Assembly: GCA_963701665.1 (NCBI GenBank) | Contig: OY969622.1 | Location: forward strand, 288,001 to 352,000 | From: Candidatus Babeliales bacterium | GTDB lineage: Bacteria; Babelota; Babeliae; Babelales; JANWKD01 | Length of the DNA: 64,000 nt | Direction of reading: 5' to 3' | Part shown: one piece after another, positions 1 through 64,000 of the stretch | Layout of the letters: every line of letters begins with the position of its first letter | Position numbering within the stretch: the stretch's first letter is position 1 | Position numbers and translations under genes: made by a program | The notes under the pieces: generated by a model | Seen by the model: only the letters and a program-made list of their open reading frames with translations | What the model was told of the DNA's origin: nothing | The model's database searches: none

Positions 1-136
1 CTTTGTTTTCTTCTAGAGAAGCTTTAGGTGGTATTTTTTTCATTTTTTGCACAATCAGATCGCGTGGCGATTCTGCTTGTGTAAAAAAGGGTAACAAACA
101 AAGCTGGAATATGATTGGCAATAAGGATCTATTCAT
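1..136 (-). CDS. Partial (N-terminal) hypothetical secreted protein running off the left edge
   Basis: Hand translation from ATG at 136: MNRSLLPIIFQLCLLPFFTQAESPRDL..., open to the window edge, signal-peptide-like. Confidence 0.55.
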   Translation of the reverse strand, partial: MNRSLLPIIFQLCLLPFFTQAESPRDLIVQKMKKIPPKASLEENK

Positions 137-284
137 CGGTATCTTGATTATCATTTTTTAATTATAAGGTTTTATAACTGTTTTTTCAACAAATAATGAT
201 ATTTGAAAATTCAAAACTCTCTTTGCAACTATTGCCAAAGAATGCTCAAATTATTAATGCTAGGATCCAATAAGGAGATATATA

Positions 285-1988
285 ATGATACTTTTATTAG
301 TTTTTTCATTTCTCGCAGGCCTCGTGACGGTGCTTTCACCATGTATTTTACCCGTTTTGCCTTTGCTGCTGGCAGCAGGAGTTGGACAGGGCAAATATAG
401 GCCGTGGGGGATTATTATTGGCCTCATTATCAGTTTTTCATTTTTTACGCTTTCATTAACTGCGCTTGTACATTTCTTCGGCATTTCGCCAACGGTGCTG
501 CGTTATGCTGCAATAGTTTTTATGATTTTTTTCGGCTGTTCTTTGCTGTTTCCGAGTCTTGAACAATGGCTGACTCAGCACTCTGGCGGCATTGGCCGAC
601 TTGGCGATATGCTGCAGGCAAAATCTGCCTATTTTCAGTCTGGGTTTTTAAGCGGCTTTATAGTGGGGGTTGCTCTTGGACTTGTGTGGACGCCGTGTGC
701 AGGGCCGATTCTGGCTTCAATTACAACGCTCGCAGCAACGCGAGCGGTGACGCTCAATGCGATTTTAATTACCTTAGCCTATAGTTGTGGCGCGGCATTG
801 CCTATGTTTTTTATTATGTATGGCGGTAACAAGATTGTAGAATCAACGAAGTCTTTCTCACAGTATTCGGGAATCATTCGCGCCATTTTTGGTATTTTGA
901 TGATAGTGGGTGCTTTAAGTATCGCATTTCATGCCGATGTTTTGTTGCAACAATTTACCCTTGCCTATTTTCCGCACGTAACGCTTGATGAAAATCAGAC
1001 CGTTAAAAAAGAGCTACAAAAAATTTTACCGACTTCTTCATCTGGGGATGCATTGGGGCAAATGGCGCCAGACTTTGTTGGCATCAATGCATGGATTAAT
1101 ACTGAACCACTCCACATGGATGAACTGCGAGGCAAGGTAGTTCTTATCGATTTTTGGACGTACAGTTGCATCAATTGCGTGCGTACGTTGCCATTCATAA
1201 AACGCTGGTATGATGAATATCATGATAAAGGATTGGTGATCGTTGGTGTTCACACGCCAGAATTTGCTTTTGAACATGAGCTTAAAAATGTGCAGGATGC
1301 GGTGAAGCGTTTTGAGATTCGGTATCCTGTTGCTTTGGATAATGAATATAAAACCTGGCAAGCATATAATAACCATTATTGGCCCGCACATTTCCTTATT
1401 GATAAACAAGGCATCATTCGCGATCGCCATTTTGGCGAGGGCGCGTATGAACAAACGGAACAAACAATACGCGCGCTTTTAGGACTCGAGCGCAAAGAAA
1501 TTCAAGAGAAACATGAAGCGCGTGCCATGAGCCAAACGCCCGAACTTTATCTTGGGTATGCGCGCGCCAGAAATTATGTGCCCTCGTTGACCATTGAAAA
1601 GAATAAAACCGCGCGCTATGGCTACACCGGCACTTTAACTAATGATCACATTGGCTTGCAAGGCCCGTGGTTTGTCGATGCAGAATTTATCCGTTCTGAA
1701 AGTTCTGGAAATGATAGCAGGTTAGATCTTAATTTTATCGCTAATCGCGTCTACCTCGTTATGCAAGCGTCTTCTTCAAGTACGGTACATGTATTACTCG
1801 ATAATCAACCATTGCCATTACGCTACAAAACTACCGATGTGAATGAGCGGGGTGAGTTACAGGTGCATGAAGCGCGTATGTATGATCTAGTGAATTTACA
1901 AGGAAGTGATGGTCGACACACGCTGAGTTTGATAGTACCGCAAGGAGTTTCATTATTTGCCTTTACCTTTGGTTCCGGACAACAATAA
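285..1988 (+). CDS. dipZ: Cytochrome c biogenesis protein DipZ (CcdA/DsbD membrane domain + thioredoxin + C-terminal domain)
   Basis: LSPCILPVLP and WTPCAGPIL in the membrane domain; DFWTYSCINC thioredoxin motif; GVHTPEFAFE; TPELYLGY. Confidence 0.92.
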   Translation: MILLLVFSFLAGLVTVLSPCILPVLPLLLAAGVGQGKYRPWGIIIGLIISFSFFTLSLTALVHFFGISPTVLRYAAIVFMIFFGCSLLFPSLEQWLTQHSGGIGRLGDMLQAKSAYFQSGFLSGFIVGVALGLVWTPCAGPILASITTLAATRAVTLNAILITLAYSCGAALPMFFIMYGGNKIVESTKSFSQYSGIIRAIFGILMIVGALSIAFHADVLLQQFTLAYFPHVTLDENQTVKKELQKILPTSSSGDALGQMAPDFVGINAWINTEPLHMDELRGKVVLIDFWTYSCINCVRTLPFIKRWYDEYHDKGLVIVGVHTPEFAFEHELKNVQDAVKRFEIRYPVALDNEYKTWQAYNNHYWPAHFLIDKQGIIRDRHFGEGAYEQTEQTIRALLGLERKEIQEKHEARAMSQTPELYLGYARARNYVPSLTIEKNKTARYGYTGTLTNDHIGLQGPWFVDAEFIRSESSGNDSRLDLNFIANRVYLVMQASSSSTVHVLLDNQPLPLRYKTTDVNERGELQVHEARMYDLVNLQGSDGRHTLSLIVPQGVSLFAFTFGSGQQ

Positions 1989-2039
1989 AGAACAAAATAG
2001 AGGCAGACCCCAATGAAAAACTAAAAAAGAGGTGTGCTT

Positions 2040-2303
2040 ATGAAACATATGATACTTGGTATGCTGTGCCTTGTGAGCGTTAACACGCTCCTAGGTATGG
2101 GAGCTGCGGTTCAGCAAATCTATAAGGATCGGGTACAAAATCAATCATCAATAAGGCAGCGTAATGATTCTGATGAACATGACATTTGGACAGGATTGGG
2201 TATTGCTACTATTGAAGCTTTAAAGTCTTTATCATGGCTATGCCATGCTGAACCGACCGATAAAAAAAGGTACAAAAGATCTGTAAGTACTAAATTTGAA
2301 TGA
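2040..2303 (+). CDS. Small hypothetical secreted protein
   Basis: GAGGTG RBS before ATG 2040; signal-peptide-like N-terminus. Confidence 0.6.
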   Translation: MKHMILGMLCLVSVNTLLGMGAAVQQIYKDRVQNQSSIRQRNDSDEHDIWTGLGIATIEALKSLSWLCHAEPTDKKRYKRSVSTKFE

Positions 2304-2393
2304 TGCATCTGATTTGCTACGTAGATCGACATTTTTGACCTACATGCTATACTGACTAAAAAAATAATGTTACCTACCTACAAAGAGGATTAC

Positions 2394-3110
2394 ATGATTA
2401 CCATAAAAAAAATCGCAGCGCTTGTTTTTTTAGCGGTAGGTGCTGCAACAATCGATGCACGCCCCGTTACTAAAAGAGTCGTTACATTCGCATTTCAGCA
2501 TGTTATGGCTACCCAACAAAAAGGCACCATGCTTAAAAAAATTGCGCAACTTTTTTCACGTCAGCAATGGTCTGAGTTGCCAATGAGCATGAAAGTGTTA
2601 ACAGTCTGCTTATATCGTTATATGACGCATAAAGTTTCACTCAAACAACTCATGGATGAAAATCCATACCTATTAAAATATAAAGATGATATCTACAATT
2701 TAATTACGCTGGATGTACCAAAACAAGACATGCTCGATCTGTTGAAAAAACTTAAAGACGATGGAGTTATTCTCATTTTAGCAACCAGTAAATCACAAGA
2801 AGTGATTGAATTGCTCAAGACAATGTATCCAGAATTATTTGCACCATTCGATGTCTTATATTATGGTCCCGATAATCAGGGCCATAAACCAGACAACGAG
2901 TTTTTTGTTGGTTTGCGTAAAATAGTGAATCAATTGGCTGATATTACCATTAAAGAAGAATATGTATACGTTGATGCTCACAAAAAAAATTGTGAGGCCG
3001 CTCAGCATGCTGATTATAATGTTCGTACCATTACCTTCCAATCGGCACAAAAGTTAGAAGAAAATCTCAGAGCATGGGGTTATTTTTCAGATGAGCAAGC
3101 GATAGCATAA
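2394..3110 (+). CDS. Secreted HAD-superfamily hydrolase-like protein, catalytic Asp apparently lost
   Basis: Signal peptide; motif II LILATS, motif III HKPD, motif IV YVDAHKKNCEAA; motif I reads VVTFAFQHV; GAGGA RBS before ATG 2394. Confidence 0.7.
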   Translation: MITIKKIAALVFLAVGAATIDARPVTKRVVTFAFQHVMATQQKGTMLKKIAQLFSRQQWSELPMSMKVLTVCLYRYMTHKVSLKQLMDENPYLLKYKDDIYNLITLDVPKQDMLDLLKKLKDDGVILILATSKSQEVIELLKTMYPELFAPFDVLYYGPDNQGHKPDNEFFVGLRKIVNQLADITIKEEYVYVDAHKKNCEAAQHADYNVRTITFQSAQKLEENLRAWGYFSDEQAIA

Positions 3111-3131
3111 CGCACGAATACGTTTTTAATG

Positions 3132-3161
3132 AAGCCCCGGAACATTCCGGGGCTTTTTTTT
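3132..3161 (+). terminator. Rho-independent terminator
   Basis: aagccccggaa-ca-ttccggggctt followed by a T-run, just after the 3110 stop. Confidence 0.85.
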
Positions 3162-3284
3162 GGCAAAAATCAGGGGGGTTTTAGAAAAAGAGCTGCTTGT
3201 ATAAATCTTGAGATAAAGTATAATAGAATATATTATATGAGAGGTTTCTCCAGGGCTTTACCTGGTTTGAAGGGGGTTATTTCG

Positions 3285-3839
3285 GTGAATTTCAAGAAAA
3301 TTATAGGTATATTGATAGTTTCTATCTGTATTGCTAATTCTGCACAAGGTATGGAAACCCTACAAGAATTGGCAAGCAATAGGGTTGTGCGGGCGGGTAT
3401 GATTATGGGTCTAGGAGCCGCTGTCAGTGCTGGTTCATATCATATTAGTCGCAACATTATGAAAGATAACGGAGACACATTGCCCAATGCTCAAACGGGA
3501 GCATTACATGGAGTATTATGCTTATTGCCCGTTAGTTTATACGTTTTATGCAAATCTTCTTGTCCAGAATTTTCCCTTAAAAAATGGTCATTGCTTACCG
3601 GGGCTCTAGCATTATCCCACACAGTTCCCATGCTCTGTAACCTTAGAGATAAAGGTGAGCATGACGATAATGAATTTATCAAGAGGCATCTTCCCAATTA
3701 TATTTGGGGAAAAAACAATGCAATAACTGACGAAAATCATACATTACACAAGAAAAAGAAAGAAAATATTTGGTGGGGTCATGGAACAAGTTATCTTGCA
3801 ATGGGCATTTTGAAAATCTATGATCTATTGCCCTTTTAA
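3285..3839 (+). CDS. Hypothetical secreted/membrane protein (tandem trio, member 1)
   Basis: GTG 3285 after GGGGG RBS; signal peptide ending AQG-MET; weak similarity to the next two ORFs. Confidence 0.7.
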   Translation: MNFKKIIGILIVSICIANSAQGMETLQELASNRVVRAGMIMGLGAAVSAGSYHISRNIMKDNGDTLPNAQTGALHGVLCLLPVSLYVLCKSSCPEFSLKKWSLLTGALALSHTVPMLCNLRDKGEHDDNEFIKRHLPNYIWGKNNAITDENHTLHKKKKENIWWGHGTSYLAMGILKIYDLLPF

Positions 3840-3853
3840 TAATGGAGAGTCCG

Positions 3854-4417
3854 ATGAAATTAAAAAAAATTTTATTTACCCTTACTTTCTCAATTTGTTT
3901 TTCTAATGCTGTTTATGGCATGGAGCTCGTTAAGGATATTGTCAAAAACGAGGTTTTGCCTGCGGCAGCTATTGTGGCAACGGGGGCAGCTTTGAGTGTA
4001 GCATCTGATTATCTGTTTTGCGCAGCTGACCGTTGGTATCGTCCAAACACGCAATTTGCATCGCCAAAAGTAAACATACCGGAATCTCTTTTTGAAGGGG
4101 CACTACTATCCCTACCTATCGTAGGCTTTGCTCGCTTTGGCTTCTCTACACCTTATCCTTACGCGAATAATGTATCTAAGTTAGCCTTAATGGGCGGAAG
4201 TATGTTTGCGGTTCTTAGTGCGCTTTGGATAAGTACTGATAAGACGGTCGATGCTAGAATAATATCCTACCCAGCCCTGGTAGTTACAGAGGAAGCGAGA
4301 ATTTTTACAGAAAGTGATTATTCTACGAGAAGGAAGCTGCGGTTGATTAAAGCTGCATCGATGCTATCTCTAGGCTTAGGTTATGATCTTGATCAAGGTG
4401 GTTGGTGGAACAGGTAA
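3854..4417 (+). CDS. Hypothetical secreted/membrane protein (tandem trio, member 2)
   Basis: GGAG RBS; first ~46 aa nearly identical to the next ORF (LVKDIVKNEVLPAA). Confidence 0.8.
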   Translation: MKLKKILFTLTFSICFSNAVYGMELVKDIVKNEVLPAAAIVATGAALSVASDYLFCAADRWYRPNTQFASPKVNIPESLFEGALLSLPIVGFARFGFSTPYPYANNVSKLALMGGSMFAVLSALWISTDKTVDARIISYPALVVTEEARIFTESDYSTRRKLRLIKAASMLSLGLGYDLDQGGWWNR

Positions 4418-4427
4418 GGGAAATCTC

Positions 4428-4964
4428 ATGAATTTAAAAAAAATTTTATTTACACTCGCATTCTTATTCTGTTTTTCTAGCGCTGTTCATGGCATGGACC
4501 TCGTTAAAGATATTGTCAAAAACGAGGTTTTGCCTGCTGCAACTATTATTGCAACTGGCGCTGCTTTAGGCGCAGCTTCAAATATCGTGTATAATACAAT
4601 TAATCATTTGACAAGCAATCAAATATATAACTTTAAGAGCCCAACTTTGAAAGAATCAATCTTAAGAGGAGCTGCATTATCCTTACCAATAGTGTTACGG
4701 GCGCGCTTAATGTCCGATGAACCTTACCCTCAAATAAGCCCATTAAAGTTTGCCGTACTTACAGGAGCTTCATGTTCGGCTTTTATAGGTCTTTATGCTA
4801 TACACAATAATTATCATGAAAGAGATTTAGCATTTCAAGGAGATGCTGATTTGATTACTCGTACTGTTCGATCGGATTTAGATATTTTTAAAACACAGGT
4901 ACGTGCAATTCAAGCATTTACAGCAGCAGCGATCTTCTTTGGTTATCCTTGGATGACAAGATAA
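4428..4964 (+). CDS. Hypothetical secreted/membrane protein (tandem trio, member 3)
   Basis: Shares its N-terminus and the ES(L/I)xxGAxLSLPIV segment with 3854..4417. Confidence 0.8.
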   Translation: MNLKKILFTLAFLFCFSSAVHGMDLVKDIVKNEVLPAATIIATGAALGAASNIVYNTINHLTSNQIYNFKSPTLKESILRGAALSLPIVLRARLMSDEPYPQISPLKFAVLTGASCSAFIGLYAIHNNYHERDLAFQGDADLITRTVRSDLDIFKTQVRAIQAFTAAAIFFGYPWMTR

Positions 4965-4992
4965 ATTCCTCCAATCAGTTTTAAGGAACAAC

Positions 4993-5754
4993 ATGTTTTT
5001 AAAAACGAAACTTACTATTTTAATAACAAGCTTATTCCTAAGTTCAATGCTCTATGCTGATGATGCGATGCCTCAAGCAGCATCAGACGATGAAATTCTT
5101 GTTGCAATGTTTGATTGGCATCATGTTGTGGTTGGACCACAAATTTTAAAGGTAGTGAAATGTGGTGGCGGTATTCTTATGTATAACTTAGATGATATAG
5201 GTAATCTCACCATATCTGGGTTAGGTATTTTGGGTAAAAGTCTTGAAGGTGAGAAACTTTCCATTGAATACATCATTAAGAAATTTCCAAGTTTAGCTCC
5301 TTATGAAGATGCTATGTATGAGTGCCAGAATCAGCTGGAAGAACCTATTGAAGAAACAATCAATGCTATTAATCAGATGAAAAGGCGGGGTGTTGTTCTT
5401 GTTTTAGCTTCTAATATGAGCGAGAGGCAATATGAAAATTATAAAAAAACAAAAAAAGCCCGATTGCTCGAATTATTCGATATTCATCATATTGCAAATG
5501 AAGAAAACGGTGAAAAACCCAATAAAAAATATTATGTAACTGCTCGCGCAAAAGTGGATAAAGAAGTATGCGATGATAAAGAAGAATGCACCAAGAGAAT
5601 ACGAGCAGTGTTTACTGATGATTTACAAGAAAATATCGATGGTGCACATCAAGCAGATGTTGGCATTGATGCATTCTTATTTAACAGAGGCACTGTAGAA
5701 AAAGAATTCGAGCGCCGAGGTTTTTTCAAACGAGCGCCATCAGAAGAACAATAA
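4993..5754 (+). CDS. Secreted HAD-superfamily hydrolase-like protein
   Basis: Signal peptide; VAMFDWHHV (motif I variant), LVLASN, EKP, FTDDLQENIDGA. Confidence 0.75.
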   Translation: MFLKTKLTILITSLFLSSMLYADDAMPQAASDDEILVAMFDWHHVVVGPQILKVVKCGGGILMYNLDDIGNLTISGLGILGKSLEGEKLSIEYIIKKFPSLAPYEDAMYECQNQLEEPIEETINAINQMKRRGVVLVLASNMSERQYENYKKTKKARLLELFDIHHIANEENGEKPNKKYYVTARAKVDKEVCDDKEECTKRIRAVFTDDLQENIDGAHQADVGIDAFLFNRGTVEKEFERRGFFKRAPSEEQ

Positions 5755-5757
5755 TCC

Positions 5758-7206
5758 ATGAACGTACGCTATTACATTTTATTCGCGCTCGTTTTCTATG
5801 GTGTCGGTAACGCGCGGCAAGAATTAGTTGTATCCCGTTCCCCATTTTTACAATGGGACTGGCAAAAAATTGCTTGTGATCGTTCTGATTTTTTAGAAAA
5901 TCTTCAATTTCCAACTTCATTTCAATTCGGTGTTGCTACTTCAGCATATCAACTTGAAGGGCCCTATCTTTATGATGATATCATTGCGCCCGATACATGG
6001 ATCGATTGGGAAAATCAATCTGGGCATATCAAAGATGGACAAAAAGTTGGCCATGCATGTGATCATTGGCATCATTGGCGCGATGATATAGCACTCGTTA
6101 AAGAATGCGGCTTTGATTCATACCGTTTCTCGATCCCATGGAGCAAAATAGAACGACAAGAGGGTGTGTTTGATGAAAAGGTCATGGAACATTATGGCGA
6201 CATGGTTGACGAACTTTTAACACAAGGCATCAAACCGATTATTATGCTCTGGCATCATACATCACCGCGATGGTTTGAACAAAAAGGCGGTTTTAAAAAA
6301 GCAAAAAATATTCAGTATTTTGTGCGTTTCGCCTTATATGTTTTTGATCATCTCTATCCGCGTGTTACAACATGGATGACGATCAATGAACCATCCGGTT
6401 ATGCATTCGAAGGTTTCTTCCGAGGGCATTATCCACCGGGCAAAAAAAATCTCAAACTTGCGGGCAAAGTGCTGCTCAACTTTCTTGATGCGCACGCTGC
6501 CGTCTATTATGCATTCAAAAAACGCGCGCATGGGCTTAAAGAACGCGTGCCTCAAGATACTGCTGCACTCGCCATAGGGTTAGCGCACGTTATTCAACCA
6601 TTAGATCCCTATCACGCGTGGAATCCATTTGAAAAAACGGTAGCACATCTTTTTGATCAGCTGCTTAACAAAGTGACTATTTCCTATTTTAAAACTGGCA
6701 ACTTTGTGTGGGGCTTTCCTGGCTGGACACTCGTTCAGGCCAAAAATTCCGCCATCAAACACTCGTTAGATTTTATTGGCATTAATTATTATTCGCACTC
6801 GACACTCAAATTACAGTATCAAATCGCGCAACCATTCAATACCGTGCCTCATCCTCATGAGTGTGTTACTGAAAAAGGGAATGTTATTTATCCTGAAGGG
6901 TTATACCGTGCCATTGAGCGCTGCGCAGTGCTTGGTGTGCCGTTATATGTAACAGAAAATGGTGTTGCCGATGGTGCTGACACGCAAAAGGATCTTTTTA
7001 TCAGAAAACATCTCTTTGTTGTTGCGCAAGCTCTACAACATGGTTATGACATTCGAGGGTATACCTATTGGACGCTCATGGATAATTGGGAATGGTGCGA
7101 GGGGTATTATCAAAAGTTCGGTTTATATCACGTTGATTTTGTGACGCAAGTGCGTACGCTGCGCGATGGCGCAAAGCCATTTATATTATTTTTGAAAAGC
7201 AGATAG
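5758..7206 (+). CDS. Glycoside hydrolase family 1 (beta-glucosidase), probably exported
   Basis: FGVATSAYQLEG, YRFSIPWSKI, TINEP acid/base, VTENG nucleophile, WTLMDNWEW. Confidence 0.93.
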   Translation: MNVRYYILFALVFYGVGNARQELVVSRSPFLQWDWQKIACDRSDFLENLQFPTSFQFGVATSAYQLEGPYLYDDIIAPDTWIDWENQSGHIKDGQKVGHACDHWHHWRDDIALVKECGFDSYRFSIPWSKIERQEGVFDEKVMEHYGDMVDELLTQGIKPIIMLWHHTSPRWFEQKGGFKKAKNIQYFVRFALYVFDHLYPRVTTWMTINEPSGYAFEGFFRGHYPPGKKNLKLAGKVLLNFLDAHAAVYYAFKKRAHGLKERVPQDTAALAIGLAHVIQPLDPYHAWNPFEKTVAHLFDQLLNKVTISYFKTGNFVWGFPGWTLVQAKNSAIKHSLDFIGINYYSHSTLKLQYQIAQPFNTVPHPHECVTEKGNVIYPEGLYRAIERCAVLGVPLYVTENGVADGADTQKDLFIRKHLFVVAQALQHGYDIRGYTYWTLMDNWEWCEGYYQKFGLYHVDFVTQVRTLRDGAKPFILFLKSR

Positions 7207-7291
7207 TCTTACTATTGAATAATATGCGTAGTGTTTCATAGAATAAATTAAATTATTAGGAAATCTCTTTGAATATAATTGAGGTGTACTG

Positions 7292-7489
7292 ATGACCAAA
7301 CTGCATCCAAAATATGTTTATGATCAAGATGAGAAAGTTGGCGTTATACTTTCGATCGATGAATTTGAATATTTGCTTGATGAATTGGAGAATGTGCATG
7401 ATTATGAATTGATTCGGGTCAGGAAATTAAATAAAGAAAAAACTTATACATTGGCTGAGGTTAAAGCTTCCTTATCTGGGAAAAAATGA
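7292..7489 (+). CDS. Putative antitoxin (type II TA)
   Basis: 65 aa, acidic centre, ATGA overlap with the downstream RelE-like gene; GAGGTG RBS. Confidence 0.75.
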   Translation: MTKLHPKYVYDQDEKVGVILSIDEFEYLLDELENVHDYELIRVRKLNKEKTYTLAEVKASLSGKK

Positions 7490-7770
7490 GTTTGGACAAT
7501 TATTTAAGAAATTATACGATCATTTTTACTGAATCAGCAAAAAAAGATTTAAAAAAAATTGATAGATCAATTAGTAAGATAATTGAGAAAAAAATTGAGC
7601 AACTTACATTGCATAGTGATCGTTTAGATATAAAAAAATTAGTTGGTTTCAAAGATCCTACCTATAGATTACGTATTAATGATTATAGAGTAATCTATGA
7701 AATCAAAAATGATGAAATAGTGATTTTGGTGATAGCTATAAAACATAGAAAAGATGTGTATAAGATTTAG
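7486..7770 (+). CDS. relE: RelE/ParE family toxin
   Basis: YTIIFTESAKKDLKK, KKLVG, YRLRINDYRVIYEI, VIAIKHRKDVY. Confidence 0.88.
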   Translation: MSLDNYLRNYTIIFTESAKKDLKKIDRSISKIIEKKIEQLTLHSDRLDIKKLVGFKDPTYRLRINDYRVIYEIKNDEIVILVIAIKHRKDVYKI

Positions 7771-7778
7771 GATAAATA

Positions 7779-7925
7779 ATGTCAGCTCAAAAAACAAAAA
7801 AAATAAAGCCAAAATATATAAAAAATGAAAAAGGTAAAACGACCGAAGTATATCTTGATTTAGAAACATTTCATGAAATTATCGCAAGATTAACAAATTT
7901 TAAAAAGAAGCTTAACCAAAAATAG
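7779..7925 (+). CDS. 48-aa antitoxin-like small protein (not in ORF track)
   Basis: Hand translation MSAQKTKKIKPKYIKNEKGKTTEVYLDLETFHEIIARLTNFKKKLNQK; resembles the N-terminus of 7292..7489 (PKYVYDQDEKVGVILSIDEF). Confidence 0.55.
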   Translation: MSAQKTKKIKPKYIKNEKGKTTEVYLDLETFHEIIARLTNFKKKLNQK

Positions 7926-8022
7926 TGCTTAATGTTCTTCGCTTATTGGCATCTGTTAGGATTATGCAGTAGGTAAGAGAAAAAATTATTGGGAAATTAG
8001 AGGCAATTGCACCACAACTCCA

Positions 8023-8145
8023 TCAATTATTTTGTAGATGTTTATAATCTTCTTCGTCATATTCAGATTCCCATTCATTGAGAATATCTACTAAAATTTG
8101 TAAGTAAGCTTCATCGTAATTGCTAGCTGCTGTGATATTTTTCAT
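8023..8145 (-). CDS. 40-aa acidic small protein, antitoxin C-terminus-like (not in ORF track)
   Basis: GAGG RBS; MKNITAASNYDEAYLQILVDILNEWESEYDEEDYKHLQNN; LxEWxSxxDEExY pattern. Confidence 0.5.
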   Translation of the reverse strand: MKNITAASNYDEAYLQILVDILNEWESEYDEEDYKHLQNN

Positions 8146-8278
8146 TCTTTCCTCTTCGACAGAAATATACTTTATGAAATAATAACATCAAATAATGATA
8201 TTTTAAAGGTTGAATTTATTAAAATCATTGTTACTATTGATATAAAAATTCGTTTAAATTTTAGAAAGTTTTTATCGT

Positions 8279-8749
8279 ATGTTGAAATTCTATAAAAAAT
8301 TATTGTTTGTTTCTTGTATGGCGTTAACGTTTGCATCAGCTATGGAAACACAGGTAGCGCAGAAAGAATTTGATCTTGACAAGGAAATTTGGACTATTGT
8401 GCTTGACAAGGTGAAACCTACAAAAATAACTGATGTGGATTCGCTTATTACAACCTGGGTTACTTATTCCAATTTTGCACAAATAAGCAAAAAGCATAAG
8501 GAAATATTTTATGATTTTATAAAATTAGAGCATGATGTTATTTATGCACAAAAACCACCAGAGCACATTAAAGTAGATTTGAATAGTGCTTTACTTATTA
8601 GCTTGTCACCAGATGATTCAAAACATGATGACCAACTAACAAAGTTAAAAGAAAAAATTAAAAAAAGAGAAATTAATGTTTTGCCTTATTTTCATGAATA
8701 TGCGACTTGGTTAATTTTGTTATCGGAGGCGCATTCTAACAAACAATAA
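8279..8749 (+). CDS. Hypothetical secreted protein
   Basis: Signal peptide ending ASA-MET; 156-aa ORF. Confidence 0.7.
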   Translation: MLKFYKKLLFVSCMALTFASAMETQVAQKEFDLDKEIWTIVLDKVKPTKITDVDSLITTWVTYSNFAQISKKHKEIFYDFIKLEHDVIYAQKPPEHIKVDLNSALLISLSPDDSKHDDQLTKLKEKIKKREINVLPYFHEYATWLILLSEAHSNKQ

Positions 8750-8846
8750 ATAGGAAGAAAAGATTTTAAGGAATCTTGCAAACGCTAAGTACCTCCTTTT
8801 ATAGTAAAAACACGTAAGTGAATTACTATAAAAAAAGGAGTAAGCA

Positions 8847-9062
8847 ATGGCTTTTCATTTCCGTTCTTTAAATGACACACAAAAGGGGATTATCTGTTTA
8901 ATAGTTGGTCTTCTTATTGTGCTGTACGCATTCAACTTTTTCCAACGATGGCTCAATGTTATCGTTATCGGCGGTGCACTATGCCTTATCTTCTATGGCT
9001 GCATGAAACTTGGCTGGGTTGATAAAATCAAACAGATGATCGAAGGTAAAAAAAGACGTTAA
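8847..9062 (+). CDS. Small two-TM membrane protein
   Basis: AAGGAG RBS; two hydrophobic helices and a basic tail. Confidence 0.75.
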   Translation: MAFHFRSLNDTQKGIICLIVGLLIVLYAFNFFQRWLNVIVIGGALCLIFYGCMKLGWVDKIKQMIEGKKRR

Positions 9063-9070
9063 TACACTCG

Positions 9071-12000
9071 TCATTCTTTAATACTGCGCGCGGGGGCGTT
9101 AATGAGTAACCTCGTTGGTACGGCAATATTGATTCCTTCTTTTTGCAGTGCTTGAACGAGTGAAAACCGTACGTTGCTTGCAATATCCCAGATTTCTAAC
9201 GTTTTATTACTGCTAACAAACCCGCGCAACAAAAATTCGTAACCATTTTCACCAAAATTTTCAAGTCGAATAATAGGGCGAGGGCTCTTAAGCAAATCAG
9301 GATTTGCATCAAGTACTTTTTCTATAATCGATTTTACCTGTAAAGGATCAGCAGTATATGGCACAGTTACGAAAATATCATCAAAGGCGATAAACCCGCG
9401 CGAATAGTTCCAGTTGAGTACCGTTTCATTAATGACTGTTGCATTAGGCACAATTACCGTATAGCTGTTTTTTGTACGAATAATAACCGAGCGTGGGGTG
9501 ATATGGCGTACGACACCTAAATTTTCTTTCACCATCACCAAATCACCAATTTTGACCGGTCGTTGCACTAAAATAATGAAGTATGAAATAAAGTCGCTAA
9601 TTGGTTCTTTGACGATATAACCGATGCTGGCGATTACTAAACCGATTGCAAAGAGTAAACTTCCTAAATTTGCCCATTGGAAACCAAGGAAAATCGCCGC
9701 GATGACAATTAAATAGCGCGATAAACTAAAGACGGTATTTTGAACGCCGATATCCACCGGTAACAATTGGAAAATACGATTTAAAACAAAGCGGTTGACG
9801 GTAAACGCAAGAATAAAGCCAGCGCATATGAAGCCTATTAAATAGAGGATCGTTAGCGGGGTGAGCCAAATATGTTGCCCTGTAACAACATCAAAACTGC
9901 TTGGGTATAATGGGTAATTTAAAATGTATGAAATTTCATGCCACGAGGTGGATTTACCCCAAATGCGTAAACTTAATACGATGCCAATGATAGTGATGGC
10001 AATAAAGAGCCCAACGACAAAAAGTCCGTACCATGTTTTTGCATAAACAAAACGTTCTTTAATAGCTTCTTCATCACTATCAAAGAATAATTTTGATGCT
10101 CTCTTTTTTAAATAATCTTGGCCCATAAGCAATAATTTAATCAGCACTATCGTACCGATGATGCCCCACATAACATAGGACACTAAATTACCATAACCGC
10201 CGACATATGAATCGCTGATAATCATCAAAATAATGATGAAAACAAGGAGTGGATAATAATACCGCTTAATGAAATCAGCAACAGCCTGCCAAACCGGACG
10301 GCGCGTTGGCAACAAGCTTATTATTTCCTCCTTGCCAATTGAGAAGATGATTAAGATTCTCAATACGATCGAGTAGGTTGCGAGCAAGATAGTTGGGAAC
10401 TCAGTCGCATGATAGGTAGCCAAAATAAACGCTTCACGGAAGAAAAGTAATATAACGGTTAAATAGCCAACCCAGGAGAATACAAATGAAAACCGTTTTT
10501 GAAATTGTTGACCAAAGAGTAATGAATTATGCGTTTTATTGTATTCAATGATATAGGCGATGAAACGATTAATAAGGTAGAGGAAATATACGATTGAAAG
10601 AAGATAAAACATGACCTGCAAGAACAGATCAATAATCACATCAAAATAGATGAGTGTGAACAGTGCAAACCAGCAAAAAATTGAAAAAAAGTAATCATTA
10701 ATAAAGCTGAGTGTTACACCAAGCGTTCGCGAAGCGATAAGTAACCATCGTTTTGGTGTGGAAAAACGCATGAAATAACTAATTGCCTGTGGTAACTGTT
10801 TTTTGATGACAAAATAAATAACAATGAGGGCAATTATTTTCAGAAGCATGAATAAGATATCAAAAATATGGCTGCCGACCTGTTCAGGCATTTTCATTAA
10901 ATTATGAGGATCAAAATTTGAAATATATACCGATGCGAGGGTAATAACATCTTTAAAGAAGAGCAAAAGGTCGTTACCTATGTTTTTAATACCTTTCCAT
11001 GAAATAGCATATTCCGATCGCTGCCAAATACTCTTACTTTCAAAGGTTGAGATGATGCTTGAAAGCTCTTGGCTTGTATTGCGGATAGTCGTGAGATTGG
11101 TGCTATAGATTTTTAATAAACGGTTACTTTCATCAATTTGTTCGCCCAATGTTTTTTCAGCGATGGTGAATCGAGCGATGCAAGCATTGTAGATTGGAAG
11201 ATTACCGCGGAACAATTTATTACGCTGGTTTTTGAGATCTGCAATGATAAGCTTAATATTCGCTAATGCTTTATTTTGCATGATGAGCGCATTTTGCATC
11301 GTGGTTGTTTTTTCCTTGATAGCGGCTTCATCACGATTGAGCTCAGTTACCAATGATTGATATTGTTTCAATTCTTGGTCAATTTCATCAGTTGATTTGA
11401 ATTGGCGACGGCTGATTTTATACCAAGAAATTAAAATATCAACTTCGATTTCTTTTCGTTTAAAGGATATTTTTTCATTTTCAATGTTTGCTTTTAATGT
11501 TTCAATTTTATTTTCAAGTAACGTTGTTTGCGCATATTTAAGACCAAGTTCAGCGAGCGCTGTATAAGTATCCAAGGTCTTAGGTATGATACTCCAATCG
11601 CTCAACCCGAGCGCGTTGCTATCAATTTTGGTATAATTCTTTTTGAGCGTATCAATCTCTTGAATAAGATCATCGCGATACATAGTTAATTTTTTAATGG
11701 CTTCGTAATAGCCATCACGTATACTCAATGATTCTTTTTTTTGTAGTTCTAATTTTTCTTTGGCGACTTTTATATCTTTTGGTTCAATACGCAGTGATTC
11801 TTTTACGCGTGCAAAATGAGCTTTGAGTAATTTCAATTTTTCTGATTCGAGCGCAATTGACGTGTCAAAGAATGCTATTTTTTTAGTAATTTCTTGTATT
11901 TTAAGCTCTGCGAGCTGTTTTTCATGGCGATAGAATGTTTCCTCTACATCCAGCAATTTTCCTTGTTGTCTGAAATCAAGTTCTGTTTGTTCAGGTGATG

Positions 12001-12673
12001 TTGTTGGTACCACTGATTTGGTACTGAATTCTTCCTGCTTCTTTTTACGTTCTTGGTATTCCTTGTTGATGGCTGATATCTTGCGTTTGCGATTATCAAG
12101 ATCAACGATCGCTTCATTTTTTTGTTCAACTAAACGCTTAACCTTATCATCTTGAGCGACAATTCTTTTTGAGAGTTCTTGTAATTCTTCAAAGGTGTAG
12201 AACGAGTGCAATTTTAAGTTGAGTGATTTAAATTCAGGATCTTTTAAAAAGTCTTCAAGTAAAGCAATATGCTGTTCGAGTACTTTGAGGATCTCTTTAT
12301 ATGAAAACTGTAAGGTAAACAATGTTTGATACGTTTCATTCCATACTGAAAGCAATGAATTTAAGAACGGAGCTTCCTGCGGAGCTTCTTTGATTTGCTT
12401 TTTAACGTCATTAATTTGCTCAGTTGTTTGATCCAGATTTCCCTGTACCTTGTCTAAGAATTCCTTTTGCCCATTTTGCAATTCAGTTAATTCATTTTCT
12501 AAATATCCCAGCTGTTCTTTTTTTTCTGCAATGCCTAAAGGAAGACGTATTTTTGTAGTAGGCAGATCAGCCTTTTTTGTAGCAAATTTAAAAAAATCGA
12601 ATATCCCTGCATGTATAGATACGGCGTGCAAGACTACCAAAAAGATGATAATCAAACGATTATATAGTTTCAT
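9071..12673 (-). CDS. Large MscS-family mechanosensitive channel (MscK-like) with long coiled-coil periplasmic region
   Basis: Signal peptide, ~550 aa coiled-coil, multiple TMs, C-terminal ISDFISYFIILVQRPVKIGDLV...VIVPNA...NW MscS signature. Confidence 0.88.
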   Translation of the reverse strand: MKLYNRLIIIFLVVLHAVSIHAGIFDFFKFATKKADLPTTKIRLPLGIAEKKEQLGYLENELTELQNGQKEFLDKVQGNLDQTTEQINDVKKQIKEAPQEAPFLNSLLSVWNETYQTLFTLQFSYKEILKVLEQHIALLEDFLKDPEFKSLNLKLHSFYTFEELQELSKRIVAQDDKVKRLVEQKNEAIVDLDNRKRKISAINKEYQERKKKQEEFSTKSVVPTTSPEQTELDFRQQGKLLDVEETFYRHEKQLAELKIQEITKKIAFFDTSIALESEKLKLLKAHFARVKESLRIEPKDIKVAKEKLELQKKESLSIRDGYYEAIKKLTMYRDDLIQEIDTLKKNYTKIDSNALGLSDWSIIPKTLDTYTALAELGLKYAQTTLLENKIETLKANIENEKISFKRKEIEVDILISWYKISRRQFKSTDEIDQELKQYQSLVTELNRDEAAIKEKTTTMQNALIMQNKALANIKLIIADLKNQRNKLFRGNLPIYNACIARFTIAEKTLGEQIDESNRLLKIYSTNLTTIRNTSQELSSIISTFESKSIWQRSEYAISWKGIKNIGNDLLLFFKDVITLASVYISNFDPHNLMKMPEQVGSHIFDILFMLLKIIALIVIYFVIKKQLPQAISYFMRFSTPKRWLLIASRTLGVTLSFINDYFFSIFCWFALFTLIYFDVIIDLFLQVMFYLLSIVYFLYLINRFIAYIIEYNKTHNSLLFGQQFQKRFSFVFSWVGYLTVILLFFREAFILATYHATEFPTILLATYSIVLRILIIFSIGKEEIISLLPTRRPVWQAVADFIKRYYYPLLVFIIILMIISDSYVGGYGNLVSYVMWGIIGTIVLIKLLLMGQDYLKKRASKLFFDSDEEAIKERFVYAKTWYGLFVVGLFIAITIIGIVLSLRIWGKSTSWHEISYILNYPLYPSSFDVVTGQHIWLTPLTILYLIGFICAGFILAFTVNRFVLNRIFQLLPVDIGVQNTVFSLSRYLIVIAAIFLGFQWANLGSLLFAIGLVIASIGYIVKEPISDFISYFIILVQRPVKIGDLVMVKENLGVVRHITPRSVIIRTKNSYTVIVPNATVINETVLNWNYSRGFIAFDDIFVTVPYTADPLQVKSIIEKVLDANPDLLKSPRPIIRLENFGENGYEFLLRGFVSSNKTLEIWDIASNVRFSLVQALQKEGINIAVPTRLLINAPARSIKE

Positions 12674-13268
12674 GGGTCACCATTATATTTTTTTCATGTG
12701 AAATTGTTTTAAAGTGATCTTTGTAAGGGTGCATTGCGATGCACTGCAATAACCACGATTCAAGCACTTTGTGATGTATTTCGTCAAGTTTTTCTTTAAA
12801 GAATGCTTCTAATCCTTGTGAAGCTAAATGAGTAAAATAACTCTTTTTAAATGGTATATTCTCAGGATATATACCCAGCGATATAAAAAAACGAAATAAA
12901 ATCAGATGTTTATTAAACGTATGAGCAGCCGTGTTAAATAGATACATGATCAAATCGAACGTATCCGGTGCCGCCGCATTAGGCGGCAAAAAATAATAGC
13001 TCAGTTCCAAAATATGATGAAAAAAGTTCAAATCATGCTTTGCAAGCTCAAAAGGGATTGTCATTATTTCAACATCATGAATTTTACTTATAGTACTTTG
13101 CTCTCCGATGGTATAACGAAGCACGGTACCATTGTTAAGCTGTTGTAAAACGCCTGATCGGTGCTTGATCAATGTTGCATCAATACGCCCGTGTTCTTTA
13201 TCAAACAAACTAATTTTTTGCTTGTACGGATAATAATTTCGTAAGACAATACCACAGTTTTTTTGCAT
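12660..13268 (-). CDS. recO: DNA repair protein RecO
   Basis: N-terminal GIVLRNY...ISLFDKEHGRI OB-fold pattern, helical middle, 202 aa. Confidence 0.75.
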   Translation of the reverse strand: MQKNCGIVLRNYYPYKQKISLFDKEHGRIDATLIKHRSGVLQQLNNGTVLRYTIGEQSTISKIHDVEIMTIPFELAKHDLNFFHHILELSYYFLPPNAAAPDTFDLIMYLFNTAAHTFNKHLILFRFFISLGIYPENIPFKKSYFTHLASQGLEAFFKEKLDEIHHKVLESWLLQCIAMHPYKDHFKTISHEKNIMVTHETI

Positions 13269-13518
13269 AGATATTTTTTTAAAAAAAGGTAAAAAAGTAT
13301 GCTTCTTTATGGTTAATGGTAACTCACATTTACGCGCGATGCTAGAAAAATGTTACTTTTAAGAAATAGGGCCGGAATAGCAGATTTTTTTCGATTCTTA
13401 AGGCACTTCTTAGAAATTTTTATAAAAATATTGATTTATTAAAGTTTCAAATAGTATTATTAGATTGAAGCATATGGAGGGTTTAGGCACTAATAAAGAC
13501 CGAAATGAAAGGCTTTTC

Positions 13519-13890
13519 ATGACCTTTATCAAAAGTTTCAATCTAGTATTTATTCTTTTTATTATGAGTATGGGCTCAGTTTCTTCACTGGAATGCCGCG
13601 GAGGCGGTGGTGGAGGCGGAGGTCACATGGGTGGCGGTGGCTTTCATGGTGGCGGTATGGGCGGTCATAGTATGAGCCATAGTATGTCCCATGAAATGGG
13701 TCACCAGGGTGGCAACCGCAATTATCGTCGAAATCGCGGAGGAGGCGGCGGATATGGCTATGGCGCAGGCGCATTCTTATTGGGTGAGGGACTTTTGCTT
13801 GATGAAGCTGTAATCGATGGTGATTATTATGATGGCGATGAATCAGGTGACGATAACGTCGATTTGGATGATGAGATCGCAGGTTATTAA
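13519..13890 (+). CDS. Gly-rich secreted hypothetical protein
   Basis: Signal peptide then RGGGGGGGGHMGGGG..., aromatic/hydrophobic patch, acidic tail. Confidence 0.75.
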   Translation: MTFIKSFNLVFILFIMSMGSVSSLECRGGGGGGGGHMGGGGFHGGGMGGHSMSHSMSHEMGHQGGNRNYRRNRGGGGGYGYGAGAFLLGEGLLLDEAVIDGDYYDGDESGDDNVDLDDEIAGY

Positions 13891-13944
13891 AAAGTGTGTA
13901 AAAATTTGAAAAATAATAGCTAAACAGACTCTCCCTTCACTATT

Positions 13945-13982
13945 ATACGATGCTCATGTTTAAAAAAACGTGAGCATCGTAT
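13945..13982. terminator. Hairpin between convergent genes (probable terminator)
   Basis: atacgatgctcatgttt...aaacgtgagcatcgtat inverted repeat. Confidence 0.65.
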
Positions 13983-13991
13983 CCCGCGTTT

Positions 13992-16064
13992 TTAAAGGCC
14001 AAGATCTCTTAAAAATGCTTCATTATTTGGCGCTCTGCCAAGAAAATCGAAAAGTAATTCATTAGGATCTTTGCTGCCACCTTTACTTAAGACTTTGTTG
14101 CTATAACGCTCGCCAACTTCGGGGTTGAGAAGTCCCTCGTTTTTGATAGTTGCAAATAAGTCGAGTGCAAATACTTTTGACCACAAATAACCATAATAAC
14201 GCGCGTCATAACTGGTTAAATGGCCGAATGAAGTTTGCATATGATTGTTTTCATCGTACCAGCTATAAATGAGGATCTTATTATATAATGTTTTCATGAT
14301 TTCTTCGGTATTCTTGCGCGCACCTTCTTTAAAATAATGTAGGGAAAGCAGCGATAAAAATATTTGCCGTGTAATCCATGCGCCAGAATTCAGATTTTTG
14401 AGCTCTAGCAACGTAGCAATAGTGGCTTTGGGTAGTTTTTCACCCGTACTATAATGGTTGCTTAAATTGTATAAAATATCCTCATCCCATAACCATTCTT
14501 CAAGCATTTGCGAGGGCAGTTCAACAAAGTCATGTTTTGTGTGCGTGCCTGATTGTGAAGCAAGGTGCGTGGCTCCTAAAATGGCATGTAACGCGTGGCC
14601 AAATTCATGGAAGAATGTCCTGACATCCGAGCGTAACAATAATGCTGGTTTACGCGCCGTGGCTTTTGGAAAGTTAGCGATAACGACGGCAACTGACGGA
14701 ATAATTTCATTGGTATCTGAAAGAAGTGCGGGCACCACCGTCATCTCGGCCGCGTGGCTATATTTTGCTTCACGCGGATGGAGATCCATCAAAATGTAGC
14801 CGATCAGTTTCCCTCGTTTATATACCTCGAGTGTTCTAACATCTTCATGCCACAAGCCTTGTGCATGAACTTGTTTGAAAGAAAGATTAAAAAACGATTC
14901 ATAAATTTTGAGTAACCCATCAATGGTGGAAGCCATAGGGAAATACTCTGCAATGTTATATTCATCGATATTAAATTTATTTTTCTTGAGTAGTTCAGTA
15001 GCATATGCTTTATCCCAAGGATAAAATTTTCCATCAGGCGTGAGCGGGATTGATGAAAGAAGTTCATCTTTGAGCTTTTTGAGTTCAAGCATTTCTTTTT
15101 GACTTGCTTTTTGCCATAAATCTAAAAGAAATTGTTCAACGATGGTCGGTTTTTTTGCCATTTGATTTTCAAGTGAAAGATGAGCAAAGCTCACATAGCC
15201 TGTTGCATGTGCGATCGCATCGCGCAAGTTGATAATTTTTTCAAGCACGGGGATGTTTGCCGGGTATGCTCTGTTAGAAAATGCATCATAGAGCTTTTTG
15301 CGTGTCTCGCGTGTTTCACATTGCTCCATAATTTTTGAATAGGTTGGATAATCAACGCCAAGAATAAATCTACCATCATCCGTTTTTCGTAAGGTTGCGA
15401 TAAATTCATCATCAATACCTTCAAGTTCTTCACGCGACACGATAATTTTTGAATCATCTTCATTGATATTTTTATCAAACTGCATGCTGGTATTGGCAAG
15501 TTCTTTTTGTAATGCACTAATGCGAGCACGTTTATCTTCTGGCAAATGAAGCCCGTTGCGCGCAAATTCCTCGAGCATTTCTTGCTCAAAATAACGCTCT
15601 TCATCACTTAAACTTTCAGTGATAGCGCGTGTTTGCGCGTGCTGCGCTATTACTCGATATAATTTGAGATTATAAGTAAAGAGATCGACGGCTGCTTGTT
15701 GTAATTTGAGAAGCTCTTCTTGAGCTGTCTTTCTCATTTGTTCACTTGGGCTTAGATTAAACAATACTTCAAGGACTTGCGTCATGCGTTTGAATGTATC
15801 CATGATCCCATCAAGATGGCGGAGCGTGTTATCGTAGGTGAGTTGATCAGGAGATAATTCAACTAACATCTGAATTTGATGCATGACATCATGCAATGTA
15901 TCTGCCGCTCGTTTTCGTAATTCGTCAGGGCTTGTTGGAAATAAATTGACAACATCATGTAATGATTGAATGTGCATAGGCCTAAAATGCTGCCGTGCGT
16001 TTGCCTGGCGATCTGAACTAATAAGTGACATAAGTATCAATACTTTCAATAGAGATGTTTTCAT
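13992..16064 (-). CDS. M3A zinc oligopeptidase (thimet oligopeptidase-like), with signal peptide
   Basis: TFFHEFGHALH, DFVELPSQMLEEW, DLHPREAKYSHAA, YYGYLWSKV. Confidence 0.92.
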   Translation of the reverse strand: MKTSLLKVLILMSLISSDRQANARQHFRPMHIQSLHDVVNLFPTSPDELRKRAADTLHDVMHQIQMLVELSPDQLTYDNTLRHLDGIMDTFKRMTQVLEVLFNLSPSEQMRKTAQEELLKLQQAAVDLFTYNLKLYRVIAQHAQTRAITESLSDEERYFEQEMLEEFARNGLHLPEDKRARISALQKELANTSMQFDKNINEDDSKIIVSREELEGIDDEFIATLRKTDDGRFILGVDYPTYSKIMEQCETRETRKKLYDAFSNRAYPANIPVLEKIINLRDAIAHATGYVSFAHLSLENQMAKKPTIVEQFLLDLWQKASQKEMLELKKLKDELLSSIPLTPDGKFYPWDKAYATELLKKNKFNIDEYNIAEYFPMASTIDGLLKIYESFFNLSFKQVHAQGLWHEDVRTLEVYKRGKLIGYILMDLHPREAKYSHAAEMTVVPALLSDTNEIIPSVAVVIANFPKATARKPALLLRSDVRTFFHEFGHALHAILGATHLASQSGTHTKHDFVELPSQMLEEWLWDEDILYNLSNHYSTGEKLPKATIATLLELKNLNSGAWITRQIFLSLLSLHYFKEGARKNTEEIMKTLYNKILIYSWYDENNHMQTSFGHLTSYDARYYGYLWSKVFALDLFATIKNEGLLNPEVGERYSNKVLSKGGSKDPNELLFDFLGRAPNNEAFLRDLGL

Positions 16065-16076
16065 AGTGATTCGCTT

Positions 16077-16580
16077 TCATTTTTTAGTTACTCTGTTTTG
16101 ATTTTTTTTGTTTGTAGCCTCCAGCATTTTTAATTCTTCCCAGACGTCCGTAGTAAATGCCGGGACTTTGCTTTCCGAGCGCATTAATCCGATAGAATAT
16201 ACGTCCACTTCCAGTATTTTTTCGGCTTGGGTGAATGCAGATGAAAATTGTTTTTCATCATATCTATAAAGAGCAAGGCAAACTTGCGCACTATGTGCAT
16301 AGTTATTTTCAGCTTTTTTTAAAAAATATTCTTTGTCTTCAGGGCCTATTCGTTTTCTAGTTGCTTTCTTTGCATATTTTTTTGCCTTCCGTAAATAGCT
16401 TTTCTGAGCTTTTTTTGCCTCAGGAATCGTCATGGGTATTAATTTACCCGTTTTACGTGGAGCCGGTTCTTCAGATGAGAATGAGACCCGTTTTCTTTGT
16501 CTTGGACTTCCTGGTGATTCTTCCATGCATACTAGGGGAAGAAAAGTCAGAAAGCAAAGCAAATAACTATATTTTTTCAT
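16077..16580 (-). CDS. Secreted hypothetical protein with RVxF motif
   Basis: Signal peptide ending LVC-MEE; RKRVSF at residues 29-34. Confidence 0.75.
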   Translation of the reverse strand: MKKYSYLLCFLTFLPLVCMEESPGSPRQRKRVSFSSEEPAPRKTGKLIPMTIPEAKKAQKSYLRKAKKYAKKATRKRIGPEDKEYFLKKAENNYAHSAQVCLALYRYDEKQFSSAFTQAEKILEVDVYSIGLMRSESKVPAFTTDVWEELKMLEATNKKNQNRVTKK

Positions 16581-16768
16581 AAAGCACCTAAAAATATGTA
16601 TAGCAACGCATGATTATTAAAGTAAATATAACTATACCGAATTTACGGATTCAATTGAATAGGGCGACGTTTTTATGTTTCTATAATATTGCTATTAAAC
16701 TCATAAACATGCTATTGATAATAGGGCATAAAAACATGAAAAATCATGATGGTATAGAAAGATGCGCT

Positions 16769-18430
16769 ATGGTAACAAATAAACGGATTGTTTTTATTGG
16801 TTTCATTCTTAATGTTATGTGCTTAAGAGCGATGGAAGAATGGGGAAAATATTCCGATCAAGAAGCTAAACCAGTAATTCGTAGTTGGACTAATGCACAG
16901 CCCTCGCGTGGTAATGAAGCGTATGATGATAAAAAAATGACTGAAATGATTGTATTTCGGTCTGACAATGATATTGTGGAGGATCCTTTAGCATTCCAAG
17001 AACAAAGGCGTAGTGATATTAAAGGATACTGTGCCAAATTAGAATCATATGAAGCTAAAAAATTGTGCACTGATCTTGAGCGTATCTGTTCGCATGATGA
17101 CGCTGATAATTTACTGCTGCTCAAAAGTGATATGGCGACAACTATTGTTGGGAAATTTGCTGGTAAAGCAAAACGAAAAAAGTATATACCGAATGTTCTT
17201 AAAGCGGCGGAAAGCATTGATAATGGAAAGGCAAGCAACTATATTGCCGTTGCCCAAGAAGAATATGTCGCAAAAATGTTGAAGGGTGAACTCCAAGCAT
17301 TTATTCTGAATCATAACGCAGTTGGAAAGTGTGTCGAATTAACAAAAACCTTAGAAACCGGCGATGTCGCTGCGATTGACTGTTCCCCAAACGGTCAAAC
17401 TTTTGTTGTGGGAGATTTGGACGGCGACGTAAGAATATATACCATGGATGGAGCATGCATAAAAGAATTAAGTAATGAAGAACCTGATATTGGATCTATT
17501 CGTTTTTCTCCTGATGGAAAAACTATTGCAGCATGGTTTGTCGGGGGATATATAAAACGATGGGATACTGAATCCGGAAATCTCATAAAAGACGTTAAAT
17601 TTAACTTTAAAGTACACGACTCTCATCAAAACACGCGCGTCATTAGTTTTTCACCAGATACTTCATGTATTGCTTCAACGTGTAACGGGAAAAAAATTAA
17701 AATATGGGATATTGATTCTGCAGAATGCAAGATCATCGATGATACTGCATATGCGCTTTGCTTTTATCCGGATGGTTCAAGGATAGTTTATGCTACTCCA
17801 ACGGAAATAAAGGTAATGCATATTGAATTACAAAAATGGTTAAGGACAATACCGTATAATACCGGACCAAATGACTATAGATTATTGAGCGTGTCTCATG
17901 ATGGCGTATTATTGGCAGTGAGTGGGAATGAGTATGAACGTTTGCCAGATGGCGAACTACAGTACGTAGCTTCTGGAGATGGTATCAACGTATACGATAT
18001 TCTTTCAAAACCTACGCGTGTGATGTCTACTGGAAGCGGGCTTACTTGCCTTAATCCAATTTATTTTTCTCCAAAAGAGACACTATTTGTTTCATGGGAT
18101 GACGAGCTATTCAAATTGTGGCATACAAGATCAAAACAATGTACGAATCTTAAAAGTCATGATGACGACATTACAGCAGTTTGTTTTTCTCGAGAAGGGG
18201 ATAATATTCTCTCTAGTTATAAGAACGGTGTAACATTAATTCATAAGCTTGAGAATTTCAAAACAACATTTAAACTTCCAAGCTTGTTGTTTCTCCTACA
18301 TTTTGTACATAATAATTGCACTATAAGCAAAGACATTGCCTTGTCTCCACATCAAGAGGATCTTATTTCGCAGTTTCTTGCATTTTATAAAGAGTTAAAA
18401 GAATGGAAATCGCCAAGCACTGGACAATAA
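16769..18430 (+). CDS. Secreted WD40-repeat protein
   Basis: Signal peptide (LRA-MEE); repeats such as FSPDGKTIA...IKRWD, FSPDTSCIAS...IKIWD, HDDDITAVCFS; start chosen by match to the paralog's upstream region. Confidence 0.85.
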   Translation: MVTNKRIVFIGFILNVMCLRAMEEWGKYSDQEAKPVIRSWTNAQPSRGNEAYDDKKMTEMIVFRSDNDIVEDPLAFQEQRRSDIKGYCAKLESYEAKKLCTDLERICSHDDADNLLLLKSDMATTIVGKFAGKAKRKKYIPNVLKAAESIDNGKASNYIAVAQEEYVAKMLKGELQAFILNHNAVGKCVELTKTLETGDVAAIDCSPNGQTFVVGDLDGDVRIYTMDGACIKELSNEEPDIGSIRFSPDGKTIAAWFVGGYIKRWDTESGNLIKDVKFNFKVHDSHQNTRVISFSPDTSCIASTCNGKKIKIWDIDSAECKIIDDTAYALCFYPDGSRIVYATPTEIKVMHIELQKWLRTIPYNTGPNDYRLLSVSHDGVLLAVSGNEYERLPDGELQYVASGDGINVYDILSKPTRVMSTGSGLTCLNPIYFSPKETLFVSWDDELFKLWHTRSKQCTNLKSHDDDITAVCFSREGDNILSSYKNGVTLIHKLENFKTTFKLPSLLFLLHFVHNNCTISKDIALSPHQEDLISQFLAFYKELKEWKSPSTGQ

Positions 18431-18535
18431 TTTTTTGCTTGCACGTACTTCGTTATTTTTGCCTTTTGAATCAATCATAGTATTGATAGAGATTAAAAAC
18501 ATGAAAATCATGACTTATAGAAAGATGCAAACACT

Positions 18536-19312
18536 ATGATAACCAATAAACAGACTATTTTTATTGTTTTCATTCTTAATGGGATGTACCTAGGCGCAAT
18601 GGAAAAATGGGGAGAAGATTCGCGTGAAGAGTCTAAACTAGTAACTCGAAGTTTGGATGAACAATTTGCCCATCTACTTGATTATGAAACGTACGATGAT
18701 TTTGAACCAATAATCAAAGTGAGTAACCCTCTACATAATCCAAAATACAAGGATGCGGGAAAAGCATTAGCACATAAGGATAAATTAACCAAAAAGAAAC
18801 TGCTTGAGAATGCGCTTGATTTTCAAGATCAAAGGTACGCTGATCCCAGAGGATATTGTGAGGTATTAAGGCAAATGAAAGCTGAGGAATTACGCATTTG
18901 GTTGGAGCGTGCCTGTTCTTTTGATACTAAAGCTTTAGAGGATTTTAGGCAGGATACGGCAGTCATATTTGTTGCAAGGGTTGTGGATCAAGTGCGCGGA
19001 CCTGAATACATGCAAAATTTTTTTAAGGATGCAGAAAGCGTCGAAAATAATAAAAAAACAAGTGCATACATTGCTAATGCCGTAGAAAAGTATATCAGCC
19101 AAAATATGGTATGGGCATTCACGAATGCTTTTATTAAGAAGCATAAAACAGACCGGACAGAATTACTAAAGCTTTCAAGCTTAATGTTTCTTGAATATTT
19201 TGTGCACAATGATGGGGAGATTAGCAAGGACATTCCATTGTCTTCGCATCAAAAGGATCTTATTTCAGAAATTCGTGGCTTTTGTGCCGATTCAGAAAAT
19301 GGGATTCCGTGA
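18536..19312 (+). CDS. Paralog of the upstream WD40 protein lacking the WD40 domain
   Basis: Shares FQxQRxxDxxGYC...LERxCSxD and the C-terminal KLxSLxFLxxFVHN..ISKDIxLSxHQxDLIS with 16769..18430. Confidence 0.8.
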   Translation: MITNKQTIFIVFILNGMYLGAMEKWGEDSREESKLVTRSLDEQFAHLLDYETYDDFEPIIKVSNPLHNPKYKDAGKALAHKDKLTKKKLLENALDFQDQRYADPRGYCEVLRQMKAEELRIWLERACSFDTKALEDFRQDTAVIFVARVVDQVRGPEYMQNFFKDAESVENNKKTSAYIANAVEKYISQNMVWAFTNAFIKKHKTDRTELLKLSSLMFLEYFVHNDGEISKDIPLSSHQKDLISEIRGFCADSENGIP

Positions 19313-19365
19313 GCAATCAAATTTAATGAGAGTGGAAATAGCGATTTGAGTGCTTTTTATTTTTT

Positions 19366-19397
19366 AAAAAAGGGTAGCAATAAAACTACCCTTTTTT
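19366..19397. terminator. Bidirectional terminator
   Basis: aaaaaagggtag-caataaaa-ctaccctttttt between convergent genes. Confidence 0.8.
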
Positions 19398-19405
19398 CAT
19401 GCCTA

Positions 19406-19774
19406 TTAATTACGATTTTTAAAATATTTATAGAGAGCATAAGAACCGGCTGATAATGTTATGGCAGATGTTGCAAATCCGGTACCGAATCCCTTAAGGA
19501 AACTGAAATCATTGTCGTATTTTACTTGTCCTAAACAATTATTACGGAAGCTGGGTATTAAAAGAATTGGAAAAAAAGTGCCATAAAATAAACCAGCTTT
19601 GAATTGACTTGGGCGTGAAGGAATTCGCATAGGTGGTTTAGGTCTTTGAGGATCCATGAATTCTGCTCTTTCTGCTTCCGTGAGATTTTTTCCTGAGAGT
19701 GTCGCTGAAGAAGGCATGTGGCAAGCCATGGCGGATAAGCCTATGAGGGCTGCTAAAATGTATCGTTTATTCAT
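19406..19774 (-). CDS. Hypothetical secreted/membrane protein
   Basis: AAGGAA RBS, signal peptide, two hydrophobic segments. Confidence 0.7.
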   Translation of the reverse strand: MNKRYILAALIGLSAMACHMPSSATLSGKNLTEAERAEFMDPQRPKPPMRIPSRPSQFKAGLFYGTFFPILLIPSFRNNCLGQVKYDNDFSFLKGFGTGFATSAITLSAGSYALYKYFKNRN

Positions 19775-19812
19775 AGTAATTTAATTCCTTGTTACCGGTA
19801 TAAAACTATATT

Positions 19813-20340
19813 TTATGTTTTTTGGTTTTCTTGCTTTTCAAGAAATTTCTTCAATTTTTCTACCTCAGATACCGGTTCAGTCGAGAACCCAAACTCTTTT
19901 TGTTTTTTAAGTAGCGGATCAATTTTATACTTTACAATATCTTGAGCATATCCTAATGAATCTTTCTTTTTCTCTGCGTCATTTTCTCTGCCAGCATGAT
20001 CATAATAGTGCAGGCCTATTTCAGCAAATCGTTTTTGTATTTCTAATAATTCTTGATACAGTTCTTCTTGCTGTTTTTTCTCGGTTGGCATCTCAGTTTT
20101 TTGTATTCTTGTAAGTTCTAAATTTGCACGTAAATATCGTTGTGTATACGATCTTCGATCAGTTAATGTGTAATCACCTGCAGTTTGAAAAGTAACTTTC
20201 TTTTTTCGACGTGCTGGAAGAAATGTTTTAGTTTCGCTTGCACCAGACTGTTCTTCCATTGCCCATAACGAACTACAAAGTAACATGGATGCAGAGGTAA
20301 AAAATAAAGTATATAAAAAAGAAATGTTTTTAATATTCAT
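19813..20340 (-). CDS. Secreted hypothetical protein with RVxF-type motif
   Basis: Signal peptide ending LWA-MEE; RRKKKVTF at residues 44-51. Confidence 0.75.
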   Translation of the reverse strand: MNIKNISFLYTLFFTSASMLLCSSLWAMEEQSGASETKTFLPARRKKKVTFQTAGDYTLTDRRSYTQRYLRANLELTRIQKTEMPTEKKQQEELYQELLEIQKRFAEIGLHYYDHAGRENDAEKKKDSLGYAQDIVKYKIDPLLKKQKEFGFSTEPVSEVEKLKKFLEKQENQKT

Positions 20341-20533
20341 ATAAATCCTTTATCTATTAATAATATTACTATTAGTATAAAACATATTAATTTTATGTCA
20401 ATGGCAGGGTTTATGATTTTTAAAGCTTTTTCATTACTATCTCCTGCTATACCTGCAATCTCTTGACCCTTGTTTGATCCTTGTGGGTAAAATTAGGGGG
20501 AAAATCTAAGTTTTATAGAGAAGGGAAGAAAAA

Positions 20534-20872
20534 ATGGTGCAAGCAATTATTAGTAAAGGCAGTGGCATATTAATCGAACTTCTCAATAGCATTGGTATTA
20601 TAATCATCGCCATTGGTGCCTTTTGGGCATGCGTGTGTTACTTTCTAGTGCTTTTAAGACAAGTTTCTTTATACAACAACGATCGCATTCGCCTTGAACT
20701 AGGAAAAAATATCATTTTGGCCGTTGAATTTATGTTGGCAGCTGACATTGTTAAAACAATTTTGGCTCCAAATTTTTATGATATCGGTATGTTGGGAGCC
20801 CTAGTGCTAATTCGTACCGTGTTGACCTATTTTTTGAATATAGAATTGGTTCAGCTTCAGGAAAGAAAATAA
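20534..20872 (+). CDS. DUF1622 family membrane protein
   Basis: RLELG..I.LAVEFMLAADIVKT...LGALVLIRTVLTYFL signature. Confidence 0.85.
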   Translation: MVQAIISKGSGILIELLNSIGIIIIAIGAFWACVCYFLVLLRQVSLYNNDRIRLELGKNIILAVEFMLAADIVKTILAPNFYDIGMLGALVLIRTVLTYFLNIELVQLQERK

Positions 20873-20880
20873 AAAATTAG

Positions 20881-22842
20881 CTATTTTTGCTTTTTCAATG
20901 CAAACCACTCTTCTCTGAGTGCAATTGCCGTTTCAAAATCGAATGCTTCAGCCGCTTTGAGCATTTGATCTTCAAGTTCTTGAATACGATCGTTCATCGA
21001 GGTTAATTCAGGTTGTTCTTTTTTAGTCGAGCGTTTCTTTGAAGCGAGTGCAATGGCTGCTTGGAAATTAGAAATTGTTTTAGTAACTTCACGCTTAACG
21101 CTCGTTGGATTGATGCCGTGTTCTTTGTTATGTGCTTCTTGCATCGTGCGTCGGCGATGTGTTTCATCCATTGCGGCTTTGAGTGATTGCGTGATTTTAT
21201 CACAATATAAAATAACGCGTGAGTGTGCGTTACGCGCCGCGCGTCCAATAATCTGAATGAGCGAGCGTTTGTCACGTAAAAAGCTTTCAACATCAGCGTC
21301 CATAATAGCAACGAGTGCAACCTCAGGAAGGTCGATACCCTCGCGCAACAAGTTAACCCCAACGAGGCAATCAAAAACACCCGCTCGGAGTTTGTGCAAT
21401 AATTCGCTGCGTTGCGGCGTCTTTATTTCACTGTGCAGATAACAAACTTTTATTTTTTTCTCTTCTAAATAATGAGCGAGCTCTTCGGCTAATTTTTTGG
21501 TAAGCACCATCACCAGCGAACGATACCCTTTTTCTTTTGTCTCACGTATTTGTTCTATAAGATGCTGCATTTGATTATCACGCGGATGTGTTTCAAGAAC
21601 AGGATCAAGTAATCCTGTAGGCCGAATTATTTGTTCAACAATGCGCCCCGATTTTTCAAGTTCATAATCGCCAGGCGTTGCCGAAACGAAAATCGTATTT
21701 TTGAAATATTCTTCAATTTCGTGAAATTGTAAGGGACGATTATCATAGGCCGAAGGTAAGCGGAAGCCAAAATCAATTAATGCTTTTTTTCGTGCACGAT
21801 CACCCGCATACATGCCACGCAATTGAGGAATTGCGATGTGTGATTCATCAATAATGAGTAAAAAATCTTTTTCAAAGAACTCAAATAAACTTGGCGGTCT
21901 TTGTCCGGGTAAGCGGCCATCAAAGTGACGTGAATAATTTTCAATACCCGAGCAATAGCCAACTTCTTGTAACATTTCTAGATCGTGGTTTACGCGTTGC
22001 TTAATGCGTTCTTGATAAATCGGGTTTGGTAATTGTGGCGCCCATGCTTCAAGCTCATTGGCAATGCTTGTCATGGCGATATCTTTTTTTTCTTGCGTGG
22101 TAACGAAATGTTTTGCAGGAAAAATGAGGGTGTTATCAAGATCCATGAGGACGTTATTATTCAACTTATCAAGCCATTGCAAACGCTCGATGGTATCGCC
22201 AAATAGTTCAATACGTAATTTTTCTTTTTGATAGGGTAAGTTGATTTCGATCGTATTACCAAGCACGGCAAAGGTGCCCGAGGCTTTTTCAACATCGTTC
22301 CGTTTATATTGAATAAAAATTAAATGATTAATAAGATCCACGCGTTTGATTTTCTGACCTACTTTCAGTGGGAAGGCCAAATTACGATAATCATTAGGGT
22401 TTCCGAGTGAGTAGATACATGAAACCGAGGCGATAACTATAGTATCATGGCGATTAACAAGCGATGCAGTGGATTCAACACGCAAACGCTCAATTTCGCT
22501 ATTTACCTTGGTCTCTTTAGGGATATAAATATCTTGCGCGGGCATATACGATTCAGGCTGATAATAATCATAATAGCTGACAAAATAACAGACCTTATTT
22601 TCTGGAAAAAACAGCGAAAACTCTTCGTATAATTGTGCCGCGAGCGTTTTATTGGGCGCCAAAATAAGCACCGGTTTATCCTGGTTAGCAATAACATTGG
22701 CCATGGTAAAGGTCTTACCTGAACCAGTCACGCCGATGAGCGTAGAAATGGCAGGTCGACCCTCGGTCAACTTTTTTATGGCATCCGGTTGGCTGCCTGC
22801 GGGAATGAAGGGTGAATGTAGCTTGAATAGCTTCTTTTTCAT
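20881..22842 (-). CDS. uvrB: Excinuclease ABC subunit B
   Basis: GVTGSGKTFT, FVSYYDYYQPE, IIDESH, GFRLPSAYDNRPL, NLLREGIDLPEV, C-terminal UVR domain. Confidence 0.98.
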   Translation of the reverse strand: MKKKLFKLHSPFIPAGSQPDAIKKLTEGRPAISTLIGVTGSGKTFTMANVIANQDKPVLILAPNKTLAAQLYEEFSLFFPENKVCYFVSYYDYYQPESYMPAQDIYIPKETKVNSEIERLRVESTASLVNRHDTIVIASVSCIYSLGNPNDYRNLAFPLKVGQKIKRVDLINHLIFIQYKRNDVEKASGTFAVLGNTIEINLPYQKEKLRIELFGDTIERLQWLDKLNNNVLMDLDNTLIFPAKHFVTTQEKKDIAMTSIANELEAWAPQLPNPIYQERIKQRVNHDLEMLQEVGYCSGIENYSRHFDGRLPGQRPPSLFEFFEKDFLLIIDESHIAIPQLRGMYAGDRARKKALIDFGFRLPSAYDNRPLQFHEIEEYFKNTIFVSATPGDYELEKSGRIVEQIIRPTGLLDPVLETHPRDNQMQHLIEQIRETKEKGYRSLVMVLTKKLAEELAHYLEEKKIKVCYLHSEIKTPQRSELLHKLRAGVFDCLVGVNLLREGIDLPEVALVAIMDADVESFLRDKRSLIQIIGRAARNAHSRVILYCDKITQSLKAAMDETHRRRTMQEAHNKEHGINPTSVKREVTKTISNFQAAIALASKKRSTKKEQPELTSMNDRIQELEDQMLKAAEAFDFETAIALREEWFALKKQK

Positions 22843-22963
22843 ACATATAGGATATCATTTTTTTTTCATTTTGAAAATATTCAAACTGATAATAGTATTG
22901 ATTTATAAAAATATAAAATCCTATCCTTGAGGTGTCTGTTTTTTTAATAAAGGAGGAGTGTAC

Positions 22964-23683
22964 ATGAAAAAAGGTATACTTTTAATACTTATTCTGCTTT
23001 TTGGGGCTTGCCCACTGCTTGATGCTCGAGGCGGCGGAGGTGGCCACGGTGGTGGAGGTCATGGTGGTGGCGGAGGTCATCGCGGCGGCGGTGGTCGTGG
23101 CAGAGCTATGCATCGTGGTGGAGGCGCGCGTCGTGGCGGGGGAGCTGGCCGTGGGGCAGCTGCTCGCCGTGGAAGAGCGGGTTCTAGATCGGCTAGCCGT
23201 TCAGCTAGTCGTTCAACAAGACGCAGTTCAGCAGCGAGTCGTCGTGGAGGACGTGGTGGTAGAGGAGGAGCTCATCGCAACAGTAGGCATAATAATGGCC
23301 GTGGCCGTGGCGCCTTTGCTGGCGGCGGTTGGGGCGGATGGGGCTGGGGTTGGGGCTTCTGGGGCCTCTGGGCCGGCATAGGCATCCTATCAGCTTTAGC
23401 AATTGCTGATTATTATGGTGGTTACTACCCTTACTATGGTTATGGCACCGGATTTGATGAAGAGTTAGTTCCGTTAGAAGAATCAGGTGATTGGCAAACA
23501 ATTTCCGATAAATTAATGGATCGCCTTGATGATCTTGAAGATCAATTAGAAACTGGACAGGCTAATAATTCATTAAATGCACAACAAATCCAAGCTTTAC
23601 AACAACAAATTCAAAGAATTCAAATTCACTTGGATGGTATTCCTCAGGCTGGCGGAGGTGCTCAAGCTGCTCCGGCTGCATAA
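22964..23683 (+). CDS. Gly/Arg-rich secreted protein with Trp/Gly-rich TM segment and Gln-rich coiled-coil tail
   Basis: AAGGAGG RBS; signal peptide; RGG repeats; GWGGWGWGWG. Confidence 0.8.
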   Translation: MKKGILLILILLFGACPLLDARGGGGGHGGGGHGGGGGHRGGGGRGRAMHRGGGARRGGGAGRGAAARRGRAGSRSASRSASRSTRRSSAASRRGGRGGRGGAHRNSRHNNGRGRGAFAGGGWGGWGWGWGFWGLWAGIGILSALAIADYYGGYYPYYGYGTGFDEELVPLEESGDWQTISDKLMDRLDDLEDQLETGQANNSLNAQQIQALQQQIQRIQIHLDGIPQAGGGAQAAPAA

Positions 23684-23696
23684 CATTGTAAACAAA

Positions 23697-23722
23697 CGAG
23701 GGCGAAATTTCTTTCGCCCTCG
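23697..23722. terminator. Terminator hairpin between convergent genes
   Basis: cgagggcgaaa-tttc-tttcgccctcg. Confidence 0.75.
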
Positions 23723-23755
23723 GCTTTATTATGACATTATCACAATCATAATTTT

Positions 23756-25624
23756 TTATTCTTTAGATTTCTTTTCAAATTTTTTTATTAACTCTTTACG
23801 TCCCTGATCTATTTGACTGTAGCGAGCATGTATAAATTCTTGATAAGCCTTGAATACTGCCCATGTGTTAAACTCTCCAATAGGTTTATCATATAATTTT
23901 TTAAACATTTCTTTACCCAAAATAGTTGCTTGATCTGATCGATCGGCTGTTTTTTCGTAACCCGGTGAAAAAATAGGATTGCGCATGGTAATGATTAAAT
24001 CATGATCACCTGTTGCAACACTAAGATCATGAGCATGAGGGTAAAGGCTAGAAACCATAGGAATTAAATGCGGTAGTGCTCTGGCCGCATGCCATTTAAT
24101 ATCGACGTGAGTACATAAATTTCCTTCGTGTTCGAAATGACAATTCACCACTCTTTTGTTGTTATTTATTCGTAAAGGTAAGCGCCTTTCAGCAATGCCT
24201 ATGGGGTTGAATATCCAACGCGTCATTAATGCCCAGGGATTGAGTAGCCAACTTGTCATTTGCATTGATCCAGCGGCTTGCGTGACATCCCCCCTTGAAA
24301 AGCATTGGATAATTAATTTGCTATTAAAACACTCTTCATCTGGTGTTGGCTCTAATACTCTTGCTTTTTTATCAACCGCATCGAAATTTGTTGCTTCACC
24401 TAAAGGAGTTCCAGCCATGACAGCCCAATCTAATGTTTTATTATGAGGTCTAAGTAGTTCGGCAAATTGCAACAGAACATCACCGCCGAAACTGTGGCTG
24501 AAAGCAGTTATTTGTTTTGCGTTCATGCAATCATCATCGGTGACGAAATAATGCTTCAAGATTGAAGCAGCTTCTTTTCGACTTGGTGCATTTAATTCTC
24601 CTGACCAGTTAAAGGATATTACCTTAACGGCACAATTATTTTCATGTGCAAGAATTTTTGCATCATTAATTAAGTCTTTCGTTAATTGTGTATCATTATT
24701 TTTTCCAAATTCAGTGTAATCAACAAAAGTGCCATGAAAGAGAAAAAATACAATAACACCATTTTCCTTTTTTTCTGCATTAATTACCTTTGATTTCCAC
24801 GCATATTCTTGAAATTTAGGTGCTAACTTATCATCCATGATTATCCAGTTATCATCGATGTCAGAAAGATCAATTGATTGAGTATGCCGCATGACTTCTC
24901 TTTGCAGGTCACTAAAATAATGTGGTAACGTTGCGCCAACTGATACTCCTGCCAAAATGCTTTGTAATTCTTCATGATGAATATGTGATGAGAGAAATTT
25001 TCCAAAGGGGGCAGTTTGTAGCTCTTCGAGTTTTTCTTTTGACCATAACGGCATATCGAACGATTTTGGGATATCTACAAAACCATCGTTTTCATTTTCA
25101 ATGACCATTTCATCTTCAGCAACTTTTTCTTTTCCTTTATCGAGGAAGAGTTCATTGTGCACGGGTAAAGATTGCTCCGGCACTTGATGAACGTTAGGCT
25201 TCGGCTCAATACTTTCAGGATGATAAACAATTTTTGAGAAATCGGTGGATTTTAAGCTTTGCCGATATTTTTCAGCTAGATTTTTTAATTTTGGCTCGAA
25301 TGCATGTACAGCCTCTTCTAAGACAGTTTTTTCCGAGATGTATTCAATGTTCGATGTGGGCAGTTTCGGACCGGTCAGCGGTGTTTTACTAATGAATTGC
25401 TCATAGAAATCCGGTTTATTTTTTTGTATAGATGTTATTACCGCTCTAGTTCGCACCGTTATTTCATCAAAATCTTGCTTGTTTAATGAAGATGCTGCGA
25501 CTGCTAATGAATTTCTTGGGCTTTTTGATGTTATCGTTGCCGATACGGTTGGTATCGTGCTCAATAGAGAAATAACAAATACTATGAAATATTTTTTCAG
25601 GATATGGTCGGATAAACTTATCAT
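23756..25624 (-). CDS. Secreted protein with C-terminal alpha/beta-hydrolase (lipase-like) domain
   Basis: FLFHGTF, FNWSG, FSHSFGG nucleophile elbow, AGTP, GDVTQ; start uncertain (25624 or 25699). Confidence 0.7.
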   Translation of the reverse strand: MISLSDHILKKYFIVFVISLLSTIPTVSATITSKSPRNSLAVAASSLNKQDFDEITVRTRAVITSIQKNKPDFYEQFISKTPLTGPKLPTSNIEYISEKTVLEEAVHAFEPKLKNLAEKYRQSLKSTDFSKIVYHPESIEPKPNVHQVPEQSLPVHNELFLDKGKEKVAEDEMVIENENDGFVDIPKSFDMPLWSKEKLEELQTAPFGKFLSSHIHHEELQSILAGVSVGATLPHYFSDLQREVMRHTQSIDLSDIDDNWIIMDDKLAPKFQEYAWKSKVINAEKKENGVIVFFLFHGTFVDYTEFGKNNDTQLTKDLINDAKILAHENNCAVKVISFNWSGELNAPSRKEAASILKHYFVTDDDCMNAKQITAFSHSFGGDVLLQFAELLRPHNKTLDWAVMAGTPLGEATNFDAVDKKARVLEPTPDEECFNSKLIIQCFSRGDVTQAAGSMQMTSWLLNPWALMTRWIFNPIGIAERRLPLRINNNKRVVNCHFEHEGNLCTHVDIKWHAARALPHLIPMVSSLYPHAHDLSVATGDHDLIITMRNPIFSPGYEKTADRSDQATILGKEMFKKLYDKPIGEFNTWAVFKAYQEFIHARYSQIDQGRKELIKKFEKKSKE

Positions 25625-25717
25625 TTTTATTCTCGCATACCAATGTGAAATTAGGAATAATTTGCTTATAATACTAGCATTTTTATGTGTTAAATACAAA
25701 TAGTTAAGCTAAAATCC

Positions 25718-26878
25718 TTATGGTTTATTTTTTTGATCGAGTATGCCTTGATAAAATGTTAGGAGCTGCTCCAGGATCTTCTTTGTGGTATAGGTTTGCG
25801 ATGTCTGAAAAGCATGATGTTGCAGGAGAGAAATCGCATGCCTGTTATTGGTGAGATATTCTAGTTGCTTTACCATTTCCTGAGACGAATAAATCAAAAA
25901 CCCATTTTTTCCTTGTTCAATGATATCCCTTTGCCCTGGCCCATGAAGGGCAATAACAGGTGTTCCTTGCGACATTGCTTCTGCGAGCACTAACCCTTGC
26001 GTTTCACTTTGTGACGCAAAAATAAAAAGATCGGCATCAGCGTACGCTTTCTTTAATGTTTCAGGCGAGGGTTTTTCTATAAATGCGAGCGTTTCACGCG
26101 GGATTTTTTTCTGAACGTACGCATACTCTTGCAAATACGCGCGTTCTGGTCCATACCCGATTAATTGTACAGAATACTTTTTGGGATCTAATTGTGCGAT
26201 GACATCAAGTAAAAAAGGAATATTTTTTTCTTTTACAAAACGGCTTACGCTTAGCAGATGCACTTTGTCTTTGGTTGGTTTTGGCAATGTAAGTGGCGCT
26301 GAAAAATAATGATCGCCAAGCCCAGTTGGGATTTGTGCCTTAGGTTTTATAATTTCAAATTCTTTTAACCGATCTTCAATGATGCTGCTTGGCGCTATGA
26401 TGCCATCAACGCTCGTGCAAAAATTTTTAACAACTCTTTGCACCCACGGTTTTGAAAGCCAAGAAGGTATCCACGGAATATAATGAAGATATTGTTCATA
26501 GAGCGAGTGATAGGTAAATACAACGGGGATGCCATGCTGGTGTGCCGCAGCGCGTGCAGCAGGGCCTAATAAAAAAGGATGATGCACGTGCACAAGCGAG
26601 GGATTTTTTTCCTTAATGATGGTGGCTAGTTGTGCACGCGCGCGCCAAGGAAATGCCATTTGATTCGAGTGCATTGTCCAGCGTATGGGGCAATACAAAC
26701 GCACGACATCAAATTCTTCAGTCGCGGGTTTATTCAAAAAATCGAGGGTGACAATGGTTACCGTGTGCCCGTACGCTTGCAACGCTTTGGCAAAAAAGCG
26801 CAAAGAGCTTACAACGCCGCCTGAATACGGGGTGAAATTATTCGTGACAAAAAGTAATGATAAACGTTGTTGTTGCAT
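25718..26878 (-). CDS. GT4 glycosyltransferase (1,2-diacylglycerol glucosyltransferase-like)
   Basis: GGVVSS, HVHHPFLLG, FTYHSLYEQY, RFVKEKN, FASQSETQGLVLAEAM. Confidence 0.9.
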   Translation of the reverse strand: MQQQRLSLLFVTNNFTPYSGGVVSSLRFFAKALQAYGHTVTIVTLDFLNKPATEEFDVVRLYCPIRWTMHSNQMAFPWRARAQLATIIKEKNPSLVHVHHPFLLGPAARAAAHQHGIPVVFTYHSLYEQYLHYIPWIPSWLSKPWVQRVVKNFCTSVDGIIAPSSIIEDRLKEFEIIKPKAQIPTGLGDHYFSAPLTLPKPTKDKVHLLSVSRFVKEKNIPFLLDVIAQLDPKKYSVQLIGYGPERAYLQEYAYVQKKIPRETLAFIEKPSPETLKKAYADADLFIFASQSETQGLVLAEAMSQGTPVIALHGPGQRDIIEQGKNGFLIYSSQEMVKQLEYLTNNRHAISLLQHHAFQTSQTYTTKKILEQLLTFYQGILDQKNKP

Positions 26879-26887
26879 CGAGGTTAA

Positions 26888-27541
26888 TTAAGGAAATTTA
26901 GGGGTTCCGAGTTTATTCCAGTCAGCGTTAAATTTTTCCATGCCTTCTTTAGTCAAAATATGTTGTGATGATTTTGCAAGAACTGCTGTTGGTACTGTTG
27001 CAACATCAGCACCTGCAAGAATCGCTTCATGCAGATGGCGTATTGAGCGAATGGACGCAGCGAGTATTTGTGTGGAGAAGGAATACTGATCAACCATGGA
27101 ACGTAATTCAAAAAGTATATCGACTCCTTCAACATCAATGTCATCCCAACGACCGATAAAAGGTGAAATATATTTTACTCCTAATTTACACATAAATAAT
27201 GATTGGACAAGAGTAAACACAAGTGTGACATTGATTTTTATGCCTTCACGCACGAGTTGTGCAATGATGGGATAATAGGGTTGATAGCACGGAATTTTCA
27301 CCACAATATTTGGTGCGAGCTTGGCAATGGCGCGTGCTTGATCCGCGACTGCTTTTGGTTCTGTGAGTGTTACTTCAACACTAATATCTTTGTCGGGCAA
27401 TAAAGAACAAATTTCAAGAACCTGTTTTTTGGGATCTTTATTTTCGTGCGCCAAATGAGAAGGGTTTGTGGTTACCCCATCAATGAGATATGCCCAAGCG
27501 CGAATATCTTCAAGATTTGCGGTATCTAAAAACAATTTCAT
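26888..27541 (-). CDS. Transaldolase / fructose-6-phosphate aldolase family
   Basis: LFLDTAN, DGVTTNPS, VVKIP, NVTLVF, YISPFIGR, LAASIRS. Confidence 0.93.
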   Translation of the reverse strand: MKLFLDTANLEDIRAWAYLIDGVTTNPSHLAHENKDPKKQVLEICSLLPDKDISVEVTLTEPKAVADQARAIAKLAPNIVVKIPCYQPYYPIIAQLVREGIKINVTLVFTLVQSLFMCKLGVKYISPFIGRWDDIDVEGVDILFELRSMVDQYSFSTQILAASIRSIRHLHEAILAGADVATVPTAVLAKSSQHILTKEGMEKFNADWNKLGTPKFP

Positions 27542-27623
27542 AATGATTAACTCCTTTTAAAATAAAATTATTTACTTTTCTTCACGATATTTGCAAAATG
27601 AAGTCAAAAACAAGAAGTAATTA

Positions 27624-28691
27624 ATGATACCAAAAATAATCAATCAACCTAAAACATCTTCATGGCAATCTTACTGTGCCGATGATACCTTGTGTCGCCA
27701 ACCTTCACAAGTGTTATCTTCATTGTATGGCACTTTCGTTATAACAGAATCGGTTTTACTCGACTTATTTTCTTGCCCGAGCGTGCTTCGTTTGCAACAT
27801 ATTAATCAGTATGGCGCAGATTTCTTTGTTGGCAGTAAAAAACGTTTTTCTCGATACGATCATTCAATGGGCGTTTTATGTTTGCTGAGAATGGTAAATG
27901 CCCCATTGCTTGAGCAAATTGCCGGTTTACTGCACGATGTTTCACATACGGTTTTTTCCCATACGGGCGATGTTGTGTTTGATCACGTTTCCTCGATAGG
28001 TTCATATCAAGATGATATTCATGAATGGTTTTTGCAACAAACGGAAATTCCGGAGATTCTAGCCAAATACAATATAGATACGCAGGATATTTTACACAAA
28101 AACCCCGCTTTTAAAGCACTCGAACAAGATTTGCCTGAACTGTGTGCCGATCGTTTAGATTACAACATGTTTGGCGCGGTTCTTGATTTTTTATTAATGC
28201 CACAAGAAATTACGCACATAATTAGTCATCTCAATTTTGCCGATGGGCGGTGGTTTTTTACCGATCATCATAGTGCAAAAAAAATTGCTTACATACCTTT
28301 ACATCTAACAGAATTTCATTTTTCTTCAGCGCGCGACTCGCTCTTGAATCGTTACATGGGCGAAATGTTAAAATACGCACTCGCTCTTGGATTGCTCTCG
28401 CATGAGGATATTCATTTTTCCTCTGATGCCATTGTGTGGAATATTTTGAAATGTTCGCATGATATCACTATTAGGAGATTTATCGATCGCTTGGAGCATC
28501 TGCCTCCCGTGACTCTCGGCGATGAAACGCATCATGATATTTGGATGCCTGCAAAAAGTCGCGGCATTGATCCATGGATTTTAATCAATGATGAGTTGGT
28601 GCGTCTTTCAGCGATCGATGAAGAGTTCAATAAGGAATATAGCCGCGTGAAAAAAATTATGGAACGTGGGTGGTATATTAAGTTTTTTTAA
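27624..28691 (+). CDS. HD-domain phosphohydrolase
   Basis: RLQHINQYG, SRYDHSMGV, LLHDVSHTVFSH, LCADRLDY. Confidence 0.88.
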   Translation: MIPKIINQPKTSSWQSYCADDTLCRQPSQVLSSLYGTFVITESVLLDLFSCPSVLRLQHINQYGADFFVGSKKRFSRYDHSMGVLCLLRMVNAPLLEQIAGLLHDVSHTVFSHTGDVVFDHVSSIGSYQDDIHEWFLQQTEIPEILAKYNIDTQDILHKNPAFKALEQDLPELCADRLDYNMFGAVLDFLLMPQEITHIISHLNFADGRWFFTDHHSAKKIAYIPLHLTEFHFSSARDSLLNRYMGEMLKYALALGLLSHEDIHFSSDAIVWNILKCSHDITIRRFIDRLEHLPPVTLGDETHHDIWMPAKSRGIDPWILINDELVRLSAIDEEFNKEYSRVKKIMERGWYIKFF

Positions 28692-28748
28692 GATCTATCG
28701 GAAAGTCCCAAAATTCTAATAAAGACACGAAAATAATAAACACCACAG

Positions 28749-28861
28749 TGTCATCCTGAGGAGCGAAGCGACGTAGGGATCTAGAATTTTAATAAGTTCC
28801 TTTAATGAATTAATTTTATAGACCTGGATTCCTACGACAACTCTGTTGTCTCAGAATGACA
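28749..28861. repeat. TGTC-tagged REP-like palindromic element, copy A (divergent)
   Basis: tgtcatcctgag...ctcagaatgaca terminal stem, inner cgtagggatctag/ctggattcctacg stem, AT-rich core related to copies B-E. Confidence 0.75.
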
Positions 28862-29023
28862 TCCTATTGCTTTCCTAGTACTTCTTGCTTAGAGAAAAAT
28901 TTTAATTTTCGGACAAGCTCTAAAATATTCATTTTAAAATTCTTTTTTTGCAAACCGGAAACATAGTATAGTAATAGTGATTTTTAAAATCTCGATGATC
29001 TTTGCAAAAAAAGGTGATAGACA

Positions 29024-29554
29024 ATGCAAAGAACGTATCAACTCTTTTTTATTTCTTTATCAATAATTCTTTTTTTTGTGCGCATATCATGTGCTATGGA
29101 CCCAGTGATAAAAGAAGGATTATTTTGGGAGTCAGTAAAGGGTCATGAAAAAATGCTTCTTGAAAGGCTTTATACTCGGGGAGAGGGTTTTGACTCAATA
29201 AAAGATACCGATGACAACCTCATTGCCTCTATTGATTGGCGGAATGATTCTTTCTATACCTTTTGTCCCGATCAAGAAACAGTGTTACTTAATTATAGAA
29301 TTAAAGCAGCAAAAAAACTTTTGCAATTGAAGGTACCGATACCGCGAACACAGGAGATGACTGAATCATGTGTGCCGTGTGTGGAAGAAACCATGCCGTT
29401 ATTTGCGTCACCAGCATTGCCACATGATAAAGCAGAAAGCGAATACGGACATGCAGTGGAAACTTTGCAGCGATCCTATCGCAAATATTTTGTTGGTGAA
29501 GATGAAAACACTACGAATGTGCGGTGCTCTTGTTGGGGATGTTGTCTCTATTAA
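29024..29554 (+). CDS. Secreted hypothetical protein with Cys-rich C-terminus
   Basis: Signal peptide ending SCA-MDP; ends RCSCWGCCLY. Confidence 0.75.
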   Translation: MQRTYQLFFISLSIILFFVRISCAMDPVIKEGLFWESVKGHEKMLLERLYTRGEGFDSIKDTDDNLIASIDWRNDSFYTFCPDQETVLLNYRIKAAKKLLQLKVPIPRTQEMTESCVPCVEETMPLFASPALPHDKAESEYGHAVETLQRSYRKYFVGEDENTTNVRCSCWGCCLY

Positions 29555-29571
29555 GGTTGTGGACATTAGCT

Positions 29572-30108
29572 ATGATTAAAAATTTTTTATTATGCACGGT
29601 TCTTCTTTCGTGGTGCTTATTTGATGTGTGTATGGAAGAGCAACCGGAACGAGCACTCAGTAATAGTGATATTGATGAAGTCAAATTTTATGCCCATTGG
29701 CGAGGTTATGAAGAAGAAGCGCGTGCGGCTATTCGGTTAAAAAAAACTCATAAAAAAAAAATAAAGATAAAAGATCCAACACGAGGAAAATTGGGTGTTT
29801 TTAACCCCAAAGATGGAGATGGAACGGGCTTAGTCACAAGTTTTTTTGTTGATGGCCAATTAAAGATGTCTTATTCAGCCTTTATTTTGCGTCTAAGAAA
29901 TAATGATAATTTTGAACAAAAACCGCTCGAGTATTATCAACAATTACCATCACGCAATGGTGTTAAGATTGATAACCCCAAGGAGCAGCAATTTATGACA
30001 ATCTATCACAACCTCGCTGACGGAGTAGGATCAAAACCTGAAACGCTAGGTGAAGAAAAATATCTTATTCAAAAAAAGAAAAAATGTTGGTGTTGTAGTC
30101 TTAATTAA
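29572..30108 (+). CDS. Secreted hypothetical protein with polybasic/Cys C-terminus
   Basis: Signal peptide ending DVC-MEE; ends QKKKKCWCCSLN. Confidence 0.75.
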   Translation: MIKNFLLCTVLLSWCLFDVCMEEQPERALSNSDIDEVKFYAHWRGYEEEARAAIRLKKTHKKKIKIKDPTRGKLGVFNPKDGDGTGLVTSFFVDGQLKMSYSAFILRLRNNDNFEQKPLEYYQQLPSRNGVKIDNPKEQQFMTIYHNLADGVGSKPETLGEEKYLIQKKKKCWCCSLN

Positions 30109-30144
30109 GTTTTTAAACCTGCAAAAAAGCGAGGGAAAAAGCTC

Positions 30145-30639
30145 ATGAAAGTAGTAATGCCTATGTTGAGCATGTTGATATGCTTGCTCTTGATAAAAAA
30201 TACCGACGCTATGACAACGAACGACAATGATAAGGTCGTTAACGTGAACAAACTTCTTGAACACTGGGCAAATAGAGAACAACATCTTTTGCCACATGTA
30301 AGGCAAGCGCAACAGGATAAATCGCATATTGCATCATATGTTAGTGATGATGGAAGACTCCAGGCCACATTTGATGGTACCAATGATAGGGTAACATCCT
30401 ATTTTGATGATGGAAATACCTGTGAAGTTACGGTCGTCTATCTTTATAATCTGCTTTTTCCCCCTCGAGGATTTTTACGTGATGGCAAAATCTACGATCG
30501 AGATGGTAACATGGTTGCTGACGTTTCAATCGGATCTTGCTATGGAACATCACCAAAAAATTCTAAGAAAAGAAAAAATTATCTGAAATCGTTCAAAGAT
30601 TATTGCACAACAAAATTAACGAGACGATTAACGACATAA
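30145..30639 (+). CDS. Secreted hypothetical protein
   Basis: GAGGG RBS; signal peptide ending TDA-MTT; 3' end overlaps leuS by 40 nt. Confidence 0.65.
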
Positions 30640-33044
30640 ATTATTTTCTTAACATCTTTGCCCTCGAGATGTTTATAAACAAGTTGCTCGGCGCGCGCTT
30701 CAACAACTTTTTGTTCTGTGTCGCGTGCGATGGTTAAATTCGCGCGCATTTTACCATTTACTTGTACGACAATAATAACCATGTGTTCTTCCGCCAAACG
30801 CGCGTCAAACTGTGGCCATGTGCATTCTTCCAACTTTTTATGCACGAGCGTTTGCAAAAGTTCGCTGGAAAAGTGAGGTGCCATTGCCGAAAGTGCCACC
30901 AAAAGTTGCTCCAAGGTTTTCTTGCTCAAACGCATGGAATGTGCGGTTGCATCATTTAACCATTCCATTGCTGCTGAAAGTGCTGTGTTTGGTTTAAAGA
31001 GATCAAGCCGTTCTTCCCATGCCTTCAAAAATTGATGGAAGCGTTGGGTAACTTCTTGGGTCTCTTGTTCATTGTCAGCAAGCACGGTTTTTGGTTCGGT
31101 CAAATAATCCCACAATTTATTTAAAAATCGTTTGATGCCCTCAAGGCCATTATCTTGCCACACGCAATCAAGTTCTGGCGGCCCCATGAATAAAATATAC
31201 ATGCGCAATACATCAGAACCATACTGCTGTACAATGTCATCAGGGTTTACCACGTTGCCTTTGGATTTTGACATCTTCTCAATGGCACCCGATAATTCTG
31301 AAAATTTGTTCACCATGCCTTGGTTGAATAAATGCGTGAATGGTTCATCAAAGGAAAGATACCCAAGATCATGCAATACTTTTACATAGAAGCGTGCATA
31401 TAACAAATGCAAAATAGCATGTTCAACACCGCCGACATATAAATCGACGGGCAACCAATATTTCATATCTTTTTCTGAAAATGCTGCAGTTTCTAAATGA
31501 GGATTTGGATAGCGCAAGAAATACCAACATGATCCGGCCCATTGTGGCATGGTATTTGTTTCGCGTTTTGCAGGGCCTTTGCATTGCGGGCATGTGGTAT
31601 TCACCCAGTCTTTAATTGCTGCAAGCGGCGACTCGCCAGTGCCGGTCGGATGATATTCTTCAACAGCGGGCAATTCCACCGGCAATTGCTCTTCTGGCAC
31701 AGGAACGATGCCGCACTTGGCACAATGAATTAATGGAATTGGTTCACCCCAATAGCGTTGGCGCGAAAAGATCCAATCACGAAGTTTGTAGGTAGTTTTC
31801 TTTTGCGCAAACCCTTTTTTGACCAAGTAGTCTGCCAATTGATTGCGAACGTCGGCAGCAATTTTGCCAGCAAATTCAGCCGGTTCAGTTAATATGCCTT
31901 CTTGTGCATTATGAAAAGATACTTCAAATTTTTTTACTTTTTCTTGTAATTCTTTATCGTACGCTGGGAGTAACACTGCTTTGAGAGGAATATTATATTT
32001 TTTTGCAAAATTAAAATCTCGCTCATCGTGTGCAGAACATTTAACAATACCAGTTCCATAATCTGCTAAGACAAAATTAGCTACCCAAATAGGCAAATCG
32101 CCATTACCAAGAGGATCAACAATATAACGCCCGGTAAAAATTCCTTCAGGTTCTGCAATATCACGATCTTCACATCGTTTTTTTATAAGGTACTGACAAT
32201 AATCGAGAATTTCTTGTTTGTTAGGCACACCAACAAGGAGTTCAGGAAGTAACTTATGATCGGGTGCGATAGTTACAAAAGTATCGGCAAAACAACTTTC
32301 AAAGTGTGCTGAATAGGTTTGAATGGTTATATTAGAATCTTTTACGGGTGCAGTAAAAAGGAGCCCCTCGCTTTTGCCGATCCAATTGCGCTGCATTAAT
32401 TTTACTTTTTCAGGCCATTCGAGTGTATCGAGGCCATCAAGTAATTTTTGCGCATACGAGGTAATACGCAAAACCCATTGTGGAATCTTTTTTTGCTCAA
32501 CTGGAGTGCCACAGCGTTCACAACAACCATCAATGACTTCCTCATTAGCAAGACCCGTTTTATCAACAGGGCACCAATTAATTGGCATGTTTGATTCGTA
32601 GGCAAGGCCAGCTTTATACATTTGCAAGAAGATCCATTGCGTCCATTTATAGTAATGGGGATCAGTGGTATTAAGTTCTTTGGACCAATCATAGAGTGCA
32701 CCAACTTCCATTAACTGTTTTTTAAAGTGGGCAATATTTTTTGCAGTGCTTATCTGCGGCAAGATACCTTTTTTTATAGCATCATTTTCTGCAGGAAGCC
32801 CGAAAGCATCCCAACCCATTGGATGTAATACATTGTAGCCTTGTAACCATTTCTTGCGTGCAAAGACATCAGAGAGTACATAGCCGCGCCAGTGTCCTAC
32901 ATGCAGGCCCGAGCCAGATGGGTAGGGGAACATATCTAAGCAATAGTATTTTTTCCCATCACCAGTTGGGCGCGCTTGCCCTATTTTATGTTCAGCCCAA
33001 TACTGCTGCCATTTTTTTTCAACATCTTTAAACGGGTAACCCAT
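30600..33044 (-). CDS. leuS: Leucine--tRNA ligase
   Basis: [70 protein letters not shown]. Confidence 0.98.
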
Positions 33045-33103
33045 CTGATTCCTTACATGCACAAATTTATTTAATGTATATCATTGTAACATAGAGATTA
33101 TTT

Positions 33104-33988
33104 TTATTTAATCTCTGGCTTTTCTTTGTTCCAATAGTTTTGCCATTGCTCAATTTTTGTATGATACCAAATACGTGTAGCGGTAGATGGATGATCTCCG
33201 TTAATACCACTTGTATTACCGTTATGCGCAAGAAGTTTTGTATATAATTTTCTTCCTGCTCTGCCTCCTTGAGGAAGTACAAATGCAGCAATTATATCAC
33301 ACTCAGCTTCAACAGTTTTGTGCAAAAACGGATATTCTATTCTATTGGGACTTTCTATAGGAAGATCAAAACGCTCGAAGCAGTGCTGAGATAAATATCT
33401 ATTGAGTGCGATGCCGCTAACAAGGGTAATAGCGGTACCAGTGGCGAATCGCAACGGCTTTTTACGAGTGACACTGGCAGCAATGGTAACCGGTATCCAC
33501 ATTGGTGCTAATGCGGTGCACCCTACGCTCAAACCAAAAAAATGAAGGTTTGCCATGTGATAATGCGGATTTAGGTACGCATTATGTTCAAGTACAACAT
33601 GAGCCTGTTCATGAGCAAGTCTTGATTCTATTTCTTCTTGTGTAAGTTGGTCGTGTTGACGTGTCATATGAATGAGATTTCTACCATTGGTAATAGCATT
33701 ATTCCATGTTGAACAGCCATTCTGTTTTAACGTTTCAATCATGTCCGAGCTCATATATTTTACTAAAATGGCCGTATTTTTATGGAGATATCCTTTTTCT
33801 TGATATAAAGCGAGGGTATCTTGGTTAATTGTTTGAATTTCTGATGGTGCATCTTCTGTGCCGCATGCTGCAAGATAGTGTGTTTGTTCTTTTTCAATTG
33901 CCTCTTTAATATGCGGTGCCATGCCATAATTTACAGATGTTACTATGCTCATAAGAATAATAACAATCCATCTTTTTTTTATATACAT
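33104..33988 (-). CDS. Secreted M48-like zinc metalloprotease
   Basis: Signal peptide; LAHEQAH, EAECD, DHPSTATRI. Confidence 0.8.
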   Translation of the reverse strand: MYIKKRWIVIILMSIVTSVNYGMAPHIKEAIEKEQTHYLAACGTEDAPSEIQTINQDTLALYQEKGYLHKNTAILVKYMSSDMIETLKQNGCSTWNNAITNGRNLIHMTRQHDQLTQEEIESRLAHEQAHVVLEHNAYLNPHYHMANLHFFGLSVGCTALAPMWIPVTIAASVTRKKPLRFATGTAITLVSGIALNRYLSQHCFERFDLPIESPNRIEYPFLHKTVEAECDIIAAFVLPQGGRAGRKLYTKLLAHNGNTSGINGDHPSTATRIWYHTKIEQWQNYWNKEKPEIK

Positions 33989-34099
33989 GTAAAATTCCTT
34001 ATTATTTAAAAATAAAAAAATATAACAGTGTCCTTAAGAATAAAAATCCTAGAGGGGCACTAAACTTCGATTATATAAACAAAATAATTATGATTGCGC

Positions 34100-34243
34100 T
34101 TAAGCGCAAAATGAGAATAAACGTAAGGGGAACAGTAAGCTAAATGAGCTGTAGTTTAAGAGAAGAGAAATAGCCGAAATGATAGGCATAGTGGCAGATT
34201 TGCTGGAGGTACGAGAATAATTGGGTTTCATATCTGGCGACAT
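34100..34243 (-). CDS. 47-aa small ORF, possible leader peptide (not in ORF track)
   Basis: TAAGGAG RBS 6 nt before ATG; MSPDMKPNYSRTSSKSATMPIISAISLLLNYSSFSLLFPLRLFSFCA. Confidence 0.4.
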   Translation of the reverse strand: MSPDMKPNYSRTSSKSATMPIISAISLLLNYSSFSLLFPLRLFSFCA

Positions 34244-34432
34244 GAGAGACTCCTTATTAAAATAACGATACTAACTATTTCTAATATATCATAATTTTAT
34301 ACTTTTGCAAGAAATTTTTCAAATTGAGTTTTTTCCCTATTTTACAGGTAGGATTTTAGGAAAACATTGAATATTGGTTAATGGTAAAAATATACTAAAA
34401 GAAGATTATTTGAGGGATTTAAGGGGAAAGTA

Positions 34433-36409
34433 ATGAAAAAATCTATATTATTTTCTTGTGCACTCGTATGTTTTAGCATGCTTTGTGCGGAAGATTGGTT
34501 TGATTTTGCCTATAAAAATATAGAATATGTAACTGGTTTTTTTAAACCGCATAATGAAGCTTTATTCCAATCATATAAAAAACAAGTAACCGATTTACAG
34601 GATAAAATTACGGTTCTTCTCAAGCAGGCACAATCAAACGGTGTATTACCTGATGCAACAAAAAAAACCGTTGATGCGCTGCAAAAACAGCAAAACGCCT
34701 TGCTTGATAAAGCAACAAATGATTTAGATTCATATGATGTTACTATGCTGCAACAAATTGTTGGTAACCAGCAAGCAGTTATTGTGCAGCTTATAGATGG
34801 CTGGGATTATTTGTATGATTTTTGGGAAAAAAATGCGCTCGGCGCATTAAAGTCTGCAGCAAATCTTAACAATCCCTTTAGAAATAATGTCGCGAGTGTT
34901 GTGCAAGGTGATCAATTATTGCCTGATGAAAAAGATACCTTCTTAAAAAACCGACAAGCAACGGTGCAAAAAGGATTTACTACGTTTTTTAATCAACAAA
35001 AAAATCCCATTAAACTTGGCTATGTTGCTCCCGGTGGCGGCTATCGTGCCATGATATTAACAACGGGCTATCTCACGGCGCTCGAGGAAACAGGTCTTTT
35101 AGATGCAACGAGTTATTTGAGCGCGCTTTCCGGTTCTACGTGGTTTTTGATCGCGTGGTTATTTTCAAATATGTCGGTGCGCGCGTTTCGAGATGCACTC
35201 GTTTCGAAGGTACAAGATAAAAAATTTAATGTGCAAACGATCGCTTTTGATGCTTCAGGGTACATTGCAAATGATTATTTAGCATCGTTAGTTGCCGATC
35301 TGTGGCCGAAATTTTTATTTAATCAATCAATAAGTTCAGTTGATGTGTATGGATCATTATTATCACGCACCTTATTGAGTGATCTTGCAAAAAAATCTCA
35401 TTTAACTGATACATGGACACAAGTGAAAGATGGTAAAAAGCCGTTTCCGCTTTTTAGCGCCGTATGTGTTTATAATGATAATGTAGGAAAACAACAGTAT
35501 AGTTGGAATGAATTTACGCCGCTTGAAGTGAGAAATTTAGAATTTAAGCTCTCGACGCCAAGTTATTCTTTTGGTAGTGAATTTAATGCAGGAAAATCAA
35601 AAGAAATTGCGCCGCAACAAGCACTTGGCTATTTGATGGGGACTTTCGGTTCAGCATATTTATTGGATTTAATTGATCTTGAAAAAATTATCAGTGGGTT
35701 GAAAGATCAAGCAGCACAAAAGATGGGCAGTGAAGCAACGCAATACATCATTGCTGCAACATTAGTTAATCTAATCAACGTGTTGCCAACATGGGTTAAC
35801 AATGTACGCGTGTCTCCTTCATCGACATTCAATCCTTATAAAAATAGCACGTACGCAAATGTGCCGAAATCATTAACAACGAGTGATCAACTTATGTATG
35901 TTGATGCGGGAATTGCATGTAACGTTCCTGTTCTGCCGCTCTTGCGTTCATCGCGTCAAGTGCAGGCAATTATTATTGGTGATACATCAGGTGATAATCC
36001 TAAGGACAATGAAGAGCCTGGCGAGTTAAATAAATTTTTTGCTGATGCTAAACGCTTATATAGCTATGTGTATACCCGCGTTGATGATAAATCTACCCCA
36101 ACATTACGTTTGTATAAAGATATGCAACATCCAGCAGCCCCTCGCCTTATTTATGTTAATTTTGTTAAAGATGATGCGTTGCTAAAAAAAGCAAAAACAA
36201 ATCCTGCATTGCAAAAAATTATTGATGATTGCAAGCTCGCAACGTTTGATTTTAATTGTATTAATTATCAAGATGGCTTCTGCCGGTTTTTCAATTTTGA
36301 ATATACTGTTGAGCAATTTAAGCAATTGGCTGGCATCGGTGAATTTAATATTAGGGCGAATGTAGAAACTATAAAGGCATTTTTAAATAAAGAATTTTAT
36401 GGTAAGTAA
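34433..36409 (+). CDS. Secreted cPLA2/lysophospholipase-like phospholipase
   Basis: Signal peptide; PGGGYRAM, ALSGSTW (cPLA2 GLSGS type), EFTPLEV, LMGTFGSAY, YVDAG. Confidence 0.85.
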   Translation: MKKSILFSCALVCFSMLCAEDWFDFAYKNIEYVTGFFKPHNEALFQSYKKQVTDLQDKITVLLKQAQSNGVLPDATKKTVDALQKQQNALLDKATNDLDSYDVTMLQQIVGNQQAVIVQLIDGWDYLYDFWEKNALGALKSAANLNNPFRNNVASVVQGDQLLPDEKDTFLKNRQATVQKGFTTFFNQQKNPIKLGYVAPGGGYRAMILTTGYLTALEETGLLDATSYLSALSGSTWFLIAWLFSNMSVRAFRDALVSKVQDKKFNVQTIAFDASGYIANDYLASLVADLWPKFLFNQSISSVDVYGSLLSRTLLSDLAKKSHLTDTWTQVKDGKKPFPLFSAVCVYNDNVGKQQYSWNEFTPLEVRNLEFKLSTPSYSFGSEFNAGKSKEIAPQQALGYLMGTFGSAYLLDLIDLEKIISGLKDQAAQKMGSEATQYIIAATLVNLINVLPTWVNNVRVSPSSTFNPYKNSTYANVPKSLTTSDQLMYVDAGIACNVPVLPLLRSSRQVQAIIIGDTSGDNPKDNEEPGELNKFFADAKRLYSYVYTRVDDKSTPTLRLYKDMQHPAAPRLIYVNFVKDDALLKKAKTNPALQKIIDDCKLATFDFNCINYQDGFCRFFNFEYTVEQFKQLAGIGEFNIRANVETIKAFLNKEFYGK

Positions 36410-36631
36410 TACGAGTTCGATGAGTGACTATGCTGCAGGTAACGCATATTGGAAACAAAATTGTCATTGCGAGCGTAGCGTGGCAATCCAATTATAAAAT
36501 TAGTTCCTTTAAGGAATTAATTAAAGTTTGGATCCCCACGGTTCTGAACCCTGCGAAGCTTCAGCGAAGAAGGGCCAAAGCCTCGGGATGACATCTTTGG
36601 GTTTATTGCCTGCATGTCATTGAGTTAGCGT
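36409..36631 (+). repeat. Nested palindromic element, copy B
   Basis: Outer ends atacgagttcgat / attgagttagcgt; inner tgtcattgcgagc(36462)...cctcgggatgaca(36593); inserted hairpin ccctgcgaagcttcagcgaagaaggg. Confidence 0.85.
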
Positions 36632-36654
36632 TAAATGATAAAAGAAGGAGTGTC

Positions 36655-37041
36655 GTGAAAAAAAAATTACTTGTTATAAATGCATTACGCAAACAATACT
36701 ATAAAGATTGTCACATTCTTGGTTCAATCAACGTATCTTTGGATGACTTAGGTGCCTATGCGCAAAAGCTTGATAAAAACATGCCTATTGTTGTGTATTG
36801 TGCTTCCTATTCGTGTCCTGTGAGCCGCAAAGCATGGCATATTTTGAATGACTTGGGTTTTACCAATGTGCGCGCGTATGAAGGCGGTATGGCCGAGTGG
36901 ACACAAAAGGGATATTTGGCTAAAGGCGCGTGCCAAGAAGAATATTTGAGTCGCCAAGAAAGCTCAGAAACGAGTGATGTGAAAACAATTACTGCTGAAG
37001 CATTAAAGGCTGCAATGGAAGAGGCGGGCTTGTTGCAGTAG
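36655..37041 (+). CDS. Rhodanese-like domain protein
   Basis: HILGSINV, IVVYCAS..C..S, LGFTNVRAYEGGMAEW; AAGGAG RBS. Confidence 0.88.
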   Translation: MKKKLLVINALRKQYYKDCHILGSINVSLDDLGAYAQKLDKNMPIVVYCASYSCPVSRKAWHILNDLGFTNVRAYEGGMAEWTQKGYLAKGACQEEYLSRQESSETSDVKTITAEALKAAMEEAGLLQ

Positions 37042-37070
37042 TCAGTCATAACAGTATACTTACTAATATA

Positions 37071-37314
37071 ACGCAAATTCGATAAATTAAAGTTGGCTGC
37101 GCGAAGATAACATTGAAAACAAATTGTCATTGCGAGCGAATGCGTGGCAACCCAGCTTATAAAAATTAATTCCTTAAGGAGTTATTAAAGTTCGGATTCT
37201 ACTTCGTTAAAACTTCGTAGAACAGGTCCCCCACAAGTCCTTCGAAGCTCGACAGAGCGAAGTAGGAACGGCTGGCGCCTCGGGATGACATTCTTGGGTT
37301 CATCGAATGTGCAT
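37071..37314 (+). repeat. Nested palindromic element, copy C
   Basis: Outer acgcaaattcgat / atcgaatgtgcat; inner tgtcattgcgagc(37125)...cctcgggatgaca(37290); two inserted mini-hairpins. Confidence 0.85.
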
Positions 37315-37358
37315 TGATGTTTTGCTTATAATGATAAAACTTAACAAGGATTGAGCTC

Positions 37359-37994
37359 ATGACCAATGTTCAAAAAACAGCCACCTCTCAGCACGCAGCA
37401 GTTCATGATGAGATGATTTTAGTGGTGAAACGTGAGCATCTTTTTGCAAAAGAAGCAGCATGGAACGGCCTAAAAGAAGTGCAATTTGATGCATATCTAA
37501 AACTGATTCAAGAGAAGAAGCAGTTTTTGCCTCGGGCACATATGGAAGTTGATCCTGCGTATAAGCAAATTATTCCGTATCTTATTTTTACCCATGACAA
37601 CAAATATTTCTTGATGCAACGCTCAAGCAGCGGTGGTGAAAAACGACTCAAAAACAAATATACATTGGGCATTGGTGGCCATATCCGTCAAGAAGATATG
37701 ACGCATGATTCTATTTTTGAATGGGCACGCCGCGAATTTCATGAAGAAGTAAATTATCATGATGATTTCACTATCGAACCATTGGGAATCCTCAATGATG
37801 ATTCTAATCCAGTCGGGCAGGTGCATATTGGCTTTGTCTTTTTATTAAGAGGCGCAACAGAGTCCATTAGTGTGAATGAAGAATTAAAAAGCGGGCGCTT
37901 GGTAAGTCTTGCAGAATGTAAATCTCAAGGCGATACTCTCGAGACCTGGAGCCAACTTGTTGTATCCTTCCTAGAAAATAGAAAAAAGAAATAA
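37359..37994 (+). CDS. NUDIX-fold predicted phosphoesterase (YmaB-like)
   Basis: MEVDPAYKQIIPY, GEKRL, LGIGGHI, RREFHEEV, NDDSNPVGQVHIG. Confidence 0.85.
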   Translation: MTNVQKTATSQHAAVHDEMILVVKREHLFAKEAAWNGLKEVQFDAYLKLIQEKKQFLPRAHMEVDPAYKQIIPYLIFTHDNKYFLMQRSSSGGEKRLKNKYTLGIGGHIRQEDMTHDSIFEWARREFHEEVNYHDDFTIEPLGILNDDSNPVGQVHIGFVFLLRGATESISVNEELKSGRLVSLAECKSQGDTLETWSQLVVSFLENRKKK

Positions 37995-38046
37995 AACATA
38001 GCATTCAGATGCCCACTTTATATATGCTCTTTGTGCAGGGAGTAAA

Positions 38047-38102
38047 GCCCGGTCTTCGCTTGCAATAGAAGATCTTCGAAGCGAAATTGAGCTTCGACGG
38101 GC
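38047..38102. repeat. 56-bp hairpin repeat, copy 1
   Basis: gcccggtcttcgc...gcttcgacgggc; 49/56 identical to 62245-62300 by hand alignment. Confidence 0.8.
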
Positions 38103-38120
38103 GATGAAGGAGTACTAATT

Positions 38121-39026
38121 GTGGGCATAGCTGAATCATTTTTATATACTGTGCAGATTTTTAAAAAAGGTTTTTTAGTCTGCCTCAAATATCCGCTGCT
38201 TTTTCTCTATCCTTTTATAAGCTTTGGTATCTTCTTAACTGTTGAAGCTCTCGTCTGGGTTTTAATATATTTCCGCTATGGTATTCATTTCTTTAATGCT
38301 GATACCCTGGAACTGTGGGGATTAATTTCGCTTTGGGAATTGAGTTTTTTTATTCTTGTGTTAATTGCCCCTCTTTATTTCCTTATCATGGTTAACATGA
38401 TTATGATGCAAGTTTGCGTTGCTCACACGATTTTTCAAACATTGTCATCACTTCGTTTAAGTGCCTACGAAAGTATTGCGACTGCTTTCCATCAGCGCAA
38501 GCTTATTATGCAGTATGCCTGGGCAAAAACGATTGTTATTATTGGTGGCGAAACGCCGCTGAAACATTTTTTAAAAAAATGGGCACATCATTTTGGGATT
38601 GCTGATTTTTTGATCCAAGCAAAATCAGATAAATGGATTGAAGTGACAACGCTTATGGTTCCTCTAATTGCAACTAGGGACAATTCTCTCAAGGAATTGA
38701 TTGATGATTCGGCAACGATTATGGAAAAAAATTTTGGTGCTGAGCTTTATGCCATGCCACTGTTTGCAGAGCTTTTTATAATTACAACGGTTATTGCCTG
38801 TTACAGCCTTGAAACACTCGTTAGTTATATTTGGAACGAGGGTGTGGGCGTTGCACTTATTTTTTTTATTTTAGGACTTTTCTTGACCATCATGATGATG
38901 GCGGAAGGGATTTTTTACACGGCCGTGTATCAATATTGTTTAAAGCAGCCGTTATCAGTGTTTACGCCTGAGGATATTACCAAAGGTTTTGAAAGAGTAG
39001 AAAATCAAGAAAAAGAGGAGCAGTAA
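38121..39026 (+). CDS. Multi-pass membrane protein (DUF6159-like)
   Basis: GAAGGAG RBS; several TMs; W...T.LMVP...S..IMEKNFG, IFYTAVYQY pattern. Confidence 0.65.
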   Translation: MGIAESFLYTVQIFKKGFLVCLKYPLLFLYPFISFGIFLTVEALVWVLIYFRYGIHFFNADTLELWGLISLWELSFFILVLIAPLYFLIMVNMIMMQVCVAHTIFQTLSSLRLSAYESIATAFHQRKLIMQYAWAKTIVIIGGETPLKHFLKKWAHHFGIADFLIQAKSDKWIEVTTLMVPLIATRDNSLKELIDDSATIMEKNFGAELYAMPLFAELFIITTVIACYSLETLVSYIWNEGVGVALIFFILGLFLTIMMMAEGIFYTAVYQYCLKQPLSVFTPEDITKGFERVENQEKEEQ

Positions 39027-39724
39027 TGATAGTCTGGTCATTACAAAGAATGGTTGAGAAATTGCGCATCGATGGTATTCATTCGGGCGCTTTAGTGATT
39101 TATTTTATTGGTATGATGGGTATGTTGCTCCTTGGTTGTTCAGTTTTTAATTTTTTACCCACACTTTATTATGTTACCTTTGGCGGCATTAAACATTATC
39201 TAGAAGCTCAGGCCGCACCTTTACCGTTAGTGATTCACGTGTTTGATATATGGCATATATGGTTTTCGTTGCTCATGACGGTGATTGTGATTCTTGGGAT
39301 TGCATGGTGTTATTGCACTAATGGACGCGGCGATAAAAAACAGTTTATTATGCGTTTTATTTGTTTAAATTGGCCGCTGAGCCTTCGCATTCTTGTAGTA
39401 ACAGGAATGCTTTTTGCTGCTGGCATGATGTTACTGACCGGCTGGTATGCGCCGAAACTCAGACAGCTAGCTGAAAGTTCCGAACAAAGCGACACTCAGA
39501 CAAAAATGACACCATTAACAATGTTTTCAAGCATAATTAAAAAAGTTTCTGTTCCTATGCTCATAGGAAAAATTACTATGGTGCAGGAGGCAAAGAGCCT
39601 TTATGATCAAATTAGTATCATTAGTTTTTATATATATTGTTTGACGCACCTTGCCGCACTGCTTTGTGCCATTTGGTATTTCATTGTTATGCAACGGTGT
39701 TTTAAAACTATTGCATCTTCTTAG
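39026..39724 (+). CDS. Hypothetical membrane protein
   Basis: Coupled to the upstream gene (TAATG); NGRGD..QFIMRFICL; 4 hydrophobic segments. Confidence 0.7.
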   Translation: MIVWSLQRMVEKLRIDGIHSGALVIYFIGMMGMLLLGCSVFNFLPTLYYVTFGGIKHYLEAQAAPLPLVIHVFDIWHIWFSLLMTVIVILGIAWCYCTNGRGDKKQFIMRFICLNWPLSLRILVVTGMLFAAGMMLLTGWYAPKLRQLAESSEQSDTQTKMTPLTMFSSIIKKVSVPMLIGKITMVQEAKSLYDQISIISFYIYCLTHLAALLCAIWYFIVMQRCFKTIASS

Positions 39725-39763
39725 ATGTCTGTAGTATAACGATAAAAAAAGGAGAATATTTGT

Positions 39764-41164
39764 ATGAAGAGGATTATTTTTTTGAGTCTGTGTTTAGCGA
39801 GTAACACATGGGTAAGGGCTGATTTGTCACAGGATTTAACTACATTAACAGCACGATTAGATGTTTTGGCAAATGCCTTAAAACCCAGTATTAAACCAGT
39901 TACAATAAAGCCTGTGATTACTCAACCACTATTGCAAAATGTGCCAATAATTACTGCCCCAAACCTTCCTAGTGAAGTATCAAGTAAGCAATTGGCAGTC
40001 TTGTTGCCTGATACGCAAAGGACATTTCTGGAATTAGCAACTGATATGAATAAATTTATTAGAGTTTTAGGTAATTTCGTTCAATCTACAAAAGGTCAGG
40101 TGAATCCTATTGCAGCGCCTGCTCAAAGGAATCTTGTGCGTCTGCTTAATGATTTAAAAGTGTTACTAGATGAATATAATATGGAAGGAAAAATTTATAC
40201 ATTAAAAAATTTGATAGAAAAAATTAATCAATTGAGATCACAAGCTTCAACTGAAGATGCAAAAGTTGTTTCTAAATTCTTAACAGATATTCTCAATGAA
40301 ATCAATAAGTTTCTCCAATATCTAGATAAGGTTTATGTGGAACATGAGAAGCCATGGGAACGAGTTATTTTTACATTTAACCCTGATGTCAAAGGATACT
40401 CACAGAAAGCATCTGCAACATATCATTTTGATCATGCAGTTATACATCGTGAGGCAATAGACAGATTATTGAATATTGTTGCAGACATTGAACAAATGTT
40501 GCCCTATTGGAAAAATGTTGCTGAAACTAAAGTGCAAGGTGGTGCTCCGTCACCAACAAAACAAAACATAAAGCTTTCTCGGGTAGAAATCTATAGCCCA
40601 AAGAATATAGATGAAGAATTACAAAAGAAAGTTAATGTTGTTCATGCTGCATATGAGATTGTTCAAGGTGATATGTTTAGTGTTGCAGTAGCACTTAATG
40701 ATTTTCTGGGGGAATTAACCGACCCAACAGTGATATCTGCTGCTTTTGAAGATCTCATGCAGCGTTATAGTGATCTTCAAAAAAGGATTCTAACATTCAA
40801 AGATACTTTAGAAAATAATCTTTCATCGGTAGAAGGTCTAAGTGGCAACAGCCGTGTAGAAGTGTATAAATTTCTAAAATCCATCAGAAAAGATTTTAAA
40901 TATTTTGCCAGAGACATAAGCAAGAAAATTGATGATAATGCTCATGAGTTGCAATTACCTTTGTTAACATATAAAGGAAAATCAAATTCTGCATGGCATT
41001 TTGTTCTGAGCTTAATTTATCACTTGGGTCCAAGTAGAATGTTGAAACCTGCCCATCACAGAGTATCTCCTCGTGAGGGTGGTGGTTATCAAAATGAACC
41101 TTGGCCAGACACTTTTGCTGATGAATTCAAAAAGATAATGAAAAGTTGGATGCCAAAACTATAA
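39764..41164 (+). CDS. Secreted helical hypothetical protein (tandem paralog 1)
   Basis: AAGGAG RBS; signal peptide; N-terminal ~260 aa highly similar to the next gene. Confidence 0.8.
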   Translation: MKRIIFLSLCLASNTWVRADLSQDLTTLTARLDVLANALKPSIKPVTIKPVITQPLLQNVPIITAPNLPSEVSSKQLAVLLPDTQRTFLELATDMNKFIRVLGNFVQSTKGQVNPIAAPAQRNLVRLLNDLKVLLDEYNMEGKIYTLKNLIEKINQLRSQASTEDAKVVSKFLTDILNEINKFLQYLDKVYVEHEKPWERVIFTFNPDVKGYSQKASATYHFDHAVIHREAIDRLLNIVADIEQMLPYWKNVAETKVQGGAPSPTKQNIKLSRVEIYSPKNIDEELQKKVNVVHAAYEIVQGDMFSVAVALNDFLGELTDPTVISAAFEDLMQRYSDLQKRILTFKDTLENNLSSVEGLSGNSRVEVYKFLKSIRKDFKYFARDISKKIDDNAHELQLPLLTYKGKSNSAWHFVLSLIYHLGPSRMLKPAHHRVSPREGGGYQNEPWPDTFADEFKKIMKSWMPKL

Positions 41165-41174
41165 TTGCTATTTT

Positions 41175-41207
41175 AAAGGAGCGCGGTGAAGCGCTCCTCT
41201 AACTTTT
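41175..41207 (+). terminator. Terminator, duplicated with the paralog
   Basis: ggagcgc-ggtgaa-gcgctcc followed by ctaactttt; near copy at 42737-42772. Confidence 0.7.
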
Positions 41208-41260
41208 TATTCCTCATAGCTATATATATGATCATGAACGAAAAAAAGGAGAATGATCGC

Positions 41261-42700
41261 ATGAAAAAGATTATTTTTTTGAGTATATGCTTAGTAAGTG
41301 GCACAGTTCTAAAAGCTGATGTGCGACAGGACTTGTCTATATTAGCAATGAGTTTGAATACTTTGGCAGAAACATTGAAGGTGCAGCCTGTTATAAAGCC
41401 TATAATTCCCCCTCAACAACCACCGCAAAAACCACCATTGCAAAATGTGCCAATAATTACTGCTCCAAACCCTCCTGGCCAAGTATCAAGTAAGCAATTG
41501 GCGGTCTTGTTGCCTGATGCGCAAAGGACATTTATGGAATTAGCAACTGATATGAACCAATTTATTAGAATTTTAGGTAGTTTCGTTCAATTTACAAAAG
41601 GTCGGGTGAATCCTATTGCAGAATCTGCTCAACTTAACGATTTAGCTGTGTTGCTTAGTCAAAGATTTATGGGCGACAAAATTTATACGTTAAAAAACTG
41701 GATAGACAAAATTAATCAATTAAGATCACAAGTATCACCTGAAGATGCAAAAATTGTTTTTGCATTTTTAGCGGATATTCTGGATCAAATTGATAACTTT
41801 ATGCGTTATCTAAATGAAGTTTATGATAAATATAAGGCTGAATGGGAACGAGTCACTTTTGTATATAAATATCCTTTCGAAGGGTATGCGCAGAAAGCCC
41901 CTGCAAGTTATCATTTTTATAATACAATTATTCAGGTTGGAGCAATAACCAGATTAGAGAATGTTGTTAAGGATCTTAAACAGATGTTGCCATATTGGGA
42001 AAAGCGAGCTGAAACTAAAAAGCAAGGTGGTGCGCAAATAGCACAGGGAAAATTTACTCCGATAATACCGCCTCCTGCTGAAATTCAAGTAGTACCTTCA
42101 ATTGCTAATTTCGAGGATATTAATTTGGCGTCAATTGGACTTCCTCTGGATCAAGCTGCGGGCGACTTTGAAGGTTATATGCATGCTGTGATTGAAAAAG
42201 TGGAGGAATTTCTGAAGAAAGTTGTGTCATCAGATAAAGATTTACGCATATTTAATGAACTTGTTGCTTTAATTAAAAAATTCCAAGATGTTTCTAAAAG
42301 ATTGAACGATGAATTAATTGATTTTAATAAACAGTCAAATCAGTTTACTCAAGAGGATGCCAAGATTGTTGTTAAATTCTTAAAAGGTATACAGACAAAT
42401 ATGAATAATTTTAATCAATGGATTACAGCAGCTGACCAAAGAAATTTTTCTAATTTACAAAACATTAGGTTTATATATAAAAGTCTTGTGATGACACCAA
42501 ATGCTCCAGCTGGTGATAAATTTATAGAATTTGTTGTAACACCTATTAGTCAAATAATGCAAAGAGGTACTGAGCCTAATTTGGCAAATGTGTTAAATGA
42601 TTCTATCTTGGATTGGGAGGAGAAAGTTAATCCTTCTACTTCGCCAATAGGTGGAAAAGGTCCAGGGTATGAAAAGGTGGAATCTTGGATTAACACATAA
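41261..42700 (+). CDS. Secreted helical hypothetical protein (tandem paralog 2)
   Basis: AAGGAG RBS before ATG 41261; shares PLQNVPIITAPN...KQLAVLLPD.QRTF.ELATDMN...QMLPYW with 39764..41164. Confidence 0.8.
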   Translation: MKKIIFLSICLVSGTVLKADVRQDLSILAMSLNTLAETLKVQPVIKPIIPPQQPPQKPPLQNVPIITAPNPPGQVSSKQLAVLLPDAQRTFMELATDMNQFIRILGSFVQFTKGRVNPIAESAQLNDLAVLLSQRFMGDKIYTLKNWIDKINQLRSQVSPEDAKIVFAFLADILDQIDNFMRYLNEVYDKYKAEWERVTFVYKYPFEGYAQKAPASYHFYNTIIQVGAITRLENVVKDLKQMLPYWEKRAETKKQGGAQIAQGKFTPIIPPPAEIQVVPSIANFEDINLASIGLPLDQAAGDFEGYMHAVIEKVEEFLKKVVSSDKDLRIFNELVALIKKFQDVSKRLNDELIDFNKQSNQFTQEDAKIVVKFLKGIQTNMNNFNQWITAADQRNFSNLQNIRFIYKSLVMTPNAPAGDKFIEFVVTPISQIMQRGTEPNLANVLNDSILDWEEKVNPSTSPIGGKGPGYEKVESWINT

Positions 42701-42736
42701 TTTGCCTACGTTTTTTGCTGTTTAATCTTGATGGTT

Positions 42737-42772
42737 AAAGAGGAGCGCTGTTAAGCGCTCCTCTTACTTTTT
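42737..42772. terminator. Terminator between convergent genes
   Basis: aagaggagcgct-gtta-agcgctcctctt. Confidence 0.8.
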
Positions 42773-43274
42773 ATTCCTCTTCTTCACACTCTTCATCATC
42801 ACATTCTTCTTCTTGATCGATTGTAATGATATTCATGAGTGCCAATGCTGTCATAACCGGACGGAAATGATCAATATGTTCACGCGTAATATCCAGTTCA
42901 TCAGTCATTGATTCTTCAAATTCTACGTATTCATCAAAACGCTCATGAGCATTATGCAACCAATCCGATGTTTTAATCAACTCGCGCAATGCGTGTTCTA
43001 ATGATTTGGTAGTTGCTTGAAAATAGTTATGACGCTCGTCATCGCCATAGCAATCAGTCAGTTGCGCGCGGGCAATTGCTAACTGCGCAACTAGTGACGC
43101 GCGTTTTGAGTGATCAAAATTAGAAAGTAAAGCACAATTATTGATTATTGCATCAAGAGCTTCGAGAAGCCCATCAAAGGCATCATCATCCTGCCAGACT
43201 ACTTCCCAATCAATGGTGACCATTTGATCTTTGTAATCATTAATAGTGGAAAAAAGTTCTTCTTTATAATCCAT
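42771..43274 (-). CDS. Acidic hypothetical protein
   Basis: 167-aa ORF, strongly Asp/Glu-rich. Confidence 0.7.
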   Translation of the reverse strand: MDYKEELFSTINDYKDQMVTIDWEVVWQDDDAFDGLLEALDAIINNCALLSNFDHSKRASLVAQLAIARAQLTDCYGDDERHNYFQATTKSLEHALRELIKTSDWLHNAHERFDEYVEFEESMTDELDITREHIDHFRPVMTALALMNIITIDQEEECDDEECEEEE

Positions 43275-43442
43275 GCCAGGGCCTTTCTTCTTGATAAATG
43301 ATAAAAGTATGCTGTTAATAATATCATACTATTGTCAATCAGACAATTTCTATTTGTATAGCAGGGCAATCCTTGCCGAAAGGGAAGCTTTTCTGTTAAC
43401 CTTTAATAGGACTTAGTGATTAGCAGAAAAAATAGGTGTTTT

Positions 43443-44633
43443 ATGACTTTTTATAAGAGAAATTTAGAAAAAAAGCTTAAAGAATTCAGGAAATTTCCAG
43501 TTATTGCCCTTTTGGGGCCCCGGCAATCTGGTAAGACTACCTTGGTACGGCATACCTTTAAAAACTATGTTTTTTTGAATTTGGATGATCTTGAAATTTT
43601 GAATCTTATTAAAAGCGACCCTAAAGGACTTTTAAGAAAATACGAAAATGAGCATGGTATTATTCTTGATGAGTTTCAAAATTTTCCTGAATTATTATCA
43701 TATATAAAGGTTATTGTTGATGAAAAAAATAGGCCAGGTTATTTTGTTTTGACTGGTTCTCAAAATTTTTTAATGAATGAGGCTATTACGGAGTCATTAG
43801 CAGGGCGGGTTGGTATACTGACGTTACTACCGTTTTCGTTAGATGAGTTAACTAAAAATAAACTGATTGATGATAAACATCCAGAAAAAACACTCTTTCG
43901 TGGTAGTTATCCACGTGTTTATATTGATACCTTTACGCCGTTAGAAGTGTACCCTTCGTATATTCAAACATACTTAGAACGCGATGTGCGCCAACTTGTC
44001 AATGTAACAAATCTAGGTACGTTCCAAAAGTTCATTAAGTTATGTGCTGCTCGTATAGGTCAACTGCTTAATTATACTGATTTGGCAACGAATTGTGGCA
44101 TTAGTGTGTCCACCGTGCATCAATGGCTTGCGGTTCTTGAAGCAAGTTATATTGTTTTTTTGTTACGTCCTCATTGGCAAAATTTTAATAAGCGTATAAC
44201 AAAAACACCTAAACTATATTTTTACGATACTGGCATTGCTTGCTCATTATTAGAGATTACCTCTGAAAAAAGCTTGGCATTAAATCCTTTCTACGGAAAT
44301 CTTTTTGAAAATTATATCATTGCTGATTTTTACAAACAATTTTTTAATGAAGGGTTGCAAGCACCATGCTATTTTTGGCGCGATAAAAATGGCGATGTTG
44401 AAGTTGATTGTTTGATTAACAAAGATGCACACTTAATTCCCATTGAAATCAAATCAGGGGAAACATTTATGCAGAATTATTTTAATGCACTTAAAAAATG
44501 GAGCTCTTTTGCGCAACAGCCAGAAAAAAATAATTATGTTGTGTATGGCGGCACTAAGTCATTTTCAGGAGAACAAGGAAATTTGGTGCCTTGGTATGAT
44601 TCAGGTGAACTTATAAAAAAGATCAAAGAATAA
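43443..44633 (+). CDS. AAA+ ATPase with DUF4143 domain (AAA_14 family)
   Basis: GPRQSGKTT, ILDEFQ, LTGSQN, ESLAGR, TYLERDVR, KTPKLYFYDTG, EVD...PIEIKSG. Confidence 0.9.
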   Translation: MTFYKRNLEKKLKEFRKFPVIALLGPRQSGKTTLVRHTFKNYVFLNLDDLEILNLIKSDPKGLLRKYENEHGIILDEFQNFPELLSYIKVIVDEKNRPGYFVLTGSQNFLMNEAITESLAGRVGILTLLPFSLDELTKNKLIDDKHPEKTLFRGSYPRVYIDTFTPLEVYPSYIQTYLERDVRQLVNVTNLGTFQKFIKLCAARIGQLLNYTDLATNCGISVSTVHQWLAVLEASYIVFLLRPHWQNFNKRITKTPKLYFYDTGIACSLLEITSEKSLALNPFYGNLFENYIIADFYKQFFNEGLQAPCYFWRDKNGDVEVDCLINKDAHLIPIEIKSGETFMQNYFNALKKWSSFAQQPEKNNYVVYGGTKSFSGEQGNLVPWYDSGELIKKIKE

Positions 44634-44674
44634 TTTTTTGTGGATCTAGTATTCTGAAAGCTAAGTAAGTCTTT

Positions 44675-45421
44675 TCAACGTGCTCGTGCATGCACGATGC
44701 AAGAAGGTCCGCTGCTACGCAACCAAAGATCTTTATGGAAATAAACAACGTCAAAGCCTGCTTTTTCAAGAAGGTCTTTAAGTTCGTCATCACTATACCA
44801 GACAAGCTGTAAAAGCTCATTTTCTTGTTCTTGCACGATGCCATTGACTAAAAGTTCATAAAAACAAAGTGCATCAGCTTGTTTTCGTTCAAGATTAAAA
44901 ACATAACGAGTGGTTAAACGAATTTTTTTGCTTTCATCAAGAGTTACTAATCGAACGTATGATTCTTCATTAATTTCAGGAACAAAAATATCAAGTAAAA
45001 GATCTCCATGCTGGTGCATGTGCAAGTGAAGTTTTTGTAATGCTTGTAATGCTACGTCTTTATTGGTGATGAGCTGAAATGAAGCAACGGCAATAGTCAC
45101 CGTAGTATATTTGTGTGGCACATTGAGATTTTCAAGTGATTGTTCATAGAGATTTGCTGCAATATGTGCTTGTGCACATCGTTGTCGACACCGTTCGAGC
45201 ATACTTGGAGAATTATCTACACCATCAACATAGTATCCACGCTGCACGAGTGGGATTAATAGTCGGCCAGAACCACACATCGCTTCTAAAATTCTGCTTT
45301 CGTCTTTTTTCATGAATGAGCTGTAGAAATCAAGTTCACGTTCGGTTGCAAATTTTTTGGTAGCATCATAAAACATGCTACATAATTTGCCGTAAGCAGT
45401 GACTTGTGATGTTTTGTTCAT
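44675..45421 (-). CDS. Class I SAM-dependent methyltransferase
   Basis: ILEAMCGSGRL, VDGVDNSPSML. Confidence 0.88.
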   Translation of the reverse strand: MNKTSQVTAYGKLCSMFYDATKKFATERELDFYSSFMKKDESRILEAMCGSGRLLIPLVQRGYYVDGVDNSPSMLERCRQRCAQAHIAANLYEQSLENLNVPHKYTTVTIAVASFQLITNKDVALQALQKLHLHMHQHGDLLLDIFVPEINEESYVRLVTLDESKKIRLTTRYVFNLERKQADALCFYELLVNGIVQEQENELLQLVWYSDDELKDLLEKAGFDVVYFHKDLWLRSSGPSCIVHARAR

Positions 45422-45486
45422 AAGTATTTAATTTCCGCACATGAATTCATTATGAAACTGGCATTAACAAAAAAGGCAGATAATTT

Positions 45487-45639
45487 TTATTTTCTATGAG
45501 CACCCATGTGCCGTGCTCTAATACTTGCTTCTGCTTTTTCGCGTGTGCTTGAATGTGCAATCACTTTCCATTTTCCACGTTCATGTTTCAGGATTGGCCA
45601 TCCTTTAGTTTTTGTTTTTCTGCCAACTTTATAGGGCAT
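45487..45639 (-). CDS. 50-aa basic small protein (not in ORF track)
   Basis: AAGGAG RBS; MPYKVGRKTKTKGWPILKHERGKWKVIAHSSTREKAEASIRARHMGAHRK. Confidence 0.7.
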   Translation of the reverse strand: MPYKVGRKTKTKGWPILKHERGKWKVIAHSSTREKAEASIRARHMGAHRK

Positions 45640-45715
45640 AGTAACTCCTTTTACTATAAAAAGAGTTTACAAATTTTATCAAAATTCATTCAAGAGAACT
45701 AAGGTTTTCTCGTTG

Positions 45716-45958
45716 ATGCGGATTCGATATAAATTGTGCAATCAGCAAGAATGTCTTCCCGAGGCTTTAGCCGTGGGGATCCAGAACTTTAATAAATTCC
45801 TTAAAGGATTAATTTTATAATTGGATTCTACTTCGTTAAAACTTCGTAGAACAGGTTGCCAGCTCCTTCGAAGCTCGTAGAGCGAAGTAGGATCGCAATG
45901 ACAATTTTGTTTTCAATGTTGCCTTTGCGTAGCCAAATTCAATGTATCGAATTTGCAT
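45716..45958 (-). repeat. Nested palindromic element, copy D (reverse orientation)
   Basis: Outer atgcggattcgat / atcgaatttgcat; inner tgtcttcccgagg(45752)...cgcaatgaca(45903); same two mini-hairpins as copy C. Confidence 0.85.
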
Positions 45959-46527
45959 TATTCATCTTTATATCTGCACGATTGGCAGGTGATGAATTCC
46001 CATGCAATTTTTTTCAATTCACGTAATTCCGGTGCCGTAGACCAATAGTCGGGATCTGCGTGTAATTGAGTTTCGAGAAAGTTAATCAAAGGGGATACTT
46101 TATTGCCTATTTCTCGATTTTTTATGCGGTATGCTTTGTAGGCAATGGTAAGGGGTGTTTCATGATGATCATTAACATCGTTAACTTCAAGACCATTCTC
46201 ATATACTAAGGTGCGTAAAAGTGGTTTGTATCTTTCAATAAGATTATCAAAACTGGAAGCATGTTTTTGAGCTACTAAGTTTTCCACTATGCAATGAATA
46301 AGACCGTTATGAGGTCCATAATGATAGGATCTTAATGTTTTTGCTGGAAGCTTATCTAATTCTCTTTTGATTGATTTAGGATGGAAAATATGGTGTTGAA
46401 TGAAATCTTCGAGTGCCACATCAGATGGTAATGATTCGGATGGTTCTGCTATTTGTACTTGTTCCTGTTCCATGCATTGCGATGTTATAACTATAAAGCT
46501 TGCCAAAATTGATGTAATGATTTTCAC
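45958..46527 (-). CDS. Secreted hypothetical protein with ankyrin-like segment
   Basis: GTG start after AAGGAA; signal peptide SQC-MEQ; GLEVNDVNDHHETPLTIA. Confidence 0.65.
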   Translation of the reverse strand: MKIITSILASFIVITSQCMEQEQVQIAEPSESLPSDVALEDFIQHHIFHPKSIKRELDKLPAKTLRSYHYGPHNGLIHCIVENLVAQKHASSFDNLIERYKPLLRTLVYENGLEVNDVNDHHETPLTIAYKAYRIKNREIGNKVSPLINFLETQLHADPDYWSTAPELRELKKIAWEFITCQSCRYKDE

Positions 46528-46536
46528 GTTGTTCCT

Positions 46537-46920
46537 TTATCTACCTCTTTGTAGTGCAGCTGCGTAATTGAATTGGTAAAAATAATCTTGCCAAAATTTA
46601 TCCGTTGAAGAATATACATTATCATACATGAAGTAGTCAATGAGGCATTCGCGAACAAGAAGGAGCTCTTTTAATGTGCCATTTTTATGTTTCGGATCTG
46701 CAATAGTAAAATCTAAAAGTTCTATTGCTCTTTCAAATGCATCATGACTATATTCTAAGTTCCCTTTGTTTCTCCATTGAATGGTACGATCAACATCGCA
46801 TCCAACATTTGCTAATTGTTCCAAAACAGAAAATTTGAACCAACGGCCTTCGGCAAGTGTTGAATGTATGATTTTTTTCTTTTTTAAATCTTCGATAGTT
46901 TTTTCTCTTGTTATACGCAT
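46537..46920 (-). CDS. Conserved hypothetical protein
   Basis: HSTLAEGRWFKFSVLEQLANVG.DV.R...W...AFERAIELLDFTI.D.K pattern recognised from environmental bacteria; start uncertain (46920-47001). Confidence 0.7.
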   Translation of the reverse strand: MRITREKTIEDLKKKKIIHSTLAEGRWFKFSVLEQLANVGCDVDRTIQWRNKGNLEYSHDAFERAIELLDFTIADPKHKNGTLKELLLVRECLIDYFMYDNVYSSTDKFWQDYFYQFNYAAALQRGR

Positions 46921-47020
46921 GTGTTCTTGAGTATACATGATGTCCAATGAATCCGAGCAGATTGCTATAAAATTGCAAAAATATATAGCATAGTATAACA
47001 AAAATATGTCGAAAGCATAA

Positions 47021-47062
47021 AAAAAAGAGCTTTCAAAAAGTGACTTTTGAAAGCTCTTTTTT
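47021..47062. terminator. Terminator hairpin (T-run on both strands)
   Basis: aaaaaagagctttcaaaa...ttttgaaagctctttttt. Confidence 0.8.
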
Positions 47063-47079
47063 AATACAGTTTTTTTAGC

Positions 47080-47463
47080 TTATTTTACAAACCAAAAAAC
47101 GAGTGCGTAAGCTATGAAGCGAGCAATGTGATAACCAGCGTCGATTAATAACACTTTAGTATCACGGCCTGAGAATTGGTAGTTGATGCATAATGAAAGT
47201 GCAACTAACACACCAACAAGCGCGCCTACAAAGATGTTCTGTTCTAATGAAGCTGAGTTCATTACTAATTTTTGGAATCCGATAGCAGCAAGAAGTGAAC
47301 ATATAAAGGAGATAACGTACGGCGTAAAACCGGCGTTTTTCATCTGTGTTTCGGATACGCCTGCAGCTTGTGCCCAGATTTTTCCAAATAGTACTGAGTA
47401 CCAAAGTGCGCCTAAAGCGAAGCTTGAAACAGTAGCGATTGCAACTGGTAATAAATTAAACAT
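47080..47463 (-). CDS. DUF1761 family membrane protein
   Basis: FALGALWYSVLFGKIW, LLIDAGYH. Confidence 0.85.
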   Translation of the reverse strand: MFNLLPVAIATVSSFALGALWYSVLFGKIWAQAAGVSETQMKNAGFTPYVISFICSLLAAIGFQKLVMNSASLEQNIFVGALVGVLVALSLCINYQFSGRDTKVLLIDAGYHIARFIAYALVFWFVK

Positions 47464-47698
47464 TAAAACCTCATTTGTTAATAGGTTAATATATATAAAC
47501 CAAGAATTATACTACTATGCAATATAATTCCTCTTTATAAGTTTATAGAAATTTATAAGTTTGTCCATACCAAATATTGTTTCAGATAGGATTATATGAG
47601 AAAATTTAACCTATTTTACCCTGTAATTTTCAGCGTACAAATTTTTAGGGTATAATGGTATAAAAATACCTCTATAAGCCCTTTTTTGGCAGCCCCCC

Positions 47699-48760
47699 TT
47701 GAAACCTCAAAACACTCTATTTCTTACCCCTCCCTTACTCTCCCCTGATCATATACGGGAGAAAATTGCCTGTATTCGTGCCCACCGTGAGCGGATTTTC
47801 AGGGTTGGCATTGAGGTATTGAAAGAAAAACTCATAGTCCATAATTATGGCCATGGCGGTGCCGGGTGGACGTTCCTTTTTGGGTGCGTTAATGAGGCTG
47901 TGCGCCAGTTCCAAAAGCAGGTGCCACAAAACCCTAAATGTGCGCCAAAAATCAAGGTGATCGGCGCAGGTTGTTATGGCCTGTTGACTGCCATAACGCT
48001 GTTCAAAAAAGGGTATGATGTTTCCTTAGTGGCGCACGCGCTAGAAGAACTTCCCTCAGGCAAAGCCGCGGGCTTCTTTTTCCCGAGGGCACGCAAATGC
48101 TCAACGCCTCAAGAACGAGCTGAGTTTTTTGCGCGAGCGCGCGAATCATATCAACAATACCTCAACATTATCGAGGGCAGTCATCCGTTTTTGAAACGAG
48201 GGCCGAAGTTGGTGCCCGCATATTTTGGCCCGGATATTGATCCTGGTTTTGCTCCGTTCATTGAAGAAGGGCTTATTGAAAAACCTGAACGAGTGAGCAT
48301 TTCATTCGGTGGCAGCAAAATATATGATGTGCTGGCGTATAACATTGTTTTTATTAATCCACCGGTATTAATGCAAGAATTATGGTGTGTTTTTAACGAG
48401 TGCGCTATACCAATCGAGCGTCGAGAAATTCGCTCGTTTGACGAGATTCAAGAATCGATCATTTTCAATTGCGCGGGCATGGGGGCCAAAAAGCTTGCCA
48501 ACGATATGCGCATGGTTCCTGTGCAAGGGCATTTAATTACGCTAAAAAATCAACCAGATGTTACCGCATTACAATATCTTCTTAATGTGAAAGTTGTCAT
48601 GCACGATGAACATGGCAGAGTGCGTGATGAGCTTGTTTATTTTGCGCCGAATGGCGAGGGGATTCTGGGTATTACTTTTTTGCGAGGGCAATCTGAAGCG
48701 AGTGCCAACCAGCATGAATTCGAGCGACTTTTAAAGCGTAGTCGTGATTTTTTTGGGTAA
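47699..48760 (+). CDS. D-amino acid oxidase-like flavoprotein, circularly permuted
   Basis: IRAHR and IVHNYGHGGAGWT precede the Rossmann VIGAGCYGLLTA; SGKAAG, IFNCAGMGAK, PVQGHL. Confidence 0.8.
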   Translation: MKPQNTLFLTPPLLSPDHIREKIACIRAHRERIFRVGIEVLKEKLIVHNYGHGGAGWTFLFGCVNEAVRQFQKQVPQNPKCAPKIKVIGAGCYGLLTAITLFKKGYDVSLVAHALEELPSGKAAGFFFPRARKCSTPQERAEFFARARESYQQYLNIIEGSHPFLKRGPKLVPAYFGPDIDPGFAPFIEEGLIEKPERVSISFGGSKIYDVLAYNIVFINPPVLMQELWCVFNECAIPIERREIRSFDEIQESIIFNCAGMGAKKLANDMRMVPVQGHLITLKNQPDVTALQYLLNVKVVMHDEHGRVRDELVYFAPNGEGILGITFLRGQSEASANQHEFERLLKRSRDFFG

Positions 48761-48822
48761 TGACAAGCATGTTCTTGCAAAAAACGAGTGCAGTTCAGTA
48801 CAGTTACGAAAGAAAGGATTGT

Positions 48823-49248
48823 ATGAGTGCACTTATTGTTCGAGATGATGTTGTTATTCCTGAAGCAGAATTAGAAATTACGGCAAGTACTGCTGGTGGT
48901 CCCGGCGGCCAACATGTCAATAAAACTGCTTCACGCATTACCATTCGCTGGAATGTCAAAAATTCTGCAGCGCTGACTGATGAGCAAAAACAGCGCGTCA
49001 TGGATAATCTTGCATCGCGGTTAACAACAGAAGGAGATTTTATGGTGCACAACAGTGAATCACGTAGTCAACAACACAACAAAAAAAATGCGCTCAATCA
49101 ACTTGCTCATGAAATTCGCAAAGCACTGCATGTACCAAAGAAACGTATGAAAACAAAAATTTCTGAAGGTGCCAAAGAAGTGAGGCGCAAGCAAAAATCA
49201 CATCGCTCTGAAATCAAAAAAATGAGAAGCAAAAAAATCGACTACTAG
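48823..49248 (+). CDS. arfB: Alternative ribosome-rescue factor B (peptidyl-tRNA hydrolase)
   Basis: GGPGGQHVNKT, RSQQHNK, basic C-terminal tail. Confidence 0.92.
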   Translation: MSALIVRDDVVIPEAELEITASTAGGPGGQHVNKTASRITIRWNVKNSAALTDEQKQRVMDNLASRLTTEGDFMVHNSESRSQQHNKKNALNQLAHEIRKALHVPKKRMKTKISEGAKEVRRKQKSHRSEIKKMRSKKIDY

Positions 49249-49383
49249 AGGTTAATATCAACTCGTGACATTTTGTCACGAGTTCGATCTTTTTTTATTA
49301 ATCAAAATCTTACGTACTATGTATTATTTGTACGTTGTTACATTGTGCAGCAGAAATAATATTGGAAACAAAATTGTCATTGC

Positions 49384-50561
49384 TGTATGTGTTCAGAGTT
49401 TCGGTGAATAATTTTTGGCACAAAGAGACAAGCAGAGTTAAATTGAAAATTTTTTAATTCCCTTAAACGGGTGTGCTCGATTCCTTCAACAAAGCTGATG
49501 GAATTTTACCATCCAAACCTTGATGGGGCCGATGTTCATTATGATAGAAATTATAGCCAAGAACAGCATCTTTTAGTTCATCAATTGTGTTAAATATAGA
49601 TCCTTCAATAACTTCATCATCAAAAGAACGCCAAAATCTCTCAATTTTTCCATTTGTTTGAGGCTTATAAGGGAGGGTTCTTCGGTGCTTAATAGCAAAA
49701 TGAAGTAGCAATCTTTCAAAAGGATGATTTTTTAATCTTTCTGGACCTGAACAAAATTCAGCACCATTATCAGTTAAAGCTTCATCAAATGTGATACCGT
49801 ATCGTTGGTTCATATGCAAAATGATATCCATCATAGCAAAAGTCACATCTATTGCTTTGAGAGATTCAATTACTTCAACCCAAACTATTCTAGAGAAGTC
49901 ATCAATAACTCCCAGCACAAAATATTTCTTTTTAGGTTCAGATTGCACAATTTCTTTAGGTAAGTAATGGCAATCTATATGGGCTAATGACCCTGCGAAT
50001 GTTCTCACGATCTTTCTTTTTTCCTCTTGTACTCGTTTAGTTAACTTAGAAACGCCATATTTTCGTAATGTTCGATATACTGAACTTGCAGAACAACCCT
50101 TTTTAATCAAGGGATTTTTTTTGAGGGCTGCGGCAATAACATACCTATTTAAACCTGATTTCCGATACTCTAAAATTTGTTTTACAAGACTATCATCTGC
50201 AAGCGGCATTTCTTCAAACTTAGGCTTGGGACCGCGTCTTATAGGCAACAAAAGTTCGGGAATTTCCTGAGCAGCTTTGTAGCGTCTGTAAAGCTTATAA
50301 AAATTCTGAAAACAGAGTTCTCTGGCTTCAAAAAATTCTCGAACACGCTTAAATTGAGGGTGTTTTTTTGACTTAACAAGTTCGTATTCTTCCACATATT
50401 TTAGCATATATTTAATTGAATTGCTTGCTAAAGTACGATACGATGTATTTATACCCATAAAAGGAACTCCTGTTAAAATTGTTAATATTTGCATATTTAA
50501 TTCTAACTCTGATTTCCCTTTGTGGGTATCTTTTTATTCACCGAAATTATGAACTTCTACA
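49384..50561 (-). mobile_element. IS481-family insertion sequence (1178 bp)
   Basis: TGT...ACA termini; 28-bp IRs tgtatgtgttcagagtttcggtgaataa / tgtagaagttcataatttcggtgaataa (23/28); flanking direct repeat ATTGC. Confidence 0.9.
49463..50458 (-). CDS. DDE (rve) transposase, IS481 family
   Basis: HIDC, VIDDFSR, LTDNGAEF, YKPQTNGKIERFWR, HNEHRPHQGL; single ORF; GGAG RBS before Met at 50458. Confidence 0.92.
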   Translation of the reverse strand: MGINTSYRTLASNSIKYMLKYVEEYELVKSKKHPQFKRVREFFEARELCFQNFYKLYRRYKAAQEIPELLLPIRRGPKPKFEEMPLADDSLVKQILEYRKSGLNRYVIAAALKKNPLIKKGCSASSVYRTLRKYGVSKLTKRVQEEKRKIVRTFAGSLAHIDCHYLPKEIVQSEPKKKYFVLGVIDDFSRIVWVEVIESLKAIDVTFAMMDIILHMNQRYGITFDEALTDNGAEFCSGPERLKNHPFERLLLHFAIKHRRTLPYKPQTNGKIERFWRSFDDEVIEGSIFNTIDELKDAVLGYNFYHNEHRPHQGLDGKIPSALLKESSTPV

Positions 50562-50751
50562 ATTGCGAGCGCAAGCGTGGCAATCCAATTATAAAATTAG
50601 TTCCTTTAAGGAATTAATTAAAGTTTGGATCCCCACGGCTAACGCCTCGGGATGACATGCCGGTATTCATTGCGCTAATTAGAAGTTACAACTTCAGTCC
50701 GTGACAAAATGTCACGACCTCACTTGCCTCTGAAATTAAGCGATGCTTGTA

Positions 50752-52248
50752 TCAACTCGGATATACTTTCAAATTTGTTGCAGATAGATAGGGATTAATT
50801 TCTGGATTTTGTAATTCAGCAATAGTCGAGCAACAAGCTGCAGCAGGATCGCCTGAAGCAGTAAGTGCGCCAACCCAATATTCGTTGCCGGGATATGAAT
50901 TGCCATCCCATGCATAACAAGCAACTAATAATTTACCAGCATCATGCCCTTTTAATGGGTCTGCGGGATTTCTTTGAGAAAAGTGTATCGTAATTGCATT
51001 AGTATGTGTCTTGAAGATACCACCATTTTTAACCTCACCGAATGAATGTATATAGTCAGGAAACCAGATGAAATTGAGATCCGAAATATATGATAAATCA
51101 TGGTGCTTTATAATATCTGCATAGGTGTCGATCATCAATTGCCATTGTTCATTAATTATTCTCCATACACCAAGGCCAAGACCGACGACTTGCACATAGG
51201 CCCGCTTACCTTGTTGTTGAGCGCGTTTATGTGCATCCAATAAAAAAGGCTCGAGTACTAATTTTAGACGTTCTTTATATACAAAACTGTCGAAATATTT
51301 TTTGCCTCCTTCAAAAGGAATGTATCTTCCTGAAGTATCCTGTTGTGCTTGTTCATACGTAGGAAAACTAAAACCATAGAGCGTAGACCATAAAGCAAGA
51401 GCTTTGTTCGATGTATTGCCCATACCGTAACCATGATTTTGAATATTTTGCTCAGGCGTAATAATTATGTGTTGCCATTCCATTAAGCCCTGTCTTTCAA
51501 ATCGTGCACCAACTAAACCGGCATAAATGCCTTTGGGTTCATAAGTTCCTGGTAATCCCGGCTGAGCTTTATTGTTTCGATCGCCATTATTAATGAAATA
51601 GGTTGGTACTGATACACCAAGAAGTGCCGCAATTTGCATTTCGTCATATGAAAGATAATCAGAAAGAATTAATGGTGGCTGTTCATGATTCGTTCCTATT
51701 GCTTCAAAGCCGCCCGCTCCTTGTGTATACCCATCTCTTAAAAGATAAGTATCAGCCGCCGTCATAAACATTAATGGACGCTTTGTAAGAAGGCGTTCAA
51801 CAAATGCTATATGATCCATCGTTGCATATAAACCTTTTTCTTTCTGAGTACCATGCTGTCGTTTGAAATTCAAAAAATTATGAATGAGCGTTACAGTTTT
51901 TTGATGTAGTAAAGGATAGGTGGAGCGCGCTTGTTCAACTATTTCAGTTTGTTTATGTATATCATGTGCTGCAATTGCGTTAATTCTATTTGCATGGGTG
52001 GGAAAAAGTGATTTTTTGCCTTTTTTAACTGCTTTTTTATCAAAATATTCAGAATTTTTTACGAATGCGAGAAATTCATGATTAACAGTAGATTTAGGAG
52101 GAACTTTTGCTGATGGTTTTTTTAAAACCAGTAAACTGTTATGCAGGGAATCGAGAGTTGAGTGCAAGCTTGTTAATTCTTCTGCTAGATGTGCTAGCAT
52201 CATTCTGCATATAACAAGACAGGCTATCATTAATAAAATTTTTTTCAT
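50752..52248 (-). CDS. Secreted DUF4804/MavL-like macrodomain protein
   Basis: RLLTKRPLMF, DYLSYDEMQIAALLGVS..T.FIN.G.R.N, VGARFE, GLGLGVW, YAWDGNSYPGNEYW, ASGDPAAACCSTI. Confidence 0.75.
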   Translation of the reverse strand: MKKILLMIACLVICRMMLAHLAEELTSLHSTLDSLHNSLLVLKKPSAKVPPKSTVNHEFLAFVKNSEYFDKKAVKKGKKSLFPTHANRINAIAAHDIHKQTEIVEQARSTYPLLHQKTVTLIHNFLNFKRQHGTQKEKGLYATMDHIAFVERLLTKRPLMFMTAADTYLLRDGYTQGAGGFEAIGTNHEQPPLILSDYLSYDEMQIAALLGVSVPTYFINNGDRNNKAQPGLPGTYEPKGIYAGLVGARFERQGLMEWQHIIITPEQNIQNHGYGMGNTSNKALALWSTLYGFSFPTYEQAQQDTSGRYIPFEGGKKYFDSFVYKERLKLVLEPFLLDAHKRAQQQGKRAYVQVVGLGLGVWRIINEQWQLMIDTYADIIKHHDLSYISDLNFIWFPDYIHSFGEVKNGGIFKTHTNAITIHFSQRNPADPLKGHDAGKLLVACYAWDGNSYPGNEYWVGALTASGDPAAACCSTIAELQNPEINPYLSATNLKVYPS

Positions 52249-52452
52249 GGTATCCTCCGCAACTATTTTAGCATTAAAATTAAAAAAGTTTAAGTTAGGC
52301 TATTGATTAATCTATTGTTTTTATACAAATAGAAAAAAATAAAAGAGGGTACGGGTCGTTCTTTTTACATATTTTTGTATCATTGATCATTGGATTTTTC
52401 TATTTTATCATAACTATGCCAATAAAAAGCAATTATTAAAAAAGGATTTCTC

Positions 52453-52851
52453 ATGAGTAAAGAATTACATCATGTTTTTAAAGCAATCAAAGAACATAAA
52501 TTAGATCAGGTTAAGGTAGCTATAAAAAATGATCAATCATTAGCAAACACCAAAGATGATAAAGGGCATACAGCTCTTAGTATCGCAGCAGAATGTGGCA
52601 CAACGGGCATTATTGACTATCTGCTCAAGCATGGTGCACATATCAACCACCAAGTTCCTCCACACTCATATACGCCGCTTATAATTGCAATACGCGCAGG
52701 AAAAGCCGATATCGTAAAATATCTCCTTGATAGTGGCGCTGACTTTCGGTGTAATGATGATCAAGGCAAGGATGCTTTATGGCATGCTCAACAACAAAAG
52801 CAGCAGGATATTATTGCTCTTCTACAAAATGCTGCAGGAACAAAATTTTAA
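52453..52851 (+). CDS. Ankyrin-repeat protein
   Basis: GHTALSIAA...LLKHGAHIN, YTPLIIAI...LLDSGAD. Confidence 0.9.
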   Translation: MSKELHHVFKAIKEHKLDQVKVAIKNDQSLANTKDDKGHTALSIAAECGTTGIIDYLLKHGAHINHQVPPHSYTPLIIAIRAGKADIVKYLLDSGADFRCNDDQGKDALWHAQQQKQQDIIALLQNAAGTKF

Positions 52852-52880
52852 CATCGGCTTTACATCAAGATGAGAAACGC

Positions 52881-53765
52881 ATGAAGCAAAGGATTTTTTG
52901 GCTATTGTTTTTTAGCATACTTTTTTATCGGCACCTTTCAGCCGTATCAATTGTCTACAACTTTAGAATAGCACAAATCACCAAGCAGCCGCTTGCAGAA
53001 AACGAGCGTGATCAGAGGCTTGCTATTATTCTTCCTTTCGATCAGTTTCAAAAAAAGCATTATGGTGTTTTTCAAAATTTTGCGGGAGCGCTTGGTGCAT
53101 GTATTTACGGCGTAGAATCTTTTTATGCACGCGCTGATTTTGCGTTCTCATATATAAAAGAAACATTTGATCACATGACGACGTTCACCGGTATACAAAC
53201 TGATGATCTTCTGTTTACGGCGGGTTATAACTTTAAACAAGAACACGGACGTATTACATTGTCAGGATTATTTGGCGTGCCAACGCATCGGATTGTTGAG
53301 CTCAAACATGTTGCATTTGGCTACAGTCAAGTTGGTTTGGGTCTTCAAGTTGATGGTGCGGTTAATTTTGAGGATGAACGAGCGTTTCTTTATGGCGCGC
53401 GTTATATTTATTTTGTCCCTCGCCATGCTAACGATGATGTTGGCGTAAAGCATAAATTTACGGTAGGGCAAACGGTAGATTTACTTGCCGCGTATAAAAA
53501 AAATTGGCCGGTGCATGGGATTGAATTTGGGTATACTGCGCGCTTTTTCTTTGCTGCTTCAGTGCAGCCTCCTTTTGATGATGAAGTAAAAAGATTAAAT
53601 TATATTCGTAGCAACTTTTACACCGTATATAAATACAGGTTCTATATTCATGAACATCCTCAACGGTTACTCTTTAACGTTTCCTATGGATTTGATCACA
53701 CACCAAAACATTTTGGTAACAAATATATTGTGACTATCTGGGGTTCGTGGAATATAAGTTTTTAA
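52881..53765 (+). CDS. Hypothetical outer-membrane beta-barrel-like protein
   Basis: Signal peptide, alternating aromatic strands, C-terminal WNISF. Confidence 0.6.
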   Translation: MKQRIFWLLFFSILFYRHLSAVSIVYNFRIAQITKQPLAENERDQRLAIILPFDQFQKKHYGVFQNFAGALGACIYGVESFYARADFAFSYIKETFDHMTTFTGIQTDDLLFTAGYNFKQEHGRITLSGLFGVPTHRIVELKHVAFGYSQVGLGLQVDGAVNFEDERAFLYGARYIYFVPRHANDDVGVKHKFTVGQTVDLLAAYKKNWPVHGIEFGYTARFFFAASVQPPFDDEVKRLNYIRSNFYTVYKYRFYIHEHPQRLLFNVSYGFDHTPKHFGNKYIVTIWGSWNISF

Positions 53766-53788
53766 TGGCAACAGCGAAAGGGAATGCG

Positions 53789-54208
53789 ATGTTTCAAAAA
53801 TTTCTTATCAGTTTGTGCTGTGTACTAGCACCTATGATGGTATACCAAGATCTTCGTGCTACGAGCGGGAAGAAAAAAGATACTTCGCTGCAGCAAATGA
53901 GTGAAAGTAGTAAAGTAACGAGCAAAAAGAAATATCGAAATAAGAAAAAAAAGAAATCAATCATACTAGAGGAAGATGCTACAGCGCCAGAGCAGGATGA
54001 TGATGCTTGTGAAGAGATGTGTATCATGGTGCCAGCATTAGGTTTTGGTACGTTAGCGGTGCACGCATCATTTGCTACTGAATTCGATTCGGAAGATGCC
54101 GATCATTTGGGGGCTGGAATGGGAGGAGCCTTTGTAGGTGCTGCCATTGGAAAAGGGGCACATACGTGCTATAGATGGTGCTTCCCTAAAAAAGAAAAGC
54201 AAGATTAA
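53789..54208 (+). CDS. Secreted/membrane hypothetical protein with Lys-rich segment
   Basis: Signal-like N-terminus; SKKKYRNKKKKKS; two Gly-rich hydrophobic segments. Confidence 0.65.
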   Translation: MFQKFLISLCCVLAPMMVYQDLRATSGKKKDTSLQQMSESSKVTSKKKYRNKKKKKSIILEEDATAPEQDDDACEEMCIMVPALGFGTLAVHASFATEFDSEDADHLGAGMGGAFVGAAIGKGAHTCYRWCFPKKEKQD

Positions 54209-54310
54209 GATTATTGCACAAGTGAGTTTTTGCAATTTTTGTATTTCTAATTTTTACATTTGATGCTACTATTGTAAAAAAAATTCACCGCATACTTAAA
54301 GGATCACATC

Positions 54311-54943
54311 ATGGTAAAAAAAATTGTTCTCATGCTTTCTTTAGCAGTAATAGGAACAGCCAAGCCCTTTTCTCTCGATAACATGTTGAAGGGTTTGTTC
54401 CCGGCTGCACTATTTAAGCAATTGCGTGAAGACCAAAAAGAAGCCTTCTTAAACCTTGAAAATAATGTTGATGATGTTGATGTTAACATTACTACGCATT
54501 ATAATTGGCGCCATGATGAATATCACACAAGTTATAACTATCAATTTGCAACACCTGAAGCGAGAGCAACATTCTGGAATTATCAAACTGCCGAACAAGC
54601 ACTCAACAGCCAGCTCATGATTACGACATTAGGTGACGGCTTTATTCTTGGCGCACTCGTTGCATGTTTAAATAAAGCATTGAAAGGCGATCGTTTTAAT
54701 AAAAAAGCGATCGTTGCAACTATCGCTGCTGCACTCGGTATAGTGCTCTATCAAAATAAGAAACTTGGCAAAACCCCTTACTTTGATGCCGGATTGAATA
54801 AATGGGATAATCAATTTGAGAATGTAAGTTTTTATACGGTCGGCAGAGTTTTGAGTGCACTTGCTGCAGCAAGCGCGAGCTATCTTGGTACTGATTACGC
54901 ACTTTCACGCGCTGCGCAGATAGTTCAGGATGTGCGTTCCTAA
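54311..54943 (+). CDS. Secreted/membrane hypothetical protein
   Basis: AAGGA RBS, signal peptide, hydrophobic segments. Confidence 0.7.
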   Translation: MVKKIVLMLSLAVIGTAKPFSLDNMLKGLFPAALFKQLREDQKEAFLNLENNVDDVDVNITTHYNWRHDEYHTSYNYQFATPEARATFWNYQTAEQALNSQLMITTLGDGFILGALVACLNKALKGDRFNKKAIVATIAAALGIVLYQNKKLGKTPYFDAGLNKWDNQFENVSFYTVGRVLSALAAASASYLGTDYALSRAAQIVQDVRS

Positions 54944-54964
54944 AAAATAAAAAAAATTCGCAAT

Positions 54965-55004
54965 AAAAAAAACTGGCACTTTTCAAAAGAGTGCCAGTTT
55001 TTTT
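54965..55004. terminator. Bidirectional terminator
   Basis: aaaaaaaactggcact...agtgccagttttttt between convergent genes. Confidence 0.85.
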
Positions 55005-55040
55005 ATTGCAGCTCAATGATAGATAATTTTTAGAAGAATT

Positions 55041-55397
55041 TTATGGCAGCGTGACCCATATAAGCAATCCACACAGCACGAGAAGTGGCAATACAACAAG
55101 TATAAATCCCAATCGCGAGCTTTTATAGCTTTTTGCGAGTCGTAACTTATTGCGCATATTTTTATAATCAATCGATGATAAAACAATCAACAAGCAGCCC
55201 CAAAGAATCAGCGTTTCTCCAATAATATGTGCTATTATTCTATGAGTATCGCTTTTAAAACTGATTAATCTGAGAATGGCCATTCCTCCTGCCATTGCAG
55301 TGAGTGCTGTTCTTAGCCAAGCAGAAAAAGTACGCTCTAAGGCAAGTAATGTGCGTTCTTCTGCTAATACTAGATTGTTCATTTCTTCATTTTCCAT
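55041..55397 (-). CDS. DUF202 (YidH-like) membrane protein
   Basis: LAEERTLLALERTFSAWLRTAL. Confidence 0.88.
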   Translation of the reverse strand: MENEEMNNLVLAEERTLLALERTFSAWLRTALTAMAGGMAILRLISFKSDTHRIIAHIIGETLILWGCLLIVLSSIDYKNMRNKLRLAKSYKSSRLGFILVVLPLLVLCGLLIWVTLP

Positions 55398-55409
55398 TTT
55401 TCGCTCACT

Positions 55410-56366
55410 TCATTTCTTATTAAATACATCAGACATTATTTTATTTGCTGCTGTAATGATTGCTCGTATGGCAGGAGCTTGTGTAATAGCATTTATTAAA
55501 AGACAATCATGAATCACGCCAAGCGTACGGAATGCTGCAACAGGAACGCCTGCTTGCATAAGTTTGCGCGCGTACGCTTCACCTTCATCACGTAACACGT
55601 CATTTTCATTAACAAAAATTAACGCGGGTGGTAACTTTTTAAGTTGGTCAAATGAAGCTTGCAATGGCGAGGCTAAATGTTTTTTTCTATCTGCTTTGTT
55701 CGGAACGTACGCATCCCAAAACCATTCCATGGCAGGTTTTGTAAGCCAAGGCCCATCGGCAAATTGTTTATAGGAAGGTGTATTAAAATTTGCATCGGTT
55801 GTCGGATAAAAAAGAACTTGCATTTTGAATTGTGGTCCGCCGCGTTCTTGTGCCATCATTGCTATTGCCGTTGCCATAAGGCCACCAACACTGTCGCCAG
55901 CAATTATCATACGCGAACTATCAATATTAAGTTCCTTACTCTGTTCTTTAGCCCATTGAGCAGCAGCATATCCTTGCTCGTGCGCTACCGGATATTGGCC
56001 TTCTGGCGCAGGCGTATAATCTACGAATACCACCACAGCTTGGGTGCCATGGGCAATTTCACGGACTAATCGATCATGCGTGTTTTTATTACCCAGTACC
56101 CAACCGCCGCCGTGTATATAAATAATGACGGGCAAAGCTTGTGTTGCGCCTTTCGGACGTACGATACGTAGGTTAATAGGTCCATGTGGTCCCGTGATTG
56201 TACGATCTTCACTTTCGGTGTTCTTTGTGTCAACAGGTCCTTTTTGCAAATCATCAAGAAGTTTACGTGCATCTGCATACGAAAGTTTGTATAAAGGTTT
56301 GCCACCTTGTTTGGCAAGTGCATCTAAAAATTTTTGGATAATTGGATCTAAAATTAAGGTACTCAT
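55410..56366 (-). CDS. Alpha/beta hydrolase, hormone-sensitive lipase/esterase family
   Basis: HGGGWVLG, GDSVGG, ENDVLRDEGEAYA, GVIHD. Confidence 0.92.
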   Translation of the reverse strand: MSTLILDPIIQKFLDALAKQGGKPLYKLSYADARKLLDDLQKGPVDTKNTESEDRTITGPHGPINLRIVRPKGATQALPVIIYIHGGGWVLGNKNTHDRLVREIAHGTQAVVVFVDYTPAPEGQYPVAHEQGYAAAQWAKEQSKELNIDSSRMIIAGDSVGGLMATAIAMMAQERGGPQFKMQVLFYPTTDANFNTPSYKQFADGPWLTKPAMEWFWDAYVPNKADRKKHLASPLQASFDQLKKLPPALIFVNENDVLRDEGEAYARKLMQAGVPVAAFRTLGVIHDCLLINAITQAPAIRAIITAANKIMSDVFNKK

Positions 56367-56503
56367 AGTATTCACAAAACCTTCACAATAAGTTATCGAA
56401 TATTTTACTTATTTGGCACTATAGAAAAAAGATATATTGAAATGCAAGAACGTAATTTTCCAGATTATGAACAGGGTATGATAAAAAAAGAAGTAGATGC
56501 TTT

Positions 56504-57049
56504 ATGAAAAAAGTTTTACGAGTATTTACCGTTGGACACTCAACCAGATCGATAGAAGATTTTTTAGAGCTACTCAAACATTACACTATTAATGAACTTG
56601 TTGATATTCGCACAATCCCAAAATCACGGCATAATCCACAATTTAGTGGTGAAGAATTAGCACATGTTTTGAGAAATCATCATATTGGTTATCGTCATCA
56701 AAAAAATTTGGGCGGCTTGCGGCATGCTCATGCTGATTCGATTAACACGGCTTGGCATAATGCTTCATTTCGCGGATTTGCAGATTATATGCAAACGGAA
56801 GAATTTAAGGATGGCATAAAAGAGCTTATTGAAATTGCACATAAAAAAACGGTAGTAATTATGTGCGCCGAGGCTGTTCCTTGGCGATGCCATCGATCTT
56901 TGATTGGCGATGCTTTGTTAGTGCAAGGAGTGGATGTTGAAGATATTTATAGCATAACATCAAGTAAGCCTCATACATTGACCCCTTGGGCTAAAGTGCA
57001 GGGCACAACAGTCACATACCCCGCAACGGAGGATATATCTAATGGCTAA
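56504..57049 (+). CDS. DUF488 family protein
   Basis: FTVGHSTR, VDIRTIPKSR, LGGLR, FRGFADYM, MCAEAVPWRCHRSLI. Confidence 0.9.
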   Translation: MKKVLRVFTVGHSTRSIEDFLELLKHYTINELVDIRTIPKSRHNPQFSGEELAHVLRNHHIGYRHQKNLGGLRHAHADSINTAWHNASFRGFADYMQTEEFKDGIKELIEIAHKKTVVIMCAEAVPWRCHRSLIGDALLVQGVDVEDIYSITSSKPHTLTPWAKVQGTTVTYPATEDISNG

Positions 57050-57128
57050 AAATTTTAAAGTTGGCGATCTTGTAGAATGGAATTCCCCAAGCGAGGAGAG
57101 TACAATGTTACAAAAATTATTTTTGTGA
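57042..57128 (+). pseudogene. Truncated DUF2945-like gene fragment
   Basis: GGAGG RBS; MAKNFKVGDLVEWNS matches DUF2945 N-termini, then the frame ends after 28 aa. Confidence 0.55.
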
Positions 57129-57785
57129 TGTTGAAGTTAGATTTTGCCTAAAATTTACGAGTACTTTTTTTCTTGCGGTGTACCAGGTATTTGATGGTTT
57201 TAAGTGCCTTATATCTTCGACACAGCCCTTGGAATAAGGGCATCCTTCTTCTTGCATATGTTCTTGATAGGATGGACTTTTTAGATAAAAACCAATGCTA
57301 GGCACGGGCATGGTAGGTTTCTCTAGTATTTCTTCAGCCCAAGGTAGTTGTTCTAGGCGTATTTTATTAAATTCTTCTGATTGTGCTACTACGCACTTTA
57401 TTGCATGGAAAAAAGGTTTAAATTCTAAGTAATGTATTATTCTATGGATTATTATTTTTGGATCATCATAACATACAGCATCCTGAAATGTTCTAATGTA
57501 ATGTCGTGCAAACCATTCAACAGCAGTTTTAAAGTACTCATTCTTTTCAGTAGAATCGGGTTGCGGAATGAGATCTCCGTTAGTATCTAAATAGCCGCCC
57601 TGTTTTAGATGTGCCACTATAACATGCTCTATATCTTCTATATGCCCATTGTTTGCAAGTACCAAATATGCAGGCAAAATTTCGTGGCTTTCATTTTTTG
57701 TATAATACTCTTCCATTGATAGTGCAGGAAGAAAACTAAAGAATAAAATGAGTGATAGAATTTGAGAACGTGCATGTTGTATCAT
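57117..57785 (-). CDS. Secreted hypothetical protein
   Basis: TAAGGA RBS; signal peptide ending ALS-MEE. Confidence 0.7.
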   Translation of the reverse strand: MIQHARSQILSLILFFSFLPALSMEEYYTKNESHEILPAYLVLANNGHIEDIEHVIVAHLKQGGYLDTNGDLIPQPDSTEKNEYFKTAVEWFARHYIRTFQDAVCYDDPKIIIHRIIHYLEFKPFFHAIKCVVAQSEEFNKIRLEQLPWAEEILEKPTMPVPSIGFYLKSPSYQEHMQEEGCPYSKGCVEDIRHLKPSNTWYTARKKVLVNFRQNLTSTSQK

Positions 57786-58083
57786 ACTATTCCTTATTTA
57801 AAAATATATTTTGAACAAGAATGTACGGCTTTTACCGGAGCAAGTCAACTTTAGCGACTCGCCAAAATAGTTAGGATGACGAGAATAATGCTAAATGCAT
57901 CATGCCTTTAAAATTACTTGATTCGTTACCATACTTATAGTACGGTAACGAAAAAATAACAAAAACGTAACAAGCCTAAAGGAGTCGCATGTAAAAAAGA
58001 AAGCGAGTGCTCGGAGAATTTGACGTATCGACCATGTTTGGTTGGCGTTGAGCGTAATGATTAAAAAAATAAAAGGAAGTTTT

Positions 58084-59427
58084 ATGTTTATGAAGAAATC
58101 TTTTAGCAAGGCCCCAGCATTGACAACGTTATCGTTGCTATCTGTGTTGGCAATGCCATTTTATGTATATGCAAATGGCTATGAAGTTCAAGCAGAATTC
58201 ACCGGAACACCAACTTTAACCAGTCCTCCGCCTAATGCTGATGAGTTCGGCGTGACTGTTGCTATACCAAATGACGAGCTGGTTGTTGTAGGAGCACCCG
58301 GAGCTACGCCAGATGGACTACCGCAAGCTGGAGCTGTTTATTTTTTTGACAGGGACGGAAACACATGGTCACCTTCTCAGACGCCGTATACAAATCCTAA
58401 TGCAGGTAATCTTGTAGCCGATGTTGTTATTGCCGCGCGGGACCAATGGTTATTTGTACCTGCCAATGGAACGCCCTTAAATCAACCAAATCCTCAGCTG
58501 AAAGATTATTCGGGTGCGATTTTAGTCTTCCAACTTAACGAAGAAAACAATGAATATCAACTCGTTCAAACAATATTCAATCCTGATGGAACGATTGATG
58601 ACAGCTTCTTTGGTTTTAACTTAAGCTATAACGGCGGAGACTGGATGGTCGCAGGAGGCGTCAATGTCTCTAAAGCCTATTTTTTCAAGCTGAACAGTTG
58701 GACAAACCAATGGGAATTTAAACAATCAGTGTCAGTAATAGGTAATACTATGACAACGGGATACGTATTCCCATGCATCTTTGGTACACATGCCTTAATC
58801 TCACAAGTAATTCCTTCAATTCCGAACGCCCAATCTAATGGCGCTGTATTTGCTTATGAACTCGATGGCACTCAATGGAATTATACCCAAACGCTCGCTG
58901 GAATAGATACTGAATTTTCAATAACATATACCTGTTATGACGCTTATGGTGAGTTCATCGCTATCAGTGGTTACAATGCTATGGTGAGTGCGCCTCAAGA
59001 TACAGATACTGCTCCGGGGAGTCACCAGGTAGCTGGAGCTGTATACTTTTATAGTTTACATAATGGACAGTGGCAGCTCAATGCCAAAGTGTTATCGGAT
59101 CAGCCTAGCACTCTGTTTGGATTTGGTTTAGCTATCGATGGCGACACTGCTGTCATTGGAGATTGCGGTCGAAAGGTGAATCACAATATCTATCAAGGAG
59201 CACTTAAAGTGTACCAAAAACAAGGGAATACATGGATACCATCATCATTGCTTATTGATCCGAATGGAAGAGCTTATGATTTCTTTGGCGGTGGCGGCGT
59301 TGACATTAACGCTGGCTACATAATGGGTGGAGACGATACATTTTCTACTACCTATTTCCCAGCGACTTTCCCCGGCAAAAATAATAACCCATTCAATAAT
59401 GGAAGAGCTGTATTATACAGTAACTAA
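58084..59427 (+). CDS. Secreted FG-GAP/integrin-alpha-like beta-propeller protein
   Basis: FGVTVAI...VVGAPG...AGAVYFF repeats; FGFGLAIDGDTAVIG. Confidence 0.82.
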   Translation: MFMKKSFSKAPALTTLSLLSVLAMPFYVYANGYEVQAEFTGTPTLTSPPPNADEFGVTVAIPNDELVVVGAPGATPDGLPQAGAVYFFDRDGNTWSPSQTPYTNPNAGNLVADVVIAARDQWLFVPANGTPLNQPNPQLKDYSGAILVFQLNEENNEYQLVQTIFNPDGTIDDSFFGFNLSYNGGDWMVAGGVNVSKAYFFKLNSWTNQWEFKQSVSVIGNTMTTGYVFPCIFGTHALISQVIPSIPNAQSNGAVFAYELDGTQWNYTQTLAGIDTEFSITYTCYDAYGEFIAISGYNAMVSAPQDTDTAPGSHQVAGAVYFYSLHNGQWQLNAKVLSDQPSTLFGFGLAIDGDTAVIGDCGRKVNHNIYQGALKVYQKQGNTWIPSSLLIDPNGRAYDFFGGGGVDINAGYIMGGDDTFSTTYFPATFPGKNNNPFNNGRAVLYSN

Positions 59428-59458
59428 AAACATCATTGGATGTAATGTATAATTAACT

Positions 59459-59506
59459 TCAGAGAGGTCTTTTGTAGTGAAATAATTCCTATAGAGGCCT
59501 CTCTGA
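59459..59506. terminator. Hairpin downstream of the FG-GAP gene
   Basis: tcagagaggtctt...gaggcctctctga. Confidence 0.55.
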
Positions 59507-59541
59507 CACTTTTAAGTTAAAATCAGGCCCGATCGGATATT

Positions 59542-59591
59542 GATTTCAGGTTACAACACATCTAGACGGTGTTTCGATCGTTTAATATCAC
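59542..59591 (+). repeat. att-like direct repeat, copy 1 (partial)
   Basis: gatttcaggttacaacacatctagacggtgtttcgatcgtttaatatcac matches the cores of 61802-61885 and 62821-62904. Confidence 0.8.
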
Positions 59592-59675
59592 TGGGTATAC
59601 CCGGTTGACAGACCCTATCTTTTCCTATATTATTAATTCTAATAGAATATTTACTTAATTAAGGGGCGCTTTGGG

Positions 59676-61802
59676 ATGACAATGATGCGTATTGTGTGTT
59701 TTTTTTCTTTCCTATTCTGTTTTGCTGTTCAATCAGTGGGGGCAATGGAATTAAGCTCATTGAAAGAATTTACTGATGAAGAAATAACTATTTTCATTAA
59801 GGACAATCTTCAAGAAATTCCTCGATTAGTTGGGTTATTATTAAATCAAGAAAAGCTATTCGATTTATATGATCATTTTGTTTGTGAGCAGATAGGAAAA
59901 GATGAATATATAAGAGAATTGAAAAATATTGATGCAGCTCTTTTACACATAAGCAAAACAGTACTTCATTGTCCTGAACGATTAAAAGTATTTATAAATC
60001 CAATAACCCAATATATACATCTACTTAAAAATCAAAAAAATCCCTTGAGCTTAGAACAAAAAATAAGCATTATTAAAAATCTTCGTGATAAATACGTGCA
60101 GATCAAAAATAGGTGTACAGTACTCATAGCGCAAATGAATAATGCCTATAGGCGCACCAGTTGCTTAGAAATAGCTAGTACTGATGAAAAAGATAACCCA
60201 AAAAAAAATCGACACTTAATTTCAAAACAGGAATTAGGGTTTATGGATTCATCTTTGGACTCTCATTTTTGCACTTTTATGCACAATATTTGCAGGACAC
60301 TCGAAATCCAAGGATATCTTGCCGAAGTAATTGTATTTGTTCATCAATCACTCAAAGAACTTGATCACAGACTTACTATATATAGAGAAACATTGTCGCA
60401 GAGTAATGTTTTAGAAAAAAATGAGAATGTTGGAAATATTCCTAATGCACGGCCCGGTGAATATGCCTATATAATAAAAAAACCTAAATCTCTTGAAGCT
60501 TGTTATGTTGCATATATTATTGGTGGTCTTTCAAAAGATCCTGCTGCCTTCGATAAGCTTGGTGGGATTGCCTTATCATTAATTAATCATCAAAACGAAG
60601 AAATAAGGGATTATGCAAAATTAGCATTAGCAAAAAGTAACTTTGATCGAGCCTTAGATCACTATATAAAATTAGTTAAAATTTTCTTAAAAATTTACGA
60701 CCAAGATCCAATAATGAAATACTTCGAAACAGCTTATCAAGTGAATGCTCTCAATAATCCATCAATATCTTTCCTACCTTGTTCCCTTTTTCGTTTTATG
60801 CATCTTTTAAATCAAGCAAATAACAATCTTAATGAAGTTCGAGAATATTCTGAAAAATTAACTGTTATCAACGGCTTACTCGGTTATACAGAAGAGTTTC
60901 TTAATGAATATAAGGCAAACCAAAAAACATATGCTACCAATTATAAAAGATTAAAAGACACTTTAAGAAGTTTGATGCCTAAATGTCCTACATCGCAACT
61001 GTATACTATGACTCGGTACTTAAATGAGAGTTCTTTGGAGCCATATTGTTTGGAGACTGTTCTTAAAGGTAATTTCTTAAGCGATGAAGAAATTCAAATA
61101 ATCTTAAGGATGCGAAAAAATAAGCCCACAAGCACGACAGAAGATGTGGCGGCAAATGTTGTTGATGTGAGAACAGTACCGGAAAAAAAACAAAAAAATA
61201 TAAAAAAAGTTCAGCCTAAAAAGAAAAAAAGAAGTAGAAGAAAAAATCAGGGAAAAAACAAAAAAAGAGAAGAAGCATCGGAAAAAGAAAATCCTGAAAC
61301 AAAATCTCTCGATCAAAAACAAACAAATTCACAAAAAATTCGTCTTGCGGATAAGAAAATTGCAAAAAAAATTGTTGATAGTGAAAATAATATGACACTA
61401 TCTGTATGTTGCATGAAAGATCCTGATCCTGCAGCAGGTAAACTTATAATTTACGATGATCGTGTTCAACAATGGTTCACAGATCCCCAGAAAGCACTTG
61501 CTCAAAAAGGATTTGCTGAACATGATCCACGCAGAGATACTTCTATTCCGTTCCACAGCTTTGCAAAAGACATTGACAAATACGCTCTAAAATGGGGATT
61601 CAAAAGAGCAGGCCAAAATAATCATGGAAAACATGTAACAGAAATATATTTGCCAGGCTTTATTGAAAAAGATGGAACCTTCTTCGAGGGACTTTTCGTT
61701 TACGTCATAGATGTAAAAATGCTTTGTTATCACAGATTTTTTACTATTTGTGATTGGCATCAAAAACTTGCTGATGAATGGCAAGTAGATTTTGAAGAAT
61801 AA
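59676..61802 (+). CDS. Large secreted hypothetical protein with NLS-like basic region
   Basis: Signal peptide ending VGA-MEL; PKKKKRSRRK; 708 aa. Confidence 0.75.
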   Translation: MTMMRIVCFFSFLFCFAVQSVGAMELSSLKEFTDEEITIFIKDNLQEIPRLVGLLLNQEKLFDLYDHFVCEQIGKDEYIRELKNIDAALLHISKTVLHCPERLKVFINPITQYIHLLKNQKNPLSLEQKISIIKNLRDKYVQIKNRCTVLIAQMNNAYRRTSCLEIASTDEKDNPKKNRHLISKQELGFMDSSLDSHFCTFMHNICRTLEIQGYLAEVIVFVHQSLKELDHRLTIYRETLSQSNVLEKNENVGNIPNARPGEYAYIIKKPKSLEACYVAYIIGGLSKDPAAFDKLGGIALSLINHQNEEIRDYAKLALAKSNFDRALDHYIKLVKIFLKIYDQDPIMKYFETAYQVNALNNPSISFLPCSLFRFMHLLNQANNNLNEVREYSEKLTVINGLLGYTEEFLNEYKANQKTYATNYKRLKDTLRSLMPKCPTSQLYTMTRYLNESSLEPYCLETVLKGNFLSDEEIQIILRMRKNKPTSTTEDVAANVVDVRTVPEKKQKNIKKVQPKKKKRSRRKNQGKNKKREEASEKENPETKSLDQKQTNSQKIRLADKKIAKKIVDSENNMTLSVCCMKDPDPAAGKLIIYDDRVQQWFTDPQKALAQKGFAEHDPRRDTSIPFHSFAKDIDKYALKWGFKRAGQNNHGKHVTEIYLPGFIEKDGTFFEGLFVYVIDVKMLCYHRFFTICDWHQKLADEWQVDFEE

Positions 61803-61885
61803 ATATTGTGACAACTGCTTTCACGTTACAGCACTTCCAGATGGTATTTCGATCATTTAATATCGCTCTAAAGGAATACTAAAAA
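61802..61885 (+). repeat. att-like direct repeat, copy 2
   Basis: 71/84 identical to 62821-62904 by hand alignment. Confidence 0.85.
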
Positions 61886-61897
61886 TGTTTTGAGCTT

Positions 61898-62206
61898 TTA
61901 ACTTGCTGGTTTTAAATGAAAAGCAAATACCGCAAGAAAAAAACCAATTATTGAAATTATTTTAAATAATTTTTGATTCATTTTTTCTGCAGGAGAAATC
62001 CCACCGTATGTTTGAATTTCCCAGCCTTTTTGACCTAAAACTGATGTTGCTATTGGGATAATACTAAAAGATTGGAACCCTTGGATAAAGCTCTTAGAAA
62101 AAAAATGAAAAGTGTTTATCCAAATTGCCAAGCAATGAATGAAACATATCAGTATAAATGATATAATAGCTGCTTTACAATATGACTTTATGACATTTTG
62201 AATCAT
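61898..62206 (-). CDS. Hypothetical membrane protein
   Basis: AAGGT RBS; hydrophobic segments; LGQKGWEIQTYGG.SPAE. Confidence 0.65.
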   Translation of the reverse strand: MIQNVIKSYCKAAIISFILICFIHCLAIWINTFHFFSKSFIQGFQSFSIIPIATSVLGQKGWEIQTYGGISPAEKMNQKLFKIISIIGFFLAVFAFHLKPAS

Positions 62207-62244
62207 AATAATAACCTTAAAACATTAAAAGACTGGCCGTGCCA

Positions 62245-62300
62245 GCCCAGTCTTCGCTTGCAATGGAATGCCTTCGAAGTGAAACTGAGCTTCGACGGGC
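62245..62300. repeat. 56-bp hairpin repeat, copy 2
   Basis: 49/56 identical to 38047-38102. Confidence 0.8.
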
Positions 62301-62391
62301 AATCTACGCCATCATTCCGTTAAAGGAACTGGCGAAGCCAATCGTAGCCAAATTACACATCGAAGTTTTTCCCCATGCAGGCGTAGAATTA

Positions 62392-62634
62392 TTATAGCAG
62401 TCTTTTCTTTCTAAATTCCCTACCCGATCCAGATTTTAGAAATTCTTCAAATGCATATGCTTTTAATTTATCTTGAAATGCTGCATAAAAAAACAATTTC
62501 CAAGGTAAATATTTTGCGGTATGTGGTGTTGTCCCAGCATTATGATTAGAAAGTCTTTTTTCTAAATCCTCAGTACAACCAACATATATCTGATTAGGGA
62601 GATTTATGGATTGGATAATATAAACGTAATGCAT
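62392..62634 (-). CDS. Stand-alone GIY-YIG nuclease
   Basis: YVYIIQS...IYVGCTEDLEKRLSNHNAG...T.KY.PW...E..LKSGSGR. Confidence 0.92.
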   Translation of the reverse strand: MHYVYIIQSINLPNQIYVGCTEDLEKRLSNHNAGTTPHTAKYLPWKLFFYAAFQDKLKAYAFEEFLKSGSGREFRKKRLL

Positions 62635-62820
62635 CTGGTGAGTCCAAAGAAAATAAAATTTATTAAATGTTGGCCTGCCGGTCCTCCTGCGCCAAGGCTC
62701 CGGCGGACAGCCTACGTTTTCACTTTTCTCTTAGTATCAATTTCATTTAAAAAGATGGCCGCGCCAGCCGGAGTTCGGAAGAACGTAGGCTGGTGTCACA
62801 TAGTGGATGTATTCAGGAAC

Positions 62821-62904
62821 AATATTTTGACCATAGATTTTACGTTACAGCACATCCAGACGGTGTTTCGATCATTTAATATCGCCCTAGAAGAATGCTA
62901 AAAA
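62821..62904 (+). repeat. att-like direct repeat, copy 3 (follows TGG...WCHIVDVFRN, a recombinase-tail-like frame)
   Basis: See copies 1 and 2; in frame reads NILTIDFTLQHIQTVFRSFNIALEEC*. Confidence 0.85.
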
Positions 62905-62953
62905 ACGCCTCCTGGTTATTGGAAGATTAATGTTTATTTTTTTAAAAAGATTG

Positions 62954-64000
62954 TTAAAAAAGAGTTACAAGAAGAGTTTTTATGAATAACTCCTGTGCCA
63001 AAGGTTTTGTTTGTTTGTTATATTTTTCAAAACTTAATGAATTTGTATCAAAATTTTTTACAAATTCTGACAGTGCTTTAAGTGAAAGGAATGGAATAGT
63101 AAGAGCTGCTCCAGTGAGAGGATGAGGACTTGTTCTGGCATCACCCCAAAGAATAATTGGCCTTCCTTGATAGGAAATAGCTCCTTCTGTGGCAAGTGCT
63201 GGAATAAAATTGACAAAGGAAATAACATCAGTCGCATCAGAAAATGGTATGGATGTGGGTTGATTTTTTTTTGTAGCATAAAGATACCAGTAAATTGCTG
63301 GATTATTTGGCACTAATGAGAATTTTGTGTCATTGGGTTTAATTGCTGCTAATCTTTTTATTTGTGATTGTACTCCGTTGCCAACCAAAGAGACTTTAAA
63401 ACCCCAATTAACGTTTTCTCCTGATATTCGTTCTTTCTTTAATCCCGGTAAAAGTTTAGTTTCTGATTCATATCGCAATGCAGCAACTCCATGAGTTGTG
63501 TATTCAGGAAAATTTTTAAAGTTAAATTTCTTTATAAATTTAGGATTTTTCTGCTTTGCTAAAGTATTTGCTCCAGTTGATAGAATGATTACTTGCGCAT
63601 CATCTTGAATTTCTTTTAATTGCGTTTTTTTTCCATAAAGAATATCTACTTGATGCTTTTGACAGATATGAGCAAGGGCATTTTGAAAGTCACCTATAGC
63701 GATTCGATAGGAACGAAGCTTAGTAGGATTATCTAGTTCCATTTCAAATTGAATAAGTTGTTGTTCTTTTAAAAATAGATCAAGCTCTGGGAATTCATTT
63801 TGAATGAACTGAGGAACATTAATGGAAACATTTTGCCAGCGTCGATCAAATTCTTCCTTTGTTCGCTTTTCGTGTACACAAACCCTGTGACCATCTCGAG
63901 CTAATGCAAGTGCTGCTATAAGACCACTTGGTCCAGCTCCTAAAATAGCTACCTTCTTTGAATCACAAGATGCAATATCATTATCGTTAGGATATTCGTA
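62954..64000 (-). CDS. FAD-dependent oxidoreductase/monooxygenase, N-terminus beyond the window
   Basis: Frame open to 64000: VAILGAGPSGLIAALALARDGHRVCVHEKR; IILSTGAN; WGDARTSPHPLTG. Confidence 0.8.
   Translation of the reverse strand, partial: YEYPNDNDIASCDSKKVAILGAGPSGLIAALALARDGHRVCVHEKRTKEEFDRRWQNVSINVPQFIQNEFPELDLFLKEQQLIQFEMELDNPTKLRSYRIAIGDFQNALAHICQKHQVDILYGKKTQLKEIQDDAQVIILSTGANTLAKQKNPKFIKKFNFKNFPEYTTHGVAALRYESETKLLPGLKKERISGENVNWGFKVSLVGNGVQSQIKRLAAIKPNDTKFSLVPNNPAIYWYLYATKKNQPTSIPFSDATDVISFVNFIPALATEGAISYQGRPIILWGDARTSPHPLTGAALTIPFLSLKALSEFVKNFDTNSLSFEKYNKQTKPLAQELFIKTLLVTLF

Follow-up and report, generated by a model that had tools for sequence, protein, structure and literature searches.

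What are the five nested palindromic elements that lie between positions 28749 and 50657 of this 64,000-nucleotide stretch of a Candidatus Babeliales genome (the window, in which all positions below are counted), and how did they spread? A sequence-only reading of the window had suggested that they may be a MITE that captured a REP and then acted as a landing pad for smaller modules and an IS. We think it probable that the copies are pairs of GTC hairpins of the Ssn type, three of them (B to D) enclosed in IS982-type ends and spread as a MITE by an IS982 transposase that has apparently been lost since. The elements largely resolve into four layers: a core hairpin pair, an IS982-type shell, mini-hairpins and an IS481-like element. 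They are arranged as follows.

28749..28861, + strand: copy A, a shell-less head-to-head pair of GTC-tagged hairpins
36409..36631, + strand: copy B, a hairpin pair (36463-36592) within an IS982-type shell whose ends are 36409-36421 and 36619-36631; the first base of the copy completes the TAA of gene 34433-36409
36549..36574, + strand: mini-hairpin (second family) inside the right hairpin of B
37071..37314, + strand: copy C, shell and hairpin pair (37126-37289)
37197..37227, - strand: 30-bp mini-hairpin in C, a clean insertion directly before the ATCCA tail of the right hairpin
37238..37267, + strand: second mini-hairpin in C, in opposite orientation, as read from the sequence
45716..45958, - strand: copy D, shell and hairpin pair (45753-45902); its first base completes the TAA of gene 45958-46527
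45826..45856, - strand: mini-hairpin of 30 bp in D, ahead of the ATCCA tail of the left hairpin
45864..45892, - strand: mini-hairpin in place of the left-hairpin loop of D
49360..50657, + strand: copy E, whose hairpin pair (49376-50656) is interrupted by an IS; the interior of the shell has decayed and 13-mer ends cannot be recognised
49384..50561, + strand: IS481-like IS of 1178 bp with TGT...ACA ends and a 5-bp ATTGC duplication at 49379-49383 and 50562-50566
49463..50494, - strand: transposase of 343 aa (rve_3; NF033577 IS481)

The five copies lie where the sequence-only reading placed them, and they far exceed chance expectation. Each has about 95-137 matches in the genome by blastn; the hairpin heads number 87 and 111 where shuffles give 2-4, and the core palindrome, with one mismatch allowed, 119 where they give 6-8. 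The stem described as common to copies B to E needs correction for D, where it reads GTCATTGCGATCC and CCTCGGGAAGAC instead of ...GCGAGC and ...GGGATGAC, because a mini-hairpin replaces the loop. Rfam, searched at gathering thresholds, gave 0 matches in the 64-kb window.

The core is a head-to-head pair of (C/T)GTC-tagged hairpins, of which the genome holds 89 pairs from 249 heads; the base preceding GTC is T or C at every tabulated end. Tag, short stem, CCA tail, head-to-head dimers and intergenic location, with 86 of the 89 pairs outside long ORFs, place it among the CGTC-tagged REPs. For comparison with RAYT/REPIN systems, the genome has five identical-scoring Y1 genes and one broken Y1 gene; repeat loci lie near two of the intact genes and near the broken one. 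Small GIY-YIG genes are candidate partners. Four of the eight in this genome are flanked by inverted GTC hairpins, and 26 of 29 homologs in the phylum have the hairpin motif within 300 bp, against 1/29 in a far-away control. In these Ssn-like proteins, one of which (94 aa) is encoded at positions 166516-166800 of the genome sequence, residues Y7/Y18/E65 are spaced as Y6/Y17/E64 of SsnA (residues from the available part of PMC11893778); nuclease activity is predicted. They match Pfam PF01541 only, and no relative was found in PDB. No copy of the family fits the degenerate SRM pattern as published, whose one exact match in the genome lies outside the family.

The AT-rich centre of the core corresponds to the TAAGGAA stop-codon side of the Ssn-like genes, and the halves of copy A align to the post-stop flanks of two different ssn genes (46/53 and 49/59 columns). 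An AT-core was also seen in 83/89 pairs, with a loose pattern run without a control; that count carries no weight.

The shell accounts for the outer ends. The outer inverted 13-mer is present in B, C and D and absent from A and E, and the suspicion that it resembles IS982-family termini proved sound: it matches the ends of ~1-kb elements with PF13612 transposases in the phylum. At 23 of 30 PF13612 loci there, a 13-mer pair stands ~0.8-1.0 kb apart, L040 having ACGCGAATTCGAT at both ends; the pair was searched by a pattern allowing one mismatch, so its consensus is partly circular. Perfect duplications of at least 5 bp accompany 13 of these 23. Of the IS982 consensus 5'-AC(N)6T(N)5TT (Fayad 2020), AC and T9 are kept; conservation of the TT at 15-16 is lacking even among full-length elements of the phylum. 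Within this genome the 13-mer is conserved, with an end at one mismatch or fewer at 40/127 loci against 1.3% of random windows, and with both ends at 35/127 against 0.8%. Most two-ended elements are ~160-270 bp long, non-coding and multi-copy, and the distances from the core to the two ends are nearly constant (mostly 50-62 and 25-57 bp).

No clear target duplication had been noticed at the outer ends. This stands for B, C and D and fails for the family, in which 7 of the 35 two-ended copies have perfect duplications against 0.74 expected (0 of 5000 shuffles). Family-level duplications have the form TA..TA, and the stop-codon overlaps at 36409 and 45958, which we verified, arise because a TA target is followed by the element's first A. 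Matching IS982 ends and family-level duplications together support a MITE with a captured REP. An IS630/Tc1 reading of the shell, with duplication of TA, was rejected because 5-7 bp are duplicated. Covariation between left and right shells is weak (Mantel rho 0.21, p 0.04; other pairs 0.08-0.25), weaker than one would expect had whole elements simply transposed.

No transposase with matching ends was found in this genome, which is 93.6% complete. Its sole PF13612 gene, an IS982 transposase scoring above the NF033520 cut-off, was rejected as parent, having different ends (TAGTCGAA..); within the genome's family, an IS982 with matching ends occurs only in G004, and is broken. Nor was an empty-site allele with base-level junctions found at the strain level, and the search turned up no close strain. 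At site C an orthologous intergenic gap lacks the element in G001, G003, G004 and L199, with flanks too diverged to place junctions, and a related element stands behind the ortholog of the gene at copy D in G001. A metagenome scan with the NUDIX neighbour returned 57 loci, the best at 74% protein identity, too distant for base-level empty sites.

A host function, be it transcription termination, protection of mRNA ends or a Neisseria-like Ssn restriction of incoming DNA, could be the main reason that the repeats persist. Persistence behind the same gene in G001 and the intergenic bias of the pairs would fit such a role, as would single strands that fold better than shuffles (z about -2.6) and the 8 of 39 TA-preceded ends that form the stop codon of a long ORF, against a background of 6.7% (p 0.004). 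Yet site C is empty in three relatives, interruptions by the IS and by mini-hairpins are tolerated, and an intergenic bias is expected of any tolerated insertion. We consider a mainly host-serving role highly improbable; the elements are most likely selfish or neutral.

Composites of shell and hairpin occur also in Treponema and Nostoc, the hairpin type considered beside IS982 ends here being GTCATTGCGAG. The Treponema composite has perfect 6-8-bp duplications at 4/4 two-ended loci, as read by eye. Among 15 genome-contig matches, L118 and L121 have the look of chance hits; at one mismatch, no far end was seen for L115, L124, L126 and L128. In the same genus, G001 (C3:532870-533392) has the order end-hairpin-ssn-hairpin-end, with an intact gene 81% identical to that of the genome under study and a near-duplication TATTA/TATAA. 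One shell end lies beside an ssn gene in G003 (L136), and the closest ssn cassette in the genome under study has a decayed outer inverted repeat.

Such arrangements are what one would look for if the MITE were a deletion derivative of an IS982-ended cassette carrying the nuclease gene, that is, a transporter element that lost its gene and kept an AT-rich scar. Two ssn upstream flanks moreover have 15 bp in common with the left half of the spacer. But both shell ends are present at just 1 of the 33 ssn loci examined, the reversed post-stop flank, and not the pre-start flank, is what the left half of the spacer resembles along its full length, to TTCCTTA, and shell-less copy A has the same centre. 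We hold a derivation by deletion from the cassette to be unlikely, and favour hairpin pairs that formed before their capture between IS982 ends.

The order of nesting could also be the reverse, with the hairpin pairs themselves mobile through an Ssn-started process and repeatedly invading existing IS982 MITEs as targets. Cores are more alike than shell interiors (87% against 59-64%), one core variant bearing a mini-hairpin occurs in different shell types and in shell-less copies, 39 of the 89 pairs have no recognisable shell end, and G028 (L054) contains a core-less IS982-ended element of ~170 bp. Against this, no core-less shell was found in the genome under study (0/30 left and 0/12 right shell matches lack a hairpin head), the core keeps its near-fixed distances from the ends, and no convincing duplication borders the shell-less pairs themselves (2/39 against 0.28 expected, with loose offsets). 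We judge the reverse order distinctly improbable. Both shell ends are present in 24 of the 89 pairs. With 39 pairs shell-less, IS982 cannot be shown to account for all copies, and spread as an IS982 MITE remains the preferred reading for the shelled ones.

The landing-pad idea was borne out both for the mini-hairpins and for the IS, which occupy fixed insertion points in the hairpin. The genome has 48 mini-hairpins against 0 in three shuffles; 47 of them lie inside core hairpins, and 19 of 22 of the tail type sit at one single point. A profile trained solely on the nested copies of this genome, which replaced a narrower regular expression (1/29), finds the mini-hairpin upstream of 24/29 genes of a second GIY-YIG subfamily, against 2/53 far segments and 2/29 ssn upstream flanks. 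The window has such a gene, outside the interval first described, with its hairpin.

62392..62634, - strand: 80-aa GIY-YIG gene of the second subfamily
62682..62710, - strand: hairpin of the mini-hairpin family, free-standing and immediately upstream of the 80-aa GIY-YIG gene

This gene is likely the partner of the mini-hairpins. The cyanobacterial SDR of Elhai et al. 2008 are reportedly hairpin modules of ~25-30 bp that insert precisely at fixed points without duplication. By that description they behave alike; the mini-hairpins match the upstream hairpin of the second GIY-YIG family.

IS481 elements have TGT...ACA inverted ends, a single ORF and a short duplication, and the IS in copy E has all of these. 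The best family for its transposase is NF033577 (IS481), at E 1e-47 and 162.9 bits, below the cut-off of 224. All three identical IS copies in this genome sit at GTCATTGC, with a 5-bp duplication, and in G001 four of four copies sit there too; GTCATTGCG is the candidate target motif. Matches to the transposase in the phylum are confined to three of 261 genomes at E 1e-40, and plasmids gave none at E 1e-30.

A sequence of five steps would account for the layers. Two 3' ends of nuclease cassettes would have joined at the stop codon, giving gene-less hairpin pairs. One or a few such pairs would then have been captured between IS982 ends and amplified in a burst, judged old because shell interiors are just 59-64% alike. 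The cores may have stayed alike through gene conversion or swapping, for which Ssn nicks in single-stranded DNA are a possible trigger. Hairpins of 26-30 bp from the second small GIY-YIG system would have been copied into fixed hairpin points, and the repeat may recently have served an IS481-like element as a safe target present in many copies.

The nested elements thus likely show one route for the spread of hairpin repeats without a known transposase. One way in which CGTC REPs may multiply becomes directly testable through the IS982-ended shells and their target duplications, seen in Babeliales and in Treponema. By their link to an 80-aa GIY-YIG family, the mini-hairpins point to a candidate for a new nuclease-motif pair with site specificity, and the IS481-like element, being specific for a hairpin head of 8-9 bp, amounts to a small targeting tool of natural origin. 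A bolder and rather doubtful extension is that two tiny GIY-YIG families, each with its own hairpin repeat, form a cross-phylum chain of hitch-hiking. IS982 would spread both Ssn pairs and whole ssn genes, an undescribed second family would write its 26-30-bp hairpin, precisely and without duplication, into that of Ssn, and the same motif would have become the speciality of an IS481 clade. If true, CGTC REPs would gain the mobiliser they have lacked, and very small repeats that insert precisely would gain a candidate enzyme.

Each layer alone belongs to a known kind. The literature covered, with most subscription papers and ISfinder outside it, contained no earlier description of REP-targeting by IS481, of the composite or of the second family. 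CGTC-tagged REPs, in the available part of Di Nocera et al. 2013 (PMC3733652), have in common with the core the (C/T)GTC tag, 8-9-bp stems, CCA tail, head-to-head dimers and intergenic location; no transposase was found for them there, and Dependentiae are missing from that study's phylum list. Chenal et al. 2025 (PMC11893778), as far as available, found a nuclease partner for the Ssn/NTS/SRM repeats, but no transposition. Shared with that system are a small GIY-YIG gene of a single domain (here ~95 aa) enclosed by inverted (C/T)GTC hairpins, an ATCCA-like tail, many dispersed copies and the same spacing of catalytic residues; the accessible text makes no mention of an IS982 shell, of nested hairpins or of a targeting IS, and its supplement lists a single Babela genome, in which SRM and ssnA are both absent.

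IS982 MITEs (Fayad et al. 2020, PMC7335449; MITECca01 of Cardinium, PMC9769881), in the portions available, share the 5'-AC ends, the T at position 9, short variable duplications and the 160-270-bp non-autonomous size. Their cargo consists of transposase remnants, whereas here it is a REP pair and once an intact ssn gene. REP-targeting ISs, which in the accessible parts of PMC1525189 and PMC3184786 include ISPpu9/10, ISPa11, ISPsy8, ISRm22, IS1397 and IS621, likewise occupy only one position of a multi-copy palindromic repeat; here an IS481-like DDE element, flanked by a 5-bp duplication, targets a hairpin of the CGTC/Ssn type.

Inspection of the window confirmed the five copies of the layered repeat:

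28749-28861, copy A, nested palindromic repeat
36409-36631, copy B, with IS982-type shell
37071-37314, copy C, with IS982-type shell
45716-45958 (-), copy D, with IS982-type shell
49360-50657, copy E, with IS481-like insertion sequence

The host genome (G000) is a single contig of 1.34 Mb with 37% G+C, in which blastn found about 95-137 relatives per copy, merging to about 130 loci. The two types of hairpin head have 87 and 111 occurrences, where shuffled sequence gives 2-4; a census of 249 heads counted 89 pairs arranged head to head and 71 heads left unpaired. With up to two mismatches allowed, both outer ends accompany 24 pairs, one end 26 and neither 39. Most pairs (86 of 89) are located outside any ORF of at least 100 aa. 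Three lie wholly within long ORFs (G000:C1:12667-12768, 269998-270107 and 715790-715899), as possible in-frame insertions akin to Rickettsia palindromic elements. An Rfam search of the window returned no match.

The outer ends support the sequence-only reading of a MITE carrying a REP. The outer 13-mer, ACGYRARTTCGAT, mostly with TA directly before it, is conserved genome-wide: an end with at most one mismatch occurs at 40 of 127 loci, against 1.3% of random windows, and by a looser rule both ends occur at 35 of 127, against 0.8%. A perfect 5-7-bp target duplication is kept in seven of these 35 two-ended copies, against 0.74 with shuffled flanks. The earlier finding of no clear target duplication holds for copies B, C and D, which are not among the seven, but fails for the family. 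A transposase with matching ends, suggested as a check, is found in the phylum: among the 30 best PF13612 loci from 261 genomes, a ACGYRARTTCGAT-type 13-mer bounds 23, its two copies lying about 0.8-1.0 kb from each other; at 13 of these 23 a duplication is perfect over 5 bp or more. Two results count against a current mobiliser: the sole IS982 gene of G000 has ends unlike the shell 13-mer, and the IS982 transposase with shell-matching ends in a second genome, G004, is broken. The IS982-family element of G000, intact and single-copy with atypical TAGTCGAA ends (G000:C1:26200-27135), adjoins a repeat copy.

Among 16 aligned shelled copies, alikeness is 59-64% in interiors, 73-76% in ends and 87% in cores, which points to a probable old burst and subsequent decay while the cores stayed similar. 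Among 21 copies, the distances of shell and core covary weakly, and shell profiles found no core-less shell in G000 (0 of 30 and 0 of 12 matches). In genome G028, an element of about 170 bp near a full IS982 (L054:170-345), IS982-ended and lacking a GTC hairpin pair, is a core-less MITE in another family.

Overlap with stop codons arises because the target supplies TA and the element its first A. TAA is so formed at 39 of 56 element ends; eight of the 39 close a long ORF, compared with a rate of 6.7% among TAA triplets that are non-coding or stops (p 0.004), an excess expected if such insertions are tolerated. Site C lacks the element in three genomes of the phylum (G001, G003 and G004); at this position a metagenome relative (L199:2690-3000) has a different, near-perfect long palindrome. 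Because a related element stands behind the orthologous gene in G001, the insertion of copy D is possibly old and shared.

Of the 261 genomes of the phylum, 4 contain the strict composite pattern, and it gave 15 stretches in the species collection, where Babeliales records also contain shell plus core. Four of five Treponema loci are two-ended with perfect 6-8-bp duplications, the fifth being cut by a contig end; Nostoc has one locus with both ends, and Tannerella three with one end each.

The insertion sequence is 1178 bp long with TGT..ACA ends, and its transposase is IS481-like, scoring below the family cut-off. The proposed landing pad for an IS is borne out by all three identical G000 copies, which sit at GTCATTGC in both orientations with a 5-bp ATTGC duplication; the chance of this siting is about 5e-6 if any ATTGC sufficed as target. 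In G001 all four copies occupy this motif: three carry the duplication, one of these being interrupted by another insertion, and the fourth has the motif inverted on both flanks. A G003 relative (69% identity) sits where a hairpin ends and has GTGAC duplicated. At L270 (G004:C1:645885-645955 region), an IS982 end is followed by GTCATTGC, a lone 18-bp IS481-like end and, running on from it, an unrelated gene; this is a scar left by such targeting, the remainder having been lost. G000 also has a tandem array of three IS200-like Y1 transposase genes with identical scores and 566-bp spacing (G000:C1:1253004-1254495), besides two more genes elsewhere and one broken copy.

Two partners of the repeats were absent from the earlier picture. 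Each core consists of two inward-facing hairpins, with a (C/T)GTC tag and an ATCCA-like tail, on either side of an AT-rich spacer, and core-type hairpins bracket four of the eight small stand-alone GIY-YIG genes of G000. Across the phylum, 26 of 29 homologs of these Ssn-like genes have the motif no more than 300 bp away, against 1 of 29 far segments. One of 33 ssn loci examined (G001:C3:532870-533392) holds an intact gene within hairpins, themselves within matching IS982-type ends. The stop-codon side of ssn-like genes is a simple source of the AT-rich palindrome noted earlier: three of the four bracketed genes end in TAAGGA, and each half of copy A can be aligned with the sequence following the stop codon of a different gene (46 of 53 and 49 of 59 columns). 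Hairpin pairs would then have arisen by joining two nuclease-cassette 3' ends; in the reverse direction, ssn-like genes may have recombined into existing pairs.

The mini-hairpins (CTTCG-loop-CTTCG, 26-30 bp) number 48 in G000, against 0 in three shuffles, and 47 are nested in core hairpins, as expected of a landing pad for smaller modules. Of 22 with a tail of the CAGG type, 19 have been inserted cleanly, as 30 bp, directly before the ATCCA tail and three lie at GCG/ACG within the stem; apart from one ambiguous base, no duplication accompanies them. The four remaining small GIY-YIG genes belong to a clade of their own (30 vs 30 sequences, support 1.0), with one member in the window:

62392-62634, second-family GIY-YIG gene, one of four in G000

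A profile built solely from G000's 20 distinct nested modules (threshold >14, at most 200 bp upstream) passes at 24 of 29 second-family genes in other genomes and three of the four in G000. Among the controls, it passes at 2 of 53 far segments, 2 of 29 flanks upstream of ssn genes and 4 of 200 windows taken at random from G000. Of the 29 second-family loci in other genomes, 22 include a tRNA or tmRNA gene. The second-family nuclease would write the mini-hairpin modules; a literature search for cd10449 with GIY-YIG found no paper. A 60-bp second-family hairpin repeat (87% alike) stands alone behind a NUDIX gene at 38046-38105 and directly downstream of the window's 80-aa GIY-YIG gene at 62244-62303; near G000 position ~645300 a similar hairpin precedes a GIY-YIG gene behind a tRNA-like sequence.

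An unrelated 51-84-bp repeat marks gene boundaries at 59539-59589, 61802-61885 and 62821-62904, and paralogous genes lie in tandem pairs, with stretches of 71-91% DNA identity, at 39744-42419, 16767-19304 and 3854-4579. M48-like and phospholipase (PLA2_B) genes (33104-36409) lie between leuS and a rhodanese gene, followed by copy B; in G001 and L199, leuS and rhodanese are present and the two intervening genes absent. A 498-aa MavL-like macrodomain ADP-ribosylhydrolase (50752-52248, minus strand; PF16062, E 3e-123) resembles a Legionella effector family and is conserved in G001.

We infer the mobilisation, event order and nuclease activities of the layered repeats. Their combination, its cross-phylum recurrence, the second nuclease-hairpin link and a REP-targeting IS481 were not found in the literature searched. 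Each layer taken singly is of a known kind. IS982 elements (PMC7335449) agree with the 13-mer-bounded elements in size, AC ends and duplications, MITEs derived from IS982 are known (PMC9769881), as are insertion sequences targeting REPs (PMC1525189, PMC3184786), and CGTC REP dimers (PMC3733652) have the layout of the core pair. The hairpin-bracketed GIY-YIG gene has the arrangement of the Ssn/SRM system of Chenal et al., and Y7, Y18 and E65 of the Ssn-like protein are spaced as Y6, Y17 and E64 of SsnA (PMC11893778). Because the published SRM pattern matches no repeat copy, the Ssn-like genes and their hairpins are best said to resemble the Ssn/SRM system in their likely working, a case of "works like" and not of "is".

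Follow-up and report, generated by a model that had tools for sequence, protein, structure and literature searches.

Integrons are arrays in which unrelated cargo genes are separated by a repeated, recombination-related sequence, sometimes at a stop codon, and in these respects the array described here is alike. The split integrases of Myxococcus phage Mx8 and Sulfolobus SSV1 have their attachment site inside the integrase gene, so that integration into a tRNA alters the C-terminus, as here, although they are tyrosine recombinases and lose more protein. Among serine integrases, DsiB serves the Dehalococcoides ssrA islands; the available part of that account (PMC3146451) describes islands without an integration module as fixed by accretion, and its authors suggest that full function of the enzyme may be confined to the circle, or to the state in which its gene is continued by the 3' fragment of the next island. 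The 2014 Islander paper (PMC4383910), in its accessible sections, states that tRNA genes are not known targets of serine integrases, and the tycheposon preprint on Prochlorococcus, in its accessible portion, counts a large serine recombinase (LSR) in 27 of 937 elements (bioRxiv 10.1101/2020.12.28.424599). The word 'tRNA' does not occur in the main text of the Durrant preprint, and the accessible parts of PMC12884075 and PMC12424338 are silent on whether serine integrases target tRNAs. Within the literature as far as it was accessible, neither serine integrases at the tips of tRNAs in Dependentiae nor GIY-YIG/palindrome elements at tRNA ends were the subject of any paper found.

The locus lies at the right-hand end of a window of 64,000 nucleotides from a Candidatus Babeliales bacterium (genome coordinates below carry the prefix C1). 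A preliminary description of this window had reported one sequence recurring three times in the same orientation, 71 of 84 bases being identical between copies 2 and 3. We find all three on the + strand, at the places given. With copy 3 as the query, the genome returns copy 2 at E 1e-20 and copy 1 at E 1.5e-12 (88% over 51 bases, 59539-59589), while the best match in the reversed genome, a control for chance, reaches only E 0.37. The true start of copy 3 is at 62791. As described, copy 2 sits on the stop codon of a 708-aa gene, the overlap being the last base of its TAA, and the frame is open in copies 2 and 3 but holds a TAG in copy 1. The preliminary description had suggested a search for further copies to the right of the window; the genome search found none there, but did find a fourth at C1:704196-704110, adjoining ftsW. 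An Rfam scan of 56000-64000 gave three chance-level matches, far under gathering scores, and the repeat is thus no known RNA. The array up to the third copy comprises:

59539..59592, + strand: copy 1, an eroded internal piece of LSR tail (tail codons about 15-32, one TAG, without the crossover site)
59676..61802, + strand: 708-aa protein with a hydrophobic N-terminus and a lysine-rich stretch
61802..61885, + strand: copy 2, LSR tail with an open frame, lacking the first 31 bases (crossover site and inner arm)
61898..62206, - strand: 102-aa predicted membrane protein, island-end cargo also found facing LSR tails in other genomes
62232..62387, - strand: palindromic repeat of a family trailing tRNA 3' ends in this genome, with near-identical copies directly after many tRNA genes
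62392..62634, - strand: GIY-YIG nuclease gene (80 aa; PF01541, E 4e-16), part of a separate tRNA-end element
62673..62790, no strand assigned: GC-rich palindromes, the chromosomal arm of the island's left junction
62791..62901, + strand: copy 3, complete displaced LSR tail (36 codons and a stop), the left end of a 7.6-kb island

The suggestion that the repeat is the 3' tail of an LSR was borne out by a natural 516-aa LSR that terminates in a homolog of it (38% over 34 aa, E 6e-8) and by an LSR of the same family just outside the window. Among the 150 tail-profile matches listed, 28 contain LSR sequence and 139 have the tail at most 10 residues from the C-terminus. Searching 51 metagenome loci with a profile made from other tails gave 11 tails that score above 20 bits, every one on the strand of the LSR, a count that leaves out three matches of about 10 bits; of the 15 loci that had 6 kb or more of upstream sequence and an identity of 46% or more, 10 contained a tail. 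Its pattern is conserved between distant genomes. The model of P0119 rises from a pLDDT of 39.5 with the single sequence to a mean of 76.5 with a 57-row alignment; in the latter model the tail (490-516) stays below 50, and two helices are suggested for it.

The LSR gene begins 4.9 kb to the right of the window, and its 3' end lies, antisense, inside the 3' tip of tRNA-Arg(TCT). It is thus the tip of this tRNA that is the integration target, rather than the 3' end of a recombinase gene as first proposed. The parts of the island are as follows:

62791..62796, + strand: 6-bp core TGGTGT, common to copy 3 and the LSR/tRNA-Arg junction (C1:358382-358387)
62954..64000 and on to C1:352159, - strand: FAD-dependent oxidoreductase (401 aa), the first gene inside the intact island
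C1:353136-354245, + strand: island replication protein
between the replication protein and the LSR: Fic, a HigBA-like pair and a 330-aa protein
C1:356879-358396, + strand: LSR with Resolvase, Recombinase and zinc-ribbon domains
C1:358382-358458, - strand: target tRNA-Arg(TCT), intact

The LSR matches Pfam Resolvase (E 3e-20), Recombinase (E 3e-12) and zinc ribbon (E 2e-6) as well as the integrase family PHROG 95 (E 6e-68); the column equivalent to Ser10 shows no variation across 57 aligned sequences, and no second serine recombinase was found in the island. TGGTGT occurs in direct orientation at genome positions 350791 and 358382, 7591 bp apart, and joining the island ends in frame yields a single open frame of 537 aa. 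Since the core is common to copy 3 and the LSR/tRNA junction and the ends join in frame, the 7.6-kb island has its far end at copy 3. The same layout is found at the other two full-length LSR islands of the genome, at tRNA-Glu and tRNA-Arg(CCT). In all 16 junction pairs compared, the shared block spans core positions 2-5, with letters that vary with the target tRNA, and in 11 of the 16 it stops exactly at position 5. From these alignments the crossover dinucleotide is predicted to be 62795-62796, the two bases with which the paired part of the acceptor stem ends. Inverted symmetry in the predicted attP of the 16 pairs averages 9.4 of 25 when centred on positions 4-5, against 4.8-7.6 elsewhere, a signal that is weak per site (10 of 25 here). 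On a contig from run X1, the tail, the FAD oxidoreductase gene and the replication gene occur together at about 93% identity; neither an excised circle nor an empty-site joint was found in the sole listed run (share 0.07, contigs only, holding part of the region). The FAD-binding domain named in the preliminary description is confirmed, and because homologs of the oxidoreductase lie outside intact islands in relatives G001 (80%) and G004 (60%), the gene may be a captured local one.

These results suggest a model, to which we give a probability of about 0.8, whereby the repeat is the displaced C-terminal tail of an LSR, copy 3 marks the far junction of the present island, and copies 1 and 2 are likely the eroded ends of earlier islands of the same family at the same tRNA. 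In the free circle, the attachment site would lie inside the recombinase gene, 36 codons ahead of its stop, as the in-frame join implies, and for this reason a tail would arrive with each island. A crossover at this end of the paired acceptor stem would be expected to restore the tRNA, a conserved Trp codon of the enzyme providing CCA on the opposite strand, and would carry the tail to the island's far end, as is seen when both junctions are compared. Any later island that arrives at this tRNA end would displace its predecessor outward. The predecessor's recombinase and the adjacent junction would then probably be deleted, the deletion halting at useful cargo and leaving a core-less tail such as copy 2; copy 1 is likely the oldest scar. 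Palindrome/GIY-YIG elements at tRNA ends sit between the layers and may help to strand older islands, although none of the loci examined had a palindrome lying between an intact LSR end and its tRNA. It counts against the model that copies 1 and 2 lack the core, and that neither LSR ends nor replication-gene remnants were found between copies 1 and 3 or, likewise, near copy 4, so that the origin of copies 1 and 2 as junctions is inferred. Repeated site-specific integration, which the preliminary description had read from the scars, is still the most likely history, but the crossover site itself is kept in copy 3 only.

The 708-aa gene is likely cargo stranded from an older island; the hydrophobic N-terminus and the lysine-rich stretch of its product are what had led to its being called secreted and NLS-bearing, both putative traits. 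Its product, like the 102-aa protein, has no Pfam, PHROGs or NCBIfam match, and an atlas search returned nothing usable for it; among 260 other genomes of the order there is one full-length homolog (51%), which lies 22 kb from an LSR at tRNA-Asp and has the same C-terminus. A derivation of this C-terminus from the LSR tail was considered and ruled out, the homolog in G082 ending alike without a tail behind it. Homologs of the 102-aa protein occur in 4 of the 260 genomes. Those of G003 and G183 face a tail, that of G059 lies within an LSR island, and that of G081 has no tail nearby. The GIY-YIG nuclease was correctly recognised at the outset but not as what it had been taken for, cassette cargo: homologs follow tRNA 3' ends elsewhere in the genome, with paralogs after tRNA-Arg(TCG) and tRNA-Asp and on the flanks of the tRNA-Glu island. 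The GC-rich palindromes next to copy 3 are predicted to stand directly after the tRNA CCA in the empty site.

In relatives, 2-4 tails are found at tRNA-Arg(TCT), four in G001 and two junctions each in G003, G004 and G059, and the genes between them are different in every relative examined. This makes a simple local duplication unlikely, and identical gene order across the repeats, which the preliminary description had named among the observations that would count against its own reading, is not seen. Against the model, G022 and G035 have no tail in the stretches fetched, nor does G081 in either of its stretches. The three tails of our locus are co-oriented and directed at the tRNA 3' end; tails pointing the wrong way, which count against the model, occur in G001 and in G082, where inverted 1.6-kb duplicates surround the tail. 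G001 also has a 3' remnant of an LSR that is joined in frame to a tail truncated exactly where copy 2 is, and at loci L083 and L086 the LSR is joined to another island's tail, with its own tail upstream. Integrase plus target fragment for each member, the criterion of Islander, is found here in the innermost layer only; copies 1 and 2 are without both, and the outer layers are thus relics rather than intact tandem members.

Might the units between palindrome and tail instead move as integron-like cassettes that lack a recombinase of their own, mobilised in trans by the resident LSR or by homologous recombination between palindromes? We regard this as improbable. Layer 2 here and the first layer of G003 (tRNA, palindrome, cargo, 102-aa homolog, tail) are indeed without an LSR remnant, a palindrome of its own accompanies each complete junction in G001, G003, G004 and G059, and copy 4, whose match to copy 3 begins at core position 5, comes with an M48 peptidase and a toxin-antitoxin pair inserted between ftsW and ligD, which are adjacent in G001 and G003. 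However, palindromes stand behind 20 of the 36 tRNA genes of the genome regardless, and the crossover site is missing from copies 1 and 2. Elsewhere the outer layers contain what the decay of whole islands would leave, remnants of an LSR in G001 and of a replication gene in G003, which also speaks against the integron-like accretion proposed at first. Nor is there an IntI next to the array, the only PF00589 matches in the genome, at 729909 and 808919, being two tyrosine recombinases more than 370 kb distant; and in three stretches around the copies the attC cores RYYYAAC and GTTRRRY, which are mutually reverse complement, are both absent from the + strand. It also counts against such cassettes that, as is well established, an attL-type site and attB are not a pair that serine integrases normally recombine. 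The array is one of tandem islands with a tRNA as target, and not an integron with a resident recombinase as target.

A slightly smaller chance attaches to local duplication or gene conversion, by which the tail of one island would have been copied nearby during rearrangements, without separate integrations. The region is rearranged in relatives, copy 4 shows that a tail can land far from any tRNA, and the nearest of 10 other tails to copy 2 is copy 3 (83%, against at most 80% for relatives' tails). Yet copy 2 with the 102-aa gene resembles the complete G003 junction unit (74% over 294 bases), the genes between tails differ, as noted, and the copies differ from copy 3 mainly at synonymous sites: 4 of 10.5 synonymous against 2 of 37.5 non-synonymous sites for copy 1, and 6 of 16.7 against 7 of 61.3 for copy 2. 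This excess (p 0.013, 0.030 and 0.058 for copies 1, 2 and 4; pooled Fisher p 1.5e-4) argues that they diverged as coding tails, not as dead duplicates. The same excess, with the conservation of the tail pattern, could suggest that the tail was kept and multiplied because it works independently, either as a small peptide with an effect on the recombinase or through a DNA or RNA signal at the end of the upstream gene. A 96-codon frame with a TTG start passes through copy 3, and truncated tails begin at the stop codon of a co-oriented gene both in copy 2 and in G001. Coding constraint is expected anyway from time spent as a circle, though, while copy 1 has a stop, the tails of G001 and G003 are interrupted by palindrome insertions, copy 2 has no start codon of its own, and the Rfam scan gave no match of note, so that of the explanations considered this is the least probable.

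Extending the reading as stacked islands, we tentatively envisage a ratchet of two elements at Dependentiae tRNA ends, a scheme that is possible but that we would not call likely. An island would insert at the tip of the acceptor stem, loss of the 36-residue tail acting as an on/off switch; a palindrome/GIY-YIG element would then land behind the CCA, split the island from its tRNA, block its exit and open a fresh site. Successive cycles would fix secreted, effector-like cargo, with tails as the sole record. Such an array is a concrete mechanism, open to mapping, through which these intracellular parasites of protists may acquire lineage-specific secreted proteins, and makes the recombinase tail a marker of old integrations. 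Programs that look for islands by their tRNA fragments would likely overlook such events, since no more than 6 bp of tRNA is repeated. Moreover, the work on DsiB left open whether direction or activity is governed by the change of C-terminus that integration brings; this becomes testable in the present LSR family, because its sites are precisely predictable at many tRNA isotypes.

To compare the locus with known systems, the enzyme's order of resolvase, recombinase, zinc ribbon and coiled coil, the short core and the predicted 2-bp crossover are those of phage LSRs (A118/LI, TP901-1); the match to the A118 integrase stops at residue 466 of 488, placing the swapped tail outside the solved fold. 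The Ccr models of SCCmec score 35-73 bits against cut-offs of 700-900, and the target is a tRNA, not rlmH. Unlike integrons, the locus has a repeat that is serine recombinase coding sequence, without IntI or attC cores, and its units appear to come as whole islands. As in the tandem tRNA islands of Islander (PMC4383910) and the Prochlorococcus tycheposons (10.1101/2020.12.28.424599), as far as the accessible parts of both describe them, newcomers displace older elements from the tRNA and remnants mark older events, but those arrays are marked by fragments of the tRNA, about 40 nt long, and for the most part use tyrosine integrases, whereas here just 6 bp of tRNA is repeated. The likeness to DsiB, in the accessible portion of its description (PMC3146451), extends to an LSR gene that overlaps its attachment site at the 3' end and reads into a stable-RNA gene antisense, and to tandem islands. 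There the target is ssrA, the direct repeat is 20 bp long, and DsiA belongs to a module of six genes; against the definition of ssrA-GIs (ssrA, 20-bp repeat, DsiA/ParB/Mom module), we find a tRNA-Arg acceptor-stem tip, a 6-bp core, and one LSR with a CRI-like replication gene, in a family that covers many tRNA isotypes. The logic of tandem accretion at a stable-RNA gene is thus already known. What this locus adds is a stack of scars, in which the visible mark is the enzyme's own tail.

The genome under study is a single contig (C1) of 1.34 Mb, of which the window covers C1:288001-352000. The three repeat copies reported in the preliminary description were re-located at the positions claimed for them, with 71 of 84 bases matching between copies 2 and 3, as had been counted; copy 1 is 88% identical to copy 3 over 51 bases. 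A genome search with copy 3 recovered copy 2 at E 1e-20 and copy 1 at E 1.5e-12 (best E in a reversed-genome control, 0.37). It gave no further copies in the stretch right of the window, where a search for them had been proposed, the only extra copy being a fourth at C1:704196-704110. Copy 3 has its true start at window position 62791, with a 6-bp core, TGGTGT, at 62791-62796, and this core recurs where a large serine recombinase (LSR) gene meets tRNA-Arg(TCT).

Repeat copies in the window, and the LSR/tRNA junction
Window 59539-59592, plus strand: copy 1
Window 61802-61885, plus strand: copy 2
Window 62791-62901, plus strand: copy 3
C1:356879-358396, plus strand: LSR gene, 4.9 kb beyond the window
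C1:358382-358458, complement: tRNA-Arg(TCT), whose 3' tip, read antisense, forms the last LSR codons

The two junctions lie 7591 bp apart and enclose an FAD oxidoreductase, a replication protein, a Fic protein, a HigBA-like pair, a 330-aa protein and the LSR. When both ends are joined in silico, they yield a single 537-aa open reading frame, and in the predicted empty site a GC-rich palindrome directly follows an intact tRNA. We read the locus, with a probability of about 0.82, as serine-integrase islands stacked in tandem at the tip of a tRNA, one intact and the other two likely relics recognisable by their recombinase tails, that is, displaced 3'-terminal pieces of LSR genes. The replication protein matches PHROG 702 (E 5e-5), its CRI-like look-alikes being a lead only. 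Since homologs of the FAD gene sit outside intact islands in two relatives (G001 and G004), this gene may be a captured local one. On one contig of sequencing run X1 (X1 share small, 0.07) the tail occurs alongside the FAD and replication genes, at about 93% identity.

The resemblance of the repeat to a serine-recombinase 3' tail, proposed from the sequence, was borne out: the tail is a real LSR C-terminus. Indeed, one of 120 listed LSR homologs (P0119) ends in a homolog of the copies' tail (38% over 34 aa, E 6e-8) and six others end in different tails; by eye, most of the 120 end 3-4 residues past a conserved Trp or continue as tRNA antisense. A profile of 13 tails matched 166 proteins at E up to 0.001, and among the 150 listed the tail lies at most 10 residues from the C-terminus in 139, with LSR sequence present in 28. 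With a profile of six other tails, 51 metagenome loci yielded 11 tails above 20 bits, every one on the LSR strand (three matches near 10 bits were left out); a tail was present in 10 of the 15 loci with 6 kb or more upstream and 46% identity or higher. The match to the A118 integrase stops at residue 466 of 488, so that a tail swap removes an extension and not part of the known fold; structure prediction for the tail is of low confidence. Two further LSR homologs, P0072 and P0116 (723 and 696 aa, the latter with two extra Pfam families), have long extensions that may be read-through or fusion artefacts. The studied genome itself holds two other full-length LSRs, and the far end of each island bears a displaced tail.

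Other LSR islands of the genome
C1:224435-228788: island at tRNA-Glu, 4.3 kb; displaced tail; palindromes on outer arm
C1:646248-659366: island at tRNA-Arg(CCT), 13 kb; displaced tail; palindromes on outer arm; primase/helicase-like genes by eye

The core is missing from copies 1 and 2. Copy 2 begins 31 bases into the tail, and its start does coincide, as claimed, with the stop codon of the 708-aa gene; the only full-length homolog of this gene among 260 other genomes (G082, 51%) ends in the identical manner, so this gene end is native. An LSR at tRNA-Asp is found 22 kb away from that homolog. Copy 2 faces a 102-aa gene, just as a complete junction in G003 faces a 55% homolog of it (DNA identity 74% over 294 bases); the pairing recurs in G183, and in G059 the homolog lies inside an LSR island. 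G081 has a homolog with no tail nearby. A local duplication of the repeat, rather than separate integrations, might explain why copy 3 is the nearest of 10 tails to copy 2 (83% versus 80%), but the differences from copy 3 are mostly synonymous in copy 1 (p 0.013), copy 2 (p 0.030) and copy 4 (p 0.058; pooled 1.5e-4), and we consider duplication very improbable. Separate integrations remain our preferred reading, against which it also counts that the stretch searched from copy 1 to copy 3 yielded no LSR remnant. Window 58042-59427, immediately to the left of copy 1, holds a gene for a 461-aa predicted secreted FG-GAP repeat protein; as the fetched stretches of G001, G003 and G004 hold no homolog, it is possibly a still older layer.

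Stacking at the same tRNA is seen in relatives. Of 261 genomes of the order, 22 contain matches to the tail DNA at an E-value of 0.01 or below; many of these are weak, and at most three candidates were scored per genome. Among the 4 other members of the family, 3 give strong matches.

Layers at tRNA-Arg(TCT) in comparison genomes
G001: 4 tails in two orientations, plus LSR remnants
G003: 2 complete junctions, plus a replication-gene remnant
G004: 2 layers, the inner with an LSR from another clade
G059: 2 tails

Island cargo differs in each of these four. In G001 the 3' remnant of an LSR gene runs in frame into a tail truncated at the base at which copy 2 is cut, as would be expected of an intermediate in which two stacked islands have lost the junction between them by deletion. 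At two loci (L083 and L086) the LSR is joined to another island's tail, with its own tail upstream. The fetched stretches of G022 and G035 contain no tail, nor does that at tRNA-Glu in G081. In G082 (L141/L150, C1:610520-620760) inverted 1.6-kb ankyrin-gene duplicates, 96.6% identical, flank a wrong-way tail, likely an inversion. At G022:C1:507089-507532 (L074) an LSR reduced to 147 aa by an internal deletion retains both gene ends and still overlaps tRNA-Arg(TCT), a possible non-autonomous relic.

Core positions 2-5 fall within the shared block in all 16 junction pairs, their letters tracking the target tRNA, and the block ends at position 5 in 11; since the pairs were picked by a profile favouring a leading Trp codon, positions 0-2 are partly built in, positions 3-5 being free of that bias. 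Inverted symmetry peaks around positions 4-5 (mean 9.4 of 25 versus 4.8-7.6 elsewhere; 16 pairs), the signal being weak at any single site (10 of 25 at the present island). Block coverage and symmetry together predict, at the level of sequence, a crossover at the last two paired bases of the tRNA acceptor stem.

A GC-rich palindromic repeat stands directly after CCA in 20 of the genome's 36 tRNA genes, sometimes preceding a GIY-YIG gene; in the window such repeats lie at 62232-62387 and 38046-38105. GIY-YIG paralogs are found after tRNA-Arg(TCG), after tRNA-Asp and at the borders of the tRNA-Glu island. The GIY-YIG nuclease, previously counted as cassette cargo, belongs with the palindromes to this separate tRNA-end element. 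Every complete junction seen (G001, G003, G004, G059) has its own palindrome outside it, so that the arrival of each island would have to be followed by that of a new palindrome at the tRNA end. Related palindromes interrupt five tails in G001 and G003 at a single site resembling the tRNA ACCA end on the other strand. Palindromes may strand older islands away from the tRNA; no clean intermediate was seen among the loci examined. The window also holds a second dispersed palindromic family (36446-37303, 45746-45961, 49359-49383 and 50574-50670, with an identical 65-bp pair at 36477 and 50574), a 343-aa rve-domain transposase (49463-50494), and tandemly repeated genes or gene parts of 71-91% DNA identity at 39744-42419, 3321-4579 and 16767-19304 (spacing about 1.5, 0.57 and 0.9 kb).

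Copy 4 lies 20 bases past ftsW.

C1:702557-704216: 1.66-kb insertion between ftsW and ligD (L002), with copy 4, an M48 peptidase and a ParE-like toxin-antitoxin pair

The two genes adjoin in G001 and G003, and G004 carries a different insertion at the same ftsW site. The match of copy 4 to copy 3 begins at core position 5, which hints at secondary-site integration; the core itself differs, and a second end of the insertion was looked for and not found. An M48 homolog adjoins the tail at tRNA-Arg in G004.

The split integrases of Mx8 and SSV1 are comparison systems for these tails. The preliminary description was right to see LSR tails marking likely past integrations; its integron-like array was not upheld, the target being the tRNA-Arg(TCT) tip and the defining features of integrons being absent around the copies. 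The titles and opening abstract lines searched gave no description of the present serine-integrase family in Dependentiae. According to the part available of the Islander paper of 2014 (PMC4383910), no serine integrase was known to have a tRNA gene as its target. Tycheposons, in the portion of their description consulted, display an outward push at tRNAs, and 27 of the 937 elements encode a large serine recombinase (bioRxiv 10.1101/2020.12.28.424599). The Dehalococcoides DsiB islands at ssrA, as far as the excerpts of their report go, resemble the present array in that the integrase gene overlaps the attachment site, islands accumulate in tandem, and islands lacking the module have become fixed; their authors themselves raised the question of the tail (PMC3146451).
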